DNA of 64,000 nucleotides, taken from Chiloscyllium plagiosum (taxonomy: Eukaryota). The notes under the pieces were generated by a model that did not search any database, was not told the DNA's origin, and was given only the letters and a program-made list of their open reading frames with translations. This document shows, piece after piece, positions 1 through 64,000 of this stretch (positions within the stretch are counted from its first letter, which is position 1; every line of letters starts with the position of its first letter). The translations under genes were made by a program, and so were the position numbers. Where the stretch lies: positions 3,295,851 through 3,359,850 of the forward strand of contig NC_057757.1 in NCBI RefSeq assembly GCF_004010195.1, given 5' to 3'.

Positions 1-123
1 GAAGAAGGGCTTATGCCCGAAACGTCGATTCTCCTGTTCCCTGGATGCTGCCTGACCTGCTGCGCTTTTCCAGCAACACATTTCCAGCTCTGATCTCCAG
101 CATCTGCAGACCTCACTTTCTCC
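1..123 (+). mobile_element. Penelope-like element 3' terminal repeat fragment with hammerhead motif (cut by window start)
   Basis: GAAGA-A-GGGC-TTAT-GCCC-GAAAC-GTC followed by the tail GATGCTGCCTGACCTGCTG...CCAGCATCTGCAG shared with other copies in the window. Confidence 0.8.
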
Positions 124-127
124 TCCT

Positions 128-381
128 GACTGTAGAGAGGTTAGGTGCCGGAGCATTGCTGCGAGCGTGGAGCGGACGATCTTGAAGGAGAACCGTTGCT
201 GGTGTTTTTGAATCTGTAGTCTGTACTGTTTGTCCTGTTCGGGTCCGCCTTTATTCCTGATGAAGGGCTCTTGCCCGAAACGTCGATTTCGAAGCGCCTT
301 GGATGCTGCCTGAACTGCTGTGCTCTTCCAGCACCACTAATCCAGAATCTGGTTTCCAGCATCTGCAGTCATTGTTTTTAC
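128..381. mobile_element. Penelope-like insertion: inverted ORF-like fragment (128-250, -) joined to hammerhead-bearing tail (251-381, +)
   Basis: Minus strand reads GPEQDKQYRLQIQKHQQRFSFKIVRSTLAAMLRHLTSLQS (assignment to PLE N-terminus is from memory); plus strand has CTGATGA-A-GGGC-TCTT-GCCC-GAAAC-GTC and the family tail. Confidence 0.7.
253..288 (+). ncRNA. Minimal type I hammerhead ribozyme motif (variant A)
   Basis: Intact core CTGATGA (257-263), stem II GGGC/GCCC, GAAAC-GTC (277-284); stem I is weak. Confidence 0.7.
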
Positions 382-2925
382 CCAATACAGAGTGTGCCCA
401 ACATGGACTGGAGTGGGCCCAGCACAGACCTGAGTGGGCCCAACATGGATTTGAGTGGACCCAACACGGACTGGAATGGACCCAAGACGGACTCAAGTGG
501 GTCTGGCGTGGGCGCAATACAGACTGGAGTGGGCCTAGTATAGACTGGAGTGGTCCCAGCACAGACTCAAGTGGACCCGATACAGACTGGAGTGGGCCCA
601 GCACAGTCGTGAATGGGCCCAATACATACTGGAGTGGGCCCAGCACAGACTGGAGTGGGGCCAATACAGACTGGAGTGGGCCCAATACAGACTGGAGTGG
701 GCCCAACATGGACTGGAGTGGGCCCAATACGCTGGACTGGGCCCAAAGCTTGACTGGAGTGGGCCTAGCAAATACTTGAGTCGCCCCACCACGGACTCGA
801 AACAGTCTAATACAGACTAGAGTAGGCCCATCGTGGACTTGAGTGGGCCCAGCGCGGACTCGAGTGGGCCCAGCACAGACTGGAGTGGGCCTAGTGTGGA
901 CTCGAGCGGGTCCAACACGGACTTGAATGGTCCTAATAGCACATACTGAAGTGAGCCCAATACGGACTGGAGTCGGCCTGGCACTAACTAGAGTGGGCCC
1001 AGCACAGACTAGAGTCGGCTCAATACAGACTGGAGTGGGCCCAGCACTGATTGGAGTGGGCCCAACACGGACGCGAATGGGCCCAATACAGAGTGTGCCC
1101 AACATGGACTGGTGGGCACAGCACAGACCTGAGTGGGCCCAACATGGATTTGAGTTGGCCCAACATGGACTGGAATGGACCCAATACGGATTCAAGTGGG
1201 TCTGGCACATACTGGAGTAGGCCTGGTATAGACTGGAGTGGGCCCAGCACAGACTGGAGTGGGCCCAGCACAGACTTAAGTGGACCCGATACAGATTGGA
1301 GTGGGCCTAACATGGACTCTAGTGGGCCTGGCACAGATTTGAGTGGGCCCAACGTGGACTCCAGTGGACCTGGCATAGACTCAGGTAGGCCCAGTACAGA
1401 CTGGAGTGGGCCCAGCACACACTCAAGTGGGCCCAATACAGATTGCATTGGGCCCAGCCCTGAATCCAGTGGGCCGGGCACAGACTCGAGTGGGTCCAGC
1501 ATGGACTGAAGTAGGCCCAGCACGGGCCTGAGTAGGCCCAGCATGGACTTGAGTAGGCCCAATACAGACTGGAATGGGCCCAGTATGGTCTCGAGTGGGC
1601 CCAATACAGACTGGAGTGGGTCCAGCACGGAATTGAATGGGCCAATTCAGACTGGGATGGGCGCAGCACAAACTCAAGTAGGCTCAGCACAGACTCGAGT
1701 AGGACTAGCACGGACTTGAGTTGGCCCAACACAGCTCGGGTAGGCCCAAAACAGACTGAAGTGGGCCAGGCACAGACTGAAGTAGGCCAGGCATTAGCTC
1801 GAGTGGGTCAGGCATCGACTCAATTAGGCCCAGCAGAGATTTGAGTGGGCCTAATACAGACTGAAGTGGGCCCAACACAGACTGGAGTGGGCCCAACACA
1901 GACTCGAGTGGGTCTGGCACGGACTCCTGTGGGCCCAACACGGACTGGAATGGGCCCAGCATGTACTCGAGTGGGCCCAACATGGACTGGAGTGAGCCTA
2001 ACATGGATTCGAGTGGGCCCAATACACTCTGGAGAGAGTCCAACACAGACTTCAGTGGGTCCGACATGAACTCGTGTGGGCATAACACAGATTGGAGTGG
2101 ACCCAACATGGATTCGAGTGTGCCCAGCACGGACTCGAAAGGGCCCAATACAGACTGGAGTGAGCCCAATATAGACTGGAGTTGGCCCAGCACAGACTCC
2201 AGTGTGCCCAGCATGGACTCGACTGGGCCCAATACAAACTGGAGTGGGCCCAATATAGACTGGGGTGGGCCCAATATAGACTGGAGTGGACCCAATATAG
2301 ACTGGATTGTGCCCAGCATGGACTCGAGTGGGCCCAATACAGATTGGAATGGGCCCAGTATAGTCTCGAGTGGGCCCAATACAGACAGGAGTGGGCCCAG
2401 CACAGACTGGAGTCATCCCAACATGGACTCGAAACAGCCCAATACAAACTGGAGTGGGCCCAATACAGACTGGAGTGGGCCCAACATGGACTCGAGTGGG
2501 CCCAACATGGACTCGAGTGGGCCCAGCACAGACTGGAGTGGGCCCAGCGCGGACTCGGGTGGGTTCAACACAGACTTGAGTGGGCCCAGCGCAGACGCGA
2601 GTGGGCCCAGCACAAACTGGAGTGGGCTCAACATGGACTCGAGTGGTTCAACACAGACTCAAGTGGACCCAATACGGACTGGAGTGGACCAACAGGGACT
2701 CGAGTGGGCCCAACAAGGACTTGAATGGACCCAGCATGGACTCATTTGGGCCCAGCACAGTCTGGAGTGGGACCAATACAGACTCAAGTGGGCCTAATAC
2801 AGATTGGAGCGGGCCCAATACAGACTAGAGTGGGCCAAGCACAGACTCAGGTGGGTCCGGCATGGACTGAAGTACGCCCAGCACGGGTTTGAGTAGGCCC
2901 AGTACAGACTCGAGTAGGCCCAGCA
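381..2925. repeat. 21-bp minisatellite, ~120 units, consensus CCCA(A/G)(T/C)A(C/T)(A/G)GACT(G/C)GAGTGGG
   Basis: Direct periodicity; generates the GPNTDWS / VLGPLQS / WAQHRLE pseudo-ORFs. Confidence 0.97.
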
Positions 2926-3314
2926 TACTTTGTGGCATGCCGAGTGAACACCCCACTTACTTTTCTGGGGTGAGCACAGGACGGAACATTGGAATCGGCA
3001 GCTGCTACATCGGCGGTGGTGACGTAGGCCCATCAGCGAAAGATGGCACCTGAGAATCAGCAACTTCTCTATTGGTTGGATCTGTTATAGACAGCAGAGA
3101 GGCAATGGAGGAAGGATTTGAGGCACAGACATGGCAGATGATGAGCTGGCTCAGGACTGACAGACTCCCTTTAAACTATATCTATTTATTTTTCTTATTT
3201 TTAAAACTATTCAAAATGGTGCCAGATTGTGGTGACAGTGGAGAAGCTTTTCACTGTATTTTACAGTTTTTCTCACTGTAAAATATGCCTGACAATAAAA
3301 TCATTCATTCATTC
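2926..3314 (+). mobile_element. 3' part of a non-autonomous retroposon with LINE-type tail
   Basis: GC-rich body, then AAGCTTTTCACTGTA...GACAATAAAA and (TCAT)n; resembles tails at 7640 (-) and 39105 (+). Confidence 0.6.
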
Positions 3315-3829
3315 AAGTTTAAAGTCAAGTCATTGTTCTCTGGGACAGAGGTTCCAAAGACAAACGGGCAGAAAGATGGAACTTGAACAACGTGCTGCAG
3401 TTAACTGTCAGTCATCATCTAACTGATGCACTCACCATGGCAATAGCTGTGTTAGTCATCACTCTCTTCTCGTACAGTCGTAATGGTCTTTATAGTTTGT
3501 ATTCTTGCGAGTTATCCTGATACAGATAGAAACATTCACAAGATATTTCCTTTTTTTCAGTGAAAATCAATATGCGTAATGCCATAACACTGCATGGTGG
3601 TTCCATTGCTGTTCGATGGATTATGTCCCTTGGAAATTGTCTGCCGATATTTCACACACCAAGAAGTGCCACGGGATGTCTTCAGAATGGTGAGAGGCAC
3701 TAGGGAAATGTAGCACCTTTCCCTTCACAGCCCTCCAGGCTGAAGTGCAGTCTCAGCAGCAGGAGGATGTAGACTCAGCGTGTGAGGGAAGAGTTGAGGA
3801 AGTGATACTGAGGAAAGTTAAGGAGTGTG

Positions 3830-5075
3830 GGACCATAAGATATAGGAGCAGAATTAGGCCATTCGGCCCATTGAATCTGTTCTGCCATTCAGTCGTGGTT
3901 CACATGTTTCTCAATCCCATTCTCCTTTCTTCCCCTCATAACTCTTGATTCCCCCTTACCAATCAAGAAACTATCCATCTCTGTCTTAAGGACACTCAAC
4001 AACTTGGCCTCCACAGCCCAGTGCAGCAATGAGTTCCACAGAGTCACCAGTCTCTGGCTAAAGAAAGTCCTCCTCATCTCAGTTCTCAAGTGTCATCCCT
4101 TCACCATGAGGCTGTGCCCTCAGGTCCTAGTCCCTCCTACCAATGGTAACATCTTCTCCATAGCGACTCGATCCAGGCCTCTCAGTATTGTGTAAGTTTC
4201 AGACAAATCCCCCACCCCCTTCCTTCTAAACCCCATTGGGTACAGACCCAGAGTCCTCCACCACTCCCCATATGACAAGCCCTTCATCCCCGGGATCACT
4301 CTTGTAAACCTCCTCTGGAACCCCGTCCAACGCCAGCATATCCTTCCTTAAGTACAGAGCCCCTAACTGCCTGCAATATTCCAAATGTGGTCAGACCAGA
4401 ACTATCTCTGCTCTTGTATTCAATCCCTGTTGAAATCAGAGGTGTTCTCTGAAACGCTCCGCAAGTAGCCGGCCTGTCTCCGCAAGTAGAGAGCCCCTAA
4501 CTGCCTGCAATATTCCAAATGTGGTCAGACCAGAACTATCTCTGCTCTTGTATTCAATCCCTGTTGAAATGAATGCCAATATTGCATTTGCCTTCCTAAC
4601 TGCCAACTGAATCTGCATGTTAGCATTAAGAGAATCCTGGGTGAGCTGAAAATGTGTTGTTGGAAAAGCGCAATAGGTCAGGCAGCATCCAAAGAGCAGG
4701 AGAATCGACGTTTCGGGCATGAGCCCTTCTTCAGGGCTGCGTATTTCCAGCAACATATTTTCAGCTCTGATCTCCAGCATCTGCAGTCCTCACTTTCTCC
4801 TTAAGAGAATCCTGAACTAGAATTCCCAAGTCTCTTTGTGCTTCAGATTTCCAAAGATTTTCCCCATTTAGTAAATAGTCTATTCTTCCAAACAAAGTGC
4901 ATGAAGTCACTCTTTGCCACATTGTGTACCATCTGTCACTTCTTTGCCTACTCTCCAGGCTTGTCCAAGTCCTTCTGCAGCCTCCTAGCTACCTCAACAC
5001 TATCTGTCCCTCCACCTATCTTTGTCATCTGCAAACCTAGCAACGATGCCTTCAGTTCCTTCATCCAGATCACTA
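3830..5075 (-). mobile_element. CR1 LINE 3' fragment (RT C-terminus and 3' UTR), interrupted twice
   Basis: Minus-strand peptides RTEMRRTFFSQRLVTLWNSL, AVRKANAILAFI..GIEYKSRD, TKIGG..RRLQKDLD. Confidence 0.9.
4640..4800. mobile_element. Fold-back Penelope-derived insertion with minus-strand hammerhead and 14-bp TSD
   Basis: TTAAGAGAATCCTG at 4626-4639 and 4801-4814; reverse complement of 4707-4734 = CTGAAGA-A-GGGC-TCAT-GCCC-GAAAC-GTC. Confidence 0.85.
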
Positions 5076-5082
5076 GTTGGGA

Positions 5083-5258
5083 CAATCTGAAACAAAAACA
5101 GAAATTGCTGAAAAAAGCTCGGCAGGTCTGGCAGCATCTGTGAAGAGAAATCAGAGTAAATGATTTCTCTCCACAGATGCTGCCAGAGTTGCCGAGCTTT
5201 CCCAGCAATTTCTGTTCTTGTTTCTGATTTACAGCAGCCGCAGTTCTTTGGGTTTTCA
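5083..5258. mobile_element. Palindromic Penelope-tail-derived insertion without hammerhead
   Basis: Inverted arms CAGAAATTGCTG...CTGGCAGCATCTGTG / CACAGATGCTGCCAG...CAGCAATTTCTG; same tail family as 52800-52890. Confidence 0.7.
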
Positions 5259-5777
5259 TTAATGGATAATGTTTATTTTCAAGTTGTTGGGGGGAGGGAG
5301 AGGCCTGGGGTAAGGAGTGATTGAGGGGCCAGCGATTGTAAGACAAAGCATTGGAGACTTTGGTGCACAGGTTTTACACCGCTATGCCCATCATTCTGTT
5401 GTCAAGCACAGATTTGAAGAGGGGTTTGCTTCCAAAAGGAGACACAAGGTGGCAGAATGGGTCTGGAAAACTGGTTAAGAGAAACATTTGAGCCTTCAGT
5501 CAGAGGGTATGCGTGCTAGGAGGTTTGTTCACCTCGTTTAAAACCAACAGGTCGGCCTCAGGGGGAGCACTGTGTCCAGTTTCGGGCCGTCGAACTTCAG
5601 CAAGGGGCTGAAGATGTTTGGTGGGGTGTGGAAGAGATTCACCAGGATGGTTCCAGGGATGAGGGTGAAGATAGAGCAGAGAGTGTTCTCCTCAGTGAGG
5701 AGAGAGAGGGCTGAGAGGAGGTTCGATCAAGGGAGAGAGGATGAAAAGGGAGATAGAGAGAAAGTGTTGGGGGTAAA

Positions 5778-6149
5778 NNNNNNNNNNNNNNNNNNNNNNN
5801 NNNNNNNNNNNNNNNNNNNNNNNNNNNNNNNNNNNNNNNNNNNNNNNNNNNNNNNNNNNNNNNNNNNNNNNNNNNNNNNNNNNNNNNNNNNNNNNNNNNN
5901 NNNNNNNNNNNNNNNNNNNNNNNNNNNNNNNNNNNNNNNNNNNNNNNNNNNNNNNNNNNNNNNNNNNNNNNNNNNNNNNNNNNNNNNNNNNNNNNNNNNN
6001 NNNNNNNNNNNNNNNNNNNNNNNNNNNNNNNNNNNNNNNNNNNNNNNNNNNNNNNNNNNNNNNNNNNNNNNNNNNNNNNNNNNNNNNNNNNNNNNNNNNN
6101 NNNNNNNNNNNNNNNNNNNNNNNNNNNNNNNNNNNNNNNNNNNNNNNNN
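5778..6149. other. Assembly gap (N run)
   Basis: Run of n. Confidence 1.
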
Positions 6150-6410
6150 ACCCTCACTCTCTCTCTTGCTATCTCTCGCCCTCTCTCCACTCTTTCTCCC
6201 CCTACCTTCTTTCTCGCTATCTCTCTCTGTCTCTCTCTCTCTTCCTCTCCACCCTCCCTCTCTCGTTCTCTCTGTCTGTTGTTTCATCTCTCCCTCCCTC
6301 TCTCTTTCTACCCCAGTCTCTGCCTCTCACTCTCCCTCCCTCCCTCTCATTCTCCCTCTCTCTCTCGGTCACGCTCTCTCTCCCTCACTCTCTCCCTCCC
6401 TTCTCTCTCT
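6150..6410. repeat. CT-rich low-complexity tract
   Basis: Degenerate (CT)n. Confidence 0.95.
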
Positions 6411-6494
6411 GAAGCTGTAGGGGCCATTTCTAATCCCGAGTGATTGTGGGAGCACCTCAGCCCGGAGGCTGCTGTGCCCCTGACTTTCAGACAG

Positions 6495-6645
6495 AGTGGT
6501 GTAGAGGGAGCTTTACTTTGTATCTAACCCCATGCTGCCCCTGTCCTGGGAGTGTTTGATGGGGGACAGTGTAGAGGGAGCTTTACTCTGTATCTAACCC
6601 TGTGCTGTCCCTGTCTGGGGAGTGTTTGGTGGGAATACTTTTGAT
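6495..6645 (-). repeat. Two units of the ~70-bp satellite also found at 35120-35620
   Basis: GTGTAGAGGGAGCTTTACT.TGTATCTAACCC twice; reverse complement of the 35-kb unit. Confidence 0.85.
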
Positions 6646-7639
6646 GGAACACTGCTCCAGAAAATGATCTTTACTTGAACAAGGACTGACCTCAGAAATA
6701 TGTTGGACAGAAGTTGATGTTAAGAATCCGGGAAAGATTTACAAAAGAAAACTGGAATTGGGAAAGCCATTGGATGAAAGTACTGGAAGGGACAATAGGA
6801 GAGTGTAATGTGACAGATCAGTATGAGTGGGTAGAAGAGTGAGTGATAGGAGGAAGCAATGGGAGGGAACAACAGGAGGGAGCAATAGCAGGAGCAATAT
6901 ATTGGACTAATAGGAGGGAGTAATAAATGGGAGTAATTAGGAGGAGCAGTAGGGGGTAGCAACGGGTGTGAGTTTTAGGTAGGAGTTACAGGAGCAGTAA
7001 CCGGTGGCATTATTTTAAATGAGTAGTAGGATCAATAGGAAAGGAGATCTCATGGAATGGGGAAGCAGATGGAATGAGGTGACATTCAACCAGAGACATT
7101 AATCAATTTATTTGTGGAGGCGTTGATTGAGTTAACTGAAGTAATTAGGCAATGAAAAGACAGTTCCAATAGAGGTGAATGAAGTGAACAGCAGTGGCTG
7201 CTGTCTGAGGTGAAGTTAATATTAAACGCATCGGGACTGTGTGTTAATATCCAGTGATGGTGTTTCTCTCTCAGCAGAGGCTGCAAGCCATTTGACATGC
7301 TTCCACTGTGCTCACTGAAGGGAGTCTTTCCCTACAGTTTATGGAAGGTTCATTAGTTTAAGAGAATTGGCGCAGTGAGAGGCAGGAGAGACAAAAACGC
7401 CGGAAGAGAATGAGAATCAGGACGACTGGGGTTGGGATGGGATCTGTCAGGATAATTAAACTCATAATTAAAAATGATTATTGCCCAATCTGTAGGTGAT
7501 GGCAAAAGGAGTGAAGACAAGTTATTGCTTTTCAGGCTGAATAAAAACAAAATCAATGAATTTTGACTAATGGACAGTGTTTAGAATTGATGCTGAAGCT
7601 CCCGATATGTTCACGAAAATGAATGCCCTGCACTATGGT

Positions 7640-7935
7640 TTGATTTGATTTGATTTATTAATGTTACATGCATTGAGATACAGTGAAAAGTATTGTTTTG
7701 CATGCTATCCAGGTAAATCACACATTATGTAAGTACATCAGGATAATGGAACAGAATGCAGAGTATTTGCAGAGAAGAAGCAACTCTAATATATGAGAGG
7801 TCTGTTCATGAGTCTGATCACAGTGGGGAAGAAGTGATTCATGAATCTGTTAGTATGTGTTTTCAAACTTTTGTACTTTCTGCCCAATGGAAGAGGGTGG
7901 AAGAGGTGAGAGGAATCTTTGATTATGTCATGAAT
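7640..7935 (-). mobile_element. LINE 3' end (Rex-Babar/L2-like tail)
   Basis: (TTTGA)n followed by TTTATT...ACAGTGAAAAG. Confidence 0.6.
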
Positions 7936-7949
7936 AATATACAAAGGAA

Positions 7950-8470
7950 GAGGTCTCTCAGTGACACTGTGGTAATGCTAATTCCGAAAGCTCGGGCTAC
8001 ATCTCTGGGGACATCAGTTCAAATCCCACTATTGGGTTGAAATTTAAATTCACACGATTAAAATCCGGAATTGAGAGCTAGTCTCGGTCATGATTGTTGT
8101 TAAAAAGCACCATCTGATTCACTTGTGGCCTTCAGCAAAGGAAATCTGCTGTCCTTATCAGATCTGGCTCCAGACCCATAACCATAGGGTTGAGCAAGCC
8201 ACTCCGCACAAGGCGGTAGAGAGGTAATGTCACTAGACTAGAGCTCACAGCTAAAATTCTGAGGTTCAAATCTCACCAGGATAGATGGTTAAAAATATAG
8301 AATAAAAAGTTCCTAATGATGAATCTATAACCACTTCCTATTCTTGTAAAAATCCCATCTAAATTCAGTAATCTCCCTTTACGAAGGGAATTCTATCCAT
8401 TCTGGCTTACACGTGACTCCAAGCCCACCGCCAGTGCGATTGACTGTTAGCTGCCATTTGGACATTTAGA
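7950..8470 (+). mobile_element. Two degenerate Deu-domain (SacSINE1-like) SINEs in tandem
   Basis: B-box-like GTTCAAATCC / GGTTCAAATCT and Deu-like CTGGCTTACACGTGACTCCAAGCCCAC. Confidence 0.6.
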
Positions 8471-8482
8471 CACTTATGGACT

Positions 8483-8817
8483 TCCTACAGTGTGGAAGTA
8501 GGCCAGTCAGCCCACTGAGTTCACACCAACTTTCCAAAAAGCATCCCACTCAGATCCACCCCCCTACCCAATGCCTGCAATCCTGCATTTTCTATGGCTA
8601 ACCTATTTAGCCTGCATATTTTTGGATACTATGGGCAATTCCCCATGGCCACTCCACCCTGACCTGCACGTCTTTGGACTGTGGGAGGAAACCGAAGCAC
8701 CCGGAGGAAACCCACGCAGACACGGGGAGAATGTGCAAACTCCACACAGACAGTCACCCGAGGGTGGAATCGAACCTGGGACCCTGGTGTTGTGAGGTGG
8801 CAGTGCTAACCATGCTG
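8483..8817 (-). mobile_element. HE1-type SINE
   Basis: V-domain GGAAACCCACGCAGACACGGGGAGAATGTGCAAACTCCACAC, B-box rc GGAATCGAACC, CR1-like tail. Confidence 0.92.
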
Positions 8818-8839
8818 CTCATTCTTGGAAGGACAGAGT

Positions 8840-9330
8840 CTCATTTGTATGGAGACAAACTGCAGAAAGCAGCAATACAAAGGGACTTGGCAGGACTTGG
8901 ACACAACACACAGAAAACCAGCACACAGATTCAGGAAGGGTAATGGAATGTTGGCCCTTATTTCAAGGGGGTTGGAATAGAAGTGTAGGGAAGTCTTACA
9001 GCAACTGCAAGACCCCCTTATTTAAGTCTAGTGAAGGTTCACTAGGATGATCCCCAGAATGGAGAGATTGTCTTATGAGCAAAGGCTAAATACGTTGGGA
9101 CTCCCCTCGCTGGACTTTAGGAAAATAAGAGATGATCTCATTGAAACAAATTGGATTCTTAAGGGGCTTGACAGATGCTTACTTTAGCATTTGGAATTCT
9201 CTTCCCAGAGGACAATGGAAGCCGAATGCTTCAAGGCTGAGAGAGATAGAGAGATGAGAGAGTCAAGGGTTAAGGGATGGGAAATGGATTTGAGACTATG
9301 GAAGGCTTGAGGGGCTGAATGGCCTCATAA
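8840..9330 (+). mobile_element. Degenerate CR1 3' fragment
   Basis: AATGGAATGTTGGCC...AGGTTCACTAGGATGATCCC...GGGGCTGAATGGCCT. Confidence 0.75.
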
Positions 9331-10274
9331 ATGCCTTTAACATGGGAAAATGCACTAGGGAACTTTAAACTGTCTTGAAACCTCAACGTTACAGTGGCTG
9401 AGTAGAGAGCTTTTGTGTTCAGCTTTGCTGTAAGCATGAATGCTGTGGAATGACTCACACAGACATTAAGGGAGATGCAATGCTACATTAGGTCGTGTCA
9501 AAAATCCTAGTGGCTTTAAACTCGGAGCTGTTTGTCACTCAGTAGACCAAGGATTGGCCTTTAATTCCTAAATCGGAGCCCGTGGGGAAAAGGTGTGGAG
9601 GAAGAGGCCATTCAGCCCCTAGAAGCTGCCGGCCCACTCAATCGGAGTGTGGTTTGTCACCATCGGGACTCAACCAACCTGCCACATTTCTCTCTTCATG
9701 CCCTTACCCAAGACTGAGATGGCCTGGAGGGTATAAGGGACCATGGCGGTGGGGGTGGTTGGATTGACACAGAGAATATAAAGGGGACATGAATATGTGA
9801 GGTGAGGGTGTGATTGGCATGGAGGGACCACAGTGGGGGTGGGAGGTGAGTGGTAGACCGTGGGTTGGCACTGATTCAGATAGAAGTCATAAAAGGGATA
9901 TGAATGTGCATGGCAGGGGTGCGCAAATCTCCTGAGAAGCCTCTGACCCCTTCGCTCCTAGACTCTGTCAGCGATTCAAGATGGCGGCTCATCACTGCCT
10001 TCTCAAGAGCAACTGGGGATTTGAAATAAATGCTGGCCCAGCCAGTGAAACCCGCATTCTGTCAAATAATAATAAAGTAAGACACTCCTTGTTATAGCAA
10101 AGTCCCACTTGCTCCCCACTCTCTGGGCAAAGAACTTTCTCTTCAACTTACAGGAGGGTTTATTCTTGACTGTCTTATGTTGCTGGCTCCTAGTTTTGGC
10201 CTCTCCTCTAAGGTGGAAACATCTGCTCTACTGCAACCTTTTCAAACCCTTCTGTAATCTCATTGTTATTCTGT

Positions 10275-10675
10275 CATAAGGCATCACTGTCTGGGTAAAC
10301 ATTTATTGCCCATCTCTAGTTGCCCCTTGCAAAGGTGGGGGTGAGCTGCCTTCTTGAACCACTAAAGTCTGTGTGCTGTAAGACCACCCATACAGTGCCA
10401 CAGTTCCAGGATTTTGATCCAGCGACACTCAAGGAATGGCAATATATCTCCAAGTCAGGAGGGGAACTCGCAGTGGGGTGGTGTTCCCATGTATCTACTG
10501 CCCTTGCTCTTCTAGATGGATGTGGTTGTGGGTTTGGAAAGTGCTGTTGAAGGATCTTTGGTGAATTCCTGTAATACATCTTGTAGATGGTACACACTAC
10601 TGTGACTGAGCATTGGTGGTGGAGGGAGTGGATGTTTGTGGATGTGGTGCCAATCAAGTGGGTTGCTTTGTCATG
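10275..10675 (-). mobile_element. CR1/L2-superfamily LINE 3' end (tail shared with Deu-SINEs)
   Basis: Peptide IHSLHHQCSVTVVCTIYKMY; tail rc ATTTATTGCCCATCTCTAGTTGCCC. Confidence 0.8.
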
Positions 10676-11640
10676 GAGTCATAGAGTTGTACAGCACAGA
10701 AACAGACCCTTCGGTCTAACTCATCCATGCCGACAATATATACTAAATTAATCTAGTCCCATTTGCCAGCATTTGGCCCATACCCATCTAAACCCTTCCT
10801 ATTCATGTACCCATCCAGATGCCTTTTACATATTGTAGTTCTACCAGCCTCCACCACCTCCTCTAGCAGCTCATTCCATACACACACCACCCTCTGAGTG
10901 AAAATGTTGCCCTTCAGGTCCCTTTTAAATCTTTCTCCTCTCACTTTAAACCTATACCCTCTAGTTTTGGACTCCCCTACCTTGGAAAAGACCTTGGCTA
11001 TTCACCCTATCCATGCCCCTCATGATTTTATAAATTTCTGTAAGGTCACTCCTTCACCTCTGACGCTCCACAGAAAATAGCCCCACTCTATTCAGCCTCT
11101 CCTTGTAGCTCAAACCTCCAATCCAGGCAACATCCTTGTATTTTTTTTCTGCGCCCTTTCCTTTTTAATACCATCCTTCCTATAGCAGGGCAACCAAAAC
11201 TGTACACAGTATTCCAAAAGTGGCCTCACCAACGTCTTGTACAGCTGCAACATGCCCTCCCAACTCCTATACTCGATGCTCTGACCAATGAAGGCAAGCG
11301 TGCCAAACACTTTCTTCACAACCTGATCTACCTGTGACATCAATTTCAAGGAAGTATTAACCTGTATCCCTCGCTCTCTGTTCGGCAACACACCCCAGGA
11401 CCTTACCGTTAAGTGTATAAGTTCTGCCCTGGTTTGTCTTAGCAAAATACAACACTCACATTTGTCTAAATTAAACTCCATTTGCCATTCCTTGGCCCCA
11501 TTGGCCCAGCTGATTAAGATCGCATTGTTCTCTTCGATAACCTTCTTCACTGTCTACTATAGCACCTACTTTGGTGTCATCTGCAAACTTACAAACCTTG
11601 CTTCTAATATTCCCACCCAAATCGAGAAACAGTGGCCCAG
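10676..11640 (-). mobile_element. CR1 LINE 3' ~1 kb
   Basis: WQMEFNLDKC, LYKTLVRPLLEYCVQFW, FTQRVVCVWNEL; GAGTCATAG tail. Confidence 0.93.
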
Positions 11641-12621
11641 GACAGATTGTTCAACCCTACAGTCCTTGCTGGTCATTATATTCCATCTGAACTTCTTTTC
11701 TCACTAAGTCTTACGATGCTAACCCTCTTTCCCTTTCCCCTTCCCCAAAATGATGATCTAACTCCACCCCTGCAAACTCCCTAAACACATCCATAATATT
11801 TGCCTCAACTTGGCAGACCTCTACCAAATTTCCTCCCAAGCTTGGGATCTTAAACCTTGGCTTTTCCCAATCAATCAGCAGGGCTTGAAAATTCCTCAGC
11901 CCACTTTTGTAAATCTCCCTGAAGCGCAGACTCCAGAAAGGGACATGATTTCCTAAAAGAAAATTGCCAGGAAGGATGGAAATCCGGAGCTAGGTGCAGA
12001 CTGAATTAGCCGACTGCACAGTCGCAGTGAAAAGATAAGTTTTTTCAAAACGTCCCGCATGGTATCCGAGCTCAGCAGAACAGAGACACGAAATATGCCT
12101 ATCTCTGTGCAACAGCGCTGGTGAGTCATCGGCTCAGCGGCTCCAAGCTCAGCTGCAGAAACATAACAGTAAACACTGTCTGAAAAGGATTGATGTTAGT
12201 CAGCCGTGACTGTCGTTGCTTTCAAGGTGATGTGTGGGGGATAGAGCTAGCTGTGTTTCAGCTTATTTCACGCTTGAGCCAGTTTTGATAGACTTGCCGA
12301 ATCGCCCAAAAAGGAGGTCATTTGGCCGATTATGTTCACTCTGGCTGCTTTCGAAAAGCAATCTGCTGGATCCCACTGCTACGCACCTATGTACCCCATG
12401 CAATTCTCTCATCCCGGGGAGTTCAGGATCAGATATACGTACTAGTAGCCAATTACAACGATAAGGTAGACATTCTTACAGTGACCTTGAGGAGAACTTG
12501 TGAGGCAATGCATTTTGGGAGGTCAAATACCAGAGGGAAGTATCCAGGAAATGGCCGTACCCTTAGAGGCATTGATATGGAACATAGAACAGTACAACAC
12601 AGGAATGTGCCCTTCGGTCTA

Positions 12622-12935
12622 TAGATTAGATTACATTACAGTGTGGAAACAGGCCCTTCGGCCCAACAAGTCCACACCGCCCCGCCGAAGCGAAACCCAC
12701 CCATACCCCTACATTTACCCCTTACCTAACACTACGGGCAATTTAGCATGGCCAATTCACCTGACCCTGCACATCTTTGGACTGTGGGAGGAAACCAGAG
12801 CACCCAGAGGAAACCCACGCAGACACGGGGAGAACGTGCAAACTCCACACAGTCAGTCGCCTGAGGCGGGAATTGAACCCGGGTCTCAGGCGCTGTGAGG
12901 CAGCAGTGCTAACCACTGTGCCACCGTGCCGCCCA
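12622..12935 (-). mobile_element. HE1-type SINE, young CpG-rich copy
   Basis: A box TGGCACAGTGG (rc 12913-12923), B box GGTTCAATTCC (rc 12869-12879), V-domain. Confidence 0.95.
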
Positions 12936-12943
12936 CAGTGGTC

Positions 12944-13587
12944 TGTTATGGACTAGGCCAGACCACTCAGAGCATTCTTAAGTAGGCAGCCCCAGACCAT
13001 AATTTTGCAATTTGTTTTGGAAAGCATCCAGTGAAAATTACCCGGGTTGTTAGCTGGGTCGACTACTAGATTTTGGAACAGACAAAATATTATTCACAAA
13101 ATTACACAATGAAACACAAAGAACAGGATAAAGAACCTCTAAAGAACTCAGTCTATCCAAACTAGACTTAATTATGCTGTTCCAAATATACACAACAGTC
13201 CCAAAAAGCAAACTCCCTGTAAAACCCAGTATAAAAGGAACACATGCTTACAGGTTGGAGTTGAAAGGCAGAAAGAGAGAGAGTGAGTTTCCACACAGCT
13301 CCCTGTTGAAGTCTTCACCTGTTCAAGACTGAACTAAACTGCCCAGCTCAGTTAGAGAGCTGACCATTCCCCTTTCTTTATACAGGTCACTTCTAAAACT
13401 TTGGCCTGAAGTCTCATCTGTTTAGATATAAACAAAAGGCCTCTCAAAATCTTTTTCATCTCTGTACCAAACCAGACTGATCGGAGCCTGGCCCGGATGA
13501 TTACCCCTCTGAAAGAAATCAAGGACAGAGTCTCCTTGAGTCAAGGAATAGCTTTTAGAGAGAAAAAAAGGAACTAGCTTTGTGACA
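12944..13587 (-). mobile_element. Solo LTR (~644 bp), probably Gypsy-type
   Basis: TGTTA...TGACA termini, 4-bp flanks GGTC/GGCC, TATAAA on minus strand at 13377-13382; interrupts a CR1 tail. Confidence 0.7.
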
Positions 13588-14191
13588 GGCCCATAAAATT
13601 GTGCCAAACATGCCGCCAAATAGAACTAATTCCTTCTGCCTGCCCCTGGTCCATATCCCTCCATTTCTTGCATATTCAATGGCTTATCTAAAACCCCCTT
13701 AAACGCCACTATCGTAACTGTCTCCATCACCACCCCTGGCAAAGCTTTCCAGACTTCTACCACACTCTGTGTAAAAAACTTGCCTCTCACATCTCCTTTG
13801 AACTCCTCTCCCCCCCCCCCCCACACACACACATCTTAAAATCTTAAATGCATGCCCCCGAGTATTAGACGTTTCAACTCTGGGGAAATGATTCTGACCT
13901 ATCAATGCATCTCATCATTTTACAGACTTCTATCAAGTCCACTCAGCCCCGGCTGCTCCAGAGAAAACAACCCGAGCCTCTCTAGCCTCTCCTTTTGCTC
14001 CTGCCCTCAAATCCAGGCAGCATCCTGGTAAATCTTTTCTACACCCTCTCTAAAGCCTACACATGCTTCCAGTAATGAAACGACCAGAATTAATGCAATA
14101 CTCTAAATGCAGCCTAACCAAAGTCATACAAAGCTACAACATGATATCCTGACTCTTGCGCTCAATGTCATATGCCTTCTTTACCACCGTG

Positions 14192-14414
14192 GGAGAAAAT
14201 GAGAACTGCAGATCAGAGTTGAGAGTGTGGTGCTGGAAAAGCACAGCAGGTCAGACAGCATCCAAGGAGCAGGAGAATTGATGTTTCAGGCATAAGCCCT
14301 TCCTCAGGAATGAGGTTCATTCCTGATGAAGGGCTTCTGCCCGAACCGTCGATTCTCCTGCTCCCCGGATGCTGCCTGACCTGCTGTGCTTTTCCAGCAC
14401 CACACTCTCGACTA
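14192..14414. mobile_element. Palindromic Penelope-derived element with two head-to-head decayed hammerheads
   Basis: Arms ~14222-14313 and 14317-14412 around a GGT spacer; CTGATGA at 14323 (+), CTGAGGA on the - strand. Confidence 0.85.
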
Positions 14415-14469
14415 CCCTATTTATTTGTGTGGTCACTTTCAGGGATCAATAGCTTTACACCCCAAGATC

Positions 14470-14875
14470 CCACATCCACAAGCATCCACTCCCTCCACCA
14501 CCGATGCTCAATCACAGCAGTGTATACCATCTACAAGATGCTGTACAGAAATTCACCAAAAGTCCTTAGAAGGCTCCTTCCAAACCCACAAGCATTTCCA
14601 AGTGGATGGATAAGGGCAGCAGATACATGGGAATCACCACTCCATGCAGGTTCCCCTCTGAGCCACTCAGCATCCTGATTTGGAAATATATCAGCCACTG
14701 TTGCTGGGTCAGAATCCTGGAATTCCCTCCCTAATAGCATTGTGGGTCAACCCACAGCAAGTGGACTGCAGTGGTTCAAAAAGGCAGCTCACCCCCACCT
14801 TCACAAGGGGTAACTAGGGACAGGCAATAAATGCGGGGCCCAGCCAGTGACACCCACATCCCACCAATTAATTTT
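14470..14875 (+). mobile_element. CR1/L2-superfamily LINE 3' end
   Basis: SIHSLHHRCSITAVYTIYKM; tail GGCAATAAATGC...CCCACATCCCA. Confidence 0.85.
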
Positions 14876-15059
14876 TAAACAATGTATTCAAAGCTGAGCT
14901 AGACAGATTTTTGACCGATGAGGAGTGAAGGATTTGGGGTTGAGATCAGATTGGAAAGCAGATAGAGGACAAAGTCCAAGCAGCCCTAATCTTATTGAAT
15001 GACAGAATACCGCTGGTAAAGCCGAATGACCTACCCTACTCCTAATTTGTGTGATTTAC

Positions 15060-15872
15060 TTTTTTTTATTCATTTGTGGGACTTAGGTGGCACTGGCTGG
15101 CCAGCATTGATAGCCCAGCCCTATTTGCCCTTGAGAAGGTATTGGTGAGCTGCTGTCTTGAATCGCTGCCATCTGTTTGCTGTGGGTTGACCCACAATGC
15201 CGGTAGAGAGGGAATTCTGGGATTTTGATCCAACAGCTGTGAAGGAACGGTCATATATTTCCAAGTCAGGATGGTGAATGGCTTGGAGGGGAACTTGCAG
15301 GTGGTGGTGTTCCCAAGTACCTGCTGCCCTTGTTCTTCGAGATGGAAGTGGTCATGGGTTTGACAGATGCTGTCTACGGATCTTTTGTGAATCTCTGCAG
15401 TGCATCCTGGAGATAGTACTGCTGCTGAGCGCCGGTGGTGAAGGGAAGGGATGTTTGTAGATATGGTGCCAATCAAGCAGGTTGCTTTGTTTTGGATAGT
15501 GTCAAGCTTCTCGAGTATTGTTGGAGCTGCACCCATCCAGGGCAAGTGGGGAGTATTCCACACTCCTGACTTGTGCCTTGTAGATGGTGGACAGGCTTTG
15601 GGGGTGTCAGGAGGTGAGTTACTTGCTGCAGTATTCCTAGTCTCTGACCTGCTCTTGTAGCCACAGTGTTTATGTGGTGAGTCCAGTTGAGTTTCTAGTC
15701 AATGGTAACCCCAAGGTTGTTGACAGTGGGGGATTCAGTCATGGTAATACCGTTGAATGTCAAGGGGCGGTGGTTAGAGTGTCTCTTATTGGTGATGGAC
15801 CACCATCTACAAGGCACAAGTCAAGAGTGTGATGGAATACTCCCCACTTGCTGGATGGGTGCAGCTCCAACA
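15060..15872 (-). mobile_element. CR1/L2-superfamily LINE 3' fragment with a terminal inverted piece
   Basis: WMGAAPTILEKLDTIQNKATCLIG; 15800-15872 is an inverted copy of 15519-15590. Confidence 0.85.
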
Positions 15873-16334
15873 GTGCTGTCAATGAGTCTTATGATGACTA
15901 TAAGAAACCCCATAAAGAACCTGCTGAAGAATGAGAAAGGTTGAGTAGGTGAGGCATATTGTAGCCTTGGTGGTGAGGAAGTGAATGTTTAAAATGTTAC
16001 CTATTGCCTCGGGCAATCTAATCGTTTAAAACTAACATCCTTGAAAAAATATTCATGTTAAAGCCATAAATGGAATGTGTCAGCCATTGCTTGAATCACA
16101 CAGTGACCTTTATGGAGAATATAATGAACAGTATGTTCATGCACAGACTTGCATTAACCTTTGCACAGAATGAGACAGTGCGGGGGGGGGAGGGAAATAG
16201 CGGAGGAGGGAGAGAGTACAAGAGTGAGGTGGAAGAGAGAGTGTATGAGAGAGAGATCACTGTTTTCTTGGAAAATAAACAGTATAAGGAATAACAGAAT
16301 GAGAAATACATGGATGCGCAGACTCAAATACTTG

Positions 16335-17150
16335 TTAACACAATTATTCACCCACTCACTTTCATGCACACACACTCTCATGTACACTCTCATATATTCA
16401 CTCGCAGACACACGTTCTCTTGCATACTCATTCTCACACACACACTCTCTCAAACACACTCTCACAGACACACACATGCTCTCACACACAGATTCTCTCA
16501 CATGCTGTCTCGCAACACACACACACACAATCTTACACATACACACACACAGACTCTCGCACACATTCACTCAATCTCTCACACAAAAGCACACACTCTC
16601 ACACTTTCACAAACACACACATGCACACTCACACATGCAGATTCTCTTACACACTCATTCTCACACATACACACATAATTTCACACTTGCACACAGTCTC
16701 ACACATATGCACACACTCATACTCACGCACACTCTCTCACACACATACTATCACACACATTCTCATAAATATGCACACAAGCATACATTCTCATATGCAC
16801 ATTCTCTCTCACACATACACTCTCACACACGGTCATATTCTCACATACTCACACTCACAGATAGAAACATATACTTTCACACACAGACACACACTCTCAC
16901 ACTCAGATGTATCCTCACCCAGATGCACATTTTCACACTCACAGAGACACACACACTCAAACACATATTCTCACACTCACAGGCAGACACATACACAGAC
17001 ACACTCTCACACTCACAGACACACTCTTACATAAATCTCTCTAACACACAGACACACCCTCACATACAGACACGCAGTCACGCACTCTCACACATACTCG
17101 TACTGTCACACACTCACAGACACACACTAATACTTACATACTCTCACATA
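16335..17150. repeat. Degenerate (CA)n/(CT)n low-complexity tract
   Basis: Visible composition; produces the HT-rich pseudo-ORFs. Confidence 0.95.
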
Positions 17151-17667
17151 AATCATTATGGGTGATTTAGGAGACATCAGATACAGGCTCTTGGGACTGA
17201 AGCAGACACTAGACACAGGGTCTAAGGACAACTAGACAAGCAGGAGCTGCAACTGTTGAACAGAGCACAGGCAGACCTTGCCAACACTGGGAAGAGAGAC
17301 CCACACCAGAGTTATAGGCCAGGGGAGTCAGACAGACATGAGGCAACAGAGTGGGGGCTAGGACTAGGGATGGGGTGAGCAATGGCGTGGCTGGTGGGGA
17401 ATGCTGGTTAGACAGAACGCTGAGCCAGCTCACAGATACTTGGAAGTGAGACAAGCCCAGACGTAGATGATGCAGCAGAGATCTGATAAGGGAGAGCACA
17501 AGGCTGTCTGAGTTTTAATCTGAAAGGTCTCCATACTTGGGTCCATGACTCATTGTTTGCAGCTTTGATAAATAGGAGAAAGGAACAGAGGGAACACGTA
17601 CTCTGACAGTGAGAGCCAACTCTTTTCCCTGTCCCCTGCTTGTCAGTCAATTTATTTGTTAACTTCA

Positions 17668-17945
17668 GCACCTGAGTGGCTCAGTGGTTAGCACTGCTGC
17701 CTCACTGCATCAGGCATCCGGGTTCAATTCCACCCTCGGGTGACTGTCTGTGTGGAGTTTGCACGTTCTCCCCTTGTCTTCGTGGGTTTCCTCCGGGTGC
17801 TCCAGTTTCCCCCATAGCCCAAAGATGTGCTGGTTAGAGTGCATTGGCCATGGGAAATGCAGTGTTACAGGGATAGGGTGGGATGTTGTTCAGAGGGTTG
17901 GTGTGGATTGAATGGCCTGCTCCCACACTGTAAGGATTGTATGAA
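17668..17945 (+). mobile_element. HE1-type SINE
   Basis: TGGCTCAGTGG A box, GGTTCAATTCC B box, V-domain. Confidence 0.92.
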
Positions 17946-17962
17946 TGGGGTCCCTTGCGATG

Positions 17963-18641
17963 TGTTACATTTTGGTGAAGATTTGATTTGACTTATTGGG
18001 AATATCTCTCTGGACATTAAAGTAATATTAAAGGGTTAAACTGCACTGACTGAATGTTGTGGAAGTAGGTAGGGATGACAGTCAGCCAGGAATGAGGCTG
18101 ACTCCCACTCCAATTAGACAGTTATTTGCTGCTATTCCCCCTACTATTATCAGATTAAACAGTCATTCAATCTCTTCTATACTTTCACAGCATCCCCAGC
18201 CAATCAGATTCGCTTGAATGATCATTTCCCTGATGCAGAGGTCTATCATACCTACATTGTCTGAGGAAGAGGCAGAGCTAGAACTCATTTGCTGGGCCAC
18301 CTCAAAGTTAGGACACACTGACATTGTCTTGGGAAATCACTGAGTCAGGGAATCGTCAGCATAACGATTCCACAGGATGAGCATTTGCGTCCCATCCTAC
18401 CATTGGGGTGACATGTGCGTTGGAGAGCGGGTGGGGAGTGGCCAGAGTATCTGTAAGCATTGCCAACTGACCTGCATAAAGGGAGTGTATTTTCTTTGTT
18501 CTGACTCGACTTTGCGCACCTGCGAAGAGGGTCGAAGAGGTCACCTAGTTTGCACAGACTTTAATAAACTTTAACTGTTTGCAGAAGTTGGTGTGTGCGA
18601 ATTGCATCTCGTGTGTGAAACCTCGGGAAAAGAACCTAACA
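17963..18641 (+). mobile_element. Probable solo LTR (~679 bp)
   Basis: TGTTA...TAACA terminal inverted repeat, CATAAA at 18475, AATAAA at 18563 followed by GT-rich sequence; flanks CGATG/CCAGG match only partly. Confidence 0.55.
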
Positions 18642-18689
18642 CCAGGGTTCGCAAGAGGTCTCCAGGAATGTGTTACCGCGATCCCATAG

Positions 18690-19640
18690 AAGTCATGGTG
18701 CAGTTACTTCAAGTAAGTCTTGCTACAGCTTGGTGGGACATTGGTGAGACTTTGTTTGAAGGACTCTGTACAGTTTAGACCTCCCTACCAATGGAGGATA
18801 CGCTGTATTGGAGGCAGATCAGAGCAGACATACATGGCTGATCTCTGGGATGAAGGGGTGTGCGGTTCACCTGATGAGGAGAGGTTGAGCAGGCGGGGCC
18901 ATTACCCATTGGAGTTTTGAAGAACGAGAGGTGACCTTACTAAACCACAGAGTCATACACATGGAAACAAACCCTTTGGTCAAACCCGTCCATGCTGACC
19001 AGGAGTCCTAACCTAATCTAATCCCATCTGCCTGCATTTGGCCTATAGACCTTTAAATCCTTTCTCTTCATCTCCCCACCCAGATGCCTTTTAAATGTTG
19101 TCATTGTACCAGCCTCCACCACTTCCTCTGGCAGTTTTTCCAAACATGCACCACCCTCTGTGTGAAAAAATTGCTCCTTAGGTCCCTTTTAAATCTTTCC
19201 CCTCTCACCTTAAACCTTTTCTCTCTAGTTTTGGACTCCCCCACCCAAGGGAAAAGACCTTGGCTATTCAGCTTAACATTATGGCCTCTAGTTTTGGACT
19301 CCCCTACCCTTGGCTATTCACCCTACCCATACCCATCATGATTTTACAAAACTCTATAGGTCACCCCTCAGACTCTGACACTCCCAGGAAAAAAGCCCCC
19401 AGCCTATACAGCCTCTCCTTATAACTCAAACCTCCTGTCCCCAGCAACATCATTGTAAATTTTTTTCTGTCCCCATTCTGGTTTCACAACATCTTTCCTG
19501 TAGCAGGGTGCCCAGAATTGAATGCAGTATTCTAATGTTCTGTATAGCCACAACATGACCTCCCAACTCCTGTACTCAGTGTTCTAACCGATCAAGGCAA
19601 GCATGCCAAATGCCATCTTCACTGCCCTGTCTACCTGGGT
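18690..19640. mobile_element. CR1 fragments (18690-18948 +; 18949-19640 -)
   Basis: CR1 RT-end remnants and GAGTCATA tail with the typical 3' UTR. Confidence 0.85.
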
Positions 19641-20524
19641 CTTTCAAGTATGGGGATATTTTTCGGGCTATATGCTAAAAAGGTCTATTAGTGGGGCGGA
19701 TGGTGCTTGTGGAATGAGGGGAAGCATCACAATTAATGGTCCCTGTCAGATCGGCAGCAAAGAATCAGTATGTGCTCAAGGCTGACATGAATGGATGTGG
19801 GGCACTATAAATCTCTCCCTGGCTGACATATCTTATAGCTCCAGCCCTACTGGGGGACAGGGTGGCAAATAAATGTGAAAGCTATGGTGCAGCTAAAGTG
19901 ATCTCCCAGCCAGTGTCAACATTGGCTCTGCAGTGTGGTTGGCAGTTGATTGATTTTGATTTTAGCAGAGCTGAAATCTAAGACGTGTGCCCTGTCAGTT
20001 TCAATGTAATTGACAAAAAGAAAACAACAAAAGACTGCTCCTCCTGTGACGTGCAGCAGTGTCAGTTTATTTTTGCAAAGGCTGGATTCATTGACCTAAA
20101 GAGCTTATGCATTGAGGTGCGTTAGAAATTGTCTTCTTTCTCTCTCTCTATCTGCCTCTTTATTTCGATTAATATTGTGCAGACTTTTCAATATCCCCCC
20201 ACGTAGAAACACTGACGCACAGCGAGATTTGCAGTGGGTGACTCACCAGCCTCAGGAGAACGTGTCTTTCCCAAATATAACCTGCGCTGATAGCTCCTGA
20301 ATATAGATGAGCTCTGTAATATCTCTCCCCAACTCCCCTCACCCCTCTCAGCCCAATCCCACCCTCTGAGAAAACACAATCTACTCAAATGTCATTACTT
20401 CTTCAAAGCTCATGACCCTTGACTTGGACAATGCAATGTAATTGTCTCTGTCACTCTGGCAGTCAGCCACAGCAGTACAGACTTTGCAGCCCCTTGCTCG
20501 CTGTTGTTTGTGATCAGCACCAAG

Positions 20525-21265
20525 TTTTCTCTGCACAATCTTTTATCTCTGTACCCCCCCCAACCCCGTTCTCTTTATCAATCTCTCTCTCTTCCAACTC
20601 CTCTCTCTCGTTTTTCACTTTCTATTCATTTAATTTTTTCTCTTTTTTTCTTCACTCTTTCTCTTTATCAATCTCTCTCCAAATGCTTCCTCTCTCAGTT
20701 TTTCACATTCTGTTCATCTGAAATTTTCTCTCTCCCTTTTGCTCTTCTCCTGTTCTCTTTATCAATCTCTCTCTCTTCAAACTCTTCCTCTCTCATTCTT
20801 TCACATCCTATTCTTTTCATTTCTTTCTCTCTCTCTCTCTTTTTCTCTTCCCTATTCTCTTGATCAATCTCTGTAAATTTTTTTCACTTTCTGTACATCT
20901 GAAATTTTCTCTCTCTTTTTCTCTTCCTCACTCTCTTTTTCAATTTCTCCCTTTAAACTCTTTCTTTCACTTTCTGTTCATCTGAAATTTTGTCTCTTTT
21001 TTTTCTCTTTCGCATTTCTCTTTTTCAATCTGTCTCTAAACTCATGCTTTCTCTTTCTGTTCACCTGACTTTCTCTCCTTTTCTTTTTATCACTCTCTCT
21101 CTTCAAACTCCTCCTCTCATTATTTCACGTGAAATTTTCACTCTTTTTCTTTTCCCCATTTCTCTTTATCAACCTCGGTCTCTAAACTCATTCTTTCTGT
21201 TCATCTGAATTTCCATCTCTGTTCTCTCTCCGCTCACCCGTTGGCAACTCTTCCCTCTGTTTTTT
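20525..21265. repeat. CT-rich degenerate repeat with recurring TCAATCTCTCT / TTCTGTTCATCTGAAATTT motifs
   Basis: Visible composition and recurring motifs. Confidence 0.85.
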
Positions 21266-21267
21266 TT

Positions 21268-21581
21268 AGATTTAGATTCCCTACAATGTGAAACAGGCCC
21301 TTCAGCTCAACAAGTCCACACTGACCCTCCAAAGAACAACCCACTAAGACCCATACCCCACGTTTACCCCTCATTAATGAACCTAACACTACGGGCAATT
21401 TAGCATGGCCAATTCACCTAACCTGCACATCTTTGGATTGTGGGAGGAAACCGGAGCAGAACCACGCAGACACGGAGAGAGTATGCAAACTCCATACAGA
21501 CAGTTGCCTGAGGTGGGAATTGAACCCGGGTCCCTGGCGCTGGGAGGCAGCAGTGCTAACCACTGAGCCACCATGCCGCCC
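21268..21581 (-). mobile_element. HE1-type SINE followed by (CCTGTT)n and (AATTC)n
   Basis: V-domain, B-box rc GGAATTGAACC. Confidence 0.92.
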
Positions 21582-22301
21582 TCCTGTTCCTGTTCCTGTT
21601 CCTGTTCCTGTTTCAAATTCAATTCAATTCAATCCTTTCCTTTTGTATATGTCAGAATGTTTGTTTTTATCTCTCTAACACATCTCTCTCCCTCTTTTTG
21701 TCCATCTAAATTTCTCTCTCTCTCCTATCTCTTCTCTTTATTTTTAATTCAAACACTCTCTTTTGCAGCTCTCCCTGAATGACATTTTCTGGTCTCTGTA
21801 TCGGTAAGGTCTTTACAACAAAGGGCATATCCAATTGATCTGTATATGCTGTTGAGGAGCCTAGATAGAGTGAGTGGAAGGATAATAGCATCATACAGGA
21901 CAAAAGAGGCCCTTTGGCCCATCAAGGCTGTACCAAACCAAATCTAGCTACCTGAGCGGAGATGCCAATAATTGGCATGAGGAGTGGAGATTGAAAGTAG
22001 ATGGGAATTTGGCAGATATCATTTCACCTGAGGGTGTTGAGATTCTGGAACTCACTGCCAAAAAGACAGATCAAGACAGAAACCCTTGTAGCTTTGTAAA
22101 TGTATTTGGATATGCACTTATGGGCTAAGGGCTGAGAAATGGGATCAGGCAGCAGAGATCTAAACAGGCTGAATGTCAGTTTTCCACGATTCTATGCTTG
22201 AAGCCCATTCCACAGGCTGGAGCACACAATTGGGGATGACACTCCTGATGCAGCGCAAAGGGAGTTCAGTTCTCTGTTTTATCAAGAGGACATCAAAAAG
22301 A

Positions 22302-22985
22302 GTTTACACGTTCTCCCTGTGTCTGTGTGGGTTTCTTGGGGTGCTCCAATTTCCTCCCACAGTACTAAGCTATGCAGGTTAGGATGGATTGACCGTACTA
22401 AATTGTCCCATTGTATCCAGGGATGTGCAGGTTAGAGTGGATTGACTGTGCTAAATTATCCCGTAGTGCTCAGGGAAGTACAGTTTAGGGTGGATGTGCC
22501 ATGCTAAATTGTCCCATAGTGTCCAGGGATGTGCAGGTTAGAATGGATGGCTGTGCTAAATTGTCCCGTGGTGTCCAGGGATGTGCAGGTTAGAGTAGAT
22601 TGGCTGTGCTAAATTGTCCCATAGTGTCCAGGGATGTGCAGGTTAGAGTAGATTGGCTGTGCTAAATTGTCCCATGGTGTCCAGGGATGTGCAGGTTAGG
22701 GTGGATTGGCTGTGCTAAATTGTCGCACAGTGCCCAGGAATGTGCAGGTTAGGGTGGATTGGCCGTGCTAAATTGTCCCATAGTGCCCAGGGATGTGCAG
22801 GTTAGGGTGGATTGATCATGCTACATTATCCCATAATGTCCGGGCATGTGTTGGCCTGGGAGATTAGCCTGAGGGAATGCAGGATTACAGAGATAGGGTA
22901 GTGGGGTGGAAATGCACTTCAGAGGGTCAGTGTGGACTTGATGGGCCAAAGAGCCTGCCTCCACACTGCAGGCATCCTATGATTC
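22302..22985 (+). mobile_element. 5'-truncated HE1 SINE with ~9 tandem copies of the internal 53-bp unit
   Basis: GGGATGTGCAGGTTAG...GCTAAATTGTCCCATAGTGTCCA recurs every 52-53 bp. Confidence 0.9.
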
Positions 22986-23240
22986 TCTGATCTGAGAGAT
23001 TGTATCGATCAAGGGGAAACTGAACTAAATGACACACAGTCAAAGTTTCTCCCAGCAACAATGCCTCGAGCAATCACAACTGGTTTGAATTCAAACAAAA
23101 GTCAGGCAGTTAAACATTCTGTGGTGCAGTCTCTGCAGCAACACCTCCACCAATCAGAGTCCACTTGCCAACCAATTGGCACCTTCTAGTCATGCAATAC
23201 AAATTGCTGTTCCCTTTCTGTTTTGGCGTTCTTACCCTTT

Positions 23241-23480
23241 AGTCATAGAGTCATTGAGATGTACAGCATGGAAACAGACCTTCAGTCCAACCCGTCCATG
23301 CAGACCAGATATCCCAACCCAATCTAGTCCCACCTGCCAGCACCCGGCCCATAACCCTCCAAACCCTTCCTATTCATATACCCATCCAAATGCCTCTTAA
23401 ATGTTGCAATTGTACCAGCCTCCACCACATCCTCTGGCAGCTCATTCCATACACGTACCACCTTCTGCGTGAAAAAGTTG
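23241..23480 (-). mobile_element. CR1 3' UTR fragment
   Basis: AGTCATAGAGTCA tail and the family 3' UTR. Confidence 0.9.
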
Positions 23481-23704
23481 GTGACAGCAGAATGTTACAT
23501 TTCAATGGATATATCTTATTTCAGCAACACTCAGGTGTGTTCTTCCCAGGGACAATCGATTCAGAAACATTGAACGGATTGGGAATGTGTTCTCTAAGAA
23601 GTAGAAGGTAGCCTGATAGTGGTCTTCAAAATTACTTAAGGTCTTACTACTGTAGACATAGAGTTGTTTCTACAGAAAGACTAGAATTAGGAGGCCATAA
23701 TTGT

Positions 23705-24077
23705 CCTTTCATGGGATGTGGGCAAAGACTGGTGAGGCCCATTCCTAATTGCCCCTTAAATTGAGTGTCTAGCATTTCAGAGGGCAGTTAAAGAGTGCCC
23801 ACATTGCTGTGGTGTGGAACCACATACATGGTAAGGATGGCAGGTTTCAGATGGCGGACTGGGTAAGGATGGCAGATTTCTTTCCAACAGTGAACCGAAT
23901 GGGTTTTTAGGGCAACCATAATTGCCATGGCCACCGTCACTTGAGCCAAGCCTCAAATTCCAGATTTTATTCATTGAGCTGCTGTGATGGGATTTGAACC
24001 CGTGACCCCCTGAGCATTAGCTTAGGCCTCTGGAATTAAGAGTGCAGTGGCATTACCATACCACCAACATCTTCCCT
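23705..24077 (-). mobile_element. Deu-domain (SacSINE1-like) SINE
   Basis: GGGCAGTTAAAGAG...GGTAAGGATGGCAGATTTC...GGGATTTGAACCC. Confidence 0.75.
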
Positions 24078-24929
24078 GTAGTTAATTAACACACGCAGGG
24101 AGGAATTTGAGGTTATGGGGAATAGGCAGGAAAGTGGAGTTGAAGATTATTGAGCTGAGGGTAGAATAAACTTGATGGGCTGAATGTGCCTCACATCCGC
24201 TCATGTGTCATCTGGCTTTACCCCAGAGAGTGGGGACAACTTGGAAGTTTCTCCTGCAGGGAGTAGAAGGAGGTGAATGACATGAGGATATGGATAAAGT
24301 TTCATGGGGAGAAGGGTGGGTGGGGGGGTAAGGAGTGTTGAAGAGGTAGGGGAAAGGAGACAAAGCATGGGATAGCATGGGCAGGTTGCTCCGAATGGCC
24401 TGCTGATGTGGAATATTTTGGAGCTCCTTTGTAAACAGGTACAGCTCCATCCCGTCCCAGTAGGCACCTCCTTCCTTTGAAATGGGACTGGCAACCATTG
24501 ATGGGGTGGGTGTGGGTTACAGCTAACCCCTGAACGTGCCCAGCTCTCAAAGCCAACAGAGGTGTCTGGAATGGGTAATAACTGGACTGGGACCCTGGCT
24601 GATGCCAACTCTGGGGTTGGGGCATGGGGGGGTGGGCGTGGGGAGAGTCGTGCATGAGTGTCGAATTTTTGACGCATGGCCTAAAACTGGCACTCCAACC
24701 TGATCAGAAGAAACTCTTTCTTGGATGCAAGCTGATGATGTGCCCCTGTACATGAATCACTGTAAGATGTCAAAGAAGATGATGGTATTGTGAGAGACGG
24801 CCTTCATCTTCTCTTAGGCTCTGAGTGAAAAGAAATCTTTGCATTGAAATTCCAAATTGTTGTTTGATTCATTGCCTCTGTGTGAGTGTGTGTGTGTGTA
24901 TTTATGTGAGAGTGAGCATGTGTGTACAT

Positions 24930-25445
24930 AGATTCATAGAATCCCTACAGTGTGGAAGCAGGCCATTTGGCCCATCGAGTCCATACAGACCCACTGAAGA
25001 GCTTTCCACCCACACCCACTCCCCTATAACCCTGCATTTCCTATGGCTAACCTGCACGTTCCTGGACATTATCGGCAATTCAGTACAGCTAATCCACCCT
25101 AACCTACACATCCCTGGACACTGTGGGACAATTTAGCACGGCCAATCCACCCTAATGTACACATCCCTGAAGACTATGGGCATTTAAGCATTGCCAATTC
25201 ACCCTAACTTATACATCCCTGGATACTATGGGGCAATTTAGCATGGCCAATCCATCTCACCTGCACATCCCTGGAAACTATGGGACAATTTAGCAAGGCC
25301 AATCCATCTAACCTGCACATCTTTAGACTGTGGGAAGAAACCCATGTAGACGCAGGGAGAATGTGCAAACTCCACATCTGAAGGTTGAATCAAACCTGGT
25401 TCCCTGGCGCTGTGAGGCAGCAGTGCTAACCACTGAGCTACTGTG
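24930..25445 (-). mobile_element. HE1 SINE with internal tandem units
   Basis: About five CCAATCCACCCTAACCT.CACATCCCTGG units, V-domain, tRNA-like head. Confidence 0.9.
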
Positions 25446-25494
25446 TGTGTTGCATCCCCATCGTTACTCCAATTCATGTTCTCTTGGTAGTCAG

Positions 25495-27600
25495 AGTGCA
25501 TCGGGGAAACTTATAGGGAAAAATAAAGAAATGGCAGGCGAGTTAAACAGAAATTTTACATTGATCTCTGCTGTAGGGGACAACGTGCATTGGTCTGAAC
25601 AGGTTAAGACCTCAGAGTGCCTTAAGCACTCATAAGGTGATGCATGGGCTGGACCGCAGGGGATCTCAAAGGTGTGCAATCAAGCATCTGCCTCTCAAAC
25701 TCTGTAAGGATATCTGTATGATCAATGTCACCCGTAATGAGTTATTAATGTGCAATAAGCATTGACCGCAAGTGACTGCTCTAGTTAGGCTGGGAAGTGG
25801 TTTAACTCCCTCATGCTACACCCAAGCAGGACCTGGAACAAAGACAGAGCATGTTGGAGAAACTTGACAGCATCTGCAGAAGAGGAAAGGCAGTTAACTT
25901 TTCAAGTCTGGCCACTATTTTTGGAACTGTAGTTTCTTCAGCTTACAGGGGATCATGGAATCAATTTTCATCACAAGCTCTAGTGTAGTGAGATGATGTT
26001 TCCTGACAACAATGGCTAGAAATTCTCTGAATTTGCAGAAATACTTATCAATCAAGAAGGGAAGAGATAAACATCTTACGACCAGCATGGAAAGCATTCG
26101 AAGAAAATTATTACAACTAAGAATTGACAAGTGCCTAGTTCCTGATGGATTTTAGCTTTAGCAGCTTAAAGAAGTGGCTGCATAGATACATTGTACACAA
26201 TTTTCCAAGGTTCTGGAAAGGTCCCTACAGATTGGAAAATAGGGATTGTAATTCCTCTAATTCAAGAAAGGAGGAAGACAGAAACTAGGAATGTGAAGAC
26301 ATCAGGAAATTGCTGAATTCTATTGTTGAGGAGGTTGGAGCATTTCACAAGTTGCCTTGCAATCAGGCAGAGTCACCATGGTTTGGTGAAAGCAAAATGG
26401 TCTTCAATTAAACTGTTAGAGTTATTTGAGGAAGCAAAAAGCCACATTAATACAAGAGGAGCATATGGATGATGTATTTGAATCTCAAGAAGGCATTTGA
26501 TAAAGTACCAAAGTCAAAGTTCTCTCATCAGATCTAGAGTTTCTGGTAAAAATAGGAACATCTTAGCAAAGCGAGAGGATTGGTAAGCTAACATGAAACA
26601 TACATTTAGGTATCAATATGTCATTGTCAGGTTTGACAAGCTGTAACCAGCAGAGTGCTACAGAGATCAGTGTGAGGGCTTCAGCTATTTACAATCTATA
26701 TCAATGACTTGTATTCTGGTCGCCTCATTACAGGAAGGATGTGGAGGCTTTGGAGAGGGTGCAGAAGAGAATTACCAGGATGCTGCCTGGATTAGAGGGC
26801 ATGAGCTATAAGGAGAGGCTAGAGAAACTCAGGTTGCTTTCTCTGAAGCAGCAGGGCTGAGGGAACTTGATAGAAATCTGTAAAATTATGAGGTGGATAG
26901 ATAAAGTTGATGGCCAGAATGTTTTTCCCAGAATTTAAATGGCTACTACGAGGGGGCTTGCATTTAAGATGAGAAGGGGAAAGTTCAAAGGAGATGTGAG
27001 GGGCAGGTGTTTTTTGCATAGAGAATGGTAGGAGTCTGGAACATGCTGCTGGGGTAGTGGTGAAGGCAGATACGATAGGGGTGTTTAAGGAGCTTTTAGA
27101 TAAGCACATGACTATACTTGGATATGGATCAAGGACAGACAGAAGAGATTAGTTCAATTTGGCATCATGTTTGATATAACATTGTGGATTGAACTGTTCT
27201 ATGTTCTGTGTTCTATGTGAAGACCAAATGCTGCCAAATTTGCTGATGACACAAAGGTAGGTAGAAAATTAATTTGGAAAGGGGACACAAGGAGTCTCCA
27301 AAGGGATGTAGTGAGGTCAAGTGAGTGAGTAAGAAGGTGGCAGTTGGAATATAAATGAGAAAGATTCTTGAACTCTGAGGTGCAGAGGTATCTGTGTTTG
27401 TTCAGTACATGAATCTCACTAAGTTGTGAAGAAGACTTGAAAGGTCAACCCTCTCTCTCTCTACCTCCCTCCCCCTCACCCCCCCACTCACCCTCCACCT
27501 GATACAATAAGTTAATGAGCAGGTATGCAACTTATTAGGAAGATTATTTATTGCAAAGGGAATGGAATATAAAATTAGGTAATAATTTGCTCCTGCTGGA
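25495..27600 (+). mobile_element. Old degenerate CR1 RT region with a younger CR1 3' end (26712-27217) nested inside
   Basis: GGCATTTGATAAAGTACCA, AAATTTGCTGATGACACAAAG; nested copy ends in TTCTATG-type repeats. Confidence 0.75.
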
Positions 27601-27604
27601 CATA

Positions 27605-27925
27605 GCATTGAACCTCTGTAGTGTGGGAGCAGGCTATTCGGCCCATCAGGTCCATACCAACCTTCCAAACAAAATCCCACCCAATCCTTGAAACCCTACA
27701 TTTCCCATGGCTAACCCACCTGACTAGCATATCCGTGGAGACTATGGGTAATTTAGCATGGCTAATCTACCTCACCTGCTTGTTTTTGGATTGCAGGAGG
27801 AAACGAGAGCACCCAAAGGAAACCCCGAAGGGAGAACGTGGAAGTTTCACACAGTCATCAGAGAGAGGAATTGAACTCGGTCCCTGGTGTTGTGAGGCGG
27901 CAGTGTTAACCATCGCACCACCTAC
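27605..27925 (-). mobile_element. HE1-type SINE, diverged
   Basis: GGAATTGAACTC...TGTGAGGCGGCAGTGTTAACCA. Confidence 0.85.
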
Positions 27926-27969
27926 ATCTGGGGTGCTGTGCATAGTTTGAATTGCCATATTTAAGAAAG

Positions 27970-28535
27970 TACATAGAACATTCCAGCCCAGTACAGACCA
28001 TTTTGCTCTCGATGTCGTGTCAACATGTGGAATCAATCTGAAGTCTATTTGACCTACACTATTCCATTCTCATCCATATGCCTATCCAATGACCATTTAA
28101 ATGCCCTTAAAGTTGGTGAGTCTACTACTTTTTGCAGGCAGTGCTTTCAACGTCCCTACTACTCTCTGAGTAAATAAACTACCTCTGACATCTGTCCTAT
28201 ATCTACCACCCCTCAATTTAAAGCTATGCCCCCCTCATGCTAGCCATCACCATCTAAGGAAAAAGGCTCTCACTGTCCACCCTATCTAACCCTCTGATTA
28301 TCTTATATGTCTCAATTAAGTCACCTCTCAACTTCCTCTCTAATGAAAATTGCCTTAAGTCCCTCAGCCTTTCCTCGTAAGACGGTCCCCCTCCATACAA
28401 GACACTATCCTAGTAAATCTCCTCTGAACCCTTCCCAAAGCTTCCACATCCTTCCTATAATGCGGCAATTGGAACTGTATGAAATACTCCAAGTGTGGCC
28501 GCACTAGAGTTTTATACAGCTGCAGCATGAACTCA
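27970..28535 (-). mobile_element. CR1 3' fragment
   Basis: MLQLYKTLVRPHLEYFIQF...KDVEALGRVQRRFTR. Confidence 0.9.
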
Positions 28536-29019
28536 TAAGAAGTCAAGGTTCATTTGACTGATGTCTCATATGCAGATATGGGGGAAGGGTTAAACATGGT
28601 TGGCTCATTTTCCAATGAAGTTTAGAAGAATGAAATGTGATTGCATTGAAAATTCCTGTCATGTGCCATCAGGACTTTATGCATCCCCTTGTGGGAAGTA
28701 CTAAGGGACACAGTTTTCCATCGAAGACAGAGATGAGGTGATCTTTATCTTTCTCAAAGACGGTTATGAGTCTTTTGGACTCTATGCCCCCAGAGAGCGA
28801 TCGGGTCATCGAACAATTTTAGGGCAGATTCCAAACTAACAGGAGAATCCAATAGGGTAAGCAGGAGAGTGGAGTTGAGGTCAGACTTGAATGAGCCTAT
28901 CGAGTGGCATAGCAGGCTCGAGGGACTGAATGGTCTCCCTTGTTCCTACCTCATCCGCTTCTCACACTGTAAAATGGTCAGGAGTTATTAGACACCCAAA
29001 AGTTTATCTTAGCTTCCAT

Positions 29020-29325
29020 CTTATGTAGGAAAGCCACTGCCTTAGAGTAAAGGGAAGACCCTTTAGAACAGAGATAAGGAAAAATCTCTTCAGCCAGAGA
29101 GTGGTGAATCTGTGGAATTCATTGCCACAGAAGGCTGTGGAGGCCAGGTCAATGAGTGTATTTAAAGCAGAGATCAGTAGGTTCTTGGTTGCCAACGGTA
29201 TCCAAGGTTACAGGGAAAAAGCGGGAAAATAGGATTGAAAAACCTAGCAACTGTGATTGAATGGTGGAGCATACTTGATGGGCCGAATGGCCTAATTTCT
29301 GCTCCTAAGCCTAATGGTCTTATGG
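29020..29325 (+). mobile_element. CR1 3' fragment
   Basis: CCCTTTAGAACAGAGATAAGG...GGGCCGAATGGCCTAATTTCTGCTCC. Confidence 0.85.
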
Positions 29326-29945
29326 ATTTTGACAGATGGAACAATGGGGAGAGTCCCACTGCAATGGGTGTTCCAACAAACCAAGGAAGATGGAGTTACA
29401 TTGATGTAGTGCCTCTAACATCCCAAAGGTGCTTCCCAGGAGTGTCTTTAGGCCAAATAATGTGGCACTGAACAATATAAGGAGATCATTTGGACAAACA
29501 AAGGGTTACTTACTCAAAAAGGGGAGTTTGAACAGTTTGTTTTAATGGACGAGTGGGATGGAGAGTTTGATGGAGAGAATTCCAGGGTTTGGGGCCCAGG
29601 CAGCTGAAGGCATGGCCACATGGAGAAAGGTAAGTATTGAATTCACTGGAGGCCAGGATTGGAGGAGCTTAGAAATCTCATTGGGACACAGGGCTGGAGT
29701 ATAAGGTCAGTGGGAGTCCTGAAAGGACTTGTAATGAAAGAGGCCACTTTTGGAATATTGTGTGCAATTCTGCTCTCCCTCTCATAGGAAGGATGTTATG
29801 AAACTTGAAAAAGTTAAGAAAAGATTTACAAGGATGTTTCCAGGGTGAGAGGGTTTGAGCTGAACAGACTGAGGGTGCTTTCCCTGGAACGTCAGAGACT
29901 GAGGGGGTGACCTCGTAGACTTTTACCAAATCGTGAGGCACATGG

Positions 29946-30170
29946 TTAAAAAAATCACACAATACCAGATTATAGTCCAACAGGTTTAATTGGAAGCACA
30001 CTAGCTTTCAGAGCACTGCTCCTTCATCAGATGATCAGGTTGACTATCACCTGATGAAGGAGCGACACTCCGAACGCTAGTGCTTCCAATTAAACCTGTT
30101 GGACTATAACCTGGTGTTGTGTGATTTTTAACTTTGTACACCCCAGTCCAACACCGGCATCTCCAAATCA
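29946..30170. mobile_element. Palindromic Penelope-derived element with two head-to-head hammerheads (variant B) and TSD
   Basis: Arms ~29946-30035 / 30046-30131; TGAGGCACATGG at 29934-29945 and 30171-30182. Confidence 0.88.
29999..30033 (-). ncRNA. Minimal type I hammerhead ribozyme motif (variant B)
   Basis: rc reads CAT-CTGATGA-A-GGAGC-AGT-GCTCT-GAAAG-CTA-GTG: full core, stems I and II pair with G-U wobbles, AGCT palindromic stem III. Confidence 0.7.
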
Positions 30171-30744
30171 TGAGGCACATGGATAGGATAAATAGACAAG
30201 GTCTTTTCCCTGGGGTGGGGGAGTCCAGAACTAGAGGGCATAGGTTTCAGGTGAGAAGGGAAAGATTTTAAAAGGATCTAAAGGGCAACTTTTTCACACA
30301 GAGAGTGGTGCATGTATGGAATGAGCTGCCAAAGGAAGTGGTGGAGGCTGGTACAGTTACAACATTTAAAAGGCATTTGGGTGGGTACACGAATAGGAAG
30401 GGTTTAGAGGGGTGGGACCAGATTAATTTAGGATATCTGGTCAGTATGGACAAATTGGACCGAAGGTTCTATTTCTGTACTATACAACTCTATAACGCTA
30501 TGCGACTTTGGAGTTTGAAGTGATGGGTACACGGGACTGGTACACACGGTGATGGGTACGCGGGGGAGCCAAGGTAAGACAACTAAGACAGGGATGTGAC
30601 AGAGGGAGAGGACTGTTGGGAGAAATTTGGGACTTCTGCTCAGAGACGGCTGAGAGGAGCTTCAATAAAAGTGTTCAAAATCATAAGCAGGCTGGATAGA
30701 AACGTTAGGGAGAAGATCAAAAAATTTTAAAAATGTAGATTTAA

Positions 30745-31098
30745 CTTTTTTTATTCACTTATGGAATTTGGGCATCACTGGCCAGGTCCAGCATTAATTG
30801 CCCATGCCTAATTGCCCAGAGGGCAGTTAAAAGTCAACCACATTGCTATGGGTCTGGAGTCACGTGTAGTCCAGACCAGGTAAGGATGGCAGTTTCTTTC
30901 CTTAAGGGACATTAGTGAAGCAGATGGGATTTTCCCAACAATGGTCATCATTAAACTCTTAATTCCAGATTTTCTCAAAAAAAATTGAATTCAAATTCCA
31001 CCATCTCCCATAGCAGGATTCAAACCCTGGTCCCCAGGACAGTCATTGGGTGTCTGAGTTAACAGTCTAGCAATAATATCACTAGGTCATCACCTCTC
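30745..31098 (-). mobile_element. Deu-domain (SacSINE1-like) SINE
   Basis: GGGTCTGGAGTCACGTGTAGTCCAGACCAGGTAAGGATGGCAG; B-box-like rc GGATTCAAACC. Confidence 0.85.
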
Positions 31099-31420
31099 TA
31101 AGTGGTATGTGTCCCTATGTCTGAGCCAGGAGCTCTGTCTTCTGGTCCCACCTGCTTCAGAGGTGTGTAATAACATCTCTGAACAGGCTAACCAGAAAAT
31201 AGTCTACAATGTCATCAGAAATGGTAATAATGTCACCGCTCGCAGTTTGCTGTAAAAGTCTACCTGGCTGTCTCATCCCTTCCAGAGGAGGAGATTGCAT
31301 CCTTACCTAACCTGGCCTACACGTGACTGCAGACCCACTGCCAATGGAATTGACTCAAAAATGCTCTGGTTCAAGGGCAACAAGGGATGGGCAACAAATC
31401 TCGCCAGCGATGGCCCCGTG
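31099..31420 (+). mobile_element. Deu-domain SINE with a different head
   Basis: CCTGGCCTACACGTGACTGCAGACCCAC and tail AAGGGCAAC.AGGGATGGGCAACAAAT. Confidence 0.65.
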
Positions 31421-31527
31421 CAAGATTCTATTTTTACAAAACAGTGCAGCCGTGTTGTTCAAGTTTTGCTCAAATTTAATTCCTGCCTTTTTCACTTTTG
31501 GAGCCACCTAGTGAAACTGTCAACAAG

Positions 31528-32045
31528 TCATCGAGTCATACAGCACAGAAACAGACCCTCCGACTCAAGCAGTCCATGCCAACAAAATCCCAAACTAGTC
31601 CCACCTGCCTGTGGTTGGCCCATATCCCTTCAAACATTTCTTATTCATGTACTTATCCAAATGCCTTTTAAATGTTGTCATTGTACCCACATCCATCACA
31701 TCCTCGGGAAGTTGATTCCACACACGAATGTGTAAAAAAAGTTGCCCCCTTGTCTTTTTTAAATCTTTCTCCTCTCACCTTAAACAAATGCCACCCTAGT
31801 GTTGAAATCCATCCCCCCCCCACCCTAAGGAAAAGATACATACCATTCACCTTCTCTATACCCCTCATGATTAAATAAACCTATATAAGGTCACCCCTCA
31901 ACCCTCCAGCAGAAAACTGCCCCAGCCTATCCATCCTTTCCTTATAACCAAAACGTCCATTTGTGACAAGATTTTGGTAAATCCTTTTGGATCCCTCTCC
32001 AGCTGAATAATATCCTTTCAATAACAGGGCAACTAGAACTGGACA
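31528..32045 (-). mobile_element. CR1 3' fragment
   Basis: FKVRGERFKKD; GAGTCATA tail. Confidence 0.88.
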
Positions 32046-32554
32046 TCTTTCAGTGCATACAAATCCACATGGGACTCGGGGGAGCCATTATTTTTAGCTA
32101 TTCCGCCATGGAAGCAGTAGTTAGCATAGGAACAGGATTCACTTTACTGTGTCTTTGGCACTGAGGTAAATTAAACAGCCTGAAATGTATTCCCCGTATT
32201 CAAATAATTGAATACAGCATTAAATGTAGGGATCTGTTGGTCGCCAATGCTCACAAAAAATTAGTGCAGGGACCAACATTTTAAAAGGTGCTGAGAAATT
32301 GTGGTACAGTTGCCCTGAATTTATTTTCAAAGCTACTTCCTCTCCACAACACTCTACACAGATGAAGGATGAGGGAAATCAAAGATTGGGGCCAATTTCA
32401 AGGGAGTTTAATCTCCGATTTCAACAAGAATGAGAAAGACTCCTTTGAGTGCAATCAGGTGTCGAATTATCATAAATTAATTCTACTTTTAATCACTTGA
32501 TGTTGCCCAGTTGCCTTAGGGAGCTGGAGAATAGAGCTCTTTCTCATTGCAGCT

Positions 32555-33200
32555 CAGAAAATAGGAGCAGGCCATTCGGCCCTTCAAGCCTGCTCCACCA
32601 TTCAACAGGATCATGGCTGATCAGCCGACTCAGTTCCACTTTCTCCCAGGATCCTTTAACCTTAAGAACTATATCTAACTCCTTCTCGGAAACATTCAAT
32701 GTTTTGGCCTCAACGACTTTCTGTGGCAGAGAATTCCACAGGCTCCCCATGCTCTGGGTGAAGACATTCCTCCTCATCTCAGTCTTACCTGGTCTCCTTT
32801 TAACTGTGACTCTCTGGTTCTGGACTCTCTGGTCTTCGATAACATCCTTCATGCATTTACCCCAATCTAGCCCTGTTAGAATTTTATCAGTTGCCCCTCT
32901 TCATTCTTCTGAACTCTAGTGAATACAATCCTAACCCGTTCAATCTCTCCTCATGCATCAGTACTACCATCCCAGGATTCAGTCTGGTAATCCACTGTTG
33001 CACTCCATACCTAGCCAGAACATCCTTCCTCAGATAAGGAGACCAAAATTGCACACAATACTCCAGCTGTGGTCTCACTAATACCCTGTACAATTGAAGC
33101 AAGGCATCCCTGCTCCTGTATTCGAGTTCACCCTGCCACGAAGGCGAATGTACCACTTACCTTCTTCACCACCTGCTGCACCTAAAATGCTTGCTTTCAG
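32555..33200 (-). mobile_element. CR1 3' fragment
   Basis: LLQLYRVLVRPQLEYCVQFWSPYLRKD; EMRRNVFTQ..WNSLPQK. Confidence 0.9.
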
Positions 33201-33254
33201 CTTTTCTTTGTGTGATTCACTTCCTCACTGAGCGGTGTCCTCGGGGGAGTGCAC

Positions 33255-34070
33255 TAAACTGGAACTGTCTCCATTAGGGCTGTCTCCACACTGGGACTCC
33301 TCCACACTGAGGACACCACCACACTGGGGCTGCCTCTGCACTGAGGCCGCCTCTGTACTGGGGCCACCTCCACACTGAGGCCGTCTCTGCTCAGGAGCTG
33401 CCTCTGTGCTGGGGCTGTCTCCGCACTGGAGCTATCTCTGCGCTGGGGCCTTCTCGTTGCTGGGGGTGTCTCCTGACAGGGAGTTTCTCTATACTGTAGT
33501 CATCCCCGTGCTGGGGCTGTCTGTTCAGAGGGAGTATCTCAAACCTTGGAGCCATCTCTGCATCAGAGCTGTGTCCATGCTGGGGGGCTTTCTACACATT
33601 GGGGCTATATCCACAATGGGGCTGTCTCCTTTTGGGGCTGTCTCTGCACTGGGGCTGTCTCCACACTAGGTCTGTCTCTGTGTCCGCACTGGGGCTGTCT
33701 CCACACTGGGTCTGTCTCTGCACTGGGGCTGTCTCCACAATGGATCTGCCTCCACACTGGGGCTGTTTCCATGTTGGAGCTGTCTCTGTGCTGTGTCTGT
33801 CTCTGCAGTGGGGCTGTTTCCATGCTGGGGCTGTCTGTGCACTGGGGCTGTCTCTGCACTATGTCTGTCTCTGTGCTGGGGCTGTCTCTGCAATGGGTCT
33901 CTCCCAGTGCTGGGGCTGTCTCCACGCTGGATCTGGCTCTGCACTGGGACTTTCTCCGCATGGGGCTGTCTCTGTTCTGGGACTGTCTCTGCACTGGGGC
34001 TGTCTCCGCACTGGGGCTGTCTCCACACTGGGACTGTCGTCAAGCTGGCACCATCTCCACGCTGAGAACA
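33255..34070. repeat. 17-bp minisatellite (CTGGGGCTGTCTC(C/T)(A/G)CA)n
   Basis: Direct periodicity. Confidence 0.95.
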
Positions 34071-34349
34071 CCTTCCAGATCTCCTCACAGATTCCAACTT
34101 ATCGCAACTACTCCCCATTTGTTCTGTCTGATCACCTCCAAACCCAACCACACACACACACACAGACACACAGACACATACCCCAAGACCCATCCATATC
34201 TGGAGGGGCACTGCAGACACATATAAACTGCAATACAGAAAGCCAGTTGGCCACTATTCCCACTGAAATTGCCCCTCCCTTTATAACCTCCTTTGAGTGT
34301 CCCAGTCTCTGCTGCGCTGTGATGTGGAATGTTTACTCCCCCAACCCAA

Positions 34350-34750
34350 TGATCCACCATTGACGCTCAGTAGCAGCAGTGTGTAACATCTACGAGACGC
34401 ACTGCAGAAATTCACCCAAGATCCTCAGACAGTACCTTCCAAACCCCCGACCCCTTCCATCTAGAAGGACAAGGATAGCAGATACATGAGAACACCATCC
34501 CCTGCAAGTTCCCCTCTGACCCCTTCACCATCCCGACTTGGAAATATATCAGTCGTTCCTTCAGTGTCACTGGAATCCTGGAGCTCCCACCCTAACTGGA
34601 CTGTGCGGGTGTCCCTACACTACACGGGATTGCAGCGGGTCAAGAATGCAGCTCACCCCACCTTCTCAAGGGGGCAATTAGGGACGGGCAATAAATGCTG
34701 GGCCCTGCCAATGACGCCCACATCCCACAAAAATGAATTTCAGAAAAAAA
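34350..34750 (+). mobile_element. CR1/L2-superfamily LINE 3' end
   Basis: Collinear with 14470-14875; tail GGGCAATAAATGCTGG...CCCACATCCCAC and A-run. Confidence 0.85.
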
Positions 34751-35119
34751 AACTCCAATCAGTTCATTTTTGCTGTAACCTCGGCTAGCACTCCCTGTTC
34801 ATTTGAGTTCAGAAACATTAACCCAAACCAGCCATCCAACTTCTTAAAGGGAGTTGGCAGCCAGCCAATGAAATTTCATGCTGCCTTTCCTTGAGGCAAT
34901 CATATCCGTGTCTATTTATAAATGAATCTTACAGACAATATACTTCACTGGCATTCAGTTTATTACTGCAAAGCTGCAGTACCAATAAAGAAATGCCAGA
35001 CACCATCATCAGGCAGATGATGGATACGTTAAACCCACAAGGCAGCACCAAATACTCATTAACATGGGAGAGAGAAATCAAGTTCATGATTTTCCCTTAT
35101 GTCACCCAGGGTGGTATTA

Positions 35120-35620
35120 GATATAGGGTCTCACTGTCACCTTACGCTGTTCCCCCATCAAGCACTCCCAGGACAGGGACAGCACGGAGTTAGATACAGT
35201 GAAAGCTCCTTCTGTACTGCCACTCACAAAACACTCCCAGGACAGGGACAGCACAGGGTTAGATACAGAGTAAAGCTCCCTCTATACTGTCCCCCCATCA
35301 AACACTCCCAGAACAGGGGCAGCACTGGGTTAGATGCAGAGTAAAGTTCTCCGTAAACTGCTCCTCATCGAGCACTCTCAGGTCAGGGACAGCACAGGGT
35401 TAGAAATAGAGTAAGCTCACTCTGCACTGTTCCCATCCAGCCCTCTCAGAACAGGGATAACACAGGGTTAGATACAGAGTAAAGCCCTCTCGACACTGTC
35501 CCCCATCAAACATTCCCCAGGATAGGGACAACACGGGGTTAGATACAGAGTAAAGCTTCCTCTACACTGTTCCCCATCAAACACTCCCAGCACAGGGACA
35601 GCACGGGGTTAGATACAGAA
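35120..35620 (+). repeat. ~70-bp satellite, ~7 units
   Basis: TAGATACAG-like word at 35191, 35260, 35331, 35401, 35469, 35540, 35610. Confidence 0.95.
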
Positions 35621-35989
35621 TCTCCACTCTCCAATCTCATTACATCATCCCAACTCTCCCCAGAGCTGGCTTGTGAAATCTTCAGCTGGATCTTTGCAAT
35701 GTGTTCGACTGGCCATCCAACGAATGGTCACACTCTCTGCTGTTTCACTCTTCGGAAGCAAAATGGGACTGTTGGGCTAGCCCTTTCAAAGACCTTGATG
35801 GGCTGTATGGCCTTTGCGTGATCCAGTGGGACAGCTGTTGGCTGAAAATTATGAGGGAGCTGCAGGCTTTTTTCATAAACACGTCCCGATGAAGCCTGCT
35901 GGGATTCTATGATTCTATGACTCTATTCTATGAAAAAACGAACTGGGGGAAAGAAAAGATCCTCGTCCTCTCCCTTGAGACAGAAATCT

Positions 35990-36285
35990 TAACTAGGTAA
36001 TTTGAGATGGCATTTTTGCAGGAGGTAGGGTGGAAAGAGGTGTAATCCAGGTAGCTGTGGGAGTCGGGTTTGTAAAAAATGTCGGTGTCAAGTCGGTCAT
36101 CATTAATGGAGATGGAGAGGTCCAGGAAGGGGAGGGAGGTTTTTTACCCCCACCCTCCTCTCATTTATCTCTCCACCCTTCAGGCATTCTGCCTGCATTC
36201 CTGATGAAGGGCTTTTGCCCGAAACGTCAATTTTCCTGCTCCTCGGATGCTGCCTGATCTGCTGTGCTTTTCCAGCTCCTCTAAT
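35990..36285. mobile_element. Penelope-like insertion: inverted RT fragment (-) plus hammerhead tail (+)
   Basis: Minus strand SLPFLDLSISINDDRLDTDIFYKPDSHSYLDYTSFHP; CTGATGA-A-GGGC-TTTT-GCCC-GAAAC-GTC at 36201-36228; ACAGAAATCT at 35980 and 36286. Confidence 0.88.
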
Positions 36286-37044
36286 ACAGAAATCTCAAGT
36301 CCATCCCTAGTCTGACTGACACGTAAATCCAGACTCGCAGCAATGTGTCTGACTCTTAGCTGCCTCAAAATGCCCTAGCAGAGCCATTCAATTCAGGGGG
36401 CAATTAGGGATGAACAATAAATGTGGGCCCAGCCTCTGTCCAATGAATAAATAAGCATTGGGACCAGCTTCCTCGTTGTTGTTCTGAAGTTATCTGGAGG
36501 GGGAGGGCTGCTTTGCCATATTCCTCTCCTTCCCCACACTCAGTTCCTTCCAGTTGAGATTACGTAATCAAGTTCTCCGATTCATACCACGCTATTTTTT
36601 GCTATGCACCTTCAGAGTTTGCCAACAGATTTGCTCATCTATCTCTTTCTCACCGTTCGGAGCTCTCTAAAAGTGTCGTTGCCTTGCAACTACTCTCCTT
36701 CTGTTGCCTACCTCAAGCCAAGCAGAATGTGTCCACAGCCACTTAGTGGATCTTTTGCTGTTTTTGACTGGATTTTTGTCTTAGACCGTTTCTGGAAAGG
36801 TTCACACTTTCACCTCTGAGTCAGAAAAGACTCTAATCCAGGCCTTGGAATCCACAGCAGGTCTGGTGTTAATAGCAAGTCCAATTGGGTTGCCAAGAAT
36901 TAAGTATCTTGAGCACTTAAAAAGAGAGTACAAATGTGTGGGCAGAATGGATGACATCTTTAAGAGTCTGCTCCTAGGCCTGACTAAGGTGGTTTTAAAT
37001 AGGTCCAAGCATGGAGGGTGGGGTTCAAAGAGTTAATTAGAACC

Positions 37045-37388
37045 ATAGTTTCCCTACAGTGTGGAAACAGGTCTTTCGGCCCAGCAAGTTCACATGGACC
37101 CTCCAAAGAGTAACCCATCCAGACCCATTCCCCTCTGATTATCCTACGTATACCCTGATTTTATGCACCTAACCTACACATCCCCAACACCATGGGCTAC
37201 TTAGCACAGCCAATTCACCTAACCTGGACATCTCTGGATTGTGGGAGAAAACTGGAGCACCCGGAGGAAACCCACGCAGACACGGGGAGAATGTGCAAAC
37301 TCCACACACACCCAAGGGTGGAATCAAACCAGTGTCCCTGATGATGTGAGGCAGCAGTGCTAATCATTGAGCCACCAAGCCACCACCC
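37045..37388 (-). mobile_element. HE1-type SINE
   Basis: V-domain and tRNA-like head. Confidence 0.92.
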
Positions 37389-37511
37389 CTTTGATTGATT
37401 TAATCAGCCAGTCATTACAGGTCTTCAAGGGGCTATTCAATACAGGGGGTGGGACAGAATCGGAGATAGTGATGTCCGAAGGCTGGAGGAGCTTACAGAG
37501 ATAGGGAGGGG

Positions 37512-37590
37512 AGAGTGGTGCTGGGAAAGCACAGCCGGTCAGGCAGCATCTGAGGAGCAGGAGAGCCGACGTTTCGAGCATAAGCCCTTC
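37512..37590 (-). mobile_element. Truncated PLE tail (hammerhead 3' half only)
   Basis: GACGTTTCGAGCATAAGCCCTTC. Confidence 0.75.
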
Positions 37591-37749
37591 GAGGGGAAGG
37601 TTACAGTCAATCAACTCCAAATGCTTTCCTGTACTTCCATTCTCATACTCACGTCCTGGTGTTCAGTGCAAAATCACTCACCGAAGGTCACATTTCAGTT
37701 TCCTTTCATTATAGTGCCCCGTTAAATGGGCCAAGCAGCCTTACTTTAT

Positions 37750-38060
37750 ACCCTGGGATGGAGGAGTCCAAAAACTCAGGGCTGTATTTTTAAGGTGAGA
37801 TGAGAGATATGAAAAAGACATGGGATGCAAATTGTTTACACAGAGGGTGGTTCGTGTGTGGAATTAACTTCCTGAGGAAGTGGTGGTTGCAGGTATAGTT
37901 ACAATGTTTAAAAGACATTTGGATAAGTACGTGAATAGGAAAGGTTTGGAGGGATATCAGCCTGGAGCAGGCAGGTGGGACTATTTTGGTTTGGGATTAT
38001 GGTGGGCATGGACTGGTTGAGCCGAAGGGTCTGTTCCTGAGCTGTATGACTCTATGACTC
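37750..38060 (+). mobile_element. CR1 3' end
   Basis: 3' UTR ending TATGACTCTATGACTCT. Confidence 0.88.
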
Positions 38061-38489
38061 TCCTATAATTCAATTCTCTCTCTTGAATTTGCTTTGATTG
38101 GTTTAATCAGCAAGTTTTTATCGGTCTTCAACAGCGAAGAGGCTCTTCAGTTCAGGGGGTTGGGCCAGAATTGGGGATAGAGATGTCCAAAGGCTGAAGG
38201 AGCTTACAGAGATAGGGAGGGGAGAGACCGTGCAGGAATTTAAAAACAACGATGAGGAATTTCAACTTTATGGTGCCCCTTAACCGGATTCCAGTGTTGA
38301 TGAGCGGGCAGAGGAGAGGATGGATTGTTTGTAGTTAGGGACTTGGGTAAGTGAATGTTTCGCCAAATGCACATTCTTGCAAAACTTTAGCAGATGGAGG
38401 AATGAAGAACAAGGGAGATATGCAAGTGGACCTCAGCTCAAAAAGAAATGCTCACTTCTTTCCTGTTGCCTGTTCATCCACACCTCAGG

Positions 38490-38952
38490 GAACACTGAAA
38501 TCACAGTAAAGTATCCAACCTTACAGTCCTTTTTAAGCGCTCCATCTTGGGCCTGGTGGCCAGGCCAAGAGTCGCTATGGCTGCGCAGTCACCGCCACTG
38601 GAGGTTGCCAGTCTTCGGTGCCAACTTGCCACCACCAATGCCCTCGCCACTACGAGGGCTGGCTGATGCAGACGCCACCGATGCTGCCAGGTACCGCACC
38701 GGCCCAAACCCGACTTTGCCACCCATGCCCACGAGCCCGCCCCGTCTGCAGATACCCACCGGTAACCCGAACCCGCCGAGAGTCGGCGTTGGGTTCACTC
38801 GCCATCGCTGTGACAGCTTCCTTCAACGAGACGTCAGGGAAACAAAGCAGGAAAAGGAAGAAAGAAAAAAAAAAGACAAGGAAAGAGACAAAAAAGAAAA
38901 GCGGAGCAGCTCTGGGCTCGGAAGCATTACTCCACTGCCATCTTCCCGGAAA
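38490..38952 (-). mobile_element. GC-rich 5' portion of a non-autonomous retroposon or LINE 5' UTR
   Basis: Minus strand starts GGGAAGATGGCAGTGGAGTAA, then a pyrimidine tract and a CpG-rich body. Confidence 0.55.
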
Positions 38953-39104
38953 AGCAAGATGGTCGACTCCTTGCGAGCTCCTGCATGCGGATCTAAGTTT
39001 CCAATTTCCTACAATCGTTCTGCATTCTTTAAACTTAACAGCATGCTTTTAGAAATTACTAATAACTCTGTTTTATCTAAACTCACAGGTTTGAAGCTCC
39101 TCTG

Positions 39105-39250
39105 ATACATTCTCCCTGTACCTGTGTTTTTGTTTTTGCTGCTGTTTACCTACTATTTATTTTTCAATGTTACCTAACTCTGTGATCTGCCTGGATTGTT
39201 CTCAAGACAGAGCTTTTCACTATGCCTTCAAATTTAAATTCAAATTCAAA
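39105..39250 (+). mobile_element. LINE 3' tail (Rex-Babar/L2-like)
   Basis: GATCTGCCTGGATTG...GAGCTTTTCACT then TTCAAA-type repeats. Confidence 0.55.
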
Positions 39251-39877
39251 GTGCAAATCCTCATGTGTCCACAAGTGACTGATTACCTGAGCTTAACCAA
39301 AGGACATTGAGGTCTCCGATTTTCAAGGGCTCCCAGCTGCAGGCACGGCCAGAGGGACTCTTGGCCTGGCCACCAGGCCCAAGACAGAGTGCTTAACAAG
39401 AAGGACGGTAAGGTTGGATAGTCGAACGGTTGGGTGCACTGACCACCCTCCTCTCCTGATAGGTTGATTGCCACCTTGGCCAGACCCAGGAGCAGAACAC
39501 CCCGCCTGGTCTTGGCTACTACAGTCTGACTCCTCCACTCTGCTGAAACCACATGGATGTGCAGAAAGCACAGAGAAACAGATGCACAAAAATTTGTAAC
39601 TGGGAAAAGGAATGAGCAGAAGTATCTTGCACATTGTACTGTGGTTAAGTTTCGTTTCTGCATTTGATGCTCATAAATATTATGGTTTTATACCACTTCC
39701 CTGTCTTGCTCATTGTGGGTCCCTTGTTTGGCGTTTCTCACTCGTTTAATAAAGAATGATTCTTACTTATTATAGTAAAAACATCCATGAGACAGTGCTA
39801 ACAGGGTTGTAAACTCATTCTTAATTCCTCAAGAACCCACAAACAGCTAACGATATCCTGCAATGCTTACATTTGCA

Positions 39878-40625
39878 GATTGGGGTCACCCTGTTATAGG
39901 AAAGATATTATTAAGCTGGAGAGGGTTCAGAAGAGATTTACCAGGATGTTGACGGAAATGGAGGGTTTGAATTGTAAAGAGAGACTGGAGAGATTGGATA
40001 GGCTGGGACTTATTTCACTGAAGTTTAGAAAGTTGAGGCTTGAGGTTTATAAAATCCCGAGGGGCAAAGGATTACAGAGCCCCCTACAGCTTGTAAGCAG
40101 GCCATTCAGCCCATCAAGTCCACACCGTCCCTTCAAGAAACATACCATCCTGATCCAACTCCCTATAACTGTATATTTCCCTTAACTAACTCACCTGGTC
40201 TGCACATTATAGGGTAATTTAGCATGGCCAGTCCATCCTAATCTGCACATCTTTGGACTGCAGGAGGAAACCAGAGCGCCTAGAGGAAACACACATAGAT
40301 ATAGGAGAGAACATGCAATCTTCACACAGCCAGTCACACCAGGGGTGGAATCAAACCCGGGTCCCAGGCACTGTGAGGCAGCAGTGCTAACCACTGAGCC
40401 ACTGTGCTGATAAGGTGAATGGCAGGTGTTTTCTTTTTCCTAAGATAAGGGAATTCAAACCTAGGCACCATACTTTTAAGGTGAGAGGAGAAAGATTTAA
40501 AAAAGGATGTAAGGAGCAACTTATTCTCACAGAGTGTGGCTCGTGTGTGAACTGAACTGCCAGATGAAGTGGTGGATGTAGGTACAGTTACAATGCTTTA
40601 TAACTGAACTTCATGACTCTATGAC
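39878..40625 (+). mobile_element. CR1 3' fragment split by HE1 SINE (40075-40408, -)
   Basis: SPCYRKDIIKLERVQKRFTRML; SINE head rc GGAATCAAACCCGGG...CCACTGAGCCA. Confidence 0.88.
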
Positions 40626-41274
40626 ATGATCAAGTTATTGTTGCTGTAATATTCCTGCTGATCTATCGATCCTGAAATAATTTCTTTTCAACTGAAGACT
40701 CAATTTACTTTGCAGGACCCAGTCTGTAGAAAGTAATGGAGTCTTGCTTTAATGATCTGAAATTTATCTTAGTTGAGTTTGTAGGCTGACCGTGAGTTCA
40801 ACTGGACAGGTTTGCCTAGCTGAGGAGTAATGATCAGAGAAGTATTAACTGTTTCTGCTGTATTCCTTAACCACTTTTTTTGATACGTTATTGCCTACAA
40901 GTCCTCAGAAGTCAGCGGCCTCCTACCCAAAAGACATGGGCTTGGACATGCTGCATGCCTATTTATATTAATAGCTCACCAAGCCCAATATTTAATGTGT
41001 CAAGATACAAATCACCCAGATTCTGTGGATTTGGATAGCAATAAGTACATAGAAATCTACCTAAACTACAGTTCTGTTCTTGTGTGGTATAAGAAAATCT
41101 CACAATAGGTGTGCCATTTAAACTAACGGGCCAGAATCGTGTTATAGCCAATACAGGTAAGGAAAGTTGGCGTTCTACAATATAACAATCTACAAAAACG
41201 GTCTAAATTCTTCAATCACGTTCAAGCGAATTCGCGTTGGAGAAACATTGGAGATACTGGAACTGACTATTTAT

Positions 41275-41438
41275 AATAAATAAAAAGTGGGCCATACCAC
41301 CAGTGCTTCATCCAGAGGTTCACTGATGATGTTACCTAGTATGGTGATGAAACGTCTGAAACCGAACTTTCCAGCTCAGAGAGAAAACCTCCATCCAGAA
41401 CCTCAACCTGAGCTACAAATCTTCACAAAGCTCACTAA
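41275..41438 (+). mobile_element. Penelope-like 3' terminal repeat (variant C)
   Basis: Homologous to 47990-48125, which follows a GIY-YIG fragment. Confidence 0.8.
41319..41360 (+). ncRNA. Minimal type I hammerhead ribozyme motif (variant C), best preserved copy
   Basis: TTCA-CTGATGA-T-GTTACC-TAGTAT-GGTGAT-GAAAC-GTC-TGAA: perfect 4-bp stem I, 6-bp stem II, intact core. Confidence 0.8.
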
Positions 41439-41624
41439 CTACTTGTAAATCCATTCTTATTTCTGTTCACATGGTGAACCCATGTATTCCTCATAAAGGC
41501 ATAATTTTATGCCAATGTCAGTGTTGCACAATTGCGTTAAAACTGAAGTCACCCCCCAATCCCAAACACCCACCCAATCCTGCCCTCTGTAATCAAATAG
41601 GGTGAATAGCCAAGATCTTTGCTA

Positions 41625-41870
41625 TTGAGAGGGAAACTTTTCAACACAGAGGGTGGTGCATGTATGGAACGAGTTGACAGATGAGGTAGTGGAGGTAAGT
41701 ACAGTTACAACATTTAAAAGATATTTGGACAGGTACATGAATAAGAAAGGAAAGAGGGATATGGGCCAAACACAGGCACATGGGACTAATTCAGTTTCAG
41801 ATACCTGCCCAGCAACAACAAATTGGACTGAAGGGTCAATTTCTATGCTGTATGACTGGATGACTCTATC
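41625..41870 (+). mobile_element. CR1 3' end
   Basis: VHVWNELTDEVVEVSTVTTFKRYLD. Confidence 0.88.
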
Positions 41871-41971
41871 AGTGGCTGCCTGATTTTTGTATCTCCAAGT
41901 TCCAGCCTCCCCCAGAGAGGAGAAACATAATTTGCTTGTTGGCCTTATCATAATCAGAAGAACTCTATCAG

Positions 41972-42288
41972 ATCATAGTCATAGAGACATAGAGTCATAA
42001 GGTCATAGAGTCATTGGGTCATAGAGTCATAGAGACATAGAGTCATAAGGTCATAGAGACATAGAAGCACAGAGTCATAGGGTCATTGAGTCATAGAGAC
42101 ATGGGATTATAGTCACTGAGAGTCATAGAGTCATAAGGTCATAGAATCATAGAGCCATAGAGTCATAGAATCATAGGGTCATAAAGTCATAGAAACATAG
42201 AGACATAGAGTCATAGAGTCATGCAGACATAGACATAGAATCATAGAAACATAGAATCTTAGGGTCATAGAATCATAGAGACATAGAG
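41972..42288. repeat. (TCATAGAG)n 8-bp microsatellite, ~40 units
   Basis: Direct periodicity; same unit as CR1 3' tails. Confidence 0.95.
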
Positions 42289-43634
42289 TTAGGAGAATGC
42301 TCAGGGTCGAGTTTGTGGAGAGGGAGTCTTGGTTGTTCACAGGATCATGTTGTGTCAAGAGGAGCAATATCCTAGGGGTGGCTTCCAAATTTGTCTATTT
42401 TCTGTGAGATTACAAGATGGCCGGAACTGTCAGAGTGAAAGTGAAACTCATGCTGGTCAGGGCAAGGCAGACTGTAATGCACATTGTCGGTGTTGCAACT
42501 TCATGGAATGGCTAGGGTGCAGAATGAGACCATTGAGCCCATTGTTCCAGCCCCAGCCCTATTACATGGTCCCAGGCTCCTGCCTTTTCTCCATATCCCT
42601 GAACTCCATTTCTATCCCTATAACCATCCAATGCCCCTCAGCTGAACCTGCATCCACCACATTATCTGGCAGTGCAATCCAGACCCCAACAACACACTGA
42701 CTGAAAGAAATCTCTCCTCACATCACGCATGTTATGTTTATGCCCCTCTTGTTAACTTTTCTTTTCCAATTGGAGACAGTTTTATCCTACCTACAAAGGC
42801 CATAAGAAATAGGAGCAGGAGTAGTCCATTCAGCCCCTTGAGCCTGTTCTGCCATCAAAAATGATCATGGCCGATTGTCCAACTCAACACAGTTTCCTGT
42901 GGTCATGAATTCTGCGGGCTGAAGGTGGGTAAATTCCTGCTCGTCTCCATCAATACCAACTGATGTGTAGATAGAGAGTTTATTTCAAATCTATGGCTGG
43001 CTTTGTTAAACCGGGCGACAAAACCTGACTCCCTTTGGATGTGTAACAGTGTCCGAGGCTTGTGATTTAATGTCTGAAATGTGACATCAGAAATATGAGC
43101 GTGGTACCTGGGACATGATATTTGACTGTGCTGTGTCTGTGGTTTGACACATAGAGTGTGATGCTCATATTGATAGTCGTTTCTTTATCCTTTCAAATAA
43201 CAGGCATGAAAAGCTGGAAACTGGAATCTGTCTGACAACACTGACTTATATTAACATGGCATTAATCATCTCACAGGCAAGACAGGAGAGGTCGTACCAA
43301 TGGTGTTACAGACCTGCAGCTGAAATGAGTGGGATTTCTAGAATGCAGCCCACACATTAATGCCCACCAGCAAGGTTGGGCATTGGAGGAGGTGCCTAGA
43401 CCATCTTCAAAGAATTCTGAGGATGTCAGGAGGAGAATGAGGAAGAGATAGTGGTAGGAACTATTGACTAAGTTCTGCTTGGAGAGAAAGGAGGCTGCGA
43501 GGAGATCTGATAGAAGTTTTCTGTAATGCACATTGTCAGTGTTGCAACTTCATGGAATGGCTAGGTTTTCTATCAGGAGTGTTTTAATCAGGAGCGGGTT
43601 GGACAGATTTGCTCATTTCTGAAGGGTGATCGAA

Positions 43635-44375
43635 AAACAGTCTTATTTAAATGGAGGAAGACTGCGGGAAGCTGGGGGCATCCTGTACATGAAATATAGA
43701 AAGCTAGCACATAAGGGCAGCAGGGAATCAGGAAGGCTAATGGAATGTTGACTTTTATGGCAAGACAGTTAGACTAGGGAAGTCTTACCGCAACTGTACA
43801 AGATGGCAGGGAGACCACATCTGGAGTACGGTGAGCAGTTCCTTATTTACGGAAAGATATCAGTTCATTGGAGACAGTTCAGACAAGGTTCACTAGGATG
43901 ATCCCCGGGATGGAGAGATTGTCTTATGAGCAAGGGCTAAACAGGTTGGGATTCTACTCCCTGGAGTTGGGAAGAATGGGAGGGTGATCTCACTGGGACA
44001 TATTAAGGGGCCAGACAGGATCAATGCTGAGACGATGCTCCCCTCTCAGGGGAGAGTCTAGGACCAGAGGGCACTGTCTCAGAACAGAAAGGTGGTGGGG
44101 GGGTGGGGGGGCGCAATTTCACACTGAGATGAGGAGGAATTTCCTCTCTCAGAGAGTTGTGAGTCTTTGGAACTCCTTGCTACAGAGAGCTGTGGGGTCA
44201 GAGTCCTCGTGTGTATTGAAGGCCAAGACAAATTCTTGATCAGTCAGGGAATCAAGGGTGATGGAAAAGGAGGATATGAGGAATGTCAGATCAGCTATTT
44301 TACTATTGAATGATGGAGCAGGCTTGATGGGCCAAATAGCTTACTCCTGTTCCTATGTCTTATGTTCATATGGTC
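43635..44375 (+). mobile_element. CR1 3' fragment
   Basis: GESRTRGH...TEMRRNFLSQRVVSLWNSL. Confidence 0.85.
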
Positions 44376-44905
44376 TTAGTAGTTAGGTGAATAATAGATT
44401 ACCCATCCCATGCTGCAACATTCCTGTCCTTGGGATCTTAGTGGACACCAATGGCATGGGGAAGAAGGTGGGTGTGTGGATATGCGACAGTATGTTTTGG
44501 ATTTCCACATTGGGGAAACCATGCTGCTATTGTGTGACCATGTGTCCATTAGCCTTGTCAAAACCCCAAGGGTAGGCAGTCATGTACGATTATGTCACTC
44601 ACCACTTGTAAAGATGATGTTTAACAAGGTGTACCATAGAGTCCTGTGATCCAGTGAAAAACATCCCAGCCTCTCCTTAAACCCTCCATTCCTGGAACAT
44701 CCCGGTAAATCTCTTCTGAACCCTCCCCAGTTTAATGATATCAACAGGATCGACCAAAACTGGCAGCACACTCAATCCCCCAAATTTAAGAATTCCAGGA
44801 TATCGTTCGCCGTTTGCGGGTTCTTGAGGAATTAAGAATGAAACTACTGTCGGTTCTGTCTCATGAATGTTTATCATTATAGGAATCATTTCTGGATTAC
44901 ACTGT

Positions 44906-45473
44906 TGTCATACATGGACAATCCAAGATGGCTGTAAGAGAACAGCTCCACCTTAAATTAACACAGTCTTCAACTGGATCTAAAAAAGAATTGGACATTT
45001 GAACAAATATGTCAATAAGATTATATTCACAGTCTGGTATAATGTTTTAGTTGAATGAGTTTTCAATCTTCCTTTCGAGTAAATAGTGTTTTTTTACCTC
45101 TCTGGCTCCAATTCAATTCACAGTCAAAACTTGGCCCTTCAGGTCTGCTTGTTCTGACCCACAAACTCAATGTTTTTAAGCGATTTCTTCCCGCTGTCTG
45201 TGAGTTTTGAGTTGCTCTTGTTCATTTTTGCCTGCTGTGAGAGGTAGATCATCCCTTAAACAAAAAAAAATCTGCTTTCCAGCAAACAACCTAACAGCCG
45301 AAGCCCACTCTCTGCTCCCTAACCATCCCCGATGCTATGTAAGAGCTTGCCCCCCCAGCTGAATTCTCATCCTGCTTCAAATTTAACATTGTAAATGCCG
45401 TGTGAATCTGGCAATTATCCTTTCAAGACCCTTTTTACTCGAGGATGGTAAAACTATGGAGCTCCGTATCACA
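44906..45473. mobile_element. Possible degenerate solo LTR
   Basis: TGTCATAC...GTATCACA (7/8 inverted termini); flanks CTGT/TTAT are imperfect. Confidence 0.35.
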
Positions 45474-45494
45474 TTATTTATAGCTAGTTTTTAA

Positions 45495-45675
45495 AAAAAA
45501 TTTATGCAGGTGTTGCTGGCAGGCCAAGCATTTGTTGCTCCACCTCAAATCGCCCTGTGAACGGAGAGGCTTGCTCGGCCGTTTTGGGGGGGCGGTTAAG
45601 AGTTGACCACGTTGCGGTGGGTCTGGAGTCACGTGTAGGCCAGACTGGGTAAGGATGGCAGATTTCCTTTCCTAG
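45495..45675 (-). mobile_element. Deu-domain SINE 3' half
   Basis: GGTCTGGAGTCACGTGTAGGCCAGACTGGGTAAGGATGGCAGATTTCCTT. Confidence 0.8.
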
Positions 45676-45683
45676 AAATGGAG

Positions 45684-46050
45684 TTAATAATGAACTTGAA
45701 AGACCCTATACAGACAACAAGCAAAACTAGTGTAATTTACAAAATGCCGTGCAAGGACTGTAACAAACACTACATTGGACAAACAGGCAGAAAATAGCCA
45801 GCAGGATACATGAACATCAACTAGCCACAAAACAACATCACCCTCTCTCACTAGTATCCTTATGTATAGATGAGGAAGGACACCACTTCGACTGGGACAA
45901 CACATTCATCCTAGGACAAGCCAAACGGAGACACACACAAGAATTCTGAGAAACATGGCATTCCAACCAGAACTCTATCAACAAACACATTGACTTGGAT
46001 TCCATTTACCACCCCATGAGAAAAAGGACAGGAAATGACATCAGCACAGG
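45684..46050 (+). mobile_element. Penelope-like element GIY-YIG endonuclease remnant
   Basis: Plus frame MNLKDPIQTTSKTSVIYKMPCKDCNKHYIGQTGRK, then frameshifted RIHEHQLAT...GHHFDWDN. Confidence 0.9.
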
Positions 46051-46167
46051 CGTGGGCCCTTCATCAGGAATGAGGAAGGGCTTGTTCCTGGTGGGGGTCT
46101 TGAGCCTGGGGTGCCGATTTTCCTGTTCCTCAGACGCTGCTTGTCCAGCTGTGCTTTTCCAGCACCA

Positions 46168-47986
46168 CAAGAGGATTGATGAGGGCAGAGCAGTAGATGT
46201 GATCTATATGGACTTCAGCAAGGCGTTCGACAAGGTTCCCCATGGGAGACTGATTAGCAAGGTTAGATCTCACGGAATACAGGGAGAACTAGCCATTTGG
46301 ATACAGAACTGGCTCAAAGGGAGAAGGCAGAGCGTGCTGGTGGAGGGTTGTTTTTCAGACTGGAGGCCTGTGACCAGTGGAGTGCCACAAGGATCGGTGC
46401 TGGGTCCTCTGCTTTTTGTCATTTACATAAATGATTTGGATGCGAGCATAAGAGGTACAGTTAGTAAGTTTGCAGATGACACCAAAATTGGAGGTGTATG
46501 GACAGTGAAGAGGGTTACCTCAGATTACAAGATCTGGACCAGATGGGCCAATAGGCTGAGAAGTGGCAGATGGAGTTTAATTCAGATAAATATGAAGTGC
46601 TGCATTTTGGGAAAGCAAATCTTAGCAGGACTTATACACTTAATGGTAAGGCGTTCGACAAGGGAGTGTTGCTGAACAAAGAGACCTTGGAGTGCAGGTT
46701 CATAGCTCCTTGAAAGTGGAGTCGCAGGTAGATAGGATAGTGAAGAAGACGTTTGGTATGCTTTCCTTTCTTGGTCAGAGTATTGAGTACAGGAGTTGGG
46801 AGGTCATGTTGTGGCTGTACAGGACATTGGCTAGGCCACTGTTGGAATATTGCATGCAATTTTGGTCTCCTTCCTATCGGAAAGATGTTACAGACAATAG
46901 ACAATAGACAATAGGTGCAGGAGTAGGCCATTCTGCCCTTCGAGCCTGTATCACCCCCCCCAAAACGGCCGAGCAAGCCTCTCAGTTCACAAGGCTGATC
47001 ATCCTTAATCAGTATCCTGTTCCTGCCTTATCTCCATAACCCTTGATTCCACTATCCTTGAAAGCTCTATCCAACTCTTTCTTAAATGAATCCAGAAACT
47101 GGGCCTCACTGCCCTCTGGGGCAGAGCATTCCACACAGCCACCACTCTCTGGGTGAAGAAGTTTCTCCTCATCTCTGTCCTAAATGGTCTACCCCGTATT
47201 TTTAAGCTGTGTCCTCTGGTTCGGCACTCACCCATCAGCGGAAACATGTTTCCTGCCTCCAGAGTGTCCAATCCTTTAATAATCTTATATATCTCAATCA
47301 GATCCCCTCTCAGTCTTCTAAACTCAAGGGTATACAAGCCCAGTTGCTCCAGTCTTTCAGTGTAAGGTAGTCCCGCCATTCCAGGAATTGACCTCGTGAA
47401 CCTACGCTGCACTCCCTCAATAGCCAGAATGTCTTTCCTCAAATTTGGAGAGCAGAACTGCACACGATACTCCAGGTGTGGTCTCACCAGGGCCCTGTAC
47501 AGGTGTTGTGAAACTTGAAAGTGTTCAGAAAAGATTTACAAGGATGTTGCCAGGGTTGGAGGATTTGAGCTATAAGGCTGGGGCTGTTATCCCTGGAGTG
47601 TCGGAGGCTGAGACGTGACCTTATCGAGGTTTACAAAATCATGAGGGGCATGGATAGGGTAAGTTTTTTCCCTGGGGTCAGGGAGTCTAGAACTAGAGGG
47701 CATGGGTTTAGGGTGAGAGGGGAAAGATATAAAAGAGACCTACGGGGCAACTTTGTCACACAGAGGGTGGTATGTGTATGGGATGAGCTGCCAGAGGAAG
47801 TGGTGGAGGTTGGTATAATTGCAACATTTAAGAGGCATTTGGATGGGTATATGAATAGGAAGGGTTTGGAGGGCTATGGGCTGGGTGCTGGCAGGTGGGA
47901 CTAGATTGGGTTGGGATATCTGGTCGGCATGGACGGGTTGGACCGAAAGGTCGGTTTCCATGCTGTACATCTCTATGACTCTATGA
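46168..47986 (+). mobile_element. CR1 RT plus 3' UTR, split by a second CR1
   Basis: [17 protein letters not shown]...[13 protein letters not shown]...SKFADDTK; resumes at ~47503; ends CTATGACTCTATGA. Confidence 0.95.
46890..47502 (-). mobile_element. CR1 3' fragment nested in CR1
   Basis: RPHLEYRVQFCSP...FFTQRVVAVWNALP; (GACAATA)n tail. Confidence 0.93.
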
Positions 47987-48125
47987 CAGCGCTAATCCAA
48001 AGAAACCCATACACGTAAATAGAAAGCAGGAATCATCAGCAGTGCTTCGTCCTGAGATGTTACCTTGTATAGTGGCAAAACGTCTGAAAATGAACCTTCC
48101 AGCTCAGTGAGCAAACCTAAATCTA
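47987..48125 (+). mobile_element. Continuation of the Penelope element (3' repeat, decayed hammerhead)
   Basis: CAGTGCTTC...ATGTTACCTTGTATAGTGGCAAAACGTCTGAAA, homologous to 41300-41400. Confidence 0.8.
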
Positions 48126-48239
48126 GTAGTTACTAATTTAGAAAGGCTTCTACAATAACAGTTGCATGGCAGCTAACTTTATAAACCCAATCTTTAATTA
48201 ATGCAATAATAGAACAGGATCTTGATCAGCTGGGCCAAT

Positions 48240-49313
48240 GGCCACCACCCTCTGCATGAAAAGGTTGCCCCTCATGTCCCTCTTGAATCTTTCCCTTCTC
48301 ACCTTAAACCTCTGCCTCTAGTTTTAAACCCCATCTATCCTGGGGAAAAACCTCGCCTATTCACCATGTACATGCCCCTTGGTATTTTCCAAACCTACAC
48401 TCCAGATTTTAAAAAAAGTCCCAACTTATCCAGCTTTGCCTTATAACTCAAACCCTCCAGTCCTGAAAACATCCTTGTAAATCTTTCCTGCACCCTTTCC
48501 AATTTCACAATATCCTTCCTAAAGAAGGGAGACTGGAACTGAACGCAGGGCCAAGGGGGGGCAGATGGAGTTTAATTTAGATAAATGCAAGGTGTTGCAT
48601 TTTGATAAGTCAAACCAGAGCAGGATCATACACTTAATGGTAGGACCTGGGGCAGTGTTGTCAAACAGAGAGACCTGGAAGTCTAGGTATGTAGTTCCTA
48701 GGTACATAGGTAGACAGGGTAGTGAAGAAGGCATTTGGCACGCTTCTCTTCATTGTTCAGAGTATTGGGTATATGAGTTGGGTTATCATGTACAACACAT
48801 TGGTAAGGCTACTTTTGGAATACAGCATTCAGTTCCAATCTCCCTTCTTTAGGAAGTATATTATGAAATTGGAAAGGGTGCAGGAAAGGTTGTATAGGAT
48901 GTTGGTGAGGTCTCTTCAGGAATACTGTGTCCTGTTCTTGTCACCCTGCAATAGGAAGGATATTAACTTGGAAAGGATTCAGAAGAGATTTACCAGGATG
49001 CTGCCAGAAATGGAACATTTCAGTTATAAGGAGAGGCTGGATGGGCTGGGACTTTTTTCACAGGAGCTCAGGGGTTCAAGGTTTATAAAATTATGAGGGT
49101 TACGATTAGGTGAATAGGATGGGGGATTTCAAGACTAGGGAGCATAGTTTTAGGGTGAGAGGAGAAAGATTTTAAAATGACATGGGGGCAATTTGTTTTA
49201 CACAGAGAGTGGTTCATGTGTGGAATGAACTTCTGCAGGAAGTGATGGATGCGGGTATAATTATAATATTTAAAAGACATTTGGATAATTACATAAATAG
49301 GAAAGGTTTAGAG
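48240..49313. mobile_element. CR1 fragments (48240-48545 -; 48550-49313 +, resuming at 52451-52562)
   Basis: MEFNLDKCKVLHF, FTQRVVHVWNEL. Confidence 0.88.
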
Positions 49314-52300
49314 AAATGGTGCAGGAGGGAGAGTTTTGGATTCTTGGATAATTGGGGCTCTTTCTGGGGTAGGTGGGACCTCTACAAGCAGGATGGTCTT
49401 CATCTGAACAGAGGGGGACCAATATCCTGGGGGGGGGGGGAATTCGCTAAGGCTATTGGGGTGGGTTTAAACTAATCCAGCAGAGGGATGGGAACCAAAA
49501 TTGTAGTTCGAGTATAGAAAAGGTTGAGAGTAGGGAGGTCTGAAATCAAGTTTCGGGGATGCAAAATGGCACTGGCAAGCAAGAAGTTAGTTTGAAGTGT
49601 GTCTACTTCAACACCAGGAGCATCTGGAATAAGGTGGGTGAACTTGCAGCATGGGTTGGTACCTGGGACTTTGATGTTGTGGCCATTTCAGAGACATGGA
49701 TAGAGCAGGGACAGGAATGGTTGTTGCAGGTTCCAGGATTTAGATGTTTCAGTAAGAACAGAGAAGATGGTAACAGAGGGGGAGGTGTGGCATTGTTGGT
49801 TAAGGACAATATTACAGTTGCAGAAAGGATGTTTGGGGACTCGTCAACTGAGGTAGTATGGGCTGAGGTTAGAAACAGGAAATGAGAGGTCACCCTGTTG
49901 GGAGTTTTCTATAGGCCTCCGAATAGTTCCAGAGATGTAGAGGAAAGGATAGTAAAGATAATTCTCGATAGGAGTGAGAGAGACAGAGTAGTTGTCATGG
50001 GGGACTTCAACTTTCCAAATATTGACTGGGAACACTATAGTACGAGTACTATAGATGGGTCAGTTTTTGTCCGGTGTGTGCAGGAGGGCTGGCCAGGTAT
50101 GAGACAGGCCAACAAGGGGCAAAGCCACATTATATTTGGTACTGGGTAATGAGCCCGGCCAGATGTTAGACTTGGAAGTAGGTGAGCACTTCGGTGATAG
50201 CGATCACAATTCTGTTATGTTTACTGTGGTGATAGAAAGGGATAGGTGTCTACCACTGGGCAAGAGTTACAGCTGGGGGAAAGGCAATTACGATGCGATT
50301 AGGCAAGATTTAGGAAGCATAGGATGGGGAAGGAAACTGCAGGGGATGGGCACAGTAGAAATGTGGAGCTTATTCAAGGAAAAGCTCCTGTATGTCCTAG
50401 ATAAGTATGTAGTGGTCAGGCAGGGGGGAAGCTGTAGAGCGCGGGAGCTGTGGTTTATGAAGGAAGTGGAATCTCTGGCCAAGAGGAAGAAGAAGGCTTA
50501 TGTTAGGATGAGATGTGAAAGCTCAGGTAGGGCGCTTGAGGGTTAGAAGGTAGCCAGGAAAGACCTAAAGAGAGAGCTCAGAAGAGCCAGGAGGAGACAT
50601 GAGAAGTTGTTGGTGGATAGGATCAGGGTAAACCCTAAGGCTTTCTATAAGTATTTAAGGAATAAAAGAATGACGAGAGTAAGATTAGGGCCAATCGAGG
50701 ATAGTAGTGGGAAGTTATGTGTGGAGTCAGAGGAGATAGGGGAAGCACTAAATGAATATTTTTCGACAGTATTCACTCTAGAAAACGACAATGTTGTAAG
50801 GAGAATACTGAGATACAGGCTACTAGATTAGGTGGAATTGAAGTTCACAAGGAAGAGGTATTAGAAATCCTGCAGAGTGTGGAAATAGATAAGTCCCCTG
50901 GGCCCGATGGGATTTATCTTAGTATCCTCTGGGAAGCCAGAGAGGAGATTGCCGAGCCTTTGACATTGATCTTTAAATCGTCATTGTCTATGGGAATAGT
51001 GCCAGAAGACTGGAGGATAGCAAATGTGGTTCCCCTGTTCAAGAAGGGGAGTAGAGACAACCCTGGTAATTATAGACCAGTGAGCCTTACTTCAGTTGTT
51101 GGTAAAGTGTTGGAAAACGTTATAAGAGATAGGGTTTATAATCATCTAGAAAAGAATAATTTGATTAGGGATAGTCAGCACGGTTTTGTGAAGGGTAGGT
51201 CATGCCTCACAAACCTTATTGAGTTCTTTGAGAAGGTGACCAAACAGATAGATGAGAGTAAACTGGTTGATGTGGTGTATATGGATTTCAGCAAGGCGCT
51301 CGATAAGGTTCCCCACAGTAGGCTATTGTACAAAATGCAGAGGAATGGGATTGTGGGAGATGTAGCAGTTTGGATCAGTAATTGGCTTGCTGAAGGAAGA
51401 CAGAGGGTGGTGGCTGATGGGAAATGTTCATTCTGGAGTCCAGTTACCAGTGGTGTACCGCAAGGGTCAGTGTTGGATCCACTTTGTTCATCATTTTTAT
51501 AAATGACCTGGATGAGGGCGTAGACGAGTGAGTTAGTAAATTTGCAGATGACACTAAGGTCAGTGGAGTTGTGGATAGTGACGAAGGATGTTGTAGGTTA
51601 CAGAGAGACATAGATAAGCTGCAGAGCTGGGCTGAGAGGTGGCAAATGGAGTTTAATGCAGACAAGTGTGAGGTGATTCACTTTGGTCGGAGTAACCGGA
51701 ATGCAAAGTACTGGGCTAATGATAAGATTCTTGGTAGTGTAGATGTGCAGAGAGATCTCGGTGTCCATGTACGCAGATCCTTGAAAGATACCACTGAGGT
51801 TGAAAACAGAAGTTGCTGAAAACTTCTGTTAAGAAGGCATACAGTGTTTTATCTTTTATTAATTGAGGGATCGTGTTCCGGAACCATGAGGTTATGCTAC
51901 AGCTGTACAAAGCTCTGGTGCGGCTGCACTTGGAGTATTGTGTACAGTTCTGGTCACCGCATTATAAGAAGGATGTGGAAGCTTTGGAAAGGGTGCAGAG
52001 GAGATTTAATAGGATGTGGCCTGGTATAGAGGGAAGGTCTTACGAGGAAAGGCTGATGGACTTGAGGCTGTTTTCATTGGAGAGAAGAAGATTGAGAGGT
52101 GACTTAATAGAGACATATAAGATAATCAGAGGGTTAGATAGGGTGGACAGGGAGAGCCTTTTTCCAAGTATGGTGACGGTGAGCATGAGGGGGCATAGCT
52201 TTAAATTGAGGGGTGATACATATAGGACAGATCTCAGAGGTAGTTCCTTTACTCAGAGAGAGTAGAATGGGTATGGAATGCTTTGCCTGCAACGGTAGTA

Positions 52301-52450
52301 GATTCGCCAACTTTAAGTACATTTAAGTCGTCATTGAACAAACATATGGACATACATGTAGGTTAGATGGGCTTCAGATTGGTATGACAGGTCGGCGCAA
52401 CACCGAGGGCCGAAGGGGGCCTGTTCTGAGCTGTAATGTTCTATGTTCTA
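49314..52450 (+). mobile_element. 5'-truncated CR1 LINE: ORF1 esterase C-terminus, disrupted ORF2 (APE + RT), 3' UTR
   Basis: WDLYKQDGLHLN (SGNH-type), [41 protein letters not shown] (51538-51558); stops at 49883 and 50544; TTCTATG tail. Confidence 0.97.
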
Positions 52451-52698
52451 TAGATATGGGGCAGGAGCAGGCAGGTGGGATTAGTTTAGTTTGCAATTAT
52501 GGTCAGCATGGACTGGTTGGACCGAAGGGTCTGTTTCTGTGCTGTATAACTCTATGACTCTATTGAATCAATGATTTAACTTTATTGCATGCAGCAGCCA
52601 AAATAAGATCCCTCAAGTGAGCAAGTTCAAGCTCACAACTCAGCTTGACTATTATCCAATTAATGGTGGAAGCTCGCCAGGATTTCAACCAACAGTGT

Positions 52699-52903
52699 TA
52701 CCATTTCAGATTCAGTGACCCTTCCTCAGAACCGATGGGTCTACTACCACAAACACCACCACAATCTGTTCTGAGGAAGGGTCACTGAACCCAAAACATT
52801 AACTCTGATTTCTCTCCACAGATGCTGCCAGACCTGCTGAGCTTTTCCAGCAACTTCTGTTTTCATTTTGGATTTACAGCATCCGCAATTCATTCAATGT
52901 TTT
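52699..52903. mobile_element. Fold-back Penelope-derived insertion (variant D) with 16-bp TSD
   Basis: TTTCAACCAACAGTGT at 52683-52698 and 52904-52919; TTCAGTGACCCTTCCTCAGAAC / GTTCTGAGGAAGGGTCACTGAA inverted. Confidence 0.88.
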
Positions 52904-53624
52904 TTTCAACCAACAGTGTCCATCTCTGGAAGTGTCCAGGGTTTGTTCCTTGTGCAGTGTTGTTCCCTAAAGTTCTGCTGCTGAATTGTTCTGCTGTTGG
53001 ATGGCTGTTTTCTCCCTCATTAAGTCTGTGTGGGACGTTCTTGATGATTCTTTCATCCCTAACATTGATGACACTTCCGGAGACCTCAAGTCTGTAGCTT
53101 GCCTATTTTATCAGAAGAAGCTCCCTTGTTCTTTGTAACATTCGGGGTTAGCTGTCTGTTTAAGATACAGTTTTTCCTGCAATTAATGCCCTTAGCTTCA
53201 GGACACTGTTTTGGTGGACAGTCTAAATGGCCCATTTGTCATGAGGTTCCTGCCTATCATGCAGTTGTTAACCCCTGTCTCCCAGGAACCAGCCTGTTTA
53301 TGGTGTTTCTTCCCAGAGATGGTTAATTCTCATGCTGCTGTTCATTTCTTTACAACAGCTGCTCATTGTCCCTTTCATCTCTGGAAACATTCGATCCCCA
53401 AAAGAACTGTTGCTGATTTTTTCAACTTTCTGAAGTTTACATTGGCACACTGTACTCTCCTGGATCAGAGCCAGAAACACTGTCACTGAACTGCAAGATA
53501 CATTGCAGGGAAAGCTTGACAAACAAATGAAGGAATAAAGGAACAGAAGGATATAAATAGAGTGAGATAGAGGGAGGTGGATGGTGCTGCTTGCACACTG
53601 TAAATATTGGCATCCATCAATTGC

Positions 53625-53730
53625 ACGGAACAAAGTAGACAAACAGGAGGCTGGGAGAACACAACAAGCCAGGCAGTATCAGGAGGTGGAGAAATCAACA
53701 TTTCAAGTATTAACCCTTCGTCAGCACTGA
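53625..53730 (-). mobile_element. Decayed PLE tail with hammerhead remnant
   Basis: rc CTGACGA-A-GGGT-TAAT-ACTT-GAAAT-GTT. Confidence 0.65.
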
Positions 53731-53811
53731 TCAACCTGCCTTACTGTTGCAAATACTCTCTCACAGACTTTCCTGAGCACAGTGGCTCTGTGGGTAGCAG
53801 GGAGTCATAGG

Positions 53812-53853
53812 CGAAAACGACAAATGCTAGAGATCACAGCGGGTCGGACAGCA

Positions 53854-53884
<31 letters not shown>

Positions 53885-53922
53885 CAAGCTAATGGTTCAA
53901 GTCTAGTGACTCTTCATCAGAG
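53812..53922 (-). mobile_element. Decayed PLE tail with hammerhead remnant and (GA)n
   Basis: rc CTGATGA-A-GAGTC-ACTA-GACTT-GAACC-ATT. Confidence 0.65.
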
Positions 53923-54092
53923 GGGCGGCACAGTCGTTCAGTAGTTAGTACTGCTACCTCACAGTGCCAGGGACCCGGGTTTGATTTCCAGCCTTAGGCA
54001 ACTGTCTGTGGAGTTTGCACATTCTCCCCGTGTCTGCGTGGGTTTCCTCCGGGTGCTCCGGTTTCCTCCCACAGTCCAAAGATGTGCAGGTC
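53923..54092 (+). mobile_element. HE1-type SINE 5' half (cut by gap)
   Basis: GGGCGGCACAG head and V-domain. Confidence 0.92.
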
Positions 54093-55074
54093 NNNNNNNN
54101 NNNNNNNNNNNNNNNNNNNNNNNNNNNNNNNNNNNNNNNNNNNNNNNNNNNNNNNNNNNNNNNNNNNNNNNNNNNNNNNNNNNNNNNNNNNNNNNNNNNN
54201 NNNNNNNNNNNNNNNNNNNNNNNNNNNNNNNNNNNNNNNNNNNNNNNNNNNNNNNNNNNNNNNNNNNNNNNNNNNNNNNNNNNNNNNNNNNNNNNNNNNN
54301 NNNNNNNNNNNNNNNNNNNNNNNNNNNNNNNNNNNNNNNNNNNNNNNNNNNNNNNNNNNNNNNNNNNNNNNNNNNNNNNNNNNNNNNNNNNNNNNNNNNN
54401 NNNNNNNNNNNNNNNNNNNNNNNNNNNNNNNNNNNNNNNNNNNNNNNNNNNNNNNNNNNNNNNNNNNNNNNNNNNNNNNNNNNNNNNNNNNNNNNNNNNN
54501 NNNNNNNNNNNNNNNNNNNNNNNNNNNNNNNNNNNNNNNNNNNNNNNNNNNNNNNNNNNNNNNNNNNNNNNNNNNNNNNNNNNNNNNNNNNNNNNNNNNN
54601 NNNNNNNNNNNNNNNNNNNNNNNNNNNNNNNNNNNNNNNNNNNNNNNNNNNNNNNNNNNNNNNNNNNNNNNNNNNNNNNNNNNNNNNNNNNNNNNNNNNN
54701 NNNNNNNNNNNNNNNNNNNNNNNNNNNNNNNNNNNNNNNNNNNNNNNNNNNNNNNNNNNNNNNNNNNNNNNNNNNNNNNNNNNNNNNNNNNNNNNNNNNN
54801 NNNNNNNNNNNNNNNNNNNNNNNNNNNNNNNNNNNNNNNNNNNNNNNNNNNNNNNNNNNNNNNNNNNNNNNNNNNNNNNNNNNNNNNNNNNNNNNNNNNN
54901 NNNNNNNNNNNNNNNNNNNNNNNNNNNNNNNNNNNNNNNNNNNNNNNNNNNNNNNNNNNNNNNNNNNNNNNNNNNNNNNNNNNNNNNNNNNNNNNNNNNN
55001 NNNNNNNNNNNNNNNNNNNNNNNNNNNNNNNNNNNNNNNNNNNNNNNNNNNNNNNNNNNNNNNNNNNNNNNNNN
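54093..55074. other. Assembly gap (N run)
   Basis: Run of n. Confidence 1.
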
Positions 55075-56787
55075 CACCATATGCTTTCTTAACAACCCTA
55101 TCCACTTGGGTGGCAACTTTGAGGGATCTATGTACTTGCACACCCAGATCCCTCTGTTCCTCCACACTGCCAAGAATCCTGTCTTTAATCCTATATTCAG
55201 CATTCGAGTTTGACCTTCCAAAATGCATCACTTCACATTTATCCAGGTTGTACTCCATCTGGCATTTCTCAGCCCAGCTCTGCATCCTGTCAATGTCACA
55301 TTGCAGCCTGCAGTAGTCTTCTAAACAATCGACGACACCTCCAACCTTTGTGTCATCTGCAAATTTACTAACCCACCTTCTCATCCAAGTCATTTATAAA
55401 AACTACAAAGAGCAGAGGCCCAAGAACAGAGCCCTGCGGGACCCCACTCAACACTGACCTACAGGCAGAATACTTCCCATCTACAACCACTCTCTGTCTT
55501 CTGTCAGCCAGCCAATTCTGAATCCAGATAGCCAAATCTCCCTGTATCCCATATTTCCTGACTTTATGAATGAGCCTACCATGGGGAACCCTATCAAATG
55601 CCATATACACCACATCCACAGCTTGACCGTTGTCAACCTGTCTTGACACCTCATCAAAGAACTCAATAAGATTTGTGAGGCATGACCTGCCCCTCACAAA
55701 GCAATGCTGACTGCCTTTAATCACATTATGCTTTGCCAAATAGTCATAAATCTTATCCCTCCGAATTCTTTCCAAAACTTTGCCGACCACAGACATAAGA
55801 CTGACTGGTCTGTAAGTGCCAGGGATTTCCCTATTACCCTTCTTAAAAAGAGGAACAACATTTGCCTCCTTCCAGTCCTCCGGTACGACTCCTGTGGGGA
55901 GTGATGAGGCAAATATCCTCGCCAGCGGCTTAGCAACCTCCTTTCTCGCTTCCCGGAGCAGCCTAGGAAAAATCTGGTCTGGCTCTTGGGACTTATCAAT
56001 CTTAATGTTTTCAAACATTTCTAGCACATCAACTTCATCAATCTTGATCTGGTTAAGCCTGTATCCCATTTCCTCTAAGTTTTTATTTACAACAAGTTCC
56101 CTTTCCTGAGTGAAAACCGAAGCAAAAAACTCATTTAGGGCTTCCCCTATCTGCTCAGACTCCATGCTCAAGTTCCCTCCGCTATCCCTGATTGGCCCTA
56201 CCTTCTCCTTGATCATTCTTTTATTCCTCATGTATGAGTAAAATGCCTTTGGGTTCTCCCTAATCCTTCTTGCCAAGCCTTTATCGTGCTCCCTCCTGGC
56301 TCTCCTTAGTCCATTTCTGAGCTCCTTTCTAGCATGCCTGTAATCCTCTAAAGCTGTGCTAGATCCTTGCTTCCTCCACCTTATGTAAGCTGCCTTCTTC
56401 TTTTGACAAGAAGTTCCTCTGTTCTCATCATCCAAGACTCCTTAATCTTACCCCTTCTTACCTGCCTCAGAGGAACAAACTTGTGCATCACTCGCAACAA
56501 CTGCTCTTAAATAGTCTCCACATGTCTGCTGTGCCCGAACTGTGGAACAATTGCTCCCATTCTGTACTTCCCAACTCCTGTCTGACAGCGTCATAATTTC
56601 CTTTTCCCCAATTAAATATCTTCCCTTGGTAACTGCTACTTTCATTCTCCAAGACTATGCTAAATGTGAGGCAGTTGTGATCACTGTCACTAAAGTGCTG
56701 TCCCACTGTGAGATCTGACACCTGTCCTGGCTCGTTGCCAAGCACCAAATCCGAAATGGCCTCTCCCCTCGTCGGCCTGTCTACATA
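55075..56787 (-). mobile_element. CR1 ORF2 fragment (end of APE, tether, RT)
   Basis: 355-aa open segment with [31 protein letters not shown] upstream; SKFADDTK downstream in a shifted frame. Confidence 0.96.
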
Positions 56788-57584
56788 ACGAGGCTAAATG
56801 ATCACCGTTGATTTATTCTGCTGTGTTAAAATTGTCTGCATTACAGCAGTGACCATGAAAGCAGAGACCATTGTGAGACAGCAAAAAGGCACTACATAAA
56901 TGAAAGTCCTCACGTTTGGTCCTTTAAGCTCTCCCCAAGAGATGACACCTTTGAAGGGAGGTGGCTGCTGAATTATCGGAGCCTTTGAGTCTGTAATAAA
57001 TGACAAAAGTCAAGGGTTACGCTGCACCGAAGGCAAGTCAATCTGTGAAATTATACATTAGGCACTGGCTTGCAGTACAATTCAGAGACGCCTACTCAAA
57101 CCAACTTCGTGACAAATGGTTCTTTAAAAGTGTGACATTAGATGGTGCAGAGGAAGGTTATAAATATTGCGAGTGTCTTATCTCCATTCACATCTGCCTA
57201 TTGCATATATTTCAGCATCAAACATCAAAGATTATACACAGATCAAAGCTACCCTATTTACAACAGATTTTGCATTTCAACTTTGATGTGGCCTCTCTCC
57301 TTTTAACTACGTATTTGCTCTTTCCACCCATGTTTCCGCCTGATCAGTTATTCCTCTTGCTAAAGGAGGAATTAGCATCTCACTGATTGAGGCTACTTAA
57401 CCAAGTTGTATCCATGTTGGCCGTCTGGAAGAGCTATCGAATCAATCCCCACTTCTTCATTCTCCATACGGATTCTGTCCTATTCATGTGCTTAGTCAAT
57501 TCTCCTTTTGGAAGATAATGGTCAATCTTTCTAGACAATGGAGTATCTCAAATTGTAATGGGTTGGAATTTTTTTTTGAACATC

Positions 57585-58162
57585 GTAGATTCTCCACAGT
57601 GTGGAAACAGGCCATTCGGCCCATCGAGTTCGCACCAATCCTCCATAGAGCATCTCACCCAAATCTACCCCATCCCCATGGCCAACCCACTTAACCTGCA
57701 CACCTGCATATGATGGGTCAATTTAGCACAGCCAGCCCACCTTAACATGCACATCACATCCCCAGGCACTATGGGACGACTTAGCACGGCCAATCCACCC
57801 TAATGTGCACATCCCTGGGCACTATGGGACAATTTAGCACGGCCAATCCACCCTAACCTGCACATCCCTGGGCACTATGGGACAACTTAGCACAGTCAAT
57901 CCACCCTAACCTGCACATTCCTGGATGCTATGGGGCAATTTAACACGGCCAATCCATCCTAATCTACACATCCCTGGAAACTATGAAACAATTTAGCACG
58001 GCCAATCCAACCTAACCTGCACATCTTTGGACTGTGGGAGGAAACCCATGCAGACACGGGGAGAATGTGCAAACTCCACACAGTCGCCCAAGGCTGGAAT
58101 CAAACGCAGGTCTCTAGCACTGTGAGGTAGCAGTGCCAGCCACTGAGCCACCATGCCACCCT
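57585..58162 (-). mobile_element. HE1 SINE with ~6-7 internal 53-bp units
   Basis: Repeated TTAGCACGGCCAATCCACCCTAACCTGCACATCCCTGG. Confidence 0.92.
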
Positions 58163-58274
58163 TACAGGGAACAATACAGCGCAGGCTTTAAATATCTAAC
58201 AGAACATGTACATATAGCAATCAATGTGCAAGTCCTGGTGTTGCTGTCAAATAAGTGACTTTTCTCACCTACCT

Positions 58275-58923
58275 CCTTGAAAGTGATGTCACAGGTAGAC
58301 AGGGTAGTGAAGAAGGCATTTGGTTCACTTGTCTTCACTGATCAGTACATCGAGTATAGGAGTTGGGAGGTCATGTTGCAGCTGTACAGGACACTGTTGA
58401 GGCCACTTCTGGAATATTGCATACAATTCTGTTCACCCTGCTCGAGAAAGGATATTATTAAGATGGAAAGGGTGCAGAAAAGATGTACAAGGATGCTCCC
58501 AAGGCTGGAGGGTTTGAGTGATAAGGAGAGGCTAAATAGGCTGGAGCTGTTTTCCCTGGAGCATTGGAGGCTGAGGGGTGACTTTACAGAGGTTTACAAA
58601 ATCCTGGATAGGTTATATACAAGTTCTTTTCCCTGGGGTGGGGAGTCCAGAACTAGAGGGCATAGGTTCAGGATGAGAGGGGATAGATATAAAAGGGACT
58701 TATGGGGGAACCTTTTCACACAGAGGGTGGTACGTGTACAGAATGAACTGCCGGAGGAAGTGGTGGAGGCTGGTACAATGACAACATTTAAAAGGCATCT
58801 GGATGGGCATGCAAATAGAAAGAGTTTAGAGGGATATGGGCCAAATGAGGATACCTGGTCAGCTTGGAAGTGTTGGACCAAAGGGTCTGTTTCCGTGCTT
58901 TGCATCTCGCTGACTCTATGACT
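58275..58923 (+). mobile_element. CR1 3' fragment
   Basis: 214-aa RT C-terminal frame LYRTLLRPLLEYCIQF...TFKRHLD. Confidence 0.93.
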
Positions 58924-60269
58924 TTAAGTGCTGGGAAGTTGGGACTAGTGTAGATAGGTGATAAGGATATATTGGCCTTGGAGGAAGAACAACATACGTT
59001 CATAGGAATAATACATGGACTTCAGTGGTTAAGATTATGAGGAGAGATTGTGCAAAGTAGAACTACTTGCCCTAGAACCTAGAAGGTTAAGGTATAATCT
59101 CATCAAGGAATTAGCAGGAAAAGACAGGGGAGATTACAAAATAAAACTTTTTCCATTATTCTAGAACTAGAGGGTATAGTCTGAGAATTAGGGCCAAGCT
59201 GTTCAGGAGAGACATTAGGAAGCACTTCCACATACAGAGGGTGGGAGAGGTTTGGAACTCTCTTCCAAAACTGCAAGCAACTGGGACTAATTTAGTTTTG
59301 GAAACCTGGTTGGCATGGACTATTTGGGCCAAAGGGCCTTTTTCTCTGCTGTTTGACTGTATTGACATTGTATGGAATGAGTCAAATGCAACTCGAAGCT
59401 CCCATGCTTCGACTGGTAGACCAGTCGATTGGGGAAAGGAGGCCATTCAGCTTAAAGTTCTAGTGCTAGCTCTTTGATACGGCTTATCCAGCTAGCTCTC
59501 CCTCCCCGCGTAACCAATTACTGTGGACTGAAATCACCTCAAAATATGTCAGTTTGTTTAAGTCCATTCTTTATGGACTTGATGCTAAGCATTAGTCACT
59601 GCCAATCTGTCTCTATGACTCTGAAAATTAATTTGTTTTACAAATGGAGAGTCACACGCCTCTTTAAACTTTAGAAATTGCGTTCTTGTTTCTGTAATCT
59701 TTTATTCCCACTCTCATATTTTACCTTTACCATCTGATTCATCCTTGACTTTATTATTCAAACTGACATATCATAGACTGTGTGACTCAGCGATGATTCT
59801 CCAATCTGACTGCTTAATGACATCCACAGGAATTGGTTGTAGACACTCAGGCTGTGATTATCCTGAGGCACAAAAAAGGAAAATTCTCTGTAGTTTGTTG
59901 GGTTTTGTTTTTGCATCTTTAATTTATTGAAAGGAGAAATATAACATCTCATCTCTTTGCCTTGCATTCATCACATCCATGCAAGAAAGCCAAATTTCAA
60001 ACAATTTCTATTGCAGATGAAATGATTGGTCGTCAAGTTGACTCTAATTGGCTGGGGTGTCACCATGGAGAAAGTGACAGGCGACATCTCAGCCAATCAG
60101 AGTAAACCGTGCAACTGTAGCGAACCCCAGTTTACTGTGGTATAGCTTGTAATGAGCCAATCAGGGTAAAACTTGCAAACAAATAGCACCTTTTCTACTA
60201 TGGGAAAGATTGTATTGATCATTTGAAATTTGGCAATCCTCATGAGTGCAAAATGTAAAGCTAGCATCT

Positions 60270-61010
60270 CTCGGTGGTTAAAAGGGCAATTAGCACATTT
60301 GCCTTCATTGCTCGGTCCTTTGAATATAGGAGTTGGGAAGTCATGTCGAGATTGTAGGGGACATTGGTGAGGCCTCTTCTGGAATACTGTGTCCTGTTTG
60401 CTTGCCCAGTTATAAGGAGAATGTTGTTAAGCTGGAGAGGGTTCAGAAGAGATTTACCAGGATCTTGCTGGGCGTGGAAGATTTGAGTTACTAAGAAAGG
60501 TTGGGGAGGCTGGGACTTTTTCGACTGGAGTTTAGGAGGTTGAGAAGTTATAAAATAACAAGAGATATAGATACAGTTAATAGCAGGTGTCTTTTCCCTC
60601 GGATGGAGGATTTCAAGACTAGGGGACAGATTTTTCAGATGAGAGAACGAAGATTTAAAAAAGACTTGAGGGGCAAGCTTTCTACACAGAGCGTGGTTCA
60701 TGTGTGTAAAGAACTTTCACAGGAAGTGGTGGATGTGGGCACAATTACAATATTTAAAAGATATTTGGATAAGTACATGAATATAGAATCATAGAGTCAC
60801 AGAAATGTACAGCACGGAAACAGACCCTTCGGCCCAACCCGTCCATGCCGACCAGATATCCCAACCCAATCTAGTCCTCCCTGCCAGCGCCCGGCCCATA
60901 TCCCTCCAAACCCTTCCTGTTCATACACCCTAGTATGAAAGGCTTGGAGGTTTATGGGCCAAGTGCAAGCAGGTGGGACTAGTTTAATTTGGGATTATGG
61001 TCAGCACGGA
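60270..61010. mobile_element. CR1 3' fragment (+) with a nested CR1 tail (60785-60930, -)
   Basis: LFRLEFRRLR...FKRYLDKYMN; ATAGAATCATAGAGTCA tail. Confidence 0.88.
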
Positions 61011-61011
61011 C

Positions 61012-61850
61012 TCATAGAATCCCTAAAGTGTGGAAACAAGTCATTCAGTCCAACGGGTGTCTAGATTAGAGTGGTGCTGAAAAAGCACAGCAGGTCAGGC
61101 AGCATCCGAGGTCCTCCTCCTCCTCCTCCTCCTGCTCCTCGGATGCTGCCTGACCTGCTGTGCTTTTCCAGCACCACCCTAATCTAGACTGTGGTTTCCA
61201 GCATCTGCAGTCCTTGTTTTTACCATTCAGTCCAACTGGTCCACCGACTCTCCGAAAAGCATTCCACCCAGACTCAACCCCCCCCATCTCCCCCTGTATT
61301 TCCCATGGCTAACCCGCCCAGCCTGCACATCCCTGAACACAATGGGTAATTTAACATGGCCAATACACTTAACCTGCACAGCTTTGGACTGTGAGAGGAA
61401 ACTGGAGCACTCAGCAGAAACTCATGCAAACACGGGAAGAACGTGCAAACCCCACACATACAGTAGCCCAAGGGTGGGATCAAACCCAGGTCCCTGGCAC
61501 TGTGAGGCAGCAGTGCTAACCACTAAGCCACTGTGCTTCCCTGGACTGGTTGGACTGAGGGGTCTGTTTCCATGCTATATGACTCGACTGCGTGGCCAAG
61601 AGATCATCTCTATTATATCATTGTTAGGAAACATTAGGAAAATCCTGAACACAATGGGTAATTTAACATGGCCAATACACTTAACCTGCACAGCTTTGGA
61701 CTGTGAGAGGAAACCGGAGCACTCAGCAGAAACCCATGCAAACATGGGGAGAACGTGCAAACCCCACACATACAGTAGCCCAAGGGTGGGATCAAACCCA
61801 GGCCCCTGGCGCTGTGAGGCAGCAGTGCTAACCACTGAGCCACCGTGCTT
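61012..61850 (-). mobile_element. HE1 SINE, interrupted by a PLE palindrome and partly tandem-duplicated
   Basis: V-domain and head present twice, 312 bp apart. Confidence 0.9.
61055..61223. mobile_element. Fold-back PLE-tail insertion with (TCC)n loop and 13-bp TSD
   Basis: CATTCAGTCCAAC at 61042-61054 and 61224-61236; arms TCTAGATTAG...CATCCGAGG / CCTCGGATG...CTAATCTAGA. Confidence 0.88.
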
Positions 61851-62921
61851 CCCTGGACTGGTTGGACTGAGGGGTCTGTTTCCATGCTATATGACTCTAC
61901 TGCGTGGCCAAGAGATCATCTCTATTATATCATTGTTAGGAAACATTAGGAAAATGTTAAGCCCTCAAAGAGTGTGCAGATGAGCTTTACCAGAGATGAG
62001 ATAGGTCGAGGGAGAGAGTCAAAGAGCTGGGAGTATACTGTTTCGAGCAAGAGTGTTAAGGGACATCAAATTGACGTGCTTACAATAAGGAAGATAGGGA
62101 GAAGCAACCTCCACTGAGTCATCAAGATAGGGAGCAGTCATAGAGATTATTACAAGGGCCAACGCTAACAGGACACTCAGAGGAAATTGCAAAAGTGGAG
62201 AATGATATGGGCCATGTGCTGGCAAATGGGACGAGATTAGGATATCTGGTCAGTATGGAGGAGTTGGATCGAAGGGTCTGTTTCCGTGCTGTACATCTCT
62301 ATGATGCTATGACTGTCACCTTTAATGTGATTAGCCTATCTGCCTGCAGCAGAATGAGAAGCGCAAGGAATACAAAGTGGGAAAGAAAAGGAACATAGAC
62401 TTGGAGTGTCATTACTACATATCAAAGCCTGTTTCTCCCAGGAGACCATTCTGGAGTGGTGGAAGAACACTCAGGCTGATTAAAAGTCTGACAGTACACA
62501 ACACAAACACTCGATAGCAGCTGAAAGGATGGCAGGTTGCTGAAGCCTTCGCCCTAACCAACCGAAGGAGTCACCCATGCTCAAACAGAATTCAGCAAGA
62601 GTGAGCTCCTTAAGTGCACAAAGCAAACCATCGAGTGACAAGGGAAAACCTGACAACTGCTGAGGCAAAGACTCTACACAGAAACCGAGATAGATTGGGA
62701 CAAGTAGAGTACAGACACGTACTGAACCAGCCCCTGTTTGCAAAGCCCAAAACAAAATGCGTGCTTGTTAGATGTGATCTGCAATTGGGCAGTATTTTCT
62801 GAACAGTCCCAAGTGTGCCAAAAGCAATACTAATAGCCAATTGAAGATAAGTAGTTGAACTTGTAATGTGGCTCATTTGTGCTCTCCAGGCATTTAGCAC
62901 ACTTGCTTTCATTGCTCAGAC

Positions 62922-64000
62922 ATAGAATATAGAACATTACAGTACAGTACAGACCCTTCGGCCCTCAATGTTGCACTGACCTGTGAAACCAATCTGAAGC
63001 TAACCTACACTATTCCATACTCATCCATATGTCTATCCAATGACCATTTAAATGCCCTTTACGCTGGCAAGTCTACTACTGTTGCAGGCGGGGCATTCCA
63101 CACCCCTACAACTTTCTGAGTAAAGATACTACCTCTGACGTCTGTCCTATATCTATCCTCCCTCAATTTAAAGCTATGTCCCCTCGTGCCAGCCATCGCC
63201 ATCTGAGGAAAAAGGCTCTGTCCACCCCATCTAACCCTCTGATCATATTCTATCTCTCAATTAAGTCACCTCTCAACCTTCTTCTCTCTAACGAAAACAG
63301 CCTCAAGTCCCTCAGCCTTTCCTCATAAGACCTTCCCTCCAGAGCAGGCAACATCCTAGTAAAACTCTCCTGAGCCTTTTCCAAAGCTTCCACATCCTTC
63401 CTATAACACGGCGACCAGAACTGTATGCAATACTCCAAGTGCCTCCGAACCAGAGTTTTGTACAGCTGCAGCATGACCACATGGTTTCGAAACTCAATCT
63501 CTCTACCAATGAAACTAAAACACTGTATGCCTTCTTAACAACCCTATCAACCTGGGTGGCAACTTTCAGGGATCTTTGTACATGGACACTGAGACCTCTC
63601 CACTCATCTCCACTACCAAGAATCTTACCATTTGCCCAGTACTCTGTCTTCCTGTTACTCCTTCCAAAGTGAATCACCTCACACTTTTCTACATTTGCCA
63701 CCTTTCAGCCCAGGTCTGCAGTTTATCTATGTCCCTCTATAACTTACAATGTCTTTTGGCACTGTTCACAACTCCACTGACCTTAGTGTCATTTGCAAAT
63801 TTACTAACCCATCCTTTTATGCGCTCATCCGGGTCATTTATTAAAATGATGAACAGCAGTGGCCCCAAAACAGATCCTTGTGGTACACCACTAGTAACTG
63901 ACTTCCAGGATGAACATTTCCCATCAACCACAACCCTCTGTCTTCTTTTCAGTTAGCCATTTTCTGATCCAAACCACTAAATCATCCTCAATCCCATGCC
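62922..64000 (-). mobile_element. CR1 RT plus 3' UTR (runs off window)
   Basis: [40 protein letters not shown]. Confidence 0.95.

What the first reader, a model, noticed from the sequence alone, without database searches (positions are those of the whole stretch)
1..53922. At least ten hammerhead-ribozyme-type motifs in about six sequence variants across the window
Seen: the cores CTGA(T/A/G/C)GA and GAAA recur with different but base-pairing stem II sequences. These are GGGC/GCCC (1, 257, 4707-, 14323, 36201), GGAGC/GCTCY (29999-, 30051), GTTACC/GGTGAT (41323), GGGT/ACCC (52771), GAGTC/GACTT (~53900-) and GGGT/ACTT (~53710-). All have one extra nucleotide after CUGANGA, and the better copies have a loopless ACGT or AGCT stem III. 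Known: Penelope-like elements carry minimal type I hammerheads thought to cleave as dimers. Inference: several shark PLE lineages kept the fold by covariation, making this a very ribozyme-dense genome.
Basis: partly seen in the sequence, partly recalled or inferred. Interest (0 to 1): 0.7.

Follow-up and report, generated by a model that had tools for sequence, protein, structure and literature searches.

The report
Penelope hammerheads, cut sites U6-marked
These motifs are real minimal hammerhead (self-cutting RNA) sequences at the ends of Penelope-type jumping genes, a known pairing, here mostly decayed and in over 160,000 copies; elsewhere in the genome U6 RNA copies are joined exactly at the predicted cut, which likely records that the ribozymes cut in living cells.

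Summary
Observation confirmed. The window holds 13 minimal type I hammerhead (HHR) motifs in six variants; 8 have exact cores against 0.1 per shuffle. They lie in pseudo-LTRs of Penelope-like elements (PLEs): five variants are tied to Neptune-type and one to Poseidon-type RT/GIY-YIG sequence. Stems I and II covary between families. The genome has 167,410 strict cores against 296 in the control, and the window is average for it. This is the min-HHR of Cervera and De la Pena 2014, so a known kind; only the copy number stands out. Most window copies are decayed, and several sit head-to-head, where they cannot form dimers in cis; only the copy at 257 is intact. Short copies begin mostly just before the ribozyme, not at its cut. 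The best extra result lies outside the window: at seven loci a U6 copy is joined exactly at the predicted cut, indirect evidence of cleavage in vivo. The scan found all of this before on other DNA (702 notes, at least 36 genomes); the U6 lead came from those notes and was retested here.

The parts
1..124 (+). GGGC-family (Neptune-type) pLTR arm with long tail; HHR lacks its first CT at an assembly gap
257..284 (+). GGGC-family min-HHR, the only fully intact copy in the window (core, G10.1-C11.1, ACGT stem III, C17 at 284; stem I 2 bp, then U.U and A-U); arm runs to about 380
4640..4802 (-). Fold-back GGGC insertion: HHR 4734-4707 with short tail and the 5' arm of stem I replaced, joined to an inverted long-tail piece; 12-bp target duplication at 4628 and 4803
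5084..5249 (.). Fold-back GGGT-CAC-family tails without ribozyme
14190..14412 (.). Head-to-head GGGC pair: HHR 14307-14280 (-) and 14323-14350 (+), both decayed; folds as one hairpin, -171 kcal/mol, z = -23
29946..30170 (.). Head-to-head GGAGC/AGCT pair: HHR 30030-30002 (-, core intact, G-U at 10.1-11.1) and 30051-30079 (+, GAAC); 12-bp target duplication at 29934 and 30171
36006..36137 (-). 44-codon PLE RT (thumb-region) fragment joined head-to-head to the pLTR at 36201; 11 of the 25 fetched relatives carry a sense GGGC HHR 0.9-1.3 kb downstream
36201..36228 (+). GGGC min-HHR, core intact, first stem I pair broken; pLTR about 36150-36290
37511..37590 (-). GGGC arm truncated inside the first core box
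41323..41356 (+). GTTACC (Poseidon-type) min-HHR: core intact, 6-bp stem II with G-U at 10.1-11.1, 4-bp stem I; A9-U-G10.1 reads ATG; arm about 41285-41437
45690..46050 (+). Decayed GIY-YIG endonuclease end of a Poseidon-type PLE (frameshift and stops); its genomic relatives run on into the GTTACC HHR
46052..46170 (.). Degenerate GGGC fold-back remnant interrupting the Poseidon-type copy
48052..48126 (+). Degenerate GTTACC-family HHR and tail
52699..52903 (.). Head-to-head GGGT-CAC pair: HHR 52729-52700 (-) and 52771-52800 (+), both with broken cores; 16-bp target duplication at 52683 and 52904
53697..53724 (-). Decayed GGGT short-loop family min-HHR
53891..53920 (-). Decayed GAGTC family min-HHR
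61055..61223 (.). Fold-back GGGC tails (short and long) without ribozyme; 13-bp target duplication at 61042 and 61224

Best explanation
The motifs are minimal type I hammerheads in the terminal repeats (pseudo-LTRs) of at least six Penelope-like retrotransposon families, and the window's copies are truncated, mostly decayed insertions whose master elements likely keep a ribozyme that cuts part of their RNA in vivo. Shown: family links to RT and GIY-YIG sequence, covarying stems, two alternative 3' ends, target duplications and head-to-head pairs. Inferred: the endonuclease makes a staggered cut of 12-17 bp, and both DNA ends prime reverse transcription at two internal start sites about 60-110 nt downstream of the ribozyme, one long-tail and one short-tail arm. 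Most cDNAs stop early or run off a likely capped 5' end about 4 nt before the first core box, so even tiny insertions carry the motif, which explains the density. Inferred: some RNAs are cut after N17, probably with help from the PLE protein or a second copy, leaving a 5'-OH that an RtcB-type ligase occasionally joined to U6 before copying. Selection acts on master elements only; individual genomic copies decay neutrally.
For: Motif: 8 exact hits against 0.1 per shuffle; 167,410 against 296 genome-wide. PLE link: same-strand endonuclease within 700 nt upstream in 19 of 128 GGGC, 4 of 12 GGGT short-loop and 2 of 19 GGGT-CAC/GAGTCA copies (Neptune type, C-x3-C-x2-C linker), and in 11 of 16 GTTACC and 17 of 20 GTCACC copies (Poseidon type); downstream controls were 4, 1, 0, 0 and 1. 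For GGAGC, L237 has two direct HHRs 2,517 bp apart around an RT ORF whose homologues carry RVT_1, often with GIY-YIG; endonuclease-like text lies upstream in 2 further copies. Covariation: 92% of cells paired, 6 of 10 pairs with double changes, score 0.627 against 0.190 in shuffles and at most 0.116 when slid. Within GGGC, lineage-level variation hits 4 of 5 free positions and 0 of 23 constrained ones, read by eye, P = 2e-4. Tails: 27 of 30 divergent pairs have one long and one short arm, P = 4e-6, as with the two RT starts in PMC11167929. 5' ends: 32 of 117 at -6..0 against about 1 per position at +1..+26. G before ATTC 10,206 times against A 4,524; only 4 of 40 inspected Gs come from the inverted arm. 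U6 is joined to the G after C17 at 6 GGGC loci with differing tails, and at the cut in one arm of a GTCACC insertion. All 5 of 5 hits of a pattern spanning positions 0 to +30 fall at +28, P about 1e-5 if junctions followed ordinary break points. In 3 loci both arms carry U6 next to the cut.
Against: No cleavage was assayed. Ordinary copies rarely end at the cut (2 of 117 at +28), so most templates look uncut. In the largest family stem I is only 2 bp plus U.U and A-U, except in one subfamily. Published work found low in vitro activity for min-HHRs (PMC4209133), no need for cleavage in in vitro insertion, and no RNA ends at the cut (PMC11167929). Two other U6 chimeras join inside the endonuclease region, not at a cut. 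The extra G was outside the target duplication in only 4 of 9 resolvable cases; 4 were ambiguous and 1 was offset. No endonuclease hit lay upstream of 0 of 7 GAGTCATC or 0 of 53 GGAGC copies with the six queries. The covariation alignment has only 10 related sequences, the number of covarying pairs alone was not significant (61 of 500 shuffles), and GGAGC was left out because MAFFT misaligned it.
Confidence: 0.88

Rival explanations
1. The PLE identity is right, but the fold is kept as a protein-binding or initiation element (overlapping the transcript start and, in Poseidon types, the start codon) and does not cut in vivo.
For: 5' ends pile up before the motif, not at the cut. Stem I is weak in the largest family. 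A9-U-G10.1 forms the ATG in both Poseidon-type families. Cleavage was dispensable for insertion in vitro (PMC11167929).
Against: U6 is joined exactly at the scissile bond at 7 loci in 2 families. Catalytic residues are invariant across Neptune and Poseidon types while all helices covary. The anole PLE HHR cut when protein was added (PMC11167929).
Confidence: 0.07
2. The short copies are an independent non-autonomous element (non-LTR retrozyme or SINE-like) that spreads through small circular RNAs.
For: Most copies are 100-200 bp with no ORF; only 18 of 117 extend beyond -10. Retrozymes derive from PLE pLTRs (bioRxiv 10.64898/2026.07.22.740005).
Against: No tandem arrays of the motif in the window. 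5' ends are variable, and longer copies run continuously into the endonuclease. 3' ends are the two PLE tail ends. Units do not begin and end at the cut site.
Confidence: 0.04
3. Individual copies are host-domesticated ribozymes under selection.
For: Family sequence is present in RNA reads of a related organism on both strands.
Against: Copies show CpG decay across the core and stem III. 11 of 12 complete window copies are damaged or carry a wobble at 10.1-11.1. Both-strand reads fit passive read-through.
Confidence: 0.01

Closest known systems
Minimal type I hammerheads (min-HHR) in pLTRs of metazoan PLEs (Cervera and De la Pena 2014, PMC4209133; parts 1-2 of 4 read)
   Same: Extra nucleotide between 9 and 10.1, invariant G10.1-C11.1, palindromic 15.2-16.2 with no loop III, several covarying families per genome, mostly solo truncated copies, opposite-strand pairs 100-700 bp apart, Neptune and Poseidon hosts in fish.
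   Different: Count: at least 167,410 strict cores (47 per Mb) against about 9,000 in Xenopus tropicalis and 4,000 in coelacanth (different descriptors). No shark is named in the parts read.
Poseidon PLE of the green anole, PAc (Frangieh et al. 2024, PMC11167929; parts 1-2 of 4 read)
   Same: ATG at the start of stem II (both Poseidon-type families here), two internal RT starts that define a 30-40-nt tail, both target strands cut and extended.
   Different: They found no RNA ends at the cut; here U6 junctions mark it. The long-plus-short pairing of arms is counted here (27 of 30).
Complex tandem/inverted PLE insertions with tail (Craig et al. 2021, PMC8557442; passages read)
   Same: 5' truncation, an inverted copy at the 5' end, a tail at one end only, Neptune Zn-linker.
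   Different: Here most insertions are reduced to 100-250-bp fold-backs.
U6/LINE-1 chimeras made by RtcB ligation (Moldovan et al. 2019, PMC6789731; abstract and opening read)
   Same: The U6 3' end is joined to a retroelement RNA and retrotransposed; ligation needs a 5'-OH.
   Different: The partner is a PLE, and the junction is fixed at a ribozyme cut instead of being variable.
Non-LTR retrozymes (Cervera and de la Pena 2020, PMC7229834, passages read; Li et al. 2026, bioRxiv 10.64898/2026.07.22.740005, parts 1-3 of 5 read)
   Same: Type I HHRs in very high copy number (126,247 in the 28-Gb axolotl genome); PLE-related; present in the one chondrichthyan sampled in 2026.
   Different: Retrozymes are head-to-tail tandem units; these are dispersed or head-to-head pLTR stubs, about ten times denser per Mb than in axolotl.

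Membership tests
min-HHR of metazoan PLEs | Core CUGANGA ... GAAA ... UH | tested here: met
   8 exact sites in the window; 167,410 strict cores genome-wide
min-HHR of metazoan PLEs | Extra nucleotide before stem II and G10.1-C11.1 pair | tested here: met
   All 12 complete window sites have the extra base; G-C in 10 of 10 representatives; C-to-T decay in 6 of 12 window copies
min-HHR of metazoan PLEs | Palindromic 15.2-16.2 without loop III | tested here: met
   ACGT in five variants, AGCT in GGAGC
min-HHR of metazoan PLEs | Covarying stems I and II between families | tested here: met
   6 of 10 pairs with double changes, score 0.627 against 0.190; GGAGC not in the alignment
min-HHR of metazoan PLEs | Self-cleavage as a dimer or with protein help | not testable with these tools
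   Only indirect: U6 junctions at the cut
EN+ Penelope-like elements | RT followed by GIY-YIG endonuclease, flanked by pLTRs holding the HHR | tested here: met
   Pfam hits on the broken copies were below cut-off (GIY-YIG E 0.003, RVT_1 E 0.004); no intact element was recovered
EN+ Penelope-like elements | Inverted 5' copy and 30-40-nt tail at one end | tested here: met
   27 of 30 pairs long plus short
Neptune versus Penelope/Poseidon clade | CX2-5CxxC linker before GIY-YIG in Neptune, absent in Poseidon | tested here: met
   Present in GGGC-linked and absent in GTTACC/GTCACC-linked endonucleases; a cysteine-rich linker also in L237
Neptune versus Penelope/Poseidon clade | Placement in an RT phylogeny with named references | not tested
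   No reference PLE proteins were on hand; the clade names rest on the linker and on PMC8557442
Non-LTR retrozymes | Head-to-tail tandem units each with an HHR | tested here: not met
   No such array in the window; 9 same-strand neighbours, none forming an array, in 629 kb; genome-wide arrays not excluded
Rfam hammerhead families | Match to a curated hammerhead model | tested here: not met
   No hammerhead family among 16 matches at E <= 5; expected for loopless variants (inference)

The most novel reading that the evidence does not exclude
This genome keeps a fossil record that animal Penelope minimal hammerheads cut their RNA in the germ line. U6 is ligated to the 5'-OH left by the cut in both Neptune- and Poseidon-type families, and the chimeric RNA is then copied on both strands of the target, while most ordinary copies come from uncut, capped RNA that begins at the ribozyme.
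Probability: 0.75. Interest if true: 0.65.

Novelty: new member of a known kind. Interest (0 to 1): 0.42.

Why it matters
The motif class and its PLE host have been published since 2014, so the finding as stated is not new in kind. Two things are useful. First, the count (at least 167,000 cores, 47 per Mb) exceeds the published counts read here and gives a large natural set for covariation and insertion-junction studies. Second, whether animal min-HHRs cut in vivo is open: the 2014 paper had no in vivo evidence, and the 2024 study found no RNA ends at the cut. U6 junctions at the exact scissile bond argue that they do cut, and they point to a direct test.

Tried and rejected
Rfam scan: no hammerhead match, only chance hairpin families. 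Pfam on three short window fragments: no hits; on longer loci only sub-threshold GIY-YIG and RVT_1 hits. The longest open frames found by the RT-fragment search were mostly spans over assembly gaps, so no intact element was obtained. A first endonuclease-linkage count was discarded because some queries carried non-PLE flank, and was redone with six clean queries. MAFFT misaligned the GGAGC rows, which were dropped: 1 of 11 rows, 2 of 12. Expression: no RNA holder listed. Laying one raw RNA run of a related organism showed both-strand coverage and no pile of ends at the cut, which such a library cannot be expected to show; a second run laid nothing. Break peaks at +5 and +37..+45 were treated as microhomology or indel artefacts of ungapped mapping. 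A U6 pattern with too short a gap found nothing; it only tests junctions about 3-11 nt past the cut. Target duplications were not found around the nine U6 chimeras by my script, which looked only directly beside U6, while most have an inverted arm there. The idea that window 1 and 257 form a simple tandem was rejected: they are different subfamilies separated by unrelated sequence. Literature searches: 'hammerhead ribozyme + Penelope + shark' gave 1 irrelevant hit; 'hammerhead ribozyme + Chondrichthyes' gave 5, one relevant; 'U6 snRNA + chimeric + Penelope + hammerhead' gave 0. The library lacks most subscription papers; Lunse et al. (dimers) was seen only as a citation. The supplements of the 2026 preprint, not seen, may hold chondrichthyan counts.
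Full report
Observation. A scan for CTGANGA, an optional extra base, a stem II of at least 4 bp and GAAA finds 8 exact hits in the window, against 2 in 20 shuffles in total. Four more listed sites carry one core mismatch, and the copy at position 1 is cut by an assembly gap. Only 257 is fully intact. 41323 and 30030 keep the core with a wobble at 10.1-11.1, 4734 and 36201 lack stem I, and seven are broken. Rfam has no matching hammerhead model.

Density. A strict pattern (CTGANGANG...CGAAASST, no pairing required) has 167,410 matches in the 3.56-Gb genome against 296 for the reversed control. Family patterns give 93,870 GGGC, 18,482 GGAGC, 15,902 GTYRCC and 1,318 GRGT, each with control 0. The window is average: 3 strict cores seen against 3.0 expected, and 8 exact hits against 5.2 from 59 random 10-kb stretches. 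Published counts I read are about 9,000 (Xenopus tropicalis), about 4,000 (coelacanth) and 126,247 (axolotl, 28 Gb), made with other descriptors.

What carries the motifs. The window has a decayed GIY-YIG end at 45690-46050; most of its 24 fetched relatives run on into the GTTACC motif or its decayed form. An RT fragment at 36006-36137 (-) abuts the GGGC motif at 36201, and 11 of the 25 fetched loci have a sense GGGC motif 0.9-1.3 kb downstream. With six clean endonuclease queries, a same-strand hit within 700 nt upstream was found for 19 of 128 GGGC, 4 of 12 GGGT short-loop and 2 of 19 GGGT-CAC/GAGTCA copies, all Neptune-type. It was found for 11 of 16 GTTACC and 17 of 20 GTCACC copies, all Poseidon-type, and for none of 53 GGAGC or 7 GAGTCATC copies (the loci were partly selected for these features). 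GGAGC is tied to a PLE by L237, where two direct motifs 2,517 bp apart enclose a broken RT ORF whose 102 longer homologues mostly carry RVT_1, often with GIY-YIG, and by endonuclease-like text upstream of two copies. In both Poseidon-type families A9-U-G10.1 is an ATG opening a frame, as in the anole element. No intact element was recovered.

Covariation. In ten natural representatives (GGAGC dropped as misaligned) 92% of cells pair and 6 of 10 pairs change on both sides. The score is 0.627 against 0.190 in shuffles and at most 0.116 when slid; the pair count alone is not significant, 61 of 500. GGAGC adds the ACGT-to-AGCT change in stem III and CAC/GTG in stem I. Among 86 of 114 tail-anchored GGGC copies, lineage-level variation falls on N7 and loop II (4 of 5 free positions, 0 of 23 constrained, read by eye), while single copies show CpG decay across the core. 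Selection therefore acts on master elements, not on copies (inference).

Insertion anatomy. In 629 kb there are 122 tail arms. Thirty form divergent pairs within 1.5 kb, 27 of them one long-tail plus one short-tail arm; most have 12-17-bp target duplications, and only 9 same-strand neighbours were seen. Four window insertions have clear duplications. A head-to-head pair folds into one hairpin and cannot form the dimer. This fits the two RT starts and two-strand extension shown for the anole PLE and the inverted copies and tails described for PLEs. 5' ends pile up at -6..0 (32 of 117), only 2 fall at the cut, and 18 extend beyond -10. G precedes ATTC 10,206 times against 4,524 for A. Of 40 inspected Gs, 4 come from the inverted arm, and in 9 cases with a target duplication the G was extra in 4 and ambiguous in 4. 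A capped start near -4 is likely but not shown.

Evidence for cutting. Earlier notes of this scan pointed to U6 fusions, which I retested. Of 48 U6 matches scored, all fetched, four loci join U6 to the G after C17 of the GGGC family, one joins at the cut of a GTCACC copy (exact in its inverted arm), and two join inside a Neptune endonuclease. A pattern spanning positions 0 to +30 returned 5 hits, all at +28, two of them new. That makes six GGGC loci with differing tails plus one Poseidon-type locus. If junctions followed ordinary break points, the chance of 5 of 5 is about 1e-5. In three loci both arms carry U6 next to the cut, which favours a chimeric RNA made before copying. RtcB joins the cyclic-phosphate end of U6 to 5'-OH RNA (abstract), and a hammerhead cut leaves a 5'-OH (established knowledge). 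This is indirect but specific evidence of cleavage in the germ line. Against it stand low in vitro activity, dispensability for insertion in vitro and the scarcity of ordinary copies ending at the cut.

Verdict. They are new members of a known kind, mostly dead copies, at a density typical of this genome. The scan had already recorded this many times (702 notes in at least 36 genomes; 2,213 notes in this genome fit a related look-up). The part worth pursuing is the U6 record of cleavage, which lies outside the window and returned no paper in my one search for it. The host label 'shark' was not tested.

Noticed in passing
L180, L158, L048, L070, L197, L028 (110 nt after N17): A second predicted helix follows the ribozyme: GATGCTG...CAGCATC enclosing an inner hairpin in Neptune-type tails, and CAGCTC...GAGCT in Poseidon-type tails. 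Its 3' strand lies in the optional tail between the two 3' ends. A candidate RT-binding or initiation element.
   Followed up: partly
window 52699-52729: The minus arm of this pair ends 1-3 nt after the predicted cut, directly at the target duplication, unlike the usual short or long tail ends.
   Followed up: no
window 123-250 (-): The spacer between the copies at 1 and 257 has a stop-free 42-codon frame on the minus strand. It had no match in the fetched loci; it resembles the N-terminus of a PLE ORF (recalled, untested).
   Followed up: partly
window 390-2922: 21-bp minisatellite of about 116 copies starting just after the tail of the 257 copy.
   Followed up: no
window 22373-22850, 25047-25321, 57713-58025: 53-bp tandem repeats linked to a SINE-like family, in both orientations.
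   Followed up: no
window 50756-51502 (-), 55368-56441 (-) and others: Many RT fragments of CR1/L2-like LINE type (label recalled); most PLE stubs are inserted inside them.
   Followed up: no
L297, L298, L302, L307, L310-L317 (not all), L320, L323, L330: Over a dozen U6 copies are fused to the 5' end of a tRNA-like SINE, several to LINE fragments, and one (L293) to a tRNA-like sequence.
   Followed up: no
L237:4870-4991 (-): In the GGAGC family a pyrimidine tract and CAG precede the likely ATG about 120 nt after the first core base, suggesting an intron in the pLTR.
   Followed up: no
window 61332-61955: 312-bp direct duplication, 97% identical.
   Followed up: no
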